DNA from: Bilabrum cf. latius
Lineage: Eukaryota
Assembly: GCA_965178125.1 (NCBI GenBank)
Contig: OZ237770.1
Span: forward strand, 310,001 to 374,000
DNA: 64,000 nt
Reading direction: 5' to 3'
Positions 1 through 64,000 of the stretch are shown piece after piece; the stretch's first letter is position 1, and each line of letters opens with the position of its first letter. Below the pieces are notes generated by a model. That model saw only the letters and a program-made list of their open reading frames with translations, was not told the origin of the DNA and did no database searches. The translations under genes and the position numbers were made by a program.

Positions 1-699
1 GTTCCGCAGGGACCGCGGCGAGCCCCTCGACCCCTGCCGGCCAGAAGCAGAGGAAATGAGGCAGCAGGCACTCCTGAATACAGCGTGCTGCGAGTACGCC
101 TCTTGGCGTGGGGAAGACCCTGAAAGCTCGATCGGTGGATCCACGCTATGCAGCTACGTGTCCAATGTCTTTCGTGCGTATACTGGTATTAAGGAGACAG
201 AGTCTGATTCGTTGTTGACGTCAAATGAGATGATACGCGTCTGTGCCTAATAGGATAGGGCCAAGGTGGCAATGCAGGGAGCAAAGCACACGGTCCCTAG
301 GGCGGGGAACAGGAACAGGAAGCCATGTAGCGACGAGGCCAGTCGACGTGCAAAGGGAAAGAGGTGTATACCAGGGCTGCACTTTATTAAGGGCAAAACC
401 TTAATAACAGGACCCAAGCTCGGCCATTAAGGTGGGTATTAAGGAGATTTTCAAAATAATCCATGCTATTAAGATCGAGTCTCTGGATCCTGGTGATATC
501 TTCAGAATACTTGCAATCACGCATGATTTATAGCCCACAAATGATAAACAACATGCAACTAAACAACATAGTTTTGCAGTTATCCAGGCCGTGGCGCTGG
601 CTGGATAGCCACAAGCAGCCACTATACGCTTCACTTGTGCTTGGTCACCAAGGCTCGCAGAACCGTCAGGCTTGCATGGTACGGGTACGGGCTGTAGCG

Positions 700-1747
700 A
701 GAGCCCTTTAAGTGTACAGCGACCACTTGACGGGATGAAGGGTGGGCATGTACCGTGTAAAAGTAGCCTTCAGGTCCCAGGGTACAGACCACGATCCTGG
801 ATGGTGCACTTGAACACCCTTGCTGCAGCCATCACTTCGATTTGAACCCCCACACACCGTCCCGCCGCATAGTCCTCACGTACTACTGCGAGCTCAGCAT
901 CTTCTCCATGCCATCAGGCGTCTGCAGCATCTCCCCAACAACTGTCGAGCTCTTCTCGACCTCGTTTACGATGGCCAAGCGCAAACTTCGCGGCGATGAG
1001 GTCGTCGGACCCTTCGGAAGTAGCTGCACTCACGAATTGAACAAGCAGTTGCCGCCCCCTGCTGCCTGTCCGATGGCCTGCCGGGTAGATAACGATTACG
1101 TATGCCACAGATCCATCAACTCTGTACGGTCGATGGTGATCCCGGGCGCGAGTTCCTTGCTCAGGGCGGTAGCATGGTCAGCTTGCGCTGCGGCGGCACC
1201 TGCGTCTGCACCGGTCGGAGAAGCGCACTCTGTGCCTCCTCTACGCTAGGGCGCAATAGGCGATATATCCACCATATCCATCAGGTGGAACTCAACTGGT
1301 ACGTACATCCTGCGCAACGTCACGTGCTGCGAGCCAACTCAGCCTGGCTTCCAGCCGGTCGAAGTAAGCAGCCCTTGCCTCGCGGTATGCCTAAGCTTCG
1401 TACGAATCCATCAGCACCAGTCCATCTTCAGTAATGACGAATACAAAGCCAACGGCAGTGCTTGGTAGCGCCCACCACTTGTTCTTCTCGAGCCATGCCT
1501 TGCCAAAAACCGAGGAGCACGAACAGTCGGTGATTATATTGCTGATGAATTCATCCTCTTTAGTATCGCAGCGATGGCGTGCTTTCCCTTCGAATCCCAT
1601 GTCTTTGATGTGATTGCACGCTGCGTCCTCCAGCAAGACGCCAACGCTTTTGCTTCTGAAGCTATTAGGGCGCCCTGGTGCAAGCAGATGTAAGTCATCG
1701 TGATTCGTCAGCAGCTTATTAAGGTTAAGTGCAGCCCTGGTGTACAT
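700..1747 (-). pseudogene. Degenerate OTU-like cysteine protease sequence (possible transposon remnant)
   Basis: Manual minus-strand translation gives AIGQAAGGGNCLFNS (~1030-1075) and YVRTMRRDGVWG..IEVMAAARVF (~815-885), matching OTU motifs GDGNCLF and WGGxxE. Interrupted by TAA/TGA and frameshifts. Confidence 0.5.
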
Positions 1748-1966
1748 TTGCAGTATCAGAGGTATACTGCATTCAAGACGGTCCGGTCAAGACCCAGCCA
1801 TTCGGGGTCAAGCCTAGTAGGTCCGCGGGACTTAAGTACAGTGACCGGATTTGGAGTGCAACACGCTGTATAATCTGCATTCATTCAGCGCAAGCATTGC
1901 ATATAGCTTGTCAATTCCCCCGCTGCAACCTCAGCACCAGCGCACGTGACGGCTTCATCCACTCCT

Positions 1967-4651
1967 TCACACGGCCTCGGCCGCCTGGTGCTCTTCCTTC
2001 ACATCGATCGCCTTGTCGTCCTTCTTAGCAGTCCCTGGCTTGGTGTTCCTGCATTTGAAGAAGTAGGTGGCTGCTCCCACCATGACAGCAATTACGACGA
2101 CCACCACCACCACGATGATGATGACCATGCTGGCCCCTCCCTCGTCGTCATCTTCGTCCGTGGAAGGAGCCACAGCCTCCTCCACTTGCTGGTCCTCTTC
2201 TTGTACAGTGACCTCCGCGGCAGTACTCGTCGTATCAACCACCAGTAGCCGGGCCATCTCAACGGGCGCAGCCATCCTGAGCAGCCCCACCAGCGTCTCA
2301 TCATCGGACGTGGTCATGTTGCCACGCAGCAAGGCCAGGATATCCTGCCTCGTCTGCTCCACGTCGGTGCGCTCCAGCGGGATCGTTACGGTGAAATCCA
2401 GCTCGATGGCGGAAACACCATTTTCCTCTGAGCCCGAGGCCTGAAGGGAGCGGCCCCTGCTGGTCGAGGACGTTGTCAGCCGGTCGATGGCCACATCATC
2501 ACTTCTGGCCACGTCCTCGATGGCCGTGATGAAGGGAGTCAGCAGGTTTGACTGGAAGATGGGCGTGGTCACGCTCTACACTGTGGTCCTCGACACCGTG
2601 ATGCGGCTGCCCCTGCGCCTCGTGGGGGACGTGCATGTGTTCCTGCTGGCCGAGCACACGAGTCCACTTGCGCAGTTGGCCGTGGCGATGCAGGTCCTGC
2701 CCTGGGAGCACAAGGGACAGTTCTCAGTGGATGTGTCTCCGCAGTCAATGTCGGTCTCCTGACCGTTGATCTCACCATCACTGCATGTCGATCCCGTGAC
2801 ACTACCGGTGCTAGAAGTGCTCGGCGTCGGCGAGTTGCTGGGACTGCTGGTGATGCTCGGTGTGGGGGAGGTGCTGGGGATGCTGGTGATGCTCGGCGTG
2901 GGCGAGGTGCTGGGACTGCTGGTGATGCTCGGCGTGGGCGAAGTGCTGGGGCTGATGCTCGGCGTGGGCGAGGTGCTGGGACTGCTTGTGATGCTCGGCG
3001 TGGGCGAAGTGCTGGGGCTGATGCTCGGCGTGGGCGAGGTGCTGGGACTGCTTGTGATGCTCGGCGTGGGCGAAGTGCTGGGGCTGATGCTCGGCGTGGG
3101 CGAGGTGCTGGGACTGCTACTCGGGGTGGTTGACGGTGACGGTGACGGCAATACCACCTCATTAAACAAGATCCAAGTAGCCCCGCGATTATTGCCTTCC
3201 CCATCGTCATCGGAGACTGCCCCCACTGCGAGGTCGGTGGTGCCATCTCCGTCCAGATCGCCCAGGGATGCAACGGAAGATCCGAAGTAGTCATCATTGT
3301 CCAGCTCGCCGGTGAAGCTGCCTTTAGTAGAGGAGATCTTCTGGTGGGACTTGACAGTGCCGTCGGTGTGCAAGAAGAGGATCCAAGTAGCCCCGCGGTT
3401 TGAGCCTCCATCATCATCCCAGGTGGCCCCCACTGCGAGGTCGGTGGTGCCGTCTCCGTCTAGGTCGCCAAGGGATGCCACGGAATTTCCGAACTTGTCA
3501 CTATCGTTCAGCTCGCCGGTGAAGCCGCCTTCCGTAGAGGAGATCTTCTGGTGGGACTTGACGGTGCCGTTGGTGTGCAAGAAGAGGATCCAAGCAGCCC
3601 CTCCAGTGCTGCCTCCACCATAATACATTGGTAACCCCACTACAAAGTCGGTGGTGCCATCGCCGTCCAGATCGCCCAGGGATGCCAAAGAAGATCCAAA
3701 GTGGTACCCATAGCTGAGCTCGCCGGTGAAGCCGCCTTTAGTAGAGGAGATCTTCTGGTGGGACTTGACAGTGCCGTCGGTGTGCAAGAAGAGGATCCAA
3801 GCAGACCCGCGGTTTGAGCCTCCATCGCTATCCCAGGCGGCCCCCACTGCGAGGTCGGTGGTGCCATCTCCGTCCAGATCGCCCAGGGATGCCACGGAAG
3901 ACCCGAACTAGTCCCTATCGTTCAGCTCGCCGGTGAAGCTGCCTTCCGTAGAGGAGATCTTCTGGTGGGACTTGACGGTGCCGTTGGTGTGCAAGAAGAG
4001 GATCCAAGTAGCCCCGCGGTTTGAGCCTCCATCATCATCTTGGGGCACCCCCACTGCAAGGTCGGTGGTGTTATCTCCGTCCAGATCGCCCAGGGATGCC
4101 AAGGAATATCCGAAGTAGTCATTGTCGTCCAGCACGCCGGTGAAGCCGCCTTCCGTAGAGGAGATCTTCTGGTGGGACTTGACGGTGCCGTTAGTGTGCA
4201 TGAAGAGGACCCAAGTAGCACCGTGTTGTGTGGTTCCATCATTATCGAAGAGTACCCCCACTGCGAGGTCGGTGGTGCCATCTCCGTCCAGATCACCCAA
4301 GGACGCCACGGATTTTCCGAAATTGTCAGTTCTGCCTAGCTCGCCGGTGAAGCCGCCTTCCGTAGAGGAGATCTTCTGGTAAGATTTGACAGTCAACTTA
4401 GCTCCTGTCGAACTCAGCTCTCGCCTCAAAGAGCGCTCTGATGCCACAGCCATTACGAGGTTGTACCCCATGGCAGCGAATGCAGTTGGGGCAGCCGCCA
4501 CGGCCGCCGCAAGGATGCTGCAACAAGCAAAGAGGGCGGATTCAAAAAATAGAGCGTTCTCTTGAATGGAGTTGCCAAGAGTTGCTGCCAGGTGCGTGAG
4601 ATAAGAAGAAGGTGGACGCCGCTGCACGCGATTTGGAGGGGCACAGTCCAA
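1967..4651 (-). CDS. FG-GAP (integrin-alpha-like beta-propeller) repeat membrane protein with Pro/Ser/Thr stalk, Cys-rich motif and C-terminal TM helix
   Basis: ORFs 3908-4651, 2576-3895 and 1967-2572 are in one frame, separated only by TAG (3908-3910, 2576-2578). Six SLGDLDGDxTTD repeats, a PSxSPT tract, CSDGEINGQETDIDCG and a hydrophobic VIIIVVVVVVVIAVMVGAATYFF segment. Ends at TGA. Start uncertain. Confidence 0.85.
2820..3150 (-). repeat. Coding tandem repeat (SPSTSPTPSI[TS]), mucin-like stalk
   Basis: Alternating 30/36-nt units containing gatgctcggcgtgggcga are visible on the + strand. Confidence 0.9.
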
Positions 4652-5127
4652 CTTGTTGAACCAAAATCCTCACAGGCATGCCTTCGTGCCAGATGTTACA
4701 GACATTGTGTTGCTTTGCGGTTCTTTCATCTGGGATATTTCGAAGGGCATGAATCAAGTGAAATGCGTAGTATCGAGTTGTAGCACTGAAGGGACAAGCC
4801 TGGCGGTACTCGCAGGATACCATGCTTGGAGCTGGCAGTGTGCAACTGCTATGGAACAGTTGGTGAATCGCGTTTGTTTGGTGACACTAGGCTTTGCCGA
4901 CAAGTCTTGTGGGAAGTGTAGATGGGTCTTGGTTCTTCACCGTAGTCCACCACAAAGCATCTATATGGATCAACGAAACGATTGCCAAACAGCATCAGAA
5001 CGTTAAGTGCATGAAGTGCTAGTACTACTTAGTAATCTCACGTACGAGGCTGAATTCTACAAGGGGCTTGGGGCGAGAGACCTCTCGAAATCTGTATCAG
5101 CTGAATTGTGCTAATCGTAAAAATCAA

Positions 5128-5248
5128 ATGCTTTACTCACAAAGTAACGCGCGGTTTTCCGGAGCGCGCAGTACACGACCGCACGGGGTCCATACCTGCG
5201 TCTCCTACCGTAGTAGGCACCGCTCTAAGGTCGGACAACCCGACAAAC
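5128..5248 (+). repeat. Split direct repeat A1 (121 bp)
   Basis: atgctttactcacaaag...cgacaaac matches 14081-14201. Confidence 0.95.
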
Positions 5249-5279
5249 ACCAACCTCGTTAAGTACACTAACATTCGCC

Positions 5280-7444
5280 ATGGCTGCGGTTGCTCCCTCC
5301 CTCGAAGGCGCGCAGCGGGCGTTCATGTCAACGTGGACCGACCCCAGCTCAACTACCGACGCCTGCAATAGCACACTCCAGTGCCTCATCGACGTCAAGA
5401 CATGGAACAAGGACGCCTTTATCATCTTTCTCCGGGACTGGCTGTCTGGCTCCGCCGCGCCGCAAGCTCTGCACAGCGCAGTACGCTCGCGCGCCGATGC
5501 TCTGCCAGATAAGCTCTACACCGCCATCGTCGACCAGAAGCTGGCGTTCGCCGACAAAGCAGCTGGGACAATCATTTTTGCCCAATGCGTCGCGCATCTC
5601 CACAGCACCTTACGTCAATACCGCATTGAACTGTAGAGGTACACGACGGCCGTCAACAGAGCGGCTCAACGCCTCTTTCTGCTTGCCGCCATCCACCGGC
5701 TAACTTCGGGCGGCGCAGCCGGCGACGCGGCTCTCGTTGACCAACTCAAAACAGATGCCGCCTTCCTCACTACAAGCATCGAAACCGTGCGCGGCACCGT
5801 CGACTTCAGCTCCATGTCAGCCGTCGTCGCGGACGCTGCCACTGACCCTCTCCCTCCATTACAAGTCGGAGAGTACCCACACGGCGAGCCTTCGGCTGCT
5901 CCTCAGTCGCATTCCCGAGGTCAAAACGAACGTCATCACCGGCGAACACAGCTACCAGGCATTCCCAGACGACCTTACCGCCATCCTCGGGGCTGACTGC
6001 GACAACCTGTAGAAGTTCACCAAGACCAGCTCAGGGGTCTTGGGCATCATCGCTTCCGAAGTGCAGGCCAGAGCCGTTGCTCACAACCAACAAACTGTTG
6101 CTTTGGGAGCTCTTCTCCTGACGTCCGGACGGGGCCCCTCATCGGAGCCCGCGCCGGTGCCTCGCAGCGGCAGCAGTGACTCCGCTGCGGCGCCACTGGC
6201 CATCCTCAGCAGCGACCATCTCCTCTTCCCTCCCCGCATGCTCAAGGGCGTCGTCGTGCTAAAGGATAGGGCGGTGACTCGGGCAGCCTTCCTCGACGGC
6301 GCAGTCGCAACCAGCTTCGCCGACCAACTGGTAACATCGATGCACACCCTCAAGGCCGCGGTTCAAGACGACTTCACGGCTGACAAGCTGGGCCCGGGGT
6401 GCACCAGCTGCAGCTATCTACCGTTCAAGGAAGTGCTGTTCGATACCCCAGCTCAAGTGGCAGCCTCACACAGCGCGGTGGCTGCCTATTCCCCGCCCGC
6501 CGCGTACAGCACCGACTCTTCGTACCTGCTGCTGATGGCTCTGACCACGTGCTGCAACTCAGACGCTGGTCTCCCTGGCACCATACCAGCTCATCCCGCG
6601 GCCAGCAAGTCTGTGCACGCCAAGAAGGTTTACCTCATGGCAACCCCGCACGGGGCTCATCCACGTGGACTCGTCGACACCTGGTTGAAGGCGGCCGACC
6701 GTCTCTCCCGCAACCTCGAGACCGCCCTGCCTACGCTCCTGCCCGTAAAAATTTTCGGTCGCCATGCAGACCCTCCGGCAACATCCCGAACCATTCGCAG
6801 GAGCAAGCGCCATGCGGGACATACTGGGTTCCATCGCCGAAGCCCTTCTGTCCCACGTCGGCGTCAGCGTCAGCAAGGCTGAGCCGTACGCAGCACTGGA
6901 CCGCGGCCCATTAGCCGCGGCCGTCGCCAACACGCTGCTGGATCTACTCTTCATGGCTACAAAGCTGGCTACACACGTCTTCCCGCTCTTGCAGAAACTT
7001 CAGCTGTCCGACCATCGCATCATCGTGTTGCTCGGCGGCCTCCTTCACTGCGGCGTCATCAACCCCTTCGCGGCCCCAGCTCGACTCGACAAGCTTCAAG
7101 ACCTCCTCTGGCCCCCCCCACGCCCCTCCCAGCAGCCAGCCGCGAAGCAGGACCGTGCAGGGCACAAGCGCAGCGCCGAGTATGCACGCACTAGCCCAGA
7201 CTCCCGCCCGCCACCCTCCCAACAGCCACGCACGCCGACGGCCTCCTACGGAGGTGGCAGATCCGACACATACGGGTCTGGCCCAGCGACTGGCGGCGCT
7301 GCACAACGCTCAACCCACTCCACCAGCTCCCGGCCGCGGGGTGGTGGTGGTACATGGCAGCGAACCCCCAGCGGCTACGCGGGCGGCAGCGGGCGAGGTC
7401 GCGACCGGAGCTACTCAAACGGTTATCGCGGCCCTCGTCAATGA
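5280..7444 (+). pseudogene. Gag-like ORF1 of the Ngaro element, frameshifted
   Basis: ORFs 5280-5636, 5737-6012, 6040-6882 and 6764-7444 join via TAG (5634, 6010) and two +1 shifts in homopolymers (~5850 ccc, ~6752 tttt). Basic Gly/Arg-rich C-terminus. Called gag from position only. Confidence 0.65.
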
Positions 7445-7531
7445 CATGATGCCGTTGGTGTGTCAGACCGGCTCCAAGGAGCCCCGTCACTGCGCTTCCC
7501 ACAATAGTTCAGCTTCTCCCATCCGAGTACT

Positions 7532-9868
7532 GTGCGCATGTCTACCACACCACCGCCACCCCACCCCGCCCCACACACAGGGGCGGTCTCTCCTGCCCTC
7601 CGGACCCACCTCTCGCACTTCTTCCGCGACGAGGACTTCACGGCCCGCTGCACACCGTCAGCACTCCGCCTGCTCCGCGACCTGGTCACACAGGAGCACC
7701 GAACATACCTGGCCTCGAGCCGGCTGCCGCTCAGTCCCATTAAGGGTTTCTTGCGCGAGCACATCCGGCTTCGCCAAGCCCGAGCTGCACTGCTCGCCGA
7801 CATCCCGACGCCCGATGGCACACCGCCCATCGCTACACGCAGCTCCAACCCATGGGAACTCGCACGGGCCATTCTCATCGCATCTGGCGGACGGGCGCTG
7901 CTAGCTACTGGCACCAAGCTGCCACCAAAGCGACAGCTCCCTCCCTCAGCTATCAAGCTGCACTGCACGATCTGCCGAGCGTGCCGGGTGGCCGCCCCAT
8001 GCCTGGCGGCTCGTCTGCTTGAACGCATCGCCAGCTACGGCGTCCCGTTCTCAGCACATGTCCCTCTCCCGCCCGACCTGCCACTGCTGCGCTCCCTCCA
8101 CCGCGAGTGGCACCAAGCGCTGGCGGCAGCACGGCTGCGCACCACTCGGCAACTACTTCAACAAGACATCTTCGCCATCGAGTCAGCTATGACGGCTACC
8201 CCACCCCGGCCCTTCGACGCAGGGCACACTACGGAGAGCAGCGCCGGCCCGGACCACACGGTCCGCTCCGCCTTGCCTCCCGACGACGATCAGGTTATCC
8301 AGGACCACATAGAACAGCTGGTCTCTGCCGGCGACGCCGAGCAGATTCCGCCGTGCCCCGGTCCCACAGTGGCCACGGTCTTCCTCGTCTCGGGAAAATC
8401 CTGGTCTCCATGCGGCAACACACTGCTTGCCATTTCTGACGACTCTAAGAAGCCCCGCCTGATCATCAGTTTGGTCGCGGCTAACAACAGGCTCGGGCCG
8501 TCGCCTCACTTCAGCTACGACCAACTGGACCCCTACCTCTTCAGCTTATCAAACGGGTCCTTTATTTGCGGCTTCGACTGTCATGATGCCTTTCACTCTG
8601 TCCCACTTGACGAGGGTGCGGCGAAATGGTCAACCTTTCAACACCGCGGCCGCTACTACCGAGCCCTGTCTTTGCCATTCGGCGCAAGATTTTCGCCTAT
8701 CTATTTCTGCTTCATTAGCAGTCATATACCACAGGCCATTAAACGCCGTGCTGCTGGCCTGCCGCACGGGTACGTCTCCGTTCTTCAATATAGCGACGAC
8801 GGCTCCGCTGCAACCCCCAGCGAGATCGGTACCTTCGAATCTCTGCTCACAGCTTTGCTGGCCATACGGCTGATGGGCATGACTGTTAAGCGCTCCAAGC
8901 TTCAGCTCCCTGCGCAGCGACAGGAGCTACTCGGCTGTTCGATCATCACCGTTCCCAGTATCTCCATCACACTCACAGCCGGCAAAGCGGCCCGAGTTCG
9001 TAGACTACTAACCGTCGTCTACAAACTCTCCACTGAGCCTTCAGCATACTTCCCGCTCAAGGCCCTCGGCACACTGGCTGGCCTGATCGAGTACGCCGCA
9101 TGGGTCGTCCCGGGCGGGCATTGTCGCCGCAGAGGCTTCCACGCGGCCTGCTCCGCCGCAACCGGCCGACACCCGGCTCGCAACCCTTTCGCACTCCTCG
9201 AGGTGGCACAAAGACATCTTCAATTCATGGCGGAGCACTTCCCGCCAGCGGTAACACCTTGCGAGCTGCCCGGCTTTCACCTCCACCAGGCGCCGCGCGA
9301 TTTAGCGGAACCAGCAACCGCAGCCGTTTACGACGACACCGTACTTCCCCTCATCTGCGGGTATTCGGACGCTTCCGACACAAACATCGCTTTCTTTTTG
9401 AACGACAGCGATTCCGTTACGGTCGAGAACCTCCCGCGGGATCTGCGCTCTACAAGTTCGTGTGCACGTGAGCTGTTCGGTGTCTTGCAAGGCATTCGCG
9501 CTTGCCTTCGCTCGCACAGATATCCTGCGCGGATACGGTGGGCATGCGATAACACAGGCACTCTGTTTACGCTGCTACGCGGTTCCGCGAACCTGCCTGA
9601 CTTCGTCCAAGCTCGTCTGGAGCACACACTCGACGCCGTGCGAACCGCCGGATGCTACATTGAAGTGGCTTGGCTCCGACGCGACACTCCCCACATCGCT
9701 CTGTGCGACGCAGCGGGAAAGTTGTCTGACGATTAGTTTCTACTCTTCGCAGACTCCCTGCAATGCGGCATTCCGACAACTAGGCATCTATCGCGATCCG
9801 CAAGGCGCACGCTTTTCGGGTTTTAGCCCGATCCGGACGCTCCTCGCGTGCCAGCGGACCAGGTATAA
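7532..9868 (+). CDS. Reverse transcriptase-RNase H (DIRS/Ngaro pol)
   Basis: RT motifs FDCHDAFHSVPL, LPFGARFSP and QYSDD. RNase H motifs YSDASD, ARELFGV, CDNTG and DAAGK. Reads through TAG 9734 (and one more TAG) to TAA 9866-9868. Confidence 0.9.
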
Positions 9869-11532
9869 TTGTTCCGTCGTCCCGCGAGGATGTTGCATCT
9901 TCAACTTAGAGCTCGGCCGAGGAACCGACTCATGTGTCGCCGACCTCTGAGCTTACTTGGCGGTGCCACGCCCCGCCACCACCGCTGCTCCCGGAGGCGG
10001 TCGCGACCGACCGCCCCTTCCCATGGCCGCGCCTCGGGCACAACATCGGTCTGGGTCAGAAGCTCGCCGCCGGTTCTGCCCTCATCGAGGGCATGCGGTC
10101 TATTCCGTGGGGCGACATCCCCACGGCCATTTCGACCATGCAATTGCAGGCCCGGCCCTCCTTCGCGGACCTCACTCTGCTCGTGTACACAGCCCGGGCG
10201 GCAGATCTGGCGGAGTCCACGACTCAATCTTATATGGACAATGCCGACCGCCTCTTCAATTTTGCAGTGGACCACGGTCTACCTTTCCACCCGCTGGCTC
10301 TGCCGCAACTGCTCGCCGCCATCAACATCACGATGGGCACCGGTCCTAGTACCCTCAAGGGTTACTACAGCGCATGCGTCTGACTCTGGACATCGGTATT
10401 TGACATCACGATACCACAAGAGGTATCCAACTCCTGCCTCTGCTTCATTCGGACAGTCTCCCGCGGTCACGACGCGCTGGACGCCGGACCTACTCAGGCG
10501 CCTACCCTCTCGTACTACCACCTATTCAGGCTACTCGAGATCGGATTCAAGTCAGGCGACCCCCGCCGTCGCGCATTTGCGGCGGCTTTTCGATTTGGCA
10601 TGGCTTACGGCGCGAGAATCAGCGACCTCCTCCCACGGCTGCGCTCCGAATTCAAACAGTAGCGTACCGCAGACGGTATCACGCTCATTCTCAACATTCG
10701 GCGCAAATCTACAGGGGTGGGTGCACTACCCACGGTTTCTCGGCTCCCACTCGGGCCTGCGAGCGAGACCTTCAATAGTAATCCCCTCAGCCTGGCCGTG
10801 TGGCACTAGGTTCTGGACGACACCCGAGTCGATGAGTCGCCACTCATGTTCCAAGACCCCGCGGCACCTACACGGGCCTGGACGTACAAGGCGTGGTCGC
10901 AGATGCTCAGCACGCTCACCGCAGAAGCCTCCAACGGCGAGTTCTCTCTCTCGAAAACTCACACCATGAAGAGGACCGGTACGACAGCCCTAAAGGACGG
11001 GTAGGTTCGCGCTTCTACGGCAGGACACCAACTAGGATGGGGACCGGGCTCGCGCATGTAGGCGCACTACGAAAGCATGGTGACATCCACCGCAGACACC
11101 GAGTTACGCCGAGCCGAAACCATCATCACTGAAGTGATGCGCAGGCAAGCCGCTGCCATACTGCTTGACGCATAGCTCGTCGCCACCGGCACCACTGACG
11201 AAGAACCCGACCGGACCGCACCTGCAACGCCCCCCCCGGCCGACGCCGACCCTACCCCCGTCCCACAGGCATCTCCGACCACCGGGGCAGCAACAGCCGG
11301 ACTACTATCTTCCCCGCGATCTCGCCAGCGGCCGGCAACTAGAACCGGCCCCCGGCTACGACGGCGACCACAACCTGCCCCGGACTCTCCTGCAGCTGCC
11401 ATTCCGGCTGCGGGCGACGACACTGGGGGTGCAGCTGATGCTGCCCCAGAGCCCAGCCGAAGCCGCCCCGCGCCTGACCCGAAGCGATCCACACGACTCG
11501 CAGGCAAAACAGTGCGGACGCGGTTCAAATGA
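9763..11532 (+). pseudogene. Tyrosine recombinase (Ngaro YR), one premature TGA
   Basis: A single frame from ATG 9763 gives STLKGYYSACV, GMAYGARISDL (R), IRRKST (K), HTMKRTG, QLGW and M*AHY (Y). Seven in-frame TAGs (9781, 9907, 10660, 10807, 11002, 11059, 11173) and one TGA at 10381. The catalytic half is absent from the ORF track. Confidence 0.85.
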
Positions 11533-11729
11533 GACTCGAGCACCTCGTGTCTCCAGTCGACGCTCGCGGATGCGACACAAGCAGCCGACTGAGCGTCAAC
11601 CCCACCAACATGGGGCCCCTGACGCGGCGCACTACTATAAATAGGGCCTCACTGGCCCGGAGGTGAGTGCGCCAGGGACCCGCCCATCAACGAATGGACT
11701 GGGCACACTAGTGGGGTGACAGGCGGGTG

Positions 11730-11872
11730 GACATGCAGCCGGGATCTCGCCCCCGGAGGCAGTTCGATCGCCGGCTTGGGCCTGTCACCAATTAGCCACT
11801 AGTGTGTGTCCCGGTGGATAGATCCACCTCCATTTGTTGTACGTGCATAGAGTGGTTGCAACCGGGGAAAAC
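11730..11872 (+). repeat. Split direct repeat B1 (143 bp)
   Basis: gacatgcagccggg...accggggaaaac matches 14255-14397, with one mismatch seen. Confidence 0.95.
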
Positions 11873-11874
11873 AT

Positions 11875-14082
11875 ATCCGTCGGATGTAACGGAACGCAAC
11901 ACTTTTTTCTGGTTTTTGCCGGTTCCGGATCAGAGATTTGCGCGGCGACAAAAGGGATTCGGAGTCCATTATCAACACAATCCGGCTAATTCGACGCTTG
12001 CGAATCCATCGCGGCGGCTCTCGTCGCCAGAGCAGCTCAGTAAGAGGGTAAACAGTGAATTCAAAGTATTAGCTTTAGCAGGGCCCTGGGGGGGATTGCA
12101 CGGCGCCGCAATTGTGTGATGAGTGTAGCAACGATGTGCAACAGTTTCACAAATCGATATTTAAGGTGCCTTAGACGATATGGTTTGTCTATTAATTGAA
12201 ATATGTTTGATCTATTATCATTGTCTTCCCTCCTTCACCCGATCGCCTCCATCAATGTCGTCCATGGCTTGGCGTGCCTGCGCGAGGATCGGCGCAGCCG
12301 CATCTGCACCCATGTAGGCAGACACATATGCCTCAAGAAACGTAACTCCAGTCTGTAGAGCTTTCGCCTTCGTCTCTGCCTTTGCCAAGGCGGAGCGCAT
12401 CGTCCCAGGGGCCAATGCGCGGTGCTGTAGCAGCCGCTCTCGAACCCCCCCAACAAAGCCACCCTACCTGTTCCTGGTATCTACCACAGATGCAGGCACC
12501 GGCTAGGATAGCATCTCCTTCTCCATGATTGGCATGACTTCCTTTGCCACAGTCCCACCTACGATTCGATCAACGACGGCTCCAGTTCCACTGCGGGGCC
12601 TCTTCGCCTGAGATGGTCGGTCCTCATCCTCATCTGTCTCATCATCTGTGTCGACTTCCAGCCCAAGTATAGCTTGAGCAAAGGGGCTCGTCAATTCAGA
12701 CGCACTTTCTGCTGCTTCTTCTGCCGCTGCACTGCTGCTGCTGCTGCTGCTGCTGCTGGATGACGCGGCTGCGCTCAGCACTGTCGAGGATCCAACAATG
12801 TCATCGGCAGACAGGACATCCACCCCCTCCGCCGCTTGCGCCCCGGCCTCTCGTCTTGCAAGCAAAAGAATTGGAGAAATAAGCCTGTCTGCCTGGGTCG
12901 GCAGCACCTTTTTCTCCTGTAGGTGGATCCAGTCTGCAGGGCTGATCAGCTTGGTCGGGTCAAGCGGGAACTGGCCGTTGTCCTCGAACCCCTTGCTCGC
13001 GTTGGTGCTGTTCAGGATTGCGCCGTGGCAGGCCTCGTACACGATGGCTGGGGCTAGCGACTCGTCAAGATTCACTCGAGGAGGCTTTTCACTCTCTGGA
13101 ACTGGAGCACCTTGGTACTTGGCCTGTAGCTTGCGGATCCTCCTCGTGTTGACCTTGCGCAGAGCTCGCTGGAAGGAGCGCACACTCGCCCTGAGCTTAC
13201 GCTTGAAGGCCGCAAAGATGTGCGTATCAAGCACCTGCATCTGGTCAGTCAGTCCTGCGGGAAGGAACACAAGCCTTATTCCGTACTTCTTAGCAACTCG
13301 CTTTGCTATCTCAGTGCAGTGGATGCCGAGGTTGTCCATGATCAGCACGGCGGGGCACTTGCTCGGGTCCTCGATCTTCAGAGCTCTGGCCTCGTCCTTC
13401 GCATCGCGAGCGGCCTTGGCAAGCCTTCTTCGGGTAGCCAATACAGATTCACCTACCTCCTGCATCAGACGAGCAAACGTTCCAGTGTTTGACCACGCTC
13501 CCGCATTGTCATAGATTGACGTGCAACTGCACGGCGTCGTACAGTTTCCGCGAACAGAACCTCAGCTGGCCAACAAAGCTTCCTTGTCCCCACCTCACAA
13601 TATCCATAAAGCCGTGCCTCATTGAATTTGTCTCTCCACCTGTACAGGGTCGAAGGGTTCGGTACTATGCTATCCGCGGAAGTCGCAGCCATCTCACGAA
13701 GCCGTGCCTGCACCCCCCAGTTCGTCCCCGAAATAGATTTTTCCCTCCAAGTTTTGCAGAATTGCCATGCAAAGTCTCTATACTTTTCACCCTCAAGAAA
13801 ACCGGGCAGTGCTTTGTCTGAAACAGGTGCACTAATCGCTTTGGCATCGCACACCGTTTGAACTTCTTCGTGCAGCGCCGTCCTGATACTGTGTGCAAGC
13901 ACGTTGGCATCCTCCCACGCTTTCCCCAGGCGAGTTGATCGAACAACTCGACCTAGACGGTCTGCTGGGGCCGCTCGCTTTCTCTTTCTAGTCCGGTGCA
14001 TGGATATTTTGAAACTGTTGCGCATCGTTGCTTGCCAAATTTGGTGTGACGAAAGTATCGCGGCAAGTTACAACCGACGGAT
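11875..14082 (-). mobile_element. pogo/Tc5-like DDE DNA transposon, internally deleted, nested in the Ngaro element
   Basis: Inverted termini atccgtcggatgtaac (11875-11890) and gttacaaccgacggat (14067-14082), 15/16 match. Encloses transposase-like ORFs. Confidence 0.8.
12218..14025 (-). pseudogene. pogo/CENP-B-like transposase remnant (HTH plus DDE_1 domain)
   Basis: 13465-14025 has HTH-like PSTLYRWRDKF. The next frame has GAWSNTGTF, AVLIMDNLGIH and VFLPAGLTDQMQVLDTHIFAAFK (DDE_1 pattern) and reads through two TAGs to TGA 12218. The region carrying the first catalytic Asp appears deleted near 13510. Confidence 0.75.
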
Positions 14083-14201
14083 GCTTTACTCACAAAGTAA
14101 CGCGCGGTTTTCCGGAGCGCGCAGTACACGACCGCACGGGGTCCATACCTGCGTCTCCTACCGTAGTAGGCACCGCTCTAAGGTCGGACAACCCGACAAA
14201 C
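14081..14201 (+). repeat. Split direct repeat A2
   Basis: Copy of 5128-5248. Confidence 0.95.
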
Positions 14202-14254
14202 CCCACCCACCCAGTCGGGTGCAGACACACGCCGACTCCCGCAACAGCTTGGCA

Positions 14255-14397
14255 GACATGCAGCCGGGATCTCCCCCCCGGAGGCAGTTCGATCGCCGGC
14301 TTGGGCCTGTCACCAATTAGCCACTAGTGTGTGTCCCGGTGGATAGATCCACCTCCATTTGTTGTACGTGCATAGAGTGGTTGCAACCGGGGAAAAC
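14255..14397 (+). repeat. Split direct repeat B2
   Basis: Copy of 11730-11872. Confidence 0.95.
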
Positions 14398-14405
14398 TCG
14401 ATTTA

Positions 14406-17400
14406 GTAGCGCCGCGCGCAATAGCGTGAGCGGAACCTAATTTGGCGGCCCCGGGCGGGAATCTGAAACTTTGCGGCACTCGAGCTCCGTCCACGATGGG
14501 GGTATGGTGATTCTTTTGCCGGGAATGTGAGTTTGTATGGTATGAAAATCGTTTGCCCTCGTTTGCACGCGCAGCCATGCGTGGTGGGTGGCCGCACGGT
14601 GGACCGAGCCACCTCGGCCGCCCAAACGGCTCGAGCTTGTCTCCGCTCCCACGCGCGCTGCAGCGAAGTGCCAGAAAGTGTACACGTCCCATTCGCTTTT
14701 CATGTTCATTGTTCTCAGATTGGCAGCACTCTTGTCCTAATTTTCCTCAAACTGGATTAGGCAAACGTCGGAACGTGACTTCCGGAGCAGGTCCAGAGCA
14801 CGGCTCGCCTGGAGCCTCCTGCGAGCCAGATATACAGGATTTCTGAGTGTCGATGGCTAATTTCGACGTGAGGTGCTTTGATGAGTCATTTTGACCTGGT
14901 GTCTTGCACGGTGTGTCCCGATTTCGACCTGTTGATCTGGCGGAGAGCCGAAATTAAGCGATCAGGGTCTCGTTGCCAGCCTCATTTCTCGGTGTGCAGC
15001 AGAGTGCCCAAGTTTGTGCTTCTGTCAGCGATGTAGTTTGAAATGATCAAATATATCTCGCAATTTCAGCGTATTCGACGAGTGGTCATTGAGCCAACGA
15101 GCGAGATTTCCGAACCTACTAATTGATGCGCTTTCTGATGTCTTCATTACCAAATGCATGGCCGAATGAGCATATATCTATCTGACGTCCGCCTGTTCTC
15201 ACGTATTGCAGTATGATACACCACTCTTTGCCGCGCTCGGCCTGGACGAGGAACTTTGCAGCGCTAGCGCGGTGTCTGTGCTCGGTGTTCTGCTCGCCTG
15301 CACCGTCTCTCTCGGTATATTCGAGCATTCTGGCGGGGTTTCGAACGATATATGCCCGAGACAGGCCGGTTTACGTGCAACTACTACAATTATGAGCGGT
15401 AAAGAGGACTGGAGTCCCAGACGGATGGGGCAGATATGGAGCGAGGCGAGAAAAGAGGAGCTGATCCAGCGGCACTCGCCGGTGCTCGCTGTCATCTTGC
15501 GCAGAATGGCGCGGCACGTGCTGCACAAGTGGTCCCCGGATGACAAAATCATCTCCGATTGTCTTGATCTGCTCGCTTTTGCGGTCGGGTTCAGGCAGAG
15601 GCGCCCACAGGCGTATCACTTGACTGCCAACCGCGCCGGGCAGCACGCTGCCTCTGCCGCCCGCGCGCTCGAAGCGGCCACCCTGAGCGCGTTCAACTTT
15701 GTCAGTCGCGTCGCGGACGAGATCGAACCCGTTGTCTCGGGCTCGCCAGGCGGGGAGCGCCGGATCAACTATGCTGCCGACGTGCTGGCGGGCGCTTTGC
15801 TCAGCCCGGCCACCCCCGACCAGGTGGCCGCCGTGGAGCCCGGCCACAGGGACGCCGAGCTGGTCCCCGCGCATGGGGGGCCGTCACCCGTGGACTTGCC
15901 CCTCCCGATCGAGGAGTCCGGCGGCGAGTGAGGGTCTGCCGAACCACCTCCCAGGGCAGGGGGGGTGGGGGGGCAGGTGCCTGTGCTGCCTGAACCCCTG
16001 CACGGAGGGCGACAACCTGCAGCGCAGCGGGAAGCCGCCTGGGGTGTGCGGAGTGAGGTGGGGGCGAGGAGGAGGGGGGAGTGACGCGAGCCGCATGGCA
16101 GGCCTCCCGCAGGATCTGGCGGGTACCGTGGTGGTGGGCCTAGGCTTATCACATCGGGAGCATGGGGCGGCTGGCGTTCCTGCTGCCCCCGCTGCCGGCT
16201 AAATGTGACGACGAGCTGCTCAGGAAGTTCGGGTGGCAGCTGCTGATGGAGTACACTTCAACGGGGGCGGACCTTCTGACGCCTGGCGAGAGCATCGTGG
16301 GCATCACCCTCAGGTGGATTACATGAGGGCTTGCATTGCAACAGGAGGAGACTCGTGGCGGGCGCGGATCCACACCATCGTCACCAAGTGGCTGCGGATC
16401 GCTCGCCCCACCATCGGAGGAGGGGGGAGGGGGGGGGGGCAGAGCAGGCGCGGCTGCAGCCCCTGCGAGAGGCTCGGACCCTGCCTCGGACGGCACCAGC
16501 AAGGGGTGGAAGAGGGGTAGACGGGGGAGGAGCAGAGGCAGGGCGAGACGGGGGAAGGTCAGGGACGGAAGTCGAAGGCGGGGGGCGAGCGGGGGGCGCT
16601 TGCCGCAGCGCGCAAGGAAGGGGGTGGGTCCAGCAGCGAGGACGAGTACGAGGACGGCCTTGCGGACGCCTCGAAGCGGTCCCGTGACCCCCAGCACCGG
16701 TCCTCTCGCAGATCGAGCCGAAGGAGGCTGCCCACGCAAAAGGGAATGGACTACCAAGAGACGTTTGCGAGAGCCATGGCGGAGGACCGGGGGTGGCTCC
16801 GCGACGGGAGCGACTAGGACGAGGGGGGCGCGGCGGGCGACGGGGATGCAAAGGGCGCGGCGGCCGCGATGATGGACGCCAAATAGGGCGGCGATGTCGC
16901 CCCCGATCCGATGGGCGAGGAAATTCCCGATTCCGAGGCGCAGATCGATGCCGAGGGGGAAGACGCGGAGGACGCGCCTCGGGCGGCCAGGGGGGCGGCG
17001 GCTGTGTTGGCCAGCAAGCAGACCTAGGCTTTCGACGCCATCGGAGGGAGGAAGCCCCCAATGCTGTGAGACACAGAGGAAGACATCTGAGAGCCCTACA
17101 GGCTCTGGGGGCCGCGGGAGCGACGGCCTGGCGCGGCCTGCCAGAGCCGCAGAGGGGTGGCGGGACCCGTTCGGGTCGAAAGTCGGCACTTCTTCGCCCG
17201 GTGGGGGGCGCCCCTGCGGTGCGTGTGATATATATGCGATTGAATAATAGGCTCCGCTCACGCGCATGCCGATGCAGCCGCTGGGGCGGCCAGCAGACGG
17301 CCGAGAGCGCGTTTGGACGGGCCAGCTAGAGAGGCTCCTTGCGCCCGAACCAGCGCCACCCAGCCTCTCACACGGCCATAATCGAAAGAACATACCATAA

Positions 17401-17697
17401 AGAACAACATATCAAAAATCTGTCATGGAAGCTATAGGAAGCAAAATTTGCAGACCCCGCACATTTCGGCTGCAGTCGGCGAGACAGTCGCGCCGCGCCG
17501 CCGGCAAATTTTCTGCCGCTTACAAAATCCCGGCGCAATCCACCCATACAGTCACAAAGAATAGAGTGGGAGCATTTTTTCTCGCATTTTTTCTCCCCGC
17601 CCGCTCACAGGCGCCCAAACGTGATCCGGGCGCCTCGCCGGCCGCGCGCGCGGCCAAATTAGGTTCCGCTCACGCTATTGTAGGCGCGCGGCGCTAC
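14406..17697 (+). mobile_element. Unclassified ~3.3 kb element bounded by ~41 bp terminal inverted repeats
   Basis: gtagcgccgcgcgc-aatagcgtgagcggaacctaatttggc (14406-14446) is inverted at 17653-17697 with a 4-nt indel. A related partial copy lies at 27860-28450. Confidence 0.65.
15392..15931 (+). CDS. Hypothetical protein inside the TIR element
   Basis: ATG 15392 (MSGKEDWSPRR...). RMARHVLHKWSPDDKI resembles RMATPLIKCVSPEDVL in the related copy at 27895-28284. Confidence 0.4.
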   Translation: MSGKEDWSPRRMGQIWSEARKEELIQRHSPVLAVILRRMARHVLHKWSPDDKIISDCLDLLAFAVGFRQRRPQAYHLTANRAGQHAASAARALEAATLSAFNFVSRVADEIEPVVSGSPGGERRINYAADVLAGALLSPATPDQVAAVEPGHRDAELVPAHGGPSPVDLPLPIEESGGE

Positions 17698-19782
17698 CGA
17701 TCCGTAAAAAAATCCTCTGGTAATCCTCTTGAAGTGAATGACCGGTCATGCTGTCTGGTATACGCCGCGCATGATTGGTGCAGCGGATCCTCCCAGCCCA
17801 CTCGTCACGGTCGCGGTCTGATCAATTCACCAGTAGACGCTACCGTAGTCCAACGCGGCGCTACCGATCCGTTAATCCGGCAGCCGGATAGGCCTAGTAA
17901 TCGCTCGTTTCAAATTCCGTATTAAAATCGCAAAGTAGCGGAACGAGAGCGGAACCTGGTCGGCTCGGCGCCCAGTGCACCAACATTAGTTGTGTGGCAA
18001 GGAGGGATATCATCAACACCGCCGTAGGATTTCGTAGAACGATGAAACCACGTGGGCTGTTCAAGGAGAGAGGTAGGTACGCGGACGCGATCTACACAAG
18101 GAAGGATGGCATCAATGTAGTCGTCGACGTGCTTGTGGCACAAGCACACACGGGTAAGTATGCACGCCGCATTTTCGACGAAACGAAGGGACCAGGCAAG
18201 AGGTCGGGGTCAGACTGGCAGAACGAGAGCGCACTATACGCAGGGGCGTAGGTGAAGCTGCAGATGTACTACTAACCCAAGGACCAGACGAGGCTGATCG
18301 CAGGACAGGTGCCGGTGGGAGGCAACGAAAAAAAAAAAGGGAGGAGCAGGACGCTTTCCTCCTCTATTTGTCATATAATCTTGCGATTATATTTAGGGCA
18401 ATCTATTTTAAGGTAAACTATATATTAGAAACAAATTATAGGCAAAGCGATTTTGATCGTAGATAAAGATTTGCGGAAATAATAATAAGAAACAAATATA
18501 ATATTATATGTGTCGCTAGACATTGGGATTGAGGCGCGCGATGCAGACGAAGGATAGGGCAGGGAGAAGTGCCATACGACAGAGAGCGGCAGAGTTGCAG
18601 CAGCGACAGCCGGGCAGAACAGGCAGCAGTAGGGATCAGATCGTGGCCGTTGGGGTCGCGAGTCTGGGACACGCAGTGAGGGGCAGGACCAGCCCGTGCC
18701 GAGACACACGGGCAGCGGTCAAGGATGGCCCAGATGGGAAGATGTGGGGTGTGGAGGGGAGCGGGTGTAGGCTCCCACCGCGAGGGGGTCCGTGGAGGGG
18801 GGGCCCTTTTGGAGGTTCTACCCCGGGAGACGGCGGCCGACGGGCTGTCGTCTCCCGGGCGATTTCTTTTAAAGGGTTCTTCCTGCTTGCCGTTTGGCAT
18901 TTTGCTTGAGGGCTACCTGCTTTGAGCGCATAGCTTGTTCGATTGCCCAACACCGCCAGGGTCCTCTCCCCGACGCTCACACTCGCTGGTGCACGGACGC
19001 GCACGTTAACAACCTTATGTTATAGGATTGACTCCCTTGTTGAGACTCCTTATGCCGCTGCATCCCTCGCAGCGGCACGTGTGCGCCTGTTGCCAACGGC
19101 TGCTTACCTGCAGCCGTCGTCCTGGTTGGTGGTTCGGCTACCGGGGAAGACTCAATCTAGCTGCGTAGTAATATACACTTCTAGATTATTTTGCCTGGTG
19201 GCCGTGCCTTTGAGGCCGTTCGTTGCTCTAGCGTGTGGCTCCCCACTGCCATCGCGGGCGACCGGCTTCTCCATCCACGCGCCGCTGTGTCTCGTCGGGG
19301 TGGGAGCCTGCGCGTTTTCTTGCACTCCAACTCGCTCTCGCTCTCTCGCAGGCTTCTCTCAGAGGCTGCGGCAGTACCGCAGTCTTTTCGCGAGGGCAAC
19401 ATCTCCGTTGGGATGACGGGCCCGGCCACTCGGTAGGAGGATCATGTGGCTTGCAGGGAGGAACTTGGAGGACGCGTTCTTGGGGATCAGAGAGGTTACT
19501 GGCACACACACCAGGAGGCCCGACCGACGGCTGGGGGGCAGCGCGGCGGGCGCCCGCCCCCGCCGGCCGGTAGGTTGAAGGGGGCTTATACGCAGGTAGA
19601 CGCGACTGCGCAGCCCGGTGGTGGACTCGGGCTGCATCAGCGCGGTCTCTAGGGGCCCACCTTTAGCCGCCAGCCTCCCTCCAGGGGGGTTGGGCAGCAG
19701 GAGCTGGGGCGTGCAGGATATGGACTCACTAGCAGCGGTGACGGCGTCGCCTGGCGCGGCTGATCGGCCGCTAGGCCGGCCG

Positions 19783-20002
19783 GCAGGCAGGTGCCCGCCG
19801 CCGGCGTCCCCTCCCCTCTAGCTCCGACAGGCTGAGCTAGAGCGGTGACGGGTGGACGGCCGCTCCACTTCGACGTGCAGCAGCAGCATGCAGGCGGCAG
19901 GCAGGCAGGTGCCCGCCGCCGGCGCCCCCTCCCCTCTAGCTCCGACAGGCTGAGCTAGAGCGGTGACGGGCGGACGCTCGCTCGTCTTCGACGTGCAGCA
20001 GC
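19783..20002. repeat. Tandem duplication of a ~118 bp unit containing a hairpin
   Basis: gcaggcaggtgcccgccgccggcg...ctctagctc-cgacaggct-gagctagag...ttcgacgtgcagcagc occurs twice. Confidence 0.85.
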
Positions 20003-20460
20003 CGCAGGTATTGCGGCAGCCAATCCAACGTCGACCCTCCGCTCCCCCCCCCATGGGACGGCATTGCAACACATCCGGGGCGGCACACCGGGTAACCTTC
20101 TGACTGGGCAGCTACAGCCGCAGGCGACAAGAGAGCGAGGTGGGGCACTCTGACTTGTTTGGCACTTAATGGAGGAGGGCAGGCCACGAATGGTGCAGGT
20201 AGCATTTATAGCCATACTTGCAAGGCTTCTAGTTCGGGGTGGAGGAGCTAAGGACTGACAGATCATCTTGAATCATTTTCCCACCCGCCTGGGCCCGGGG
20301 AATTCGTTTTGTGTCCCCCACTGGTGGACAAAATCCATCGGTGGATCCAGGCACATCAGGACGGCTCAATGTTCACTGCCTGTCACACCCGATCCGGATC
20401 CGAGGATGGTGTCGTCGTCGTGCCATTCGATTGCACTGCGGCTTCCTACGCAACTGCCTC

Positions 20461-22150
20461 TTATTCAAACAAAGAACCGCCTCTTCTTGTTTTCCGCGCC
20501 CGAGCCACCGGCTTTGCTAGCCTCTCCTCCCTCTCCCTCACCAGGCGCAGGCGGCTCCCTCGATCCGGCTACGTAGATAGGTCCTTTGCCGCCTCCTCCA
20601 GCACCTGCACGCACTCGGCATGCCCTCCCAACCGAGCCGCCTCCAGCGGACCCACCACCCTGGTCCCGCCCGCCCCGTCCTCCACCTACCCCTCCACCTC
20701 CAGCCCGCCCGCCAGCACGCCGAGCCTTAGCCTTTTGGCCAGCTCCAGGGGCCTGCCCTCGCTAGCCGCCTGGAACACCATGGCCGCGTCTCGACTAGCA
20801 TCATAAGCGGTACGGTGCTCCAGCACGGCCCTTAGCCGCATCTGCAGCAGGTCATTCTCTCGCCTGCTCGCCTGCCACTTGGCGAGCGCATCGGTTGCAA
20901 CCTATTCTGCGGTTGCAACCGATGTACCGAGCCCCTCCTCCACCTCATCTTGTTCCTCTTCGTCGTCCAATTCTCCTTCATCTGCTGCTGCTGCTGCTGC
21001 TGCTGCTTGCTGTTTCGAGCCACTGGAGGCCTGCAAAGCGGCCATCGCGCCGCCATCCAGCAGTCTGACACGGAAGTCGAGCGAGCATCCCCCGCACAGC
21101 TGCAGCGCCGCCTTCAGCTGTAGCACGCCCCTGTAGATCAATGGATGCAAGCGTCGGTCTCTGGCATTCAGCATTCGTTCCTCCCACTGGTCTGCCTCGT
21201 CCACGAACGTAGCGAGGGAGGAGGCGTTCAGGGAGAGGACTCGCCCGAGGCGAGCATGATCGGAGCAAAGCAGAGCGACTGCTCGGGGGCACGCATAGGC
21301 CACCTCTGCAGCATGGTCCGGCTGTCCGTTACTGACGCACATTTCCAGTGCTGACACAGCTTCCTGCGGGGAGAATTGAACGTTGAGCTATGGTGGCAAC
21401 TTACTGAACCACAGCAGCATCAGCCTGCTTTGCGGCTCGATGGCTGCGCAGCCGCGCCTTTTTATGGTTGATCTCACATCTGGATACTTCTTTAAGTGTT
21501 GCTGCAGCAGCTTGTAGCACTGCCAGGATGCTTCTGAAGCCTTGTTCGACCGGCAGACTCGCAGTTGGCAGAACGCAGGGCCGAATGCCTGCATGGAAAG
21601 AAACAACAGCATTTCAAGCCAGGAACAAATTCACATCCGTCCAACAGAATGCAATTCTTCGCCGAAATCACTCACGTCTGGCTAGCTTGGGGTAGGATGC
21701 AGAGCTGAGGCGCCGCACCGCAGCAGAACGGCAACAGACTCTACCCGGCTCATGCCACAGGCCAGACTAAGTGGCGTTGCACCCTGCGATAGTATGGAGC
21801 AATATAAAACGAATCCGATTCGGGTGAATGTTCAACTATGGTGCACAGTACGATATAAGGGGACGGCTCACGTATGATGCTCCGTTTGGATCGGCACCAT
21901 ATTCTATCATTGCCGCGATGGACTCTGTGGATCCGTACACCGCTGCTGTATCGAGCAGCGAATACTTCTAACTTGGTGACGGTCGATCGCCTGGCATGGT
22001 CATTGGTCGCTCGGTGAGCAGACTCCTCGCATCCTGGTCTCTCGAGCCGAGCCAGGATCGCAGCTCGTCGTGCTTGTTGCTCTTCACCATGTCGAACACT
22101 GGGCGAAGTTCGGCTTGCTTTGTGTAATAGGCGATCATAACTGCATCCAT
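20461..22150 (-). CDS. Ankyrin-repeat protein with shared C-terminal module (multi-exon)
   Basis: MDAVMIAYY...; LLDTAAVYG...YGADPN; GATPLSLACG. The frame runs through TAGs 20902 and 20686 into DAAMVFQAASEGRPLELAKRL...GPLEAARLGGH and ends at TAA. Exon borders approximate. Confidence 0.7.
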
Positions 22151-22376
22151 ATTTCTAGTGGGTGCAAGAATGGAGCGAAGCAAGCAAAAGCACAATTTGA
22201 TTTCCCCGTCTGTTCTCGCGTGCTCCGAGTCGTCAACCCGGGCCAGTGGCCGTGCTGTTGCCGTGCTGTTGGCTGGCCAAGCTGGCCGCAGGACTGGCAA
22301 CTGTCCAACCCAAGCAGTACCACAAGTGGTATGTACAGCCAGTACGAAGGTACAATGCATTGGAATCGGCAGTCAG

Positions 22377-23612
22377 TCACGCCTGGTACAGCATGCGGTA
22401 CACCCGCATGTTGGGGCCCTCCCCCCCGCTGGGGTCCCATGTCCGAGCAAAGTACCGCTGCAACCGATTCGTTGTGAAGTACAGGCTTCCAGACGAGCCA
22501 TTTTCGGGGACGTATGCGAAGGTGTCAAGCCACTGCATCGTCTCGTCGTCCTGGATCAACTGGCGGTCGGTTGCAACCGTCTCGTTGGCCAGTTTCCCCT
22601 ATTGCCTGTGCAGGTCCACCATGTTCAGACCACACTCCCCTATGGAGCCGTACGCAACCCGGTCCAGCACCTGCTCGTGCTCGCTCCCACCCGACAGCTT
22701 GCGACCAGGGAGCACCCTCAGCCCGTCGCTAAACGAGGCCTTCTGGGTGACGTTTTGCACGGTAGCCTGCACCTGTTGGACGGTCGATTGCGGCCCCCGG
22801 AATACCCCTGCATCGAGTGCGAACAGACTGGCACCCTCAATCACGCTGTAGAACAGCACGTCTCCGTCCTGCGAGAGTGCGATCCCATCAGCGGGAGAGT
22901 TCATCGGGTACGTTACGTTGAGCACAGTGACATGGTACCAGGGCTGGGCCAATGTGGAAGGGCCCGAGAACCTTAGGGACCGGCCTGAGGACATGTCGTG
23001 CATGACGAGCGCGCCCTTTCCAGCCACGTTGGTGTCGGACATGTAGGCCACGTTGCGCTGCTCGTCCACCACGATATCGTTCAGGAAGGAGGAATCAGGG
23101 AAGAACACGTCATCTGAAAATACGTGCGAGTATTGAACTTCGTGCGTTTTGATGTCGAGCACTATCAACCGAGCACGGCCGTTCATCACGATCCCGGGGT
23201 CGGCCGCGAAGAAATTCTCCCTTCCCGCATCGATGACGTACATCCAACCCTTCTTCTAGTCGATCCATATGCTCTATACATATCGAACAACTTTGATGTT
23301 GAAATCCCAGCTCGGCCAAGCCAGCAGGTGTGGCTGGCCACCATCGGCAGATTGCACAGTGTTCAGAGTGGCCGGCACGCCAGGACGCCACCTTGGAACA
23401 CACACAAAAATGGTACCCCTGTACTCATTTATGCCAGTTACAATATTGTTTTCCAGGATAAAGGCACCATGTGCGGAGGCATTCACCTCTGTGCGCCATG
23501 GCGATGAAGAAAAGTCAAATGTCACATTGGAAAACTCGTGCAATACCTCGTACGGGTAGGCTATAGCAAAACCAGTGCCATACAACATCCATAATACCAA
23601 ATGCAAAGCCAT
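22377..23612 (-). CDS. Major royal jelly / yellow family protein, secreted
   Basis: One frame with TAGs at 23274, 23256 and 22599. Signal peptide, VPRWRPGVPATL, YV*SIWID, VIDAG, FLNDIVVD, YMSD, ADGIALS and WLDTF. Ends at TGA. Confidence 0.9.
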
Positions 23613-24157
23613 TCGTAGATATTTACTGTCGCAATATGGTGGACACGGTACACACGCTTGCTCGTCAAAATCTGTGAAATGGGAGGTTCGTGGCGAGCTC
23701 GAGTGAAGCGAAGGTTCCTGAAGGTGTAGGCGACCTGACCGTCGGAATTGTAAATAGTGTCTGAAGCACTTTTCTTGAGCCAATACTGATTCGATTGCGC
23801 TATGGGCATTTGTGGATCTACGCCACTACCTGATCACGAAAGTCAGGACGCAATGAAAGGTAAGATGCGCGTGTATTTTGTCGAACTTTGACGCCACTTT
23901 CAACTGCTGAGTGGCATTGGCTTGTGTCGCAAAGAATTCGCATGAGATACTCCGAGCAGTCTCAAGTGATATGTTGCGAGTACGTAGACACTGGTAGCTG
24001 CGAACCGTGAATACACTACCAACTGTATCGACTGAACACGCACAGTCGCTCGCGCCTAGCCAACTGGCGTAGTGCAACTGCTGCATTTTTATCATTTGGA
24101 TCGAAGCCTCGCAATTCTGCAGAAAGGCTGAAGGATGACAGAACGACTTCCAATGTT

Positions 24158-27100
24158 ATGAATCAGTCGGTAACTGCAGCAGAGAGCAAATCAGCAGATG
24201 CTATGAAGGCCAGCACACAGCAGCAACGAGCGACTGAGGGTACTACCAGGCAGGCGGCATCGAGCAAGGCCGAGGATGCGTCATCCAAGACGGAGGGAGC
24301 TGCTGCGGGCGTGCAGGAGGCGGCATCGAGCAAGGCCGAGGATGCGTCATCCAAGACGGAGGGAGCTGCTGCGGGCGTGCAGGAGGCGGCATCGAGCAAG
24401 GCCGAGGATGCGTCATCCAAGACGGAGGGAGCTGCTGCGGGCGTGCAGGAGGCGGCATCGAGCAAGGCCGAGGATGCGTCATCCAAGACGGAGGGAGCTG
24501 CTGCGGGCGTGCAGGAGGCGGCATCGAGCAAGGCCGAGGATGCGTCATCCAAGACGGAGGGAGCTGCTGCGGGCGTGCAGGAGGCGGCATCGAGCAAGGC
24601 CGAGGATGCGTCATCCAAGACGGAGGGAGCTGCTGCGGGCGTGCAGGAGGCGGCATCGAGCAAGGCCGAGGATGCGTCATCCAAGACGGAGGGAGCTGCT
24701 GCGGGCGTGCAGGAGGCGGCATCGAGCAAGGCCGAGGATGCGTCATCCAAGACGGAGGGAGCTGCTGCGGGCGTGCAGGAGGCGGCATCGAGCAAGGCCG
24801 AGGATGCGTCATCCAAGACGGAGGGAGCTGCTGCGGGCGTGCAGGAGGCGGCATCGAGCAAGGCCGAGGATGCGTCATCCAAGATGAAGGGAGCTGCTGC
24901 GGGCGTGCAGGAGGCGGCATCGAGCAAGGCTGAGGATGCGTCATCCAAGACGGAGGGAGCTGCTGCGGGCGTGCAGGAGGCGGCATCGAGCAAGGCCGAG
25001 GATGCGTCATCCAAGACGGAGGGAGCTGCTGCGGGCGTGCAGGAGGCGGCATCGAGCAAGGCCGAGGATGCGTCATCCAAGACGGAGGGAGCTGCTGCGG
25101 GCGTGCAGGAGTCGGCATCGAGCAAGGCCGAGGATGCGTCATCCAAGACGGAGGGAGCTGCTGCGGGCGTGCAGGAGGCGGCATCGAGCAAGGCCGAGGA
25201 TGCGTCATCCAAGACGGAGGGAGCTGCTGCGGGCGTGCAGGAGGCGGCATCGAGCAAGGCCGAGGATGCGTCATCCAAGACGGAGGGAGCTGCTGCGGGC
25301 GTGCAGGAGGCGGCATCGAGCAAGGCCGAGGATGCGTCATCCAAGACGGAGGGAGCTGCTGCTAATAATTCCGAGAATGTGATTGAGGTAGCAGGGGGCG
25401 AGCAGGAGGATGCTGCCAGGGAGGCCGAAGAGAAACTAGCAGGGGGCGAGCAGGAGGATGCTGCCAGGGAGGCCGAAGAGAAACTAGCAGGGGGCGAGCA
25501 GGAGGATGCTGCCAGGGAGGCCGAAGAGAAACTAGCAGGGGGCGAGCAGGAGGATGCTGCCAGGGAGGCCGAAGAGAAACTAGCAGGGGGCGAGCAGGAG
25601 GATGCTGCCAGGGAGGCCGAAGGGAAACTAGCAGGGGGCGAGCAGGAGGATGCTGCCAGGGAGGCCGAAGAGAAACTAGCAGGGGGCGAGCAGGAGGATG
25701 CTGCCAGGGAGGCCGAAGAGAAACTAGTGGCTGGTGTTGGCATTAGGCATGTAGTGGATGGGGAGTAGGACTAGAGCGTAGGTGCGGTGCAGGACGAGAA
25801 GGCAGGTGCGGTGCAGGACGAGAAGGCAGATGCGGTGCAGGACGAGAAGGCAGGTGCGGTGCAGGACGAGAAGGCAGGTGCGGTGCAGGACGAGAAGGCA
25901 GGTGCGGTGCAAGACGAGAAGGCAGGTGCGGTGCAGGACGAGAAGGCAGGTGCGGTGCAGGACGAGAAGGCAGGTGCGGTGCAGGACGAGAAGGCAGGTG
26001 CGGTGCAGGACGAGAAGGCAGGTGCGGTGCAGGACGAGAAGGCAGGTGCGGTGCAGGACGAGAAGGCAGGTGCGGTGCAGGACGAGAAGGCAGGTGCGGT
26101 GCAGGACGAGAAGGCAGGTGCGGTGCAGGACGAGAAGGCAGGTGCGGTGCAGGACGAGAAGGCAGGTGCGGTGCAGGACGAGAAGGCAGGTGCGGTGCAG
26201 GACGAGAAGGCAGGTGCGGTGCAGGACGAGGATGTGGCAGCGGAAGGGGGTTCAAATCCTCGTTCACCACCACCACCACCACCACCACCACCACCACCAC
26301 CACCACCACCACAAGCAGGATCCGCAACACAAGCACCACCACCGCCACCACCGCCACCACCACCATCAGGTGCACAGGGCACGATGAAACCCCCCGAGGC
26401 CATCGAGCAGCTCCGCACCGCAATGAAATGCACCAGCATGGCCAAGGTGATGGAGGCCACGGGGCGTCCCCAGGAGGCCCTGAAGCTGCACCTGAGGAGC
26501 AGGGAACTCAGGGAACAAGCGGTGGGCACCGAGCACCCCCTGTACGCAGAGTCTCTGTCCAGTCTTGGGCTCTGTCTTGATTCGATGGGGCGGACTGACA
26601 TGGCCGTGGCCATGCTGCAGCAATGCTTGGAGATCGAGGGCAAGACCTTGGGAGAAAGGCATCCCAGGTATGTGACGAGCATGGCCAATCTGGCGGGGTG
26701 CCACATGACGGAGGGGAGCTGCAAGTTGGCGCTGGAGCTGTACAGCAGGAGTGAGTCGCTGGCGGCCAGTGTGATGAGTGAGCCACAGGGAACAGGCGAG
26801 GATGATGAGGAAGATGAGGATGATGAAATGCCAGCTGGTGCTTCCAGCGCTGCCGCTGCCGCTAGTGGGGGTGTGACGAGCGCCACTCGTCACCCGGACT
26901 TCCTCAACATCCGGCTGAGCAAGGCGCTGTGTCTGTTCCGCATGGAGAGGAGGATGGAGGCCAGGGAACAAGTGCAGGAGGTGCAGGACGAGGTGCTTGA
27001 GGGACAGGCTGACCCGACACGGGGTAGCTACGTGCCGCTGGTGAGGAACGTGGCCGTGCTTCAGGACCGGCTGGGTAGGCCGTCGCAGGCTCTAAAGGTG

Positions 27101-27622
27101 CTGGAGCACGCCCGGGGCTGCATCAAGGCGGCGTGGCAGGCGGCCAGGGAACAAGGGAGCGAGAGTGGAGGTCAGTCACCTGCCTCCTCGCCCTCGCCCC
27201 CGTCTTCCAGCGAGGGCAAGGGCAAGGAGGTGCCGGTTGCAACCGGCACGGGAGTCGGTCGCAAGCTGGGCGAGGGCAAGCTTTCGGAGAGCAGGACCTA
27301 CAGGGCCGTGGTCGAGCTGCTGGTTGAGCTAAAGAGGAAGATGAAGAGCGACAGTGATGCTGGCAGTGTGACGAGTGGTGCCCAACCGAAGGCCGATGCA
27401 TCGAGAGATGTCGTTTCAGGGACCGGTGGAGCCGCTGCAGCAGCATCTAATGGGCAGGACGTGAGCGTGGATGTGGACGGTAAACACGAGACCCCGGTTG
27501 AAGAGTCGAAGACCAGTGATGCAGACGAGAAGGGCACGGTGGTGTAGCCTCACGTGCCGAGTGCTAAGGTAGGCAGTGGGAAGCGTGGGAGGCGTCGGGG
27601 GCGACGCCGGCGTCGCCGGTGA
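24158..27622 (+). CDS. Repeat-rich acidic protein with poly-Pro and kinesin-light-chain-like TPR repeats
   Basis: ORFs 24158-25768 and 25787-27547 are in frame across two TAGs. TPR-like EHPLYAESLSSLG and RHPRYVTSMANLA. Past TAG 27545 the frame ends GKRGRRRGRRRRRR-TGA. Confidence 0.8.
24253..25362 (+). repeat. 66-bp coding minisatellite, ~17 copies (AASSKAEDASSKTEGAAAGVQE)
   Basis: Near-identical tandem units. Confidence 0.95.
25389..25728 (+). repeat. 48-bp coding minisatellite, 7 copies (AGGEQEDAAREAEEKL)
   Basis: Near-identical tandem units. Confidence 0.95.
25781..26230 (+). repeat. 24-bp coding minisatellite, ~19 copies (GAVQDEKA)
   Basis: Near-identical tandem units, followed by a (cca)n poly-Pro tract. 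Confidence 0.95.
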
Positions 27623-27626
27623 TTCG

Positions 27627-27800
27627 GCTGTGGCTGTGCCTCCTCGAGCTGAGTGCTTGCAAATGAGGGCGTAATTATCGCGGGTGCTTGAATGGGATCC
27701 GGGATAATTACGGTTTTGGTTTAGTCATGAAAGATGATACATGTTCAATGGCGCCGCGCTGGAAACAACATGCGGAACCGCCAGCAGTAGTGCTCGTGCC
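27627..27800 (+). repeat. Non-coding dispersed duplication (copy 1)
   Basis: ggctgtggctgtgcctcctcgagctgag...gcggaaccgccagcag is similar to 32046-32232. Confidence 0.85.
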
Positions 27801-27859
27801 TAACAATGGATTCAGTGTATGCTAAATTAAGTGATGGTGACTTAGTCAGCCCCACCATC

Positions 27860-28450
27860 CCTCAGTATTTTTCCTGAGCAGCTCGTCGTCATATTTAGCC
27901 AGCAGCGGGGGCAGCAAGAACACCAGCCGCCCCATGCTCCCGAGGTGACAAGCCTGCATCCGCAGGCCCACCACCACGGTGCCCGCCAGATCCTGCCGGC
28001 CTCGAGTTAGCCTCCCCGTAGCGGAGACGCGCCATCAGGCTCGGCGACCGCAGCAGCCGGCACATGGCGCAGGTGGCGCAGAGGACGTCTTCTGGCGAGA
28101 CGCACTTAATCAGGGGCGTCGCCATCCGCACCGCGGCCGCCAGCAGCGACATGTAGGCCCGGTCCACGGCGATCCCCAGCACGGACCCGGACGGCACATT
28201 GCGCGCCTTGCCCGGGCTCATACCCTGCCACGCAACCCCGCTGAGGGCCAGCACGTCGCTGAGCTGGAACCTCAGTGGGCGCATGAAGATCAGATTTTCA
28301 TCTCAAAAAAACTCACTATTGCCGAACAAGAATCACCATAACCCCATCAAGGACGGAGCTCGAGTGCTGCGAATTTCCAGATTCCCGTGCGGGGCAAGCC
28401 TGGTGCGGGGCTGCCAAATTAGGTTCCGCTGACGCTAGGCGCGCGGCGCA
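27860..28450 (-). mobile_element. Truncated inverted relative of the 14406-17697 TIR element
   Basis: 28326-28450 matches the reverse complement of 14406-14520. 27870-27990 matches the reverse complement of ~16105-16228. Confidence 0.7.
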
Positions 28451-28499
28451 ACCGCACGCAACACTTTTTTGAAAATACACCTTACCGCTTAGAAAGTGG

Positions 28500-28560
28500 A
28501 TCCGTCGGTTGTAACTTACCCCGACACATTCATCACACCAATTCTTGACCGCAACGATCC
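28500..28560 (+). mobile_element. Terminal fragment related to the pogo-like element
   Basis: atccgtcggttgtaacttaccccgacacattcatcacaccaa aligns with the reverse complement of 14040-14082. Confidence 0.7.
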
Positions 28561-30074
28561 CCGACACAATACAACTCGTCGATTATCACGCGACATCAAT
28601 AGCGTATCTTCCATGTAATGAGGTTTTTTCATTGTGTAATTAGTGAATTACCATACAACCACCGTAAGGCTAACGAGAGGAGCAGCACGCTGATCCAAAT
28701 GCCACTGAAACCACAGTCCACGCTGCATCCCTATTGTGCAATCATTTCGACGAATAGAATGCGCTATTGGTCGACTTCATTACAGATCAAATAGGTATTT
28801 AAAACAAATCACCGCTCCAGTATGTCACAGAGAGTCCATTAGAACCGAGGATGGTCTCATTTGACGTCAGATCTCGATTCATTTTGGGCAGAATCCAATT
28901 CACCACTGTCCTGATACACTTATAGTTTATTTATACATACGATTTGTTTGTGTATGGTACTGTATTTGTACAGGTCCTACAATTTCGCAAGTTGTGGCTG
29001 TTTCCAGTGGTTTGGTACCATTCAGAACACAATTGTGTCAAATCTATGAGGCCAGTACTAGTTTGAGACTAATCATGGTATTAATATACCTAATAAAAGG
29101 CAGTGTACGGATTTTCAGTCCCAATGGTGTAGAATAGCATGGCGTACTTCAGGTCTTCTGGATCTGGCCACCCGCACAGCTGCTGGTGCTGCTCGTGTCC
29201 TAATGATGGCCATAGTAGCCTCCTGTTCGATTTTCTGAATACGATCAATACAAAAAATGTAGTGGTTGGTCTCAATTCGCGGTAAGCTGCAGATTGGTGA
29301 GGTAAATGTGCAATAGCTAACTCTGCGGCCTGGTTCAGTCATCCTCACGGGAAACACCCTACTCATGAACCGCACAGCAGAATATGAGCGCGTTATTTGA
29401 ATAAAGTCATCAATTTGCTCAGAATTATGAGGAGTGTAATCAAATTCAGTATCTCAGAGGGCCAATCGAAGCAAGTTTGTTGCGGCTGCCAGAGGGATGA
29501 CCGTGGACCCTGTCGTGTCCAAATGAATCTTATTCAGACATTCGTCTGCACAGCAGCGTATAATTTAGCATCATTATCATACAGGTATATTTTTAGGTCT
29601 ATTTTGTAGACTAGAAAGGGGTATGCGGGCAGTGTCGGGGTGTCGTGCGACACTAATCACACAGTTTTGGCGCCGCGCAAAGCTGCAGCTCCCTGCTAGA
29701 GGCCAATTCTTTGAATGGCATGTTAACAGACTTAATCTCATCGTATGGAGTTGAAAGGCGCACCAGCAGACTCGCAAGAGCGCGCTGAATCGAATTGCAT
29801 CATGATTTCTTCTCCGAATTATCTGGGCGCCGCGCAAATTGCTGATCCGGAACCGGCAAAAACCAGTAAATTGTGTATTGTTCCGTTACATTCGACGGAT
29901 TTTGACCCCCGGACTGTCCGGGGGTCAGGGGGTGATATTACAGATTCGGGGAGCTGACTCTGAGCATGACAATCAATTCCTTCACCCAAACTAGTAACGA
30001 GGTTTGCAAGTTTGCCTAGTCTGTCTGATCTATTCACAACTGCTTGTTTCAAATAGAGAGCACGCCAGGCATAC

Positions 30075-31502
30075 ATGTTGGCTCGTCTACTCGCTCTCGT
30101 GCTCGCACTACCGCTGCAAAGCGCTGCCAGTGCTGACAGGCAACTAAGCCTTCATGCAAGCGCAAGGCAGAGATACAAGGAGTGGCTACGACCACGCTCA
30201 AGGGAGGAATGCAAAGAAGCTCGACTAGCGGTCTTCCCGACCAAGATGGATACGTATGGGTTCGGGGCCTCGCTGTACTTCATTTCGCTGCACCTGTGGC
30301 TCGCCAGGGTTACTGGAAGGACGATGGTGATGCCCACATTTCCAATGAGTGGGTATACTAATGGCATTCTGTGTGATGCAAGCTAGGGACGCTCAGGTAC
30401 GGCGTGCTACTTCAGCATCGAGACTCCCTGCTCGATGGAGGATGCCGGCCCTCCGGAAGAATGGGCCACGGATCACAGAGCCGCCGCCCGGGTGTCTCAA
30501 TTGCCTCCACTAGGATTGATGGTCGAACAGAACTTCGTGGGGGATTTCGCACTCACCGCAAATGTGCACTATTCCACTATCCCACTCAATGACAAGGGGC
30601 AAGAAGACATTCAGGCCATCCACAGGCCCGGGTGGGAACCGGCGCGCTGGCCCGACGACCCCATGGATGGACATCCCCTGCAGGAGGCGCAGCTGCTGCA
30701 TTTTGCAGAAGCCATGCACGCCCTGAGGCCCCGGCCATGGGTGTGGAACCTCATGCGCGAGCTGGCCCACATGCTCGGCCTGAAAACGCAAGACGACCCG
30801 GATCCACGGTACACGAGAGCCCCTGCGGACAGCAGTGTCTCGGAGCCTAGCGGGCGAATGCACGTGTCGTCCAATACCACTCGCTTTGTGACCGTGCACC
30901 ACAGGAGCAACTTTGCCAGTAAGAACGAACGAAAGGGGGTCTCCCCGTCGCACACTATTCGCACCATGCGGCTGGCCAGGCATGCCTACGGTGGCACCAC
31001 CACGGCCCTCCTGGAGAGTGATGACCCGGAGATGATCGACACGTTCCGAAAACTGGAGCCCTCCATCCGGTGGGTGCAGTTCCCCAGGTGCCTGTTCGCA
31101 GCTGCGAAGGGGAAAGGCTACGTGATGTCTACCTTGAGGTCGGCCAATATCCAGGGATCTCGCATCAGGAATAACTCGCAGTCCGGCCAGCTGGAGTGGA
31201 CGCCAGAGGCGCTGAAAGAATGCCCGGTAAGGGCAAACCTGACCGTGCATGACGAGGGGGGCGTCACCCTGGCCATGATGCTGCTGATGGCCAGGGGTTG
31301 GCCGATCGTGGGCGGCCTGCACTCGTCTATGTTTAAGAGCGTCACGGCTATGGCTGCTGCCGTGCAGTGGCCCCCACCCGTGGTGGACACCCAGGGGGGC
31401 TCATTTGCTCACACTGCCGAGAAGTCATCGTGGGTGAACATCTGCGCAGCCTACCAGAACACCGAGTTTTGGCACTACCTTCCCAGGCGGAGACCTCGCT
31501 GA
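30075..31502 (+). CDS. Secreted/Golgi alpha-1,6-fucosyltransferase-like (GT23/NodZ-like) protein
   Basis: 30075-30386 and 30435-31502 join across TAG 30384. Signal peptide, YGFGASL...GRTMV, TVHHRS and LESDDP. Paralogous to 34500-35633. Confidence 0.65.
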
Positions 31503-32045
31503 TGGTCGCCACCAACAGCCAGATGACGCGTGGAGTGGCGAGGAGTCTCGTCGGTTGGCGGGACGTACTGGTGGCGATATGAGGGTGCAGCCGTTCACAT
31601 CGCTGACCACGCAATGTGTTGCTGAATATGGCGGTAACAGCTTTGATGTATAAACGTTGGCAGGCAGCCTGGCTTCCAGCGCCACATCCCGATGAGGGTG
31701 GCAGGAGCAGCTGCTCCTGCACACTGCTTAGCAGTCACTGCTGAGTGTCTTCTCACCCCTGACCGCTTCAGAATACCAGAATACCAGAATAATTTATAGG
31801 ATAAAACGACCACAAAATGTAATGCGCAACCACGGATGACTGTTGACCAGAGGGAAGGACAGTGAGACCGAGCCATTCTCGGCCACCGGACCGTCAACAC
31901 CTGGTCAACACAAGCCATCCGCCACGAGGGACGCCCATGTACGACGTAGCTAGAAATGCCCACCCCCTTTCACGCAAGACACAACGGAGCAAAACCGCCA
32001 TTTCAAGCCCTCAAATCCTCTCGCCGCCGCCCTAGTAGGTGATTT

Positions 32046-32232
32046 GGCTGTGGCTGTGCCTCCTCGAGCTGAGCGCTTGCAAGTGAGGACGCAATTATCG
32101 CGGGTGCTTGAATACGTAAACTGCGGTTTTGGATTAGTCATGAAATATGACATGATGTTCACAGTTCTGAAGCAACGGCGCCGCGCTGGAAAACAGCATG
32201 CGGAACCGCCAGCAGCAGTGCTCGCTCGTGCC
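32046..32232 (+). repeat. Non-coding dispersed duplication (copy 2), directly upstream of the STELLO-like gene
   Basis: Similar to 27627-27800. Confidence 0.85.
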
Positions 32233-32285
32233 TCTAGTCTATCACCTAGAAAAGGACCGGTTTAAGACCACCAACCTGGTCTTAA

Positions 32286-35200
32286 ATGGGCATGCTACTA
32301 TTTGGTATTATAGTTTTAGGTTGTTTATCCCGTATTTCAGCCGGGGAACCAAACAAGTGGATAGTGATCACGACAATAAATGCGCCTACGCCGAGCGTCT
32401 TGCGCGCAGCTGCTGAGGGGAACTGGTCCATGGTGGTGGTCGCAGACTTGAAATCAAAACCAACCTACGATGTTCCGGGCTGCAATGATTCCAGGTGCGT
32501 GTACCTGACGCCAGAGAAGCAGGACAATATGAAGGAATCGCTGAAGAGCGCGTCGCTCCTCCCGCACAACCACTACGCGAGGAAGAACATTGGCTTTTTG
32601 TACGCCATCAAACACGGAGCAAAAGTTATTTTCGATTTGGATGATGACAACCGGCTCCTACCCGACGTAGACCTCAGCGCAACGGCGCTGCCTCTCCTGC
32701 CAGCGGGTACCGAAGACAAAGGTGCGACGGGCCCAGCGCTCGTGGCGGCATCCCACACCGGCCACGTCTGCAGTGCGCGCAGCCAGGGCGGCAGTTGGAA
32801 CGCGGGGCATGACTGCTCTGGGCTTGTAAACCCCTACGTGCACTTCGGGCAGCGGTCCATCTGGCCCCGGGGCATGCCTCTCGAGTGCGTCTCGGACGTA
32901 TCGAGCGAGATCCTGTACTCGGGCGCGGCGCCCTCCATGGCTGCGGAACCTTCCCTGGGGGAGTGCGGTGGACATGCAGGCCGCCCTGCTGTGCTTCAAA
33001 GCGTGGTGGATGGTGACCCGGACGTGGATGCCATCTTTCGGCTGACAAGGAAGGCATCTGGCAGGAGGATCGACGTGCCATTCGACAGGACAGCGCCCCC
33101 GCTGGTGCTGCCGCAAGGAAGAATGTCCCCTTGGAACTCACAGGCCACTCTCCACGCCCGGGAGGCGTTCTTTGCACTGGCACTTCCCGTGAGTGTCCCC
33201 TTCCGGGTCACCGACATTTGGAGGTCCTACTTTGCCCAGAGGATGCTGTGGGAGGTAGGACGCACCATCGGGTTCCTTCCCCCCCTTGTGAGGTCAGTGC
33301 GTAACGCCCACGACAACATGGCCGATTTTAGAGACGAGTAGATGCTCTACGACAAGTCCCTCGCCCTCGTGCACTTCCTAATGGGCTGGAGCCGGCCACA
33401 GGGAGCCAAGGACGCGGGAGAGGCTGCCGTCGCCCTGGCCAAAGACATGAAGGAGGCAGGTTTCTGGGGGGATGGCGACGTGGGATCCATCGAGGCCTTC
33501 GTGGCGGACCTTCGCACCATTGGGTACTCGTTCCCTCCACTCTTGACTACCGGGGCGCCGGGGTACCAAGATTCCGGCTCCGAGTACGGGCCGAAGCGCG
33601 GGCTAGGCCAAGGACAGGGGCACACCAGCAAGGCCAAGCACCACGCCGACGCGGTAGCCACGCTCCCCAAGCTCGCGGTGTCGCTCTCGAGGCCGTCGCT
33701 GGCTCCACAGACAACAGGGGCCCGCTGTGCAAACCACCCCGCGTACCGCGCGGCACTCAACTGGTTCCGCTCGAAGCGCGGCGCCGCCGCATTCCCTACT
33801 TCGACCCTTTCGCACCCGCTGGAGATGGGCCTCCCTGTGCTTGGGGAAGAGGAAGAGGGCCACTGCAGGTCGCGCCTAGGCCTCGGCGTGGAGCAGGGCT
33901 CTCACATGGCTGTCATGGACGCGTTCTTTCCCTCCAAGCGAGATAGGCGAAGTCAGCTGGAGGGGGAGGGAGATGGAGAAAGTGAGGCAGACCACGGGCA
34001 GGGTGAGGGTGCCGAATCACAGAGCTCCGGGCTACAGGCTGCCAAAGACGCAAAAACCTCGCCTGTGCTGGAGGACGGGCTGCTGGGCGGCGCGCAGGGT
34101 GGGGCCAGCCTGGCTGCCATCGTGGCGGCGGGCAGCAGCTCTGACCCAAACGGGGCCCTCCGGACTGCATCGGACGCCGCGCGGGACGCTTTCGCAGCCC
34201 GGCTCACTTCTGCCGATCCTTGGCGGGATGCGCTGCTACACCAGGAGGAGTGGATGGCCAGGGCAGTCACGGATCCTGATGAAGACGTCTCGTCCTCGTC
34301 CTCTCGCCCGATGCAGATGTACACGCCCTACGGACACCGGGCCGTCCTCTTCGCCCTCGAGCAGCAAACAAGCCCAGCAGCAGCAAGGCACCAGCAGGAC
34401 AGGGGTATCCCCCAGTTCGGGAGGGCGGCTTCTTCCCTTCTTCCCTCCCTGCAGTCTGCAAGACGGTTGGCAGAGCAGCAGGGGGAGGCGAGGACGCTCA
34501 TGGAGCTCTGGCTGAGACCCCCAAGCTGCGAGGGCAGGTTGGCCGTCCACCCCCAGAACGAGGGCATGGACATCGCGGGGCTGGGGGCTGCAGTCAACGC
34601 GGTGACGCAGACCATGTGGAAGGACAGACGAGAGGACCTGACCCCCGTGCTGTACCACAGCAACCTGGGTCCCTATTCTGTCCCCGCCATGTGCCCTGCC
34701 AAGGGGCTAGACTGCTACCTGGGAGGCATGTCAGGGTGCAGTACGGAGGCAGCCTAGTACGTGGGGCAGTCTTCCACCAAGAAACCCGCGAGGGTATCTG
34801 GCCTTACTTGGGCGACTGCTGGGGAACTGCTGCCGCTGCACGGCGTCCACAGGGAGCATGGGGATGCGATCGGGGCAGTGGCCCTCTCCACCTCTCGGCT
34901 CTTCCACACTGCGGAGCTGCTGCGCGCCCTCCGGCCCCAGCCGTGGATCAGGCGGATCAAGGCAGGGCTAGCGAGGGCGGTGGGTCTGCATCGCGGCATG
35001 CCCTACGCGTCGCTCATGTACAGGTCCAATAGGATTGCGAAGAACGAGGCCGTCAGGCAGACGATGGACCAGCACGTGCGGGCGCTGGGCTTGGCCTTCC
35101 ACGCGTACGGCAAGATCGGGGCCACGAGGACCAAGAAGGGTGGTCATGGCGGTGGGGGCGTTGTGTTGGTGGAGAGTGACGACGGGGAGGCGATTGAAGG

Positions 35201-35633
35201 CTTCAGGAAATCCATGAAGGGCCTCCGCTTCGTGCAGATCCCCAGGTGCCTCTTTCAGAGCCTCAAGGGACAGAAGCAGGAGTACATCATGAACCTGCTG
35301 AAGCGGAAGCAGAACGAGGCCAAGATCAAGGGGGTTGACCTCTCCGGAGCATCGGGCTGGACGCAGGAGCAGCTTGCGGAGTGTCCCGCGCTGAAGCACC
35401 TGCCGCCACACGACGAGACCTCGCTGCTGCTGGCCACCCTGGACCTGCTCGGGGGCGGGTACCCGGTCGTGTGCGGCATGTCCTCCAACCTCTGCCGACT
35501 GGCCGTGGGATTTGGGGCTCAGCGCTAGTTCCCACCCGCAGCAGTAGACGTGGAGGGCGGCACGTGGTACGACTCCCCGGTGCTGCCTCACGTGAACGTG
35601 TGCAAGCAGTGGCTGTACGGATAGGACAAGTGA
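32286..35633 (+). CDS. STELLO/DUF288-like glycosyltransferase fused to a GT23-like domain
   Basis: KWIVITTIN, VVVADLK, YARKNIGFLYAI, DLDDDN, WPRG, DPDVDAIFRL, PWNSQAT and RVTDIWRSY. One frame through TAGs 33339, 34755, 35526 and 35622 to TGA. Confidence 0.85.
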
Positions 35634-35911
35634 GCTGCACCAAGGGATGCCTGAGATTTGTCGTTTCGTTGCCCTGTACGAAATCTGATCGGGACGCTGG
35701 TCTACCCCGCTTGGTTATTCCTATGTTATTGGTTGTTGCGATTGGCTTGCTGCTGCCGACTTGTTGAATCAACCCGGAATCGGGAGTCCGGACCAGGCCT
35801 CGGTTTCGCCGGTATTGCATTCTCTCTGCTTCACTCAAAACCTTGCTGATTCGGACCAACGAAAACTGCACCCTTACTTTTGATTGCACGTCAGCGGATC
35901 CCGTCCCGCGA

Positions 35912-38209
35912 TTACACGTACACGACTGGCTCCAGGCCGCATTGCAGCAGCACCGCCGCGATAACGGGCTGCTGGAGGTCATTTCCGATGGCATCGCATG
36001 CGGGCAGCTCCTTCATAAGCTAGTCCGCTTGCGCCTCAGTGAAGTCTTCCCCACCTAGCCCCGTCTTAGCTGCGAGCCTACTTGCCCACCAGAGCCAGCG
36101 CAAGGCGTCGCATCCGTAGCCCAGCACCTGGAAGTCGGGCCACAGCATTGCCACCAGTCGCTGTGCCCATGGCTGCCCCATGAGCCGCAGGGAGGAACAG
36201 AAGTGCTTGGTGTGCGTCACAGGGCCCTGTCTGGCCTTGGTGTATGCTCGCGGGTCACCATACCCTTTGTCCCGTAGCGAAGGAACCATTGCAAAGAACG
36301 CAGCCACGTCCTCTGCGAAGTTCTCCAGATGAATTGCATGGTTATAGCACACCCGATCCATCTGGCACACTGCCCGCTGCAGCCGAAAGTGAACGTCAGA
36401 CCCTGTGTGCCCTATTCTCCCAGTGAAACCGTCCACGAACGATCGAAGGTGGCATGCGACCGCTGCCTGCACCGTAACCGGCTTGGCCCCCACGCCACCA
36501 TTGGGGGGTGCCTTCTTCACGTCCCCGCACATCGCAATTCTGAGGTAGTGCGCCGTAATGACTGCCCGGTTGCCCATCCCCGTGACGTGGTAGTGCTGTG
36601 AGGCGATCAGCCACTCAGGTGCAGGGACGCTCACTAGCTTTGAAACCGGACCATTTCCTGCCATTAGCTTGGTCACAAGGGCATGCCTGTGGGCAGCCGA
36701 AGATCGAGGCCTCATTGCGTGTCCTCGCAGTTTTGCAGGAGTTTCACTAGCCCTAGTTCCAGCAGTGCTAGCCGCGTTGATCTTTGAGGCCCGTTCCTTG
36801 AGCCAGCGGGCCACAGCAGCCAGCTGTGCCGGCTGGGGGTAGCTCCATCTTGGTCGTCCAGGCTAGATTGCCTTCTCGGGTGATTCGAGCTGCCGGCCAC
36901 TGACATCAGGAGCTTCGACAGCTGTGATCTGGCCCTCTTCGGTGCTCAGGGGAGATTGTGTTTGCTGCCGCTGCTGCTCCTGCTGCTGCTGCTCCTGCTG
37001 CTGGGAGTTCCAATGCTAGTCCTGCCATTGCTACCATTCGTGCTCCATTTTGGCCTGCCATTGCTCCTGGTTTGCTTGCATGCCGGCCTCCCACTGTCTG
37101 CGTCTTGCCTCCTCCTCTTCCCACTGCGACACGCGTGCGTCCATGGGTGAGGCTGCTGTGCTCGAGCCAGCGCCTGCACTCGGTTTCGACATCGTCATAG
37201 AGCTAGGAATAGGCCAGTGGCTGTGGCTGTGGCTCAGGCTAGTGGCTGGTGGGGACCACACGACTGAGTCGTACGTGGCATCTTGCAGTGAGCGAGCCAG
37301 CTGCTCATCATCAGCGGGAGCCTCTGCAGCGGCAACCACGACATCCAGGCTGGTTTTATGCACAATTCCAGTCGCAACTTGGCTGTACGAGTCGTTGCGG
37401 TGCCATGGCGTCCAGCCGGCCGCCTTCAGCCCTCCCTGCTCCCACTCGGCGGATGCCGTGCCGTTGACGAGCCACGCTTCTGTCTCTTCAAGTGTTCCGC
37501 TCGGTGGCTTCAGAGCTTCAGTAAGGGCAAAAAGTGCTTCTTGTTTCCAATTGACAACCGTAGGACTGGCGAGTGCATCGGGCCCCAGCTTTGCAATCAT
37601 CTTGTTGCGGCATCCCGACACAAAGCGAGCAACAGGGTGCCTTACTTGCACAGCCCGAATAAGGGGGACCGAGAGGCCCGGTACACTCTATCTGGACCGC
37701 TTTATAACCTCCTGATTCCTTTTGATGTTTGCAGGGCCACCAAAAGCGTGCTTGAACTGGTCGTGCAATTGATCAGACTCCGTGCTCACTTCTTTCGTAC
37801 ACGGCAGCTTCGCTCCTTTCCAGCAATACCCCCTGTCCTTCTTGATGTCCAAAGCCAATGTTTTTGGATTCGGTGCCTGCTAGAACTAGTCTGAATAGTT
37901 CCATGCGCCCGATGCGTGCATTAAAAGTGTCCTTAGTGTTGTGCACCCGGTCTTCTCCACCGTGCAAACCATTGCCTACGCGTCCGCAAAATCTGGGGAT
38001 ACTACAGATGGAAGGCGTTCATCCTGATTTATGCAAGTTGTGCACTGGGACGCCACGGACGTCGTTGATATGTTGATCGCGCCCTGCATGTAACTTGGGA
38101 CCGGCTTCCCAGGGCCTCGAAATGCACTACTGCATGCCTTTCGCGCAAGCGCTGGATAGAGAAACAAGAATGATATGCATGCAAGTTGAATGCTGCTAGC
38201 AGGTCGCAT
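35912..38209 (-). CDS. Sulfotransferase (Sulfotransfer_2-like), secreted/Golgi
   Basis: A single frame with eight TAGs and no internal TAA/TGA. Signal peptide, CTVEKTGCTTLR (5'-PSB), VRHPVARFVSG (3'-PB) and HFRLQ..C....IHLENF. Ends at TAA. Confidence 0.85.
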
Positions 38210-39278
38210 TTTGCGCTATTTGTACCGTGCGTGAAGCAGTCTAGGCGGTAGCTGCCAGCAAGAGTGTTGTCGGAGCACGCGGAGAGTTCCGGTTTGATCG
38301 GACCGCTGGCGCGGCGGCGCCGCGTGCCAGAGTGGCCGTGGACAGAGAGTTGGCCCTGGAATGCCTGACACCGTCTTGGGGGAGCACGCGCAACAATGGT
38401 CAGCGTAGGAAGATAGGTACCTGTGGGACAGGCCGCACAACGGAACTTGAAGTCGAAGCTGAAACCCAACAAGCCGACCATGCAAAGTCTGCAGTGTGCC
38501 ACAGTAGGCTGGCTCGGCGGAAGGCTCTTGCAACCCCAGCTCCATGCATGCCCCCTTGTGGGTCCTGCCCCCGCACGATGTAGGCACGAATCGAACCTTG
38601 GCAACAATAAAGAACAGAGCGGCGTCCCTGCTCCCACCCTGCGCCTCGCCCACAAGGGACAGCTCGCCCCGAATCGGCTAAAACCACCTAGTCACATTTC
38701 GAACATGCTATATCACACTCGTCACAAGTGTACACGCTATCTTTGTCAATGCACCGTAGGCCTATGCGTCTTCAGGCTCGCTGCTCCGGTGCCTCCCTGT
38801 CTATTCCACCCCCACGATCTGATCTGCTGCCACCCAACGCACCCTTGCGTGTCAGCCCTCGTCAGAAATCCTGCTGCCTCGTGGTCTGGACCCACTTGGC
38901 CGCGCCCGCTTCCCCCCCCTTCCCAATGGGCCTCCACGCTCCCGAGCCTGCTGGCTTGCTCGGGCCTGTCAGTGCCCCTTCGTCGTCCCCTCCACGCGAC
39001 AGGTGCCGCCCATAGTTGGAGGGCTGGTGCAGGTGGCCCCTACCTAGTTGTGCAGGCGTCTACTCAGGTGGATTCGAGGCTCCTCTGCTCCATTCCAACC
39101 ATCTGGGTGAGCGCGGCGCCAAGCAACCGGCGACGGGCAAAAGAAGTTCCGGAGTTTTTACAGCCACCTTTCTCGGTATCAATTAAATACATCCAACTGA
39201 GACTCCGCCAACACCAAAACAATTTATTTTTTAACTGAGATTCATGCAAGCTAACGCATATCAGGATGTCTCTCTCGC

Positions 39279-40214
39279 ATGAGTGCGGGCATTAGGAGAG
39301 TACTGAAAGCAGTTGCAAACAACGAGATAGACCTGCTCAGAAAGGCTCGAACCAAGCCAGTATTTACACGGTTGATCCAGGCACACACGCTGTTGGAAAC
39401 GCCGTGCCTCGAGCTATCGATACATTCTGCACCGGATGCCCTAGCCGAATTGGATCTCGCAGCAGACAGCGATGAGTTCTATACCGCGCTTTCATTCTTG
39501 CTTGCTGCGGGAGCAAATCCGAACTAGGTATTTGGTAGCCCAGCAGGAGCTTCGTGGCCGCTAAAGCGAGCAGCTCTGTGCGGCCGCTCCTCCGCCGCCA
39601 GGCTGCTTTTGTCTGCTGGTGCAGATCCCAATCTTCGAGGAAATGATGCGTGGACTGCACCAATGGTCGCCCTGGTGCACGGCAACATGTCTACCCTCGC
39701 TTGGATGCTGTCAGTTGGCGGGCTGCTGTCGCCACGAGACGTGAGGGCGTGCAGGGAGGCGGCGGGGCGCAGGCTGGCTGGCCTGGCGAGCGATTCGGGG
39801 CCGATGCATCGCAAGAAAGACTCTGCTGCCAGTGGAATTGCAGCTTCTGGTAAAAGCATTGAAGTGCTCGTCGTGGATGGTGTGCTCACCTCGCTCGAGA
39901 GGCTTGTGCGCAGGCACGGGCACAGGGGATCGGCCACCAGGTACTACAGCGGGGCTTTGCTCAGGTGCCTCTTCCTGGCCGTGGACGGCATCCGAAGCCG
40001 AAGCAATAGGGCTCCATGGGAAAAGGACGACGAGCCCCGACGGTCTGATGACTCAGGTGTGACGAGTACCGATCCACTGGGCGGGGCGCGGGAAGCAGAC
40101 CCCACGAGGCGGCTGCTGCGGGTCGTGATGCACCGGGCGGCGATGTAGCGGCGCAGTGTCGAGCTGCTTCAAGGTGGTCAAAGTGGCCGGCATGGCAGTG
40201 CTGGCGTAGTGTAA
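39279..40214 (+). CDS. Ankyrin-repeat protein
   Basis: LLAAGANPN*VFG...LLLSAGADPNLRG...APMVALVHG. In frame across TAGs 39525 and 40146 to TAA. Confidence 0.75.
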
Positions 40215-40536
40215 TGTCACCAGGGCTGTATGCAGGGCCTCGTAAAGCTCCAGGGTCAGCCTAGTCTGGCAGTCGCAAAGGCACGGAAGACCACGGCTGG
40301 TGCGCGCTTGTGGGACGAGTCGAGACTCCTTCCCTAGGGATGCACCTCAATGGGATGCACCACAATGGGATGGTTTGCACGGCCTTTTTTAGCGATTGCA
40401 TTTGTAGTCGCAGGGACCAGACGGGCAGGGCAGTGCGCACGCTCTTGCGGGCTTTCCGTGGTTCGAGCTGTGCAGTGATCGACCCGAGCACCTGAATCTG
40501 TACAAAGGAAGACATAGTTTACGCAATCGTTGCATT

Positions 40537-43500
40537 TCATAGTTTGAGGGAGAGTGTGGCTGCGATCGCAACAACACTTGCCCCCACAGCCACCCCCGCC
40601 ACCACCACACGGTCCCACAGCAGCAGCACCGGGGGCATTGCGGCGAGGTCGCTGCCCGGGTCACGCATGCAGGCGCCCACGGGGCACTGGCCCAGGGAAC
40701 AAAGAACGGCCCACACGAGTGCACTGCATACGACAGCGACATCGAAGAGCCGGAACACAAGGCTCGCCCAGCCCCGTGGTGCGCTAACAGCAGTATCTCT
40801 GCGATTAGCGTGGACACGATGTCGCGTCCATCGCGATGCTCCCGGCCTTGGAGCCGTGGGCACGGCTCCTGGCACATATTGTGCCGAGTCCACTACAGAT
40901 CCGCCCCCGCTGCTTTGATCCGCGAGCAGACGGTCCATGATGCCAGCCTCTCCCTCTCCTGCGAACTCGTGGTGCAACCGCCCTCTGCAGCAGAACCACT
41001 CTCCCGCTTTGGCGGCATCAAAGGCTGCCATCGTTCCTTCGAGTGCATCCCACTGCAGCACAGCCAGGGCTGCACCCATGCCGTGTATGACTCGCGGGTA
41101 CGCGCCGTCGAACAGTCGCTTCGAAAACATGGGAGTTTCAGCGAGCTGCTGGAACGCTGACCTAGCCGGATCGACGCCGGCGACGCTTGCCGCTGCGTCA
41201 TTCGAGGAACTCTAACCGGCTGCGTTGGAACTTGACCGGAGATCTTCCGTATCGCTGTCGACTTCTGGATCCAGTGCCAAGGCGCTGCCCAGTGTACCGC
41301 AGCTGGGCCTGGGCAGGTCTCCAGAGAGGGAAGAACCGCTTCCTGGCTGCAGCATGCATCCGCCCGAGCCGGCGCGATCGCCGAACTTGGATCCGTTCGC
41401 CCTTGTAAGGGAGTCGCGATAGTGCCGGGCAGGAACCCTTGAACTACGTCCACGTCCGATCGGGGTTTGCCGCTGGTTGACCTGCAAGTCGGACGAGCTG
41501 GACTAGTCGCGCTCCTCCTCTTCGGTTGATCCGGATGAGGATGGACGCACGCGGTGAAGGCTTGACTGGAGACGAGTAGCGACTCCGTTACTTGGGGTCA
41601 GGCTAGTGCCTCGACGCAGTGAAGTTGTAAGTTCCAGCTGGCGCTGATGACGTCCAGAGTGTGATGTAGATGTTGAGCTCCGCTGCCCTAGAAGTCCTGA
41701 CACGGAGTCTTGTGGCGTCATAGCCGCTTGTTGGGTTGGGGCTGAGACAGCACTTCGGCTGGATCCTGCTGCAGATGATTGTGTTGCTTCTCCGCGGCCT
41801 TCTGGTTCCGTTGAGGTGTCGCAGACAGGGTGCGCCTATTCGTCAAGATCGCCCCTGTCTTCTGCATCCACTTGATCCACCGGAACCAATGCGCGCCCCA
41901 ACCGAGGCTGCCGGACGACTGCACCGCCAGCTTGCCGGGTAGGAGGACCACTATGCGCTCCAGACTCTGGTGTGGATGGGCTCGAGCATACGCGAGCACT
42001 GGATGGCGACGTTGCAGCAGGACGGTCAAATTCGTCGCTGTCGTCCAGCACGAACAGGCGGCCGTGGCTGCCGTCTCCGCTCGAAGCCTCCACTGCATGC
42101 ATTTGTCCACATGTTCCTGGCCGCGGTCCCAGCTGTATAGGGCTGGTAGGACTAGACAAAACCCCAGGCATAGAGTCGCTGTAGTCGGAGCTGCTCACGG
42201 TTAAAATGTTCGCAAGGCACCGGGTGGGGGCCGGGACCACTGGTGAGCGAATCTCGCTCGATACACGATGCGTCTCCCCGGTCAAGCCAGGTGAACACTA
42301 TTCTGTAGCTCTGTCATTGTTGTCCGTAAGATCCAGTCCGCGCGGCTGAAAGGCGTAACTCACCATAGCTGCTGGAAACTCCTGACCCATGTCATGAGCA
42401 CTGCCCCGCCGCACAGCGTACGGCACCATGCCAGAGACGAGGTGCGTGGACTCTCGAAGAGTACCAGCAGGTGCCGTTCCAGCGCCTGCAAGCTCGCTCT
42501 TATGCCTCGATGATTGCCGCTAGCTGGAATGCGAGCCCAGCAGTGCGGCTGCCGTCGTCCTGCGCGGTAGTCGCCGCATACGTCTGTTGTCAGATTGGGC
42601 ATCACCCCCGATCGAACCATCGCTCGACACACTCTATTCCCGGCGCATGTCCGAATCCACAGCCAGCTCTTTATGCTCGCTTTGCTACGTAGAGAAAGAA
42701 ATGGGGTACAGGCACCCCAGCAGGACCAACCCTCGAGAGGCAGCTCCGGCGGTCAGCCCCAAGCTAAGGTAGAACGCGGGCCACTGGAGCTTCGCAAGCC
42801 GCAATGCGAGCGGGAGCGTCCAAAATACGAGTTGCATGCAGACCAAAGCCCAGGCAGCGGCCAATGGTGCCGCGTGTATTACTGACATCGTGACGAATAG
42901 CAGCGCTGCGCCAAGCACCGCAGAGGTAGTGGCCACCAGCGCCGGGTAGAACGCCGCCGGGAAATCGGTCGGGTGCAAGCAGTGGTCACGGTTCCCATCC
43001 TGCCGACACGCAGCCAAAGCCGTCTCTACCGCAGGGATCTGCGGAAGCGAAATAGAAACGTCGACAGATGCAGGGTCGGCCGCGATGAGCCACACCCCGG
43101 CGAGCCCTGCATTGGTGCCTCCTCGGATTCTGCGAGCTATGCGCTACAGGACACTGCCTGGGGTCAGGGCGCGCTGCCTCGCCGCTATGCTTGCATACCA
43201 GGAAGTTGCGCGCCCCCCTCGATGGGTTGTTGCGCCACAAAACAGACGCACCGAAATATTCTGCGGCAGCGTGTGGCACCACCCATTTCGCATGTCTTGG
43301 CTAGAGCAGTTCGGCTTCAGCTCAGATTGGCCGGAGGAGACTCGAAGCACGCTCGCCTAGCACGCCACGGGGGACTGAGGGAGCACAGAGCCCCCGATGA
43401 TGTCATCCACGTCCATTTCAATGTCTCCAGCCAGCCACTCCAGCTATTGCAAGGACGGCCTAGGCCAGCGCAGCCCAGGCGGGTGACCTTGGCTGCTCAG

Positions 43501-45720
43501 GGGAACGGCCGCAGGCCATGCAGACGCGTCAAACGAAAGCACAAAATCAATGTGCCCGCGACTCACAGGCAAGCGCTGTGCCCACCTCGACGATCGAGAC
43601 CACGACCGGTCCCACACGTCATCGTCGTCCGGCATGCATCGCAGCTGGGGGCTCCGCACTGCGCCGTGTGGGAACCCGGCCCCGCCATACATAGGACCGG
43701 AAATGCCCTGCACGATCGGTCGAACAGAGCCCAAGGCAGGCACCTGCGCCAGGCGATCGTTCCCGTACAGCCTCTCGTCCTGCACCAGACCAGGATATCC
43801 AAGCCAGTACGAGTACCATTGCCGCGCCTGGCTCGCCACTAGAGCCCACCCATCTCGTGCGACTGCATCAGCACCAGCAGCCGTCCCTGCTGCCGCTAGG
43901 GAGGCGTCCTTCTCCAGATCAACGTCTACCGCAATTCGGTCCGGGTCGTTGCACACCGCAATGCACCTGGGACGCTCCTGGAAATACCCGTGGGGATAGG
44001 TCCGTGAGCACTTCCATGCCCCGCCGTGCACGGTTGGCAAGGACACGTTCGGATGGGGAGGGACTGCCCGGAGGAGCGCAGGGCCCCGGTACACGGCATA
44101 TGGGCCATGTAGTAGCGCGTTAGACATTGTTGGATACTGCTGCTGCTCTTGGTGCTTCAAGTGCGCTGCTGCATCGTGCTGACGAGCAGCAGTGTCGCTA
44201 TGCTGCAGCCCACCATGCGTTGCCTGGCTCGTTGCGGCACTCGACTCATTCGCCCAGCGGCCGCGCACTGCTGGCACGTAATAGTCCGATGGCAAGTAGC
44301 CTCTCACGATGGATCCGATCGAGAATCCAGCCCCATTCTGTGCCAGCGGCATGTCAACGGGCAGCAAGTCTGCGTTATACACATCTCGATCCAGGCTGTA
44401 AGTGAGGGCACAGCCGACGACACCTGTCGGAAACAGCTGCCTGATATCCGATGAGATGTATGAATCCACGGATTTGCGGTAACTTGGGGCGCTTGAATTT
44501 GTTTCAGAGCCCACGTCTGGCCTACAGCTCCTGGCCTTTATGCAGCTGACATCCTCAAGAAACACAAGCTGAGCGTCGGGTGCGATTGGTGCCAGCCCGA
44601 CGTAGTCTCCGCACTGCATGGGCTTGTACGATCGAGCGACATCCCGAGACACCGCTTCATGCTCGTCCTATCTCACCCGAGTGGCGGGGACATTGACAGC
44701 CTGCACGATCACGTGTCCTCTATTCACCCTCCACGGGTAGTCAGCTGGATCACCTGAAGCGGTTGCATTCGGGCCAACTGGCAGCACGGCAACGGTGCCA
44801 GGGGGCCAGATTGTAGTGACTGACTGCTGCCATGATAGCGAGTACGCCATGGAGGGGAGGCCATCCCGTGCCACTGGCTTGAGGGCCCGGCCCGCGCACG
44901 TCGCGGCCGCGTGCACCCATCCCTATGATGCTCCCCTGTGTCCCTGTCGGAGCTCGTTGAAGCCATCCAGAGGGCCGGAAAACGGGACGATGGGGGCGGG
45001 ACAATGCGTCTTATTTGACGTTGCGGGCTGACTGTCTCCGAATGTCCTGGGCCATAGCACCGTCTGCCTGCACGTGTCGTTCCAAGGGATGCGCACTCCA
45101 GCGGGTGTGCAGTCTGGGTCGAAGGTGCGGCGGGGGCACTCGACAACCGACGCAGATGCGCACACTAAATTGAGTCGGTCGTTCGTTCCTCGAAATAGCA
45201 TTAACTGCGAGGAGGCCTGCACTGAGTCGTAGGGCTGGAAGGGGAAGCCGCTCGCGAGCACAGAGGCCGGTGGTGCTCTTGCGCCGGGCCAGACTCCGTT
45301 GTCAGTACGAGACCACAGCTGCATCTGGTTTGTCAAGAGGGACAAGCCGGCCTGCCGCGGTTGCGTAAAGAGGACCCAGTGCTCCACGGTGAATGGCTCT
45401 GCGGAGCGCACGGGGGGAGCGACTGCCGGCCATCCGGTTTGCAGCGGCCCAGAGGACAAGGGCTGGCCTTGGCGCGACGATTCCGCGGCGATCCCAACCA
45501 TGCTAGTGAACACGCTCTTATCTTGATAATCTAATTTCTATTTCGATGGGGGCATGCCGGGTCCTCTCGGCCATCTCAGCTATGTCCAGCCCACTGGTTG
45601 ACTGTGCAGCGTGTCGCCGGGCCAAGGATGACGTGCCAGGCTGCAATCACCAACTGAAGCATCGATGGTCGAAGAAGAGTAGTTTAGTATCCTATGTGTA
45701 TCAGTGCAGTGCCTGCCACC
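40537..45720 (-). CDS. Large (~1700 aa) membrane protein of unknown function
   Basis: Nine listed ORFs (44923, 44668, 43444, 43144, 42685, 41836, 41503, 41212, 40537) share one frame, broken only by about 14 TAGs. Hydrophobic segments near 42700-42960 and 40560-40800. The 5' end is uncertain (possible upstream exon to ~45860). Confidence 0.7.
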
Positions 45721-46219
45721 CAATGTTAGCGATGTAATACGTGGCGTTGAGTACCATGTTGCTGCGATGGTGGTTCACTGAGATTTGTGCGGTCAGTTCG
45801 TTTGCAATTAGAGCAAGGATGCATACTCGCAGGCACTGCTGAGACTCACAATTACACATGAACCTATGATCATAGGAAGCATTCGTACGGATGAAATTAG
45901 CTAGAGGGCTAGAACTCGATATCTAGGGATCCTGCAGATGCATTGCATCTAGGACGCTTTCTCCTTCTGCAAAGCAATTTATCAATCCTATAATCAAGGG
46001 TGGAAGAATCTTGTTAAACATTTATACCCAATCAAGTATACATACGTACCATAAACTGGCACGATTTGGATGTGCGCACCAGAACATTTTGCACCGGTGG
46101 TTCGCAAAGCTGAACCTTCATGAAGCCATACATTGCAGCTGCGGCGCTGCTCTCGGGTGTGCCGCAATACTGCCAATAGTAAGCTGAGTATCACATACTT
46201 GGACACGTAGTACAGTGCC

Positions 46220-48240
46220 TTACTTTCCCTTGCTCTCCCTTCGTTCCCACTCAGCCTCCCTAAGCAGCCTTGCGCACTCCTCATGGCCACACAACCGAGC
46301 CGCCTCCAGCGGACCCACCACCCTGGTCCCGCCCGCCCCGTCCTCCACCTCGCCCTTGATCTCCAGCCCGCCCGCCAGCTTGCCCAGCTTCAGCCTCTTG
46401 GCCAGCTCCATGGGTCTGCCTCTCAGCACGCACTCAAACACCATGCCCGCGTCCCTCTTGGCCTCTACCCCTCTCCTCCATCGTGTGAGCTGCCGGGCCA
46501 TGGATCCGAGCAAGTGCTCCAGGCGAGCAAGAAATGCACCAGGCACCCGCTCTGATCCGATCCTCTACCCCCCTCTCGCCTTCGTCCCCAAAATCTCCCT
46601 CAGTTTCTTCGTGAAGACATCCCCGCTGCCCCCGCACGCACCCAGGGCCTCCTTGAGCTCTGAGCATTTTGAGGGACACAGGCTAGGCGCCGTGAACTTG
46701 ACCGAGTAATTCAGGGCCTGCAATGGGTGCGATGAGTAGTAATCGAGTGGCAGGCCCTGCATTTTGACTCATGGACACTGTGCATGTCAACGTGACATGG
46801 GAATCGAATCATGCCGAGGACACCCCTTCATTCAAACGTAAATTGCTCACACCTCCGTGGGCGTACATCAGCGCTCCCGCGTCTGCCAGCACTGCCACCG
46901 CGAGCATGTGCCCCCCTTTGCTCGCGAGGTGAAGGGGCCGGTGGGTCGATACCTGCTGGTCCGTGAATACAACACACAAGGATGATGCAGTCTAGGATAA
47001 GGCGGCCGAAATGGGAGGGTACACTGGGACGAGCGGGGCCGGGCTGTTGCCCGCGCAGGGTGCAATGGGACATTAAAACGAGATCTAACCGAGGTTGCTT
47101 CCACATTGGCCCCTGCACTACACAAGATCCTGCAGACCTCTGCGTGCCCCCCTCCTGCTGCCAGGTGCAGCGCTGTCAGCCTTTCCTGCGCGTATCGCGT
47201 GTGTGCAGGAGCATAGATGGATCCAGATTGGTGAAGCATGCACGCCCAGGAATACTATAAAAGCATTGGAGCGCATCGATCGAGCATGTATGTCAACGCG
47301 CTACGAACGTCTCGATCCAAGCTTGACTTCCAAGCTTGACTTCACATTAAGCAGGTAGTACAACTTCGGTTGCCTCTCACGTTGCAGGTCACAGTGACGG
47401 ATGCGCCCGCACGTACTAGCACCCGGCAGGCAGGTGCGTTGCCAGTTTCCGCCGCAACGTGTAATGGAGTCTTGTATTCCTGGCGACATAGAAGTGGCAG
47501 TGGAATGGCGCTAAAGCGCCGGGTCTGTGGGATTGAAAGTCGGGGGATGGGTCGTCATGCCTGGGGCGAGGGTTGATAGGCCCATGGTGCGGTCTCACCT
47601 TGTCTCTGGAATCTATGCAGGGAGAAGGACAGGACCCGAGCAGAATCTGCAGGCTCTATCCGTGCGTGTCGGCGGCACAAGCTGCGGCATAGTGCAACGC
47701 AGTCTTGCCCTCCTGCGACCTTGGATGGCGACCGGTGCCAGTGCCGGTGGGAGGAAGCGATCAGGGTGCAAGACGTGCTCGCCATCGGCGGCGTCTTGGA
47801 GAATTAGATGCAAGGCACGTGGAACTGCAAACACATACTGTGCTGCAAAGCTGACAGCCCTGGTTGGAATCTCACACCATCCTTGAGCTCTGGACGCGCG
47901 CCTGCAAAGCGGAGCTGCATGCACACCTCGGGGTGCCCAACCCTAGCAGCTTCGTGAGCCATCAGCCTACCTTGCTGCAATACCGGACCTATTGATACTT
48001 TGTACTGAACTTGACGGACGAGTGCATTCGAGCCCAATAATCCACAGTTTTGTTGCAGAAGGGTATTAGATTGTCTTACATTCTAGATGTTGAGGATCGC
48101 ATTGTCAGGAATCTTTGCGAGGCAATCTTTCACATTATCAAAAATACTAGACCGTATGGCGGCAATCAGATCCTCTTGCAGTGCCAACTATGGACTGCGG
48201 GTAAATTGATTGGCTGCCAGGAACAGAGGTGGTCCTTCGC
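46220..48240 (-). CDS. Multi-exon ankyrin-repeat protein with shared C-terminal module
   Basis: Exons KTPLHVAAETGNAPACRVLVRAGA, LTALHLAAGGGHAEVCRIL and MAHEAARVGHPEVC. The last exon crosses TAG 46565 and ends at TAA. The 5' boundary is approximate. Confidence 0.65.
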
Positions 48241-48458
48241 AACTTGAAACTATATCGTTTGAGGCGCTTCTCTGCCGAAGAACTGTTGCTGAGAAATCTC
48301 ACAAGTCCAAAGGTTCAGCCATCCTAAGAGGGCAGCTGTTCAGATTATTCGTCTGCCCCCCTAATACTTTCCATCACTCAATTGCAGGTGCACTGCACTG
48401 GGTTGGATCGGACCAAAGTGAACTCTGTTGTACATGCCGCAATATATTCGCTAAATAC

Positions 48459-51377
48459 TCACCTTTTTGCTAAATACTCCGCCAAAACCTTCACACACTC
48501 GTCGTGCCCTCCCAATCGAGCCGCCTCCAGCGGACCCACCACCCTGGACCCGCCCGCCCCGTCCTCCACCTCGCCCTCCATCTCCAGCCCGCCCGCCAGC
48601 TTGCCCAGCCTCAGCCTTTTGCCCAGCTCCATGGGCCTGCCCTCACTCGCTGCCTGAAAAACCACGCCAGCATCCCTCTTGGCCTCCACTGCCCTCCTCC
48701 ACCCTATCAGAGCCCCCCGCCTGTGACCCGCCCCCCCCTCCAGCACGGAATTGCACAGCCCACCCAGCCCTGGATGCTCCGCCCCGCTGGCCCACCGCCC
48801 GATCTCCCGCACCCCATCCAGCACCCACTGCTCCCTGAGAGCCCCTATCAGACCGGGGAACCGAGGAGCCAGCCGCAGAGGGTCGGTGTCACTCATCGCA
48901 TCCTGCATGCCGCGGAGCAGCGACACGATCGATGGTGTGATGAGTGACGTAGCATGCTCCTTGGTGTCAACAGCACCTGCACCTGCACCTTTGCTAGCAA
49001 TTGCACCGTCTGAAGCACCACTTGCACATGCGGGCTGTGACCGTGCACGAATCAGCTGCAAGGCACCCTGTATGGCCTTGCTAGCGAAGTCGCCCGCCAG
49101 CTGACACGACACGCCCGCCCCCTCTGCTGCCAGCTGCATGGCGCACACGGCTTTGGCCACCATCGAGTGCACCTGACTCAGGGAGGGTCTTGATCCGATC
49201 GTCTTGACTTGCCCCGCCCACAACTGCACGACCCTGTGCCTGTGAAGCCCCAGAGCTGTCCTGTGCTCCGGGTCATCCGCGATGGGAGCACGAGGCGCCG
49301 CTGCGATACGGTCGTCTTCCGAGTTGGAAATGAGTCGCAGGAACTGGAGAGATGAAGACAAGAATGCGCGCTCCCGCAGCGTGCTCACTGATGTGAACAA
49401 GTCGGGGATGCCGATGGTCAGGCGCCGGCAGGTGTGGCAGTCCTGCAGCCCAGCAGCGATGGCAGCTAGGCCCTTGTCGTGGATAGTGCTGCCCGACACA
49501 TCCACGCTCTGGATGGAGGCAGTGCGACGGAGCACATCGGCGAGGAGGGGCGCGGTCTCATCGGAGACGATAGAGCCGTTGAGTTCCAGGGACCGAAGGG
49601 CGGGGTGTGACGAGAGTGCTTCGAACAGAGCCACCTTGGGGTACGAGTCTTCGGCTGGTGCTGGTTCACTCCTTGCCCCCTATTCGGTGGCTGTATCTCC
49701 CCATTCACGTCCATCCGTTTCATCGTCTACATCCCCGCTGCTAGAGCCGCTGTCTCTATTACTGGCGCTGGGCATGGCACGCCTCGACACCCCGGGGGCT
49801 TGCTCGACCCCGGTCGGTTCCACGTCGTCATCGAGGTGCAGGGACAGGTCACGCAGCGTGCTGTTGTGGGCCAGCCCGACCGCGAGAGACAGAGCTTCCT
49901 TGAGGCCGGCCTCTGCGCCTGCCAGCGAGAGTCGCTGCAGTGCGATGCACCCGTTGCACTCCAGCGCGGCCCCCAGCTCCTGGGCCCCTCCCCCGCTGAG
50001 GACGTCTGCATTGCCGGAGAGGTCTAGGCTTTGTAGCGTGCTGTTTGACTGCAGACCGATCCCGAGGGCCTGCCCACCCTCCGGGCCGATGTCATTCCCG
50101 CTCAGGTCGAGATTTTGTAGCGTGCTGTTTCGAGCCAGCATCTCCCCGAAGGCCTCCCCACCCTCCTCCTCTATGCCGCAATCAGACAGGACGATCGTCT
50201 AGAGCTGGCAGGCGGGGCTCCTCATCCTCCACGCGATGAGCCGAGCAGCGGTATCCCCGATGTTTGCCTCAGTCACTTCGAGGTGCTAGAGGCCGCGGGT
50301 CCCGGCAGGGGGCTCCGCCTCCACCAGCTGCAGCACCGAGGCGCCTGTCACGGGACTGTTCCCCAGCCGCAGGGATCTGAGCGAGCATCCCGTGGGCGAA
50401 GCAAGTGCTTGGGCGAGCACGCCCACGGTCGCATCTCCCGTGGTCCTGGCCCCGAACAGGTCGAGGTGCTCCAGGGCGAGCGTGCGCCTCGTCGTCCCCT
50501 GCACGACTCCGGCCGCCAGCTGGAGCGCACCCGATGGAGAGAGTGCAATGTTGCGGAGTTGTAGGTGTTTTAGGCTGCTGTTAGTCGCGAGAGACTCCCC
50601 CAGCGCGCGCGCGGATTGATCGGTCCACGTGGATCTGGAGAGGTTCAGCCGAGTGAGCGCGGAGTTCTCGCTCATGGCTCCCGCAACTGCTTGCACGTTG
50701 GTGTAACTCTACATACCACTCAGATCCAGTGATAGAAGGGAGGTATTGTGCCTGAGCGCAGTGCCAAGCTGGATCCCATACTGTCCCATCATCTCACACG
50801 CGGGAAGCTTGAGGTGCTGCAGCGCTCTGCTGGAGCCAAGTGACGCGATCAAACCAGGCACGTCTTCCGAACGATCCGACAAACCATGCAGTGTGACCTC
50901 ATTCATGTTTTTCACGCGTTGCAGTCCACATCGAACTCCAGCGCCTGTGTCGACCTCGGCTCGGGCAACCCCTGGCCTGCTGAAGATTGCTTGCAAAACC
51001 CTCGCACCCAAAACATCAAGGTAGCTGCATTGCACAATTTTGATTGATTGGATTGGGGCTCGACAGGCTGCAACGCAACCTGAAAACTGAGTGGAACCCT
51101 CGCCAAGAAATATGCACTCTTCGAATCGAAGGTCCTAAAGGCTGGTGTTACCACGAAGTGCTCGGCCTAGCCAGCTGTACACGGATGGCGCAAATGAAAA
51201 CCTGCGTATCTCCAAGCGCCGCAGCTCGGAAGACTTTGCGATCGCGTCGGCAAGTCGCAGGTCCTACGTACTGTAGCTCGCACGCTGCAATGAAAGTGAC
51301 TGGCATCCACTGCGGACCAGGCTGATCGCAAGATCCCCAGCTCGATTGGAGTTCTCAAGTGACGGCCCTGCACTCAT
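48459..51377 (-). CDS. Ribonuclease-inhibitor-like leucine-rich repeat protein with shared C-terminal module
   Basis: One frame from ATG 51377 with six TAGs. Repeats such as NSTLQNLDLSGNDIGPEGGQAL. Confidence 0.85.
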
Positions 51378-51540
51378 TCGAACGGATGCCTGGGCAGGGC
51401 AAGAAGTACAGGTTCGCGATTAGGCCTAGAGGCAACCGGAAGAATCCTATAATTTCATTCAAGTTGGACGATCCGATCATGTAGCCTCGCACCAGCATGC
51501 CAGCGTGGCAACGCCACAGTATACTCGAATTGTATCAATC

Positions 51541-53509
51541 TCAACCTTTTAGCACCAGCTCCATCCACCTCCGGCGACAGGTCTCCTCCGCAGCGGCCAG
51601 GCGATCTGCAACCAGCGACCACTGGCACTCTCCCGAGCCGTACCCCGAGCAGCTGCCCATGCCAGCGCTCGTCGCGCCAACCACTTGAACGTTGATCATC
51701 TCTTTCACGCACTCGTCATGTCCCCCCAACCGAGCCGCTTCCAAAGGACCCACCACACTGGTCCCGCCCGCCCCATCCTCCACCTCGCTCTTCATCTCCA
51801 GCCCGCCCGCCAGCACGCCCAGCCTCAGCCTCTTGGCCAGCTCCATGGGCCTGCCCTCTTTGGCCGCCTGGAACACCATGCCAGCATCCCTCTTGGCTTC
51901 ATAGCACCGTCTGAAGTCCACGAGACGAGCGACTCTCAGGTACCTCCTCCTGGTCGCAGGCGGGACAATCTGCACCGGCATGGTCGCAAGATCCGGAGCC
52001 GAATCACCTAACGATCCGATCCAATGACGGGGTGCCCCCTGATGAGCTCTGCATAGCTCCAGCACAAACCGGAACTGGCTCCCGCCTTCCCCGCAGCACC
52101 AGGCCGCCCTCCGCACGGCCATGGCCCGTAGCAGCCCCTGCACTTCGATCCACGCGCTGCCGCACGTCCACAATTCATGCCACGCGTCATCCTGATCCGG
52201 ACTGGGCACCGTTGATCCCGATGGCCTATCAGGCAAGCTTACCTCGGCGTCGGTGCAGGGCGCAGCCTGCGTCTGTTCCCCTGGCCCTTGCTCGTCCTCG
52301 TTGGCTGCCTCACCACTGGGACTGGCACCGGCAACGGCACTGGTACTAGCATCATTGTATTCGTGTTCCATCGCGCGTTGCCCTCGCACCTTGCTAAAGA
52401 GGCCACTTGCGGCGCTCACCGGGTTCATTGCCCGCAGCCTGGCAAGAAGGGAGGTGGCGCTCACCGGGTTCATTGCTTGCAGCCTGTCGAGAACGGAGGT
52501 AGGAAGCAGCAGCCCATGCTCGCCTTCATCTTGCTCGCCCTGGAGCAAGTGCTCGGGTGCTCGCTTCTTGGCCGTGGTAGAGTGCAGAGGGCAGGAGGGG
52601 CCCTCCGTAGGACCATCCGTGGGGGTTCGGAGCAGGCATCGGTGTGACGAGTGATTTGGGTCCAGGACGGCGGCCACGAGAAACGAGTCGCACTGCTTGG
52701 TCGCCGCGTGCAGCACCGCGCGGCTGATCTTTTCGGGCGGCTGCTTCGACAGGTAGCTCAGCAGGATAGGTGCGACCTGCGACGCTACTGGCGTTGCGTT
52801 TGCACCACATGCCATCTCAAGTGCGCTTGTTGACCGTTTCTGCGCAGCCCGCACAGGCAATGAAACAAATGCAGCAAGTAGACTGGATCAGAGTCTCCGA
52901 ATTTCCCCGGCCGACTCTTCTAGGCATGTACGCTCTCGGAAGGAGGACAATCACTCGGTAAGCACGTAAATTACTCAAGATTTGTCTAGCTGCTCACTCC
53001 AAATTTGGATCCCATGCGCACGTACATGCACGAGGCGCCGTGATCAAGTAGCGTTCGAGATATATGCTCATTTCCACAAGAGACAGCGATCTGTAGCGGA
53101 GTACGCTACTGCAAAGTACAAAGATAAAGTACGCGTATACGGTATGGGATCGTGATGGCGGGTGCGCACTGGTGTGTTGACCTGTGATGCGGGTAGGCGG
53201 TTGCACTTTCTCCCCTGGCAGTCTCACGATGGCCACACGGGCCAGGCCACGGCAATCCACTGCAGCGCCATGACAGAGCAGTACTTCAACACATTTTTTG
53301 GCATTGTATCGCACCGCGTATCCTAGGGGAACTTGGTCAAACAGCCTGTAGTCTATCAGCAGTCGGTGTGGCTTCGATTCATCTTCAAGGAGAGCTTGCA
53401 GAGTTTCAGAATCATCTTTTTGAATACAAGACGCTAGATCTTTCAGCGAATTTCGGACATGTGAAACTGCTTCCATCGCGTGCGGTAGTAAGCGCTGATC
53501 TGGCGGCAA
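51541..53509 (-). CDS. Ankyrin-repeat protein with shared C-terminal module (intron-containing)
   Basis: PLGYAVRYNAKKCVEVLLCHGA exon plus long exon 51541-52860 ending in the shared module. Confidence 0.75.
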
Positions 53510-53757
53510 TAGATCTAGTGCCGCTCAGTCGTGGTGACGACGACAGCCAGGAATGGTGCGTGTGTTTGTTTGTTTGGGCAGTCTCCGAGCCTCCTGTGCG
53601 ATCAACGATATCATACTCAATGCGTGGTACAGCAAGCCGATGTCACGGGCAGATGCACTGGGATGCACACCAACGCACCCTGCCAAAGACCGTCGAGCAA
53701 GGCTGAGGATATGCCTGGCAGTGCCAGTGTCCAAGCAAGAGACCCTCCACAATCCGA

Positions 53758-55471
53758 TCAGCCCAGCAGTGGCCCGCGCTCTTCCTTCTCCACGATCCGC
53801 GCCCCCACTCCCAGCTACTTCAGCGCTCGGAACCGACTCCGCATCTGCCTGCGCCAGTCGGGGTCCTCGGGATCGTCAAACGCGTGCTCCTCCACGTACT
53901 GGTCGAGCCAAGTCTGATCTGCCTTGCGCACACGCATGACAGCCTTCAGAGCAGACTTGATGGACCCCCCTGCCTTCGTTTGCGCGAGTGCCGCCTCCGC
54001 CAGCACCTTCACGCACTCGTCGTGCCCCCCCAACCGAGCCGCCTCCAGCGGACCCACCACCCTGGTCCCGCCCGCCCCGTCCTTCACCTCGCCCTCCATC
54101 TCCAGCCCGCCCGCCAGCACGCCGAGCCTCAGCCTCTTGGCCAGCTCCATGGGCCGCCCATGGCTTGCTGCCTGGACCACCATGCCCGCGTCCCTCTTGG
54201 CCTCATGGCATCTCCTGAAGGCCAGAAGCCGATCGGTCCGCTTATACCTCTTGCGCACTTCTCCTGCGGCGTAACCTCTCTCGCATAGTATAGCGATGAG
54301 CTTGTGGATGGATCCGTGGCACTGCACTGCAGCGCGCTTGATGGCACTGGCGGCCTGCCGGAGTGCGGGCACCTCGATTCGCATCCCGACGCTGAAGTCG
54401 CTGCCGTTGCCTCCTTCGTATTCGGCCCACTGGTCCATGGTCGGGTACATCGTGCAGCTTTCCGTCGGATCAAGTGCCGCCAGATTCTCCTGCAGAGTGC
54501 CTCTGGGGGCGAGGAGGGGGGCATCGCAGAAACTCTGCTCGTCTGCATCGGGACGCTTGGTGAGTGACGAGAGGTCGCCTCCCTCGGGCATCGGCATCTT
54601 GGACAGGAGCAAGCCCGGGTGCGAGTCCTTGACAGCATCCAAGGCTGCAATCATATCTCCTGCTCGGCCACATGATGCCAGGTTCAGGACGAATCGGAAG
54701 ACCCGCGGGCGTGACAGGGAGCCGATTGACTTGGCCATCCTCGCCTTGATGTCAGCAGGCACTTGCGGCTCCAAGGCCACTTGGAATGCGCTGATTCCCC
54801 ACTGCGGCAATTTTGATCAATATGGTTTGGACTAGTGTATGTTCAGTGCCTCAGATTCTAAGCTTACTTCGCAGTCTCAGGTCCTGTCGAGCGAAAATGT
54901 ATAGTAGATGGTGCGTTAGCGTACGTTGGAAGTTGCTTACCCACTCTGCTTTGCAGTGACCATTTCCAGGGTGTAATGGGTCTGCTCCTGCCTTGCTCAG
55001 CACATCAACCATATCTGAACTTGGGCAGCGGATCGCGTTCACTAGCGGCGAGATCGGCTGCGGGAGAATACTGGCTCGATTAGGGCAAGGCATCCCAGGA
55101 TGTGTGTCATGAATCTCACAAATATACTAATATTAAACAATACGATTACTCACTGTTTCGGCACCGTCAGGTTCGTGTACTTTGGAGCTGTTGGGGCAGG
55201 CCCCAGCCGCGAGGAGCTGCTCAGCACAAGCAGTTCGTCCAAGGTCGGCAGCAATGCCCAGTGGAGTTTGCATCGGTTTTTCAGAGCCCATCGCGAACAG
55301 GAAAGCATGTCCAGCTTCTTTGATTTCTGCAAAAGTGAGACATTGCAGCACCACTGCAGCTCGATCGCCGATAGCTTGAAGCATAGCCTTCAACTGTTCA
55401 GGCTTGTCCCTCTTGATAATTTGAACCATGTCAAAGACCTCTTGTTGCACTCTATCGTCGCTCTGACTCAT
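53758..55471 (-). CDS. Ankyrin-repeat protein with shared C-terminal module (intron-containing)
   Basis: QTPLGIAADLG, ISPLVNAIRC...AGADPL and exon 53815-54810. Continues past TAG 53815 to TGA 53758. Confidence 0.75.
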
Positions 55472-56055
55472 TCTGATCTTGTAATGCAGGCAAAGGAGTG
55501 ATTGGTTTGAACTGCGTTCTCGGCGGCACACCAGCCGGTTCCGCAGCGAGCACTTGCTCGTCTTCACATTTGTCCAGATTATGACGCTGCCAGGGGGAAC
55601 CTACTTGTACAATTCTAGAATTAGGAAGCCCGTACGGATATATTACCGGTGAATGGTGCTGCGCATTGCGGGAAGTGTTAGTCACAGCCAAAGCAAGCGA
55701 GCATTTCGATAGTTAAGCATATCGCTAGATGCAGGGGCTTCACAGGACCACAAAATGCCGCTATTTGCTATTTTTCAGTCATTGCTACTAGTGGTTCATC
55801 AAAGAATCGATTCTCCCGCCAATCAAGCCGCCCGTCGAGCCAGACACACACACACAAAAGGAACCCTAAGAGACGAGATCTGATCACAGGGAGTGGGCCA
55901 GCATCCGCTGGAACCTATCCCGGAACCTATGCATCCAGATTTTGGATCACCTGTCGATCGTTTGGCCAGCACTGCGCTCCTTCCTCTCTCTCTGTCGCGC
56001 ATCAATCCACTCCCCGTGCATTGCTGCGGTTCCGGCTTCCTGCGATTCCATATTG

Positions 56056-57671
56056 TCATTGCACGCCAATGCAGATTGCCACATGCTCACGCAGGCAGTC
56101 CGCTACTCGCTGCGCCAACGCGGCCCGTTTGGCCCGCTGATTGGCGTCGTCTGCTTCGGCCTGCTCCAGCACCTTCACGCACTCCTCGTGCCCCCCCAAC
56201 CGAGCCGCTTCCAGCGGACCCACCACCCTGGTCCCGCCCGCCCCGTCCTCCACCTCGCCCTCCATCTCCAGCCCACCGGTCAGCACGCCAAGCCTCAGCC
56301 TTTTGCCCAGCTCCATGGGCCTGCCCTCTTTGGCCGCCTGGAACACCAGGCCAGCATCCCTCTTGGCATCCACACAGCGCCTAAAAGACATCAATCGGCC
56401 TAATCGAGCGAACCTGCGGCGAACCTCCCGGCCCACCTTGGATTCAGATCCCAGCAGTGCAATGCACCCAACCCCGGACCCGTGGCTGAGCATCACCGCC
56501 CTCTGGATCACCCCCACGTCCCACCGAATGCCAGGGTCCGCTACCATTTCCTGCGTGCTGTCACTGTCGCTGTACATGCTGGTATCTTCGCTGCTGATGC
56601 TGATGCTGCCACTGTCGCTGTCCCCGTTGCTGCTGATGATGCTACTGTGCTGCCGGTAGTCCACCCCACCAGCTCCCGCTGTAGTATGAGAGTGCATGTA
56701 CTCAGGCCAGACCAAGCAGCACTTGTCGGGGTCTAGGGCGACGAGGTTCTGTGCGAGGGTGGCCCCCCCGGGCAGTGGCAGCTTCTCCACCCGTGGACCG
56801 AGGTCGAAGGACGTGCGGCTGCTGCCACTGCCGCTGCTGGTATCTCCATCGGTAGGACCGTTGCCTTGAGTGGTTCCTTCTTTTCCTTCTAGTCTGTATC
56901 CGAGCATGCCCGGGTGCGAGTCCCAAAGCGCGTCCATGGCTGCGATCATGTCACCCAACATGCCGTAGGATGCTAAACTCGCGATGTAGCGAGCAAGCGT
57001 ATCCGGTGAGAGGCCAGACACCGCTCGGATCATGCTCGCTCTGATTCTTGCAGGAGCCTCGGGCTTCAGCGAGAGCTGGAACGCGCTCGGCGATTGCTGC
57101 AGGGCAGGAAACCAGAGGAGGGCTCGAGCTATTGAACGTGCTGGCACGTTGCATGGATTTATCATATTCAATGAATCGATTCCTCACCCCCGTGATTCTG
57201 TCTGGGTAAATGCAAGGCAGCAACGGATTCGCCTTTGCGGACAGCAAAAGCTCAACCAGCACCGCATGTCTCGCAGCGACGGCAGTTGATAAGGGTGATT
57301 CAGCCTATGCTTTAGAATGTTACCATGGTGGGATATTCCGATAATTTTGGCTTCATTTCGCGCCAAGCATACGTGTGGTACCGACTCACGTACATCGTTC
57401 CCGACGCAGAGCCGTCTGGATTGGCACCATAATGAAGCAATACAGACGCGCACTCGACCCTATTTTTCTTTGCAGCTGAATCAAGTGCAGTCTGGCGCAC
57501 AGTGAATCTGCGCGCAGCTGCGTGCTTCGGATGTGCCGTGCGCTTGGTCCAGGCAAGTGCGTTGATCGCACCGAGGTATCCGCCCTCCTCATCGTCCAGG
57601 AGCTTCTTCAGCTCAAGAGGGGCATCCAAATGAATAGTCTATACTAGTTCCTCGGCCAACCTGCGTTGCAT
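56056..57671 (-). CDS. Ankyrin-repeat protein with shared C-terminal module (intron-containing)
   Basis: TALDSAAKKNRVECASVLLHYGANPDG, LLLSAKANPL and exon 56056-57085. Ends at TGA. Confidence 0.75.
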
Positions 57672-57780
57672 TGCGTGCACGTGTTACGCCTAGATCTCCG
57701 TAGTCTATTGACGGGGTATTCAATACGGCTCCGGGCCCAGGGGACTAGAGGGTCGCACCAACCTGTTGTGGTATCTGACT

Positions 57781-60757
57781 TCACTCCACTGGCATCCCCG
57801 CGGCCCTCATCCACCTCTCAAGCGCATTGCATGCCTCCTCGGCGCCATCCTCTACGCCCTCATCGTCGTATTTCAGGTGGATCTCCTAGACTTTCTCCAG
57901 GTCTTCCCGGAATGAATCCAGCACGCTTACCAGTACACCACGGGCTGCCTGCCTGCAAAGATCGTCTGTTTTCTACGCGTCCTGCAACACCTTCACGCAC
58001 TCGTCATGCCCCCCCAACCGAGCCGCTTCCAGCGGACCCACCACCCTGGTCCCGCCCGCCCCGTCCTCCACCTCTCCAGTGATGTCCAGCCCGCCCGCCA
58101 ACGCTCCTTTAATCAACCACATGCCTAGCTCCATAGGCCTGCCATGCGCCGCGGTCCGCACCACCATGCCCGCATCCAGGTGAGCGTCGTGGCACCTCCT
58201 GAAGGCAAGCAACCGATCGAGCCTAGCGTACTCCCTGGCGTGCTTGAAGCCGCGTCTCTCGCACGAAAAGGCCTATCTGGGGTGTCTGCACAGCAGTGCG
58301 ATGAATCGAGGGATAGACCCGTGGCACATGAGCGCCGCTCGCTTGATGGCACCCATCGAGATGAAATCCTGGCAGTCCTCTCCGAACTCTTGCGCCCACG
58401 ATTCGCGCCAACACTCCGAGTTCATGTCCGCATCGTTGTCTTCAGCCGCTCTTTCAAAGTCCCACCCCTTGCTGCAGTATGTGTCTGTGGTCATGTCGGC
58501 GAGGTTATCTTCAAGCGTGCCCTCGGGTGCTTCCAATGATACACGGAGCCCAGCCCCAGCCCCATCACCATCGTCACCGTCGTCTTCATCATCACCGCTG
58601 CCACTGCCGCTAGTATCATCATGGTCGCTATTGTCATCACTGCCACCATCGGTGGAAACGTCATCGATAACCCCATCATCCCTAGTAGAAGGGACTATTT
58701 TGCCGCTCGCATTCGGGCCCCGCTCTGTGCTGGCGCTGCCCAGCTTCACATCCAGTAGGCCCAGGTGCCTGTGGCGCGCAGCGTGTAGCACCGTGGCGAT
58801 ACAGTCGGTGGCGTGGCACGACGTAAGGTTCATGATGTACTGGAAAAGGGTCTTTTCGTCAAGTCTACCCACGGCTTCCTCCAAGGCTGCTTGGGAGTGG
58901 CGCGCGCGTCCGTACAGGTTATTCTAGACTAGACATGGCCTTAGGCCCCTTCCCCCGTCTGCCTTACGGGGGGGAAGGGGCCGGGAGCAGGGCGCACCTC
59001 GTCCCGAAGCGAGGGAAGCCCAGCGCGGGCGTGACTCGCAGGGTGGTCGCACAGCTGGTCGCAAGCTGGTCCGGTGGAAGGCCTGGGGGGAGCCGGATGA
59101 ATGGCCTTGCCGGCTGCTGCCCTACGATATTTCGTGCAGACATTGTTGCAACAAACATAGTATGCAATCTATAGCCATGGCATTTGAACGTGTGCGCGCA
59201 GGGTTGCCGGGGTCGCTCACTTCCACAGGTTGTCACTGCCACGGCATCGTCGTAGCACCCAGTGTTGTACACACGAACGCACCAAAGCTGCGAGCCAGCA
59301 AGTTCAGTTTAACTTGATCTTTGCACGACTTGTTGGTATTGTGGTGTAAGTCACAGCTCTTCTGAGCATCGCCACGTATCCCAGTCGTGTACAGAAAATC
59401 GCCACGTCACGGTGGCGTTGCCGAGCGGCGAAGATGAATTCCTGAAACACACACTCGCCTCGCAGCGATGCATGCACCTCGAGCAACCGACTGCCACACA
59501 CAGAGTTGGAACGCAGCAGTCGTGCATCGTGGAGCCAATATCTGTCCCATTACAATGGCGCTGGTGCGGGCGCCTTCTGGCCGCCCTGCGAGCAGCGATG
59601 TCCAGATTTCGGATGGTCGGGCCGCTCAGGAAGATGAGTGGAAATCGGTTTCGGGCTCGGCCGTCGGGGCAAATTTCCAATGCATTGCCAGCGTCGGAGC
59701 TCGTCGGAGCGCGGCGCGTAGGTAACTTCAGGTCTCAATCTAGCGATCCGGCGGGGCGGCGGGGCGGGTTGGCGTGGTCGAGCGGAGCGAATCGCGAAAA
59801 CGACGGAAAGTTTTGCAGCATTGCCCGCCCAGCGGCTGCCGCTGCCAGAGGGTGCGTTGCAATGTTTGTCGAAATACGCAGAGATTTGCAAGAGGAATTT
59901 TCGAGTTAGGTCCTCGTTCGCGAGCGAGGTCCCCGGACGTCCGATTTCGGCTTGCTGCCGACGGAATTCACGAGGTTTTTCGCCCCGGCATGCGCTTTCC
60001 CAGCGGTGGGCGTGAAGCCGACTGGCACACAAAGTTGCGGATGCGTGATATCAAATGCTTGGTTGGGGTCCGATGCCGGGTCCGGTGCGTGTGCGCGGCG
60101 CTAAATCCTTGTGCCAAGGTAGGGTGGGAGCGTGTCTATATATAATATCCTTAAGAGCAAGCTGGAGCGCGCTGCACGGCTGCGGGAATTTGTTGCTTTT
60201 GGTCAGGGACGGTCAATACAATATCGATCATTCGCATGCTTACGGATTGATACTACTGGTGGTCTTTGTGCGTTGGCTCACTCCTTTCTTGGTCTTGAAG
60301 CCACGGCCAGGCAGCGTCGGATCGGCACCGGCCTCGGACAGCATGCGAGTCAATCTCAAGTCACGCCCTTTGACAGCCGTATATAGCGGAGGCTATGTCT
60401 GCACCAAGAAGAGGAAGACAATCAATCGGATCTACAATCTTGCTGCGTGTTGCTGCGCGCCTATAATACAGACGGGTAGTGCTTGCTGAATCTAACCCTG
60501 CCTGGTGCTCCGTCAGGACTCGCACCGGCATCCAGCAGAAGCTTCACACACTCTGTACTAGACCTATCTACGGCCTCGCTGAGCGCCAAGTCTAGCGTCG
60601 TGCATGCAATGCTCGGTTTGAGGCTCGGCCCTGCACCGCCACTCCCCGTGCCAGCTGCGGATTCAGGCCCGTACAAAATCGTTCGCAGACTTGCATGGTC
60701 CTTTCTTTTGACAGCTTTGAGTATTCTCTTTGTGGTCTTGCGATCTGCGGCGAGCAT
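57781..60757 (-). pseudogene. Ankyrin-repeat paralog with shared C-terminal module, interrupted by a Helitron-like insertion
   Basis: 5' exons at 60461-60757, ~60280-60398 and 60146-60180. The 3' part (57781-58928) reads through TAGs. Removing 58929-60145 restores SALQLALKDI*NNLYG in frame. Confidence 0.7.
58929..60145 (-). mobile_element. Non-autonomous Helitron-like element (~1.2 kb)
   Basis: On the minus strand the 5' end is TTATATATAGA. The 3' end has a GC hairpin (ggccccttccccc...gggggaaggggcc), 11 nt, then CTAG. Inserted between A and T with no target duplication. Confidence 0.75.
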
Positions 60758-60895
60758 GCCACTGTTTATGCCGGTTTGTTGAAAAATATGTTAACCGCCA
60801 CTCTCGCTCTAATAAACCGGAACTGTTTCAAACTCGCGCGTCACTGATGCCCGGGATGCTCTATACGTGGACAGCAATACCCAGAGTCAACACAA

Positions 60896-63511
60896 TCACG
60901 TGACAGTCCTTCCAGACCCCCCGAACAGCCGCCGCACCGTGGTCTCCATGCCCCAGGCAGCGGCCGGATCCGATTGGGCCAGCGCCTGGGCCTGCTCCAG
61001 CGCCCGGATGGCCTTGGCGGTGGCAGGCGACAGGATGCTGGCCGCACTCGTCACACCAATACCACCGCGTTTGCCGGGGCTGGCGCTTGTCCCTGTCCCG
61101 AATGCCGCTGACTTCCCTAGGCCGATGCCAGCACTCGTCACACGCTGGTCCACCGCCCTTCGAGTGGACTGCGCGGCTCGCTTGAGCGCAGCCAGCCCGC
61201 GCACCGCCGACTGGTGCAGCCCCGGCGCACTCGTCACACCCGAACGCATCGAGTGCCCACCGCCGCCGCCCCGGAAGGAGCTCGTCGAGCTCGCGGCATG
61301 TTCCACTCTGCCGGCGCCGCGCATTGCGTCCTCTACGATGGAAGCCCGCGTGTCGCCCATGTACCCCCCACGCCCCTGACCCCGTCCCTCGCCGGTTTCT
61401 TTCGATTCCGGATCCCAGTGCACCCGTGCGGTGCTGCTCGCAGCTGCGGCGGACGGCTTGCCGTGGGCCGGATCGGCGGTGTCAGAACCGCCGTGCGCTG
61501 CACCCAGCCCCAGAGCGTCGTCCAGCGAAGCATCCACCGTTCGATCCACCGCGGCACCACCACCGTGCGATGCACCCGCCCCACGGAATCCGGTCCGACC
61601 ACCGCCCAGCCGCACCCCGCTGGCACCCATCCCGCTCGCACTCGTCACACCGAGCCTCGCCGCCTCGCTCTGCGCCTCCCTTAGCATCCTCTCGGTGCTC
61701 TCCTTCTCCTCTTTCCTCCTCCTCTCCCCCTCTTGCTCTAGGGCACGGCGGTACTCCGCCGCCTCCCGCTGGGACCTCCGGAGGTTCTCCTCCATCTCGT
61801 GCCTCACCGACTCCGATCGAGCGGCCTCGGCGGCTGCCAGGTCCCTCTGCAGCGTCTCACGGGCCTCGTCGACTTCCTGGGCGCTGCGGCGGGCCGCCTC
61901 CAGCGCGTCGCGCAGCTCCCCCTCGAGTTCCGCAGCGCGGCGCCGCAAGGAATCCTCCCGCCGACCAGCGGAGGACTCGGCCTCCCGCAGCCGGGCCCGC
62001 AGGGAGCTGGCCTCGCCCTCCGCGGTTGCAACCGCCTGAAGGGCTTGGTCTCGCTCGCGCTCCAGGGCGGAGCACCGGCCCGCGAGTACGGTGAGGTCCG
62101 AGCGAACCTTCGCGAACTCCTCGCCGCGCTTGCTCATCTGCTTCTCCTTCTCCTCCGCCTCTGATTCTGCCTCGGCCGCCCGCTCCGTCGCCTGCCGCAG
62201 CGCCCGCCGTAGCTCCCCCTCCTGCTGCTCCGATCGGCGCAATGCCTCACGGACCTCCTTCAACTCCCCCCGCGCCTCCTCCTCCCCCTGCCGCGCCTGA
62301 CGAGTGCCCTCTACCGCCTCCGATCGAGCCCGTGAGGCATCTCCCTGCAGCTCAGACACGCGGTCCTGGAGCCGCCTGCACTCGGACGAGAGCTCGCGCA
62401 GCCGGGCCCGAAGCGCCCCCGCGGCCTCCTGCGCCTGCTTGCCCTGCTCCTGCACCCTCCGACTCGCCTCCTGACGGGCCCGCTGCGCTTGTTCCCTGGC
62501 ACGCTCTGCCTCCCGCCGAGCCCCCGCAAGCTCCTGCTCGAGCCCCGCCGCTCGCTCCGCCGCTGCCGCTGCCTCGTCCTGCGCCAGCCGCCCTTGTCTC
62601 GTGGCCCCCTCCAGCTCTCGCACCCTCCTCTGGAGCCGATCCACCCGGGACTGGAGCGCGGCCCTCTCCCCCTCCGAGCGGCGGTAGGCCTGGGGGGAGG
62701 GCTGCAGCACGCCCAGGTCACTCGTCACACCGGTGGTGGTGGAGGAAGGGGCGCCGGCAGACTGTGAAGGTTCGCTGATACCCGTCCACTCGGGGACGGT
62801 CGGCGGTGTGACGAGTGATGATTGCAGCGCTGGTGCAGCTGTGATGACTGCTGCTGCGTGGCCCGTCCCACTCGTCACACCATGAGGACTGACGGGTGCC
62901 ACGGTATGGCCGATGGAAGGGGTAGCTGCCGGGCCGTGCGAATGAGGGTGCGCCCCGACGCTTGTGTGACGAGTGGGCTGCGGCTACCAGGAGGCAGCAT
63001 CGTGAGCGAGCACCCCGCTCCGAGCAAGTGCTCCGTTGGGAGCAGCAGCAGTGCCATTGGCAGATGCGTCGTCACGCTGCCAGTGCTGGTCACCGTGCTG
63101 CGTCGAGCCCTGCATCTTGCGGATGGCGTGTGGCGAATGCAATGCACTGCGACGCAGCGGTGCTCCTCCGGGAGCCATGGAAGCGCCCATTCCTAAACCC
63201 GACACGCCCGATTGCGTCGCAGCGACCGATTGCTCGTCCAAGCTGGCGGCGGGATTGCCGCCAGCTGCAAACTGGTCGCCTTTCCCGAGGTCTGCTCCGC
63301 TCCATGCACTCGAATCCTGAAATGTTGATCGTGCGGGTCGCTCAGTACCGTCCTGGCTCGTGGAGCCGCCAGGCTTTGGTGTGTCTGGCGCAAGCTGCGG
63401 CAGCAGCCTTCGCAACTGCTGATGAGGGGAATTGCCTGTGGTTGCCATGCTGCGAGTGTATGAATTAATTAATGGAATTGCAGATTTTACCTGAAACATT
63501 GATCGTCCCAT
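60896..63511 (-). CDS. Long coiled-coil protein
   Basis: 62984-63511 and 60896-62902 are in frame across TAG 62984. E/R/A-rich heptad region. Ends at TGA. Confidence 0.75.
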
Positions 63512-64000
63512 GGCGATGAACTGTCAATGTTTGTTGCACATCGATACGAGCACGTCGACAACACATTCAGCACGTTTCAGCCAGCGAAAGCATCAATGTA
63601 TGAGAGAAAGCGGTAGTTCATTATAATACGGTAAAATCTAGTAGAATGGCGGGTCAAACACTTACGCAGCTCACGAAATATTCAAATCGATCGGTCCGTT
63701 GGGTCATTGGCCGGCGCCGCGGTCGGTCGCGGCTCCGCAGCTGTCGCATCATCACGGTGACAATTGGTCGCTTCCAATCCCGAATCGGTCCCCCCGATTC
63801 CCCGAAAAGCATGCGTTGAGGCATGAATTGCATTGCTACGAGTCGATGGATTCCATTTCAAAATCTATCTCAGCTCAGCTCGCCTAGGTATAACAGTCAA
63901 CAAAGGCCCCTTGCACCAGGGGCCAGCCCAGCAAAGGCACCTCACGCCTCCCCAGCCGCCCCGCTCGCCCCTCCAACCGCCGCACCCCCATCACTCGTCA

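What the first reader, a model, noticed from the sequence alone, without database searches (positions are those of the whole stretch)
1967..63511. Non-standard nuclear genetic code: UAG is a sense codon (probably Gln) while UAA and UGA remain stops
Seen: more than 50 in-frame TAGs interrupt otherwise intact genes. Examples are 8 in the sulfotransferase, 6 in the LRR gene, about 14 in the membrane protein, 4 in the STELLO fusion and 3 in MRJP. These genes have no internal TAA/TGA and end in TAA or TGA. Evidence for Gln: MRJP YV*SIWID (family motif VQS); LRR units SL*DLRF, GL*HLEV and QL*TIVL against sister repeats TLQNLDL and ALQHLKL; AQR*FPP aligning with paralog AAVQWPP; and W*QWQD*HWNSQQQEQQQQ. 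Two TAGs align with Glu (20686, 25772), so Glu is the main alternative. Known: UAA and UAG are usually reassigned together, and UAG-only reassignment is reported in few eukaryotes (e.g. Iotanema spirale, Gln). Inference: this GC-rich protist may be an independent case. Its identity cannot be read from this window.
Basis: partly seen in the sequence, partly recalled or inferred. Interest (0 to 1): 0.92.

Follow-up and report, generated by a model that had tools for sequence, protein, structure and literature searches.

The report
UAG read as glutamine, not stop
This GC-rich eukaryotic contig comes from an organism that appears to read the stop codon UAG as the amino acid glutamine while still stopping at UAA and UGA, a rare variant of the genetic code.

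Summary
Observation confirmed; interpretation supported. In 17 ORFs (11,770 codons) there are 57 in-frame TAG and no in-frame TAA or TGA. All 17 end in TGA (13) or TAA (4). Freeing TAG lengthens the longest stop-to-stop ORF from 742 to 1745 codons. Freeing TAA adds nothing, and 50 Markov simulations never exceed 702. Pfam domains and full-length homologues run across the TAGs. Contigs of a run that also holds a contig lacking five GT..AG introns, so it contains RNA, carry 19 of these TAGs unchanged. Two of the 19 lie in that spliced contig. Gln is the best reading. One MRJP TAG sits in a column with Q in 29 of 33 homologues. A 64%-identical metagenomic relative has TAG where the window has CAG, and CAA where the window has TAG. 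Profile log-odds favour Q (9.6 bits against E 6.4, L -10.2). Resampling of canonical codons rejects each of the other 19 residues, E at 0.0006. The suppressor tRNA, eRF1, peptides, the organism's identity and whether TAG ever still terminates could not be tested. The code type is known (Iotanema, some ciliates). This genome differs: 59% GC and TGA-dominant stops.

The parts
1967..4471 (-). FG-GAP repeat membrane protein, 834 codons, 2 in-frame TAG (first bases 3910, 2578), stop TGA
   Evidence: PF01839 FG-GAP E=4.3e-40, 6 stretches; TAG positions
7538..9868 (+). Retroelement ORF with reverse transcriptase, 2 TAG (9734, 9824), stop TAA
   Evidence: PF00078 RVT_1 E=1.2e-10
12218..13465 (-). DDE transposase-like ORF, 2 TAG (12505, 12466), stop TGA
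   Evidence: PF03184 DDE_1 E=1.7e-06
20461..21630 (-). ANK-motif family paralogue 'par20', no ATG at the ORF start, 4 TAG. The TAG at 20686-20688 aligns with Glu in 5 of 5 paralogues
22377..23612 (-). MRJP/yellow-family protein, 411 codons, 3 TAG (23276, 23258, 22601), stop TGA. The two N-terminal TAGs fall in Gln columns
   Evidence: 38 homologues, all carrying PF03022, best 62% identity over 94% of the query; MRJP1 5yyl E=1.2e-09; columns
24158..27622 (+). Tandem-repeat plus TPR_12 protein, 3 TAG (25766, 25772, 27545), stop TGA
   Evidence: PF13424 E=1.3e-23. DNA of the degenerate repeat unit: TAG..TAG against CAG..GAG of the sister units
30075..31502 (+). 'GTc', paralogue of the C-terminal half of the STELLO fusion, 1 TAG (30384), stop TGA; covered by an X5 contig
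   Evidence: BLASTP E=9e-42 to 34386-35633; X5 record 9, 29991-31661, 0 differences
32286..35633 (+). STELLO glycosyltransferase fusion, 1115 codons, 4 TAG (33339, 34755, 35526, 35622), stop TGA; whole ORF inside one X5 contig
   Evidence: PF03385 stretch 307-423 spans the TAG at residue 352; 10 homologues; X5 record 10, 32255-35836, 0 other letters, 0 gaps
35912..38209 (-). Sulfotransferase-family protein, 765 codons from ATG 38209, 8 TAG, stop TAA at the point where homologue P0055 also ends
   Evidence: PF03567 E=4.2e-09, stretch 192-318 of the 877-residue reading, spans 3 TAGs; 7 homologues
39279..40214 (+). Ankyrin-repeat protein, 2 TAG (39525, 40146), stop TAA; covered by contigs of X5 and X7
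   Evidence: PF00023 Ank E=1.1e-04; X5 record 11 and X7 record 23, 0 differences
40537..45555 (-). Large membrane protein with no known family, 1672 codons, 13 TAG, stop TGA; 10 of the TAGs lie inside X5 contig 41041-43783
   Evidence: no Pfam hit; no homologue found
46548..47974 (-). Spliced ankyrin-like gene (partial), five GT..AG introns of 119-195 nt; TAGs at 47656-47658 and 46565-46567 lie in frame in the spliced contig
   Evidence: X5 record 13 and joints with CT..AC ends, none of them in DNA run X4; intron ends and translation; coordinates
48459..51377 (-). RNI-like LRR protein with the ANK-motif C-terminus, 972 codons, 6 TAG, stop TGA
   Evidence: PF13516 LRR_6 E=6.2e-14; at the residue after the first L of LxxLxL in 21 motif instances: Q 7, R 5, TAG 3
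53758..54810 (-). ANK-motif family paralogue 'par53', 1 TAG 19 codons before the TGA
57781..59178 (-). ANK-motif family paralogue 'par57', 5 TAG, stop TGA
60896..63511 (-). Coiled-coil, low-complexity protein, 871 codons, 1 TAG (62986), stop TGA

Best explanation
The window is nuclear DNA of a GC-rich (59%) eukaryote whose cytoplasmic translation reads UAG as a sense codon, most probably glutamine. UAA and UGA remain terminators, and UGA is the main one. Shown here: TAG occurs in frame in most genes at 4.8 per 1000 codons, about 10% of Gln codons if TAG = Q. TAA and TGA are excluded from the same frames. The TAGs are present in transcripts, including a spliced one. TAG positions behave like Gln positions in alignments. 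Inferred from established knowledge of such codes and not tested here: a tRNA-Gln with anticodon CUA, one mutation away from CUG, decodes UAG and does not wobble onto UAA. In addition, eRF1 has lost or weakened UAG recognition, as proposed for the GTS-motif change in Iotanema spirale eRF1 (PMC9161772, passages). A metagenomic relative (L001) shares sense TAG. A more distant relative (L002) still ends its MRJP gene at TAG. This suggests the change is confined to a sub-clade.
For: (1) ORF structure. Stop-to-stop ORFs of 300 codons or more rise from 24 (longest 742) to 50 (longest 1745) when TAG is freed. Freeing TAA gives 29 with no gain in the longest. Freeing TGA gives 68, longest 867. In 50 Markov simulations the longest TAA/TGA-bounded ORF was 702. 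(2) In 14 genes the in-frame counts are TAG 50, TAA 0, TGA 0. Off-frame counts are TAG 74/54, TAA 35/40, TGA 175/177. (3) Homology crosses TAGs. The STELLO domain stretch 307-423 spans one TAG and the Sulfotransfer_2 stretch spans three. MRJP aligns over 94% of its length at 62% identity to P0001, across all 3 TAGs. (4) Transcripts. Run X5 has a contig that joins six exons across five CT..AC (GT..AG on the minus strand) gaps. DNA run X4 shows none of these joints. X5 contigs with 0 differences cover 19 TAG sites, 2 of them in the spliced contig; X6 covers 2 and X7 covers 2. Seven runs from 3 studies hold the stretch. (5) Residue. MRJP TAG 113 sits in a column with Q 29, L 4 of 33. TAG 119 has Q 9 of 33, and Q in 8 of the 11 sequences shown. 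The STELLO-C TAG aligns with Q of the paralogue. L001's own TAG aligns with Q of the window, P0001 and P0002. Codons are reciprocal: window CAG against L001 TAG, and window TAG, TAG against L001 CAA, CAA. Summed profile log-odds over 9 match-state TAG columns are Q 9.6, E 6.4, K 4.6, S 1.3, Y -8.9, L -10.2 bits. TAG columns score like canonical Gln codons: mean Q score 1.07 against 1.01, Q top-scoring in 44% against 42%. Resampled sets of 9 canonical positions of each other residue reach the observed Q-minus-residue margin in at most 0.0006 of 5000 draws. (6) UAA is a stop. The TAA-terminated sulfotransferase ends exactly where homologue P0055 ends (query 807-877 against 1-71 of 71). (7) Method control. 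In L002, a 59%-GC contig of a 41%-identical relative, freeing TAG hardly changes the ORFs.
Against: The residue call rests on 9 match-state columns and is dominated by two MRJP columns. Many TAGs fall in variable columns: STELLO R5/S/E/K/V/T, and the sulfotransferase H/P/N/E, E/S/P, L/L/K, K/S/D/H and F/E. An 83%-identical fragment has K at one TAG site. One TAG aligns with a Glu conserved in 5 of 5 paralogues, and one aligns with GAG of sister repeats. The Q-minus-E margin of 3.3 bits lies in the lower 12% of canonical-Gln sets. The run tool labels X5 'RNA? (probably DNA)' and no holder is on record as RNA. All runs were Logan contigs, which drop rare variants, and 76 difference rows were not shown. 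The MRJP gene was outside the stretch laid. No tRNA lies in the window and no genome is held, so no tRNA(CUA) or eRF1 was seen. Five of 17 ORFs have a TAG within 25 codons of the stop (expected 11.4% per gene, P=0.037, threshold chosen post hoc). TAG may therefore still terminate some genes.
Confidence: 0.85

Rival explanations
1. UAG is a sense codon but encodes glutamate, or another polar residue such as lysine, rather than glutamine.
For: par20's TAG sits in a column with E in 5 of 5 paralogues. TAG 25772 corresponds to GAG of sister repeat units. E is second in summed log-odds at 6.4 against 9.6 bits. An 83%-identical fragment has K at sulfotransferase TAG 286. UAG = Glu exists in ciliate PL0344 and UAR = Glu in Blastocrithidia (PMC11687900 passages; PMC12153298 abstract only).
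Against: MRJP column 113 has Q in 29 of 33 homologues and no E. The reciprocal TAG/CAG/CAA correspondences with L001 point to Gln. Canonical-E sets reach the observed Q-minus-E margin in 0.0006 of 5000 draws, and canonical-K sets in 0 of 5000. GAG to TAG is a single-base E-to-Q change under TAG = Gln, so the two Glu alignments are ordinary substitutions.
Confidence: 0.07
2. The code is ambiguous. UAG is read as Gln inside genes but still terminates translation at some gene ends, depending on context as in Condylostoma-type codes. Alternatively the reassignment is recent and former TAG stops persist as read-through tails.
For: Five of 17 ORFs (RT, TPR, STELLO, ANK39, par53) have a TAG 3-25 codons before the TAA/TGA, against 11.4% expected per gene (binomial P=0.037). 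The tail after the TPR TAG is Arg/Gly-rich and looks non-coding. The standard-code relative L002 ends its MRJP at TAG.
Against: The threshold was chosen after seeing the data, and P is marginal. No C-terminus conserved in homologues coincides with a TAG in this window. Up to 13 internal TAGs per gene demand efficient read-through. In I. spirale no examined transcript used UAG as a stop (PMC5304391 section 7).
Confidence: 0.12
3. TAG is still only a stop. On this view the in-frame TAGs are artefacts or damage: pseudogenes, RIP-like C-to-T mutation, base-calling error, unrecognised introns, or sites edited to CAG in mRNA.
For: Some TAG-bearing ORFs are mobile elements or a possibly decayed paralogue (RT, DDE, par20). 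The runs are contigs, not raw reads.
Against: Decay or RIP would also create TAA (108 CAA codons are available) and TGA, yet both are 0 of 10,302 in frame. Identical sequence appears in 7 runs of 3 studies. Alignments run straight through the TAGs with conserved flanks, so they are not introns. Nineteen TAGs are unchanged in contigs of the run that holds the spliced transcript. A relative has its own sense TAG at a Gln site.
Confidence: 0.02

Closest known systems
Iotanema spirale (Fornicata) nuclear code: UAG = Gln, UAA and UGA = stop (Panek et al. 2017, PMC5304391; abstract and section 7 read)
   Same: The codon table is the same. Only UAG is reassigned, to Gln, and there are many in-frame UAGs per gene. 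As in that study, only a minority of TAG positions fall in Gln-dominated columns (41% there at 90% conservation; 44% of 9 columns here).
   Different: I. spirale terminates with UAA in 104 and UGA in 15 of 119 genes. Here the split is TGA 13 and TAA 4 of 17 (Fisher P about 1e-7). The window is 59% GC and carries retroelements. The eRF1 GTS-to-GGS change and the tRNA could not be examined here.
Ciliates with UAG = Gln only: Hartmannula sinica, Trochilia petrani and Protocruzia tuzeti (PMC11687900; passages read)
   Same: UAG alone is reassigned to Gln, with UAA and UGA kept as stops. A CUA-anticodon suppressor tRNA is the proposed route.
   Different: [quoted passage not shown] Here UGA dominates at 59% GC. 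The window also has a reverse-transcriptase ORF, a DDE transposase ORF and introns of 119-195 nt. From recall, these are not typical of ciliate macronuclear DNA. Protocruzia's composition was not checked.
UAG-only reassignments to other residues: rhizarian exLh and TARA phyllopharyngean MAGs (Leu), Scotinosphaera (Ser), ciliate PL0344 (UAG = Glu, UAA = Lys) (PMC11687900 passages; PMC5304391 abstract)
   Same: The meaning of UAG is uncoupled from that of UAA.
   Different: The residue differs. Leu (-10.2 bits), Ser (1.3) and Glu (6.4) all score below Gln (9.6) here, and each is rejected by resampling.
UAR = Gln codes (NCBI table 6 type: many ciliates, hexamitin diplomonads, some Ulvophyceae, Streblomastix, Amoeboaphelidium; listed in PMC11687900 discussion)
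   Same: A stop is reassigned to Gln, probably through mutated tRNA-Gln anticodons.
   Different: In those codes UAA is also Gln. Here there are 0 in-frame TAA in 11,770 codons, 4 of 17 ORFs end in TAA, and one TAA stop coincides with a homologue's C-terminus.

Membership tests
UAG-only stop-to-Gln nuclear genetic code (UAG = Gln; UAA, UGA = stop) | Many in-frame UAG in bona fide protein-coding genes, beyond chance | tested here: met
   57 TAG in 17 ORFs. ORFs reach 1745 codons, against a maximum of 702 in 50 simulations. Pfam domains and homologues span the TAGs.
UAG-only stop-to-Gln nuclear genetic code (UAG = Gln; UAA, UGA = stop) | UAG present in mature mRNA, neither edited nor spliced out | tested here: met
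   19 TAG sites are unchanged in X5 contigs, 2 of them in a contig lacking five GT..AG introns. Caveat: these are assembled contigs of a run not on record as RNA, and raw reads were not seen.
UAG-only stop-to-Gln nuclear genetic code (UAG = Gln; UAA, UGA = stop) | UAG positions correspond to conserved Gln in homologues | tested here: met
   Q in 29 of 33 homologues at MRJP 113. Log-odds Q 9.6 against E 6.4 bits over 9 columns. All 19 other residues are rejected by resampling at 0.0006 or less. Reciprocal TAG/CAG/CAA codons with L001. The sample is small.
UAG-only stop-to-Gln nuclear genetic code (UAG = Gln; UAA, UGA = stop) | UAA and UGA absent in frame and used as terminators | tested here: met
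   0 TAA and 0 TGA in frame, against 35-40 and 175-177 off frame. Stops are TGA 13 and TAA 4. A TAA stop coincides with the end of homologue P0055.
UAG-only stop-to-Gln nuclear genetic code (UAG = Gln; UAA, UGA = stop) | UAG never serves as a terminator | tested here: inconclusive
   5 of 17 ORFs have a TAG within 25 codons of the stop (P=0.037, post hoc). No conserved C-terminus was available for those genes.
UAG-only stop-to-Gln nuclear genetic code (UAG = Gln; UAA, UGA = stop) | Cognate tRNA-Gln with CUA anticodon in the genome | not testable with these tools
   ARAGORN finds 0 tRNA genes in the window, and no whole genome is held.
UAG-only stop-to-Gln nuclear genetic code (UAG = Gln; UAA, UGA = stop) | eRF1 domain-1 change that weakens UAG recognition | not testable with these tools
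   eRF1 is not in the window and no genome is held.
UAG-only stop-to-Gln nuclear genetic code (UAG = Gln; UAA, UGA = stop) | Peptide evidence for Gln at UAG | not testable with these tools
   This needs mass spectrometry.
MRJP/yellow family (PF03022), the gene that carries the key Gln columns | Sequence membership in PF03022 | tested here: met
   All 38 homologues carry PF03022, and MRJP1 5yyl matches at E=1.2e-09. The direct hmmscan of the longer 572-residue reading with X gave no family at E<=0.01.

The most novel reading that the evidence does not exclude
This is an independent origin of the UAG = Gln, UAA/UGA = stop code. It lies in a GC-rich, UGA-terminating, non-ciliate, non-fornicate eukaryotic lineage. 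It is shared by at least two organisms (the window and metagenomic locus L001) and absent from a more distant relative (L002). It may be recent enough that former TAG stops are still visible as TAGs a few codons before the present stops. It would be the first such case in a genome whose composition favours, rather than disfavours, UAG. That would argue against low-GC codon capture as the route.
Probability: 0.45. Interest if true: 0.82.

Novelty: new member of a known kind. Interest (0 to 1): 0.7.

Why it matters
UAA and UAG almost always change meaning together. Lineages in which UAG alone was reassigned are few: one fornicate, one rhizarian, one green algal genus and a handful of ciliates (PMC11687900 discussion). 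They are the natural test cases for how release factor and tRNAs can tell the two codons apart. Where stop usage was seen in the papers read here, UAA dominates. That covers I. spirale (PMC5304391 section 7) and the phyllopharyngean ciliates (PMC11687900 passages); stop usage of the other lineages was not checked. A 59%-GC genome that stops mainly at UGA yet gave up UAG would widen the conditions under which this change can happen. With the relatives L001 (sense TAG) and L002 (TAG stop), it offers a bracket for dating and dissecting the change. There is also a practical point. Standard-code gene calling on this genome truncates most proteins: 15 of 17 ORFs here contain TAG. Its annotation and any derived protein sets therefore need translation with TAG = Gln.

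Tried and rejected
Tools and searches that gave nothing:
- The whole genome is not held, so no genome-wide codon tally, tRNA scan or eRF1 search was possible.
- ARAGORN found 0 tRNAs and Rfam gave 0 matches in the window.
- No RNA holder is listed on record for the stretch. X5's RNA content was inferred only from its spliced contig.
- GC3 periodicity was too weak to serve as a stop-independent gene finder.
- Pfam on 10 further ORFs gave only one ankyrin hit.
- The membrane protein search (residues 60-1000, candidates of 950-3024 aa only) found no homologue, so its 13 TAGs add nothing on residue identity.
- The first metagenome scan, with the single MRJP protein, found no relative. The second, with alignment A5, gave 4 loci. 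L003 and L004 carry no in-frame TAG and add nothing, and L004 has a frameshift.
An atlas look-up of the TAG-free paralogue 56056-57171 returned only generic ankyrin clusters and no taxon lead.
- Cluster look-up gave one named relative of MRJP (Colponema vietnamica, 36% identity) and unnamed MMETSP transcripts. This is too distant to place the organism.

Literature: four full-text searches found no paper describing a GC-rich, UGA-terminating eukaryote with UAG-only reassignment. Subscription journals and supplements were not searchable.

Hypotheses rejected: pseudogene decay, RIP-like mutation, base-calling error, introns at TAG, and U-to-C editing (see the fourth rival explanation). Pyrrolysine-type recoding was considered only from general knowledge (no eukaryotic Pyl system is known) and is disfavoured by the Gln columns.

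Full report
**What the window is.** It is 64 kb at 59% GC, with no tRNA gene and no Rfam match. It is eukaryotic nuclear DNA:
- One gene (46548-47974, minus strand) has five introns of 119-195 nt with GT..AG ends.
- There is a reverse-transcriptase ORF and a DDE-transposase ORF.
- The cellular genes belong to families such as FG-GAP, STELLO, Sulfotransfer_2, LRR_6, TPR_12, Ank and MRJP.
- Most genes appear intronless.

- Under the standard code there are 24 stop-to-stop ORFs of 300 codons or more, the longest 742. With TAG freed there are 50, with nine between 807 and 1745 codons.
- Freeing TAA gives 29 with no change in the longest. Freeing the commonest stop, TGA, gives 68 but none above 867.
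- In 50 second-order Markov simulations the longest TAA/TGA-bounded ORF averaged 484 codons and never exceeded 702.
- In 17 ORFs (11,770 codons) there are 57 in-frame TAG (4.84 per 1000). Fifteen of the 17 contain at least one. All end in TGA (13) or TAA (4).
- In a 14-gene subset (10,302 codons) the in-frame counts are TAG 50, TAA 0, TGA 0. The two other frames hold TAG 74/54, TAA 35/40 and TGA 175/177.

TAG is therefore tolerated in frame about as often as out of frame, while the other two stops are excluded. The zero counts follow from how the ORFs were drawn; the test is their length. The sulfotransferase count of 8 assumes the ATG at 38209. This ATG lies just downstream of a repeat element whose boundary at 38269 shows in all four runs.

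**Are these real genes read through TAG?**
- Pfam stretches span TAGs: STELLO 307-423 over residue 352, and Sulfotransfer_2 192-318 over three TAGs.
- The MRJP-like protein has 38 homologues, all carrying PF03022. The best is 62% identical over 94% of the query, crossing all three TAGs. It also matches MRJP1 (5yyl, E=1.2e-09).
- The STELLO fusion has 10 homologues and the sulfotransferase has 7.

**Transcripts.** Seven public runs from three studies hold the stretch. None is on record as RNA. Run X5 nevertheless has an 834-nt contig that joins six exon pieces across five CT..AC-bounded gaps. X6 shows two of these joints and DNA run X4 shows none. X5 and X6 therefore contain RNA.
- X5 contigs with 0 other letters and 0 gaps cover 29991-31661, 32255-35836 (the whole STELLO fusion ORF with its short flanks), 39180-40511 and 41041-43783.
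- Together with the spliced contig they carry 19 of the window's TAG sites unchanged, two of them in the spliced molecule. X6 covers 2 and X7 covers 2.

Limits: these are assembled contigs, which drop rare variants. Seventy-six difference rows were not shown, and MRJP lay outside the stretch laid.

**Which residue?**
- MRJP TAG 113 lies in the YVQS column: Q in 29 and L in 4 of 33 homologues. TAG 119 has Q in 9 of 33, and Q in 8 of the 11 sequences shown. TAG 338 is in a variable, gapped region.
- The TAG at STELLO fusion residue 1081 aligns with Q of the neighbouring paralogue, in an alignment with E=9e-42.
- In the LRR protein, 21 instances of the LxxLxL motif carry, at the residue after the first L, Q 7, R 5 and TAG 3.
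- The metagenomic locus L001 (64% identical MRJP, 52% GC) has its own in-frame TAG. It aligns with Q in the window, P0001 and P0002. At codon level the window's CAG faces L001's TAG, and the window's two TAGs face CAA, CAA.
- Against Gln: many TAGs fall in variable columns. One TAG aligns with a Glu conserved in 5 of 5 paralogues, and one with GAG of sister repeats. An 83%-identical fragment has Lys at one site.
- A Codetta-like tally with profile HMMs built from the homologues gives, over 9 match-state TAG columns, Q 9.6, E 6.4, K 4.6, S 1.3, Y -8.9 and L -10.2 bits.
- As calibration, canonical Gln codons of the same proteins score like TAG: mean Q score 1.01 against 1.07, and Q top-scoring in 42% against 44%.
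- Sets of 9 canonical positions of any other residue reach the observed margin in at most 0.0006 of 5000 draws; the highest is Glu.

The sample is small and two MRJP columns dominate it. Even so, Leu, Ser, Tyr and Trp (residues used by other variant codes) are clearly out. Gln is about ten-fold ahead of Glu in raw odds.

**UAA and UGA.** Neither occurs in frame. The TAA-terminated sulfotransferase ends exactly where the 71-residue homologue P0055 ends. Whether TAG ever still terminates is open. Five of 17 ORFs have a TAG 3-25 codons before the stop, against 11.4% expected per gene (P=0.037, threshold chosen afterwards). This could be chance, residual stop function, or relics of former TAG stops now read through.

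**Relatives.** L002 is a 59%-GC contig with a 41%-identical MRJP. It behaves as standard code. Freeing TAG barely changes its ORFs, and its MRJP ends at a TAG where homologues P0011 and P0013 also end. On this one gene family, the code change looks confined to a clade that includes the window's organism and L001.

**Mechanism (inferred).** The mechanism would be as proposed for other UAG-only codes. A tRNA-Gln with anticodon CUA would not wobble onto UAA (PMC11687900, introduction and discussion passages). eRF1 would have weakened UAG recognition, as suggested for the GTS-motif change in I. spirale (PMC9161772 passages). Neither could be examined here.

**Comparison with known cases.** The code table equals that of Iotanema spirale (PMC5304391, abstract and section 7), and that of Protocruzia tuzeti and two phyllopharyngean ciliates (PMC11687900 passages). 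Usage differs:
- I. spirale stops at UAA in 104 and UGA in 15 of 119 genes. Here the split is TGA 13 and TAA 4 (Fisher P about 1e-7).
- The phyllopharyngeans use UGA least (1.7-13.1% of genes) and have 27-54% GC.

Four full-text searches found no description of a GC-rich, UGA-terminating organism with this code. Supplements and subscription journals were not visible. The organism itself could not be placed.

**Verdict.** This is a real non-standard nuclear code, UAG to Gln with UAA and UGA as stops. It is a new member of a known kind, probably in a lineage where the code has not been reported.

Noticed in passing
window 9824, 27545, 35622, 40146, 53815 region (last TAG of RT, TPR, STELLO, ANK39, par53): Five of 17 ORFs carry a TAG only 3-25 codons before their TAA/TGA stop. 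The expectation is 11.4% per gene (binomial P=0.037, threshold chosen post hoc). These may be relics of former TAG stops, or a sign that TAG keeps some stop function.
   Followed up: partly
window 20461-21630, 48459-49400, 51541-52815, 53758-54810, 56056-57171, 57781-59178; also 46009-46675: Six ORFs share a highly conserved ~70-residue ankyrin-like C-terminal block. In DNA run X4 the bin 46009-46675 has depth 1122 against a baseline of about 27.7. The motif therefore belongs to a family with very many genomic copies.
   Followed up: partly
window 46548-47974 (-): This is the only spliced gene seen. It is ankyrin-like, with five GT..AG introns of 119-195 nt, while neighbouring genes of up to 1672 codons look intronless.
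   Followed up: partly
window 38269-38998: A repeat element lies just upstream of the sulfotransferase start. Depth in DNA run X4 reaches 71-790, and loose ends fall at 38269 in all four runs. This explains why the long upstream ORF extension, with 5 more TAGs, is probably not coding.
   Followed up: no
window 30075-31502 and 32286-35633: A STELLO-type glycosyltransferase is fused to a C-terminal domain of unknown family. The free-standing paralogue of that domain lies immediately upstream (29% identity, E=9e-42). The domain has no Pfam match.
   Followed up: partly
window 24158-25760 and 25780-26200: There are long, nearly perfect tandem repeats. About 22-residue units and 8-residue GAVQDEKA units form the N-terminal two thirds of the TPR_12 protein. 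Both strands stay open across them, which gives spurious antisense ORFs.
   Followed up: no
window 5737-9868 and 12218-13465: A retroelement (RVT_1) and a DDE_1 transposase ORF each carry 2 in-frame TAGs. The mobile elements therefore follow the host's code, or are decayed; the two cases were not distinguished.
   Followed up: no
L002:9608-11602: This 59%-GC metagenomic contig has a 41%-identical MRJP that ends at TAG. It shows no ORF gain when TAG is freed. It looks like a standard-code relative, useful for bracketing the code change.
   Followed up: partly
P0049 (138 aa, on a 2737-nt contig): An 83%-identical sulfotransferase fragment is much shorter than its contig would allow. It may be a standard-code gene call cut short by sense TAGs in a close relative. 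Its DNA could not be fetched.
   Followed up: no
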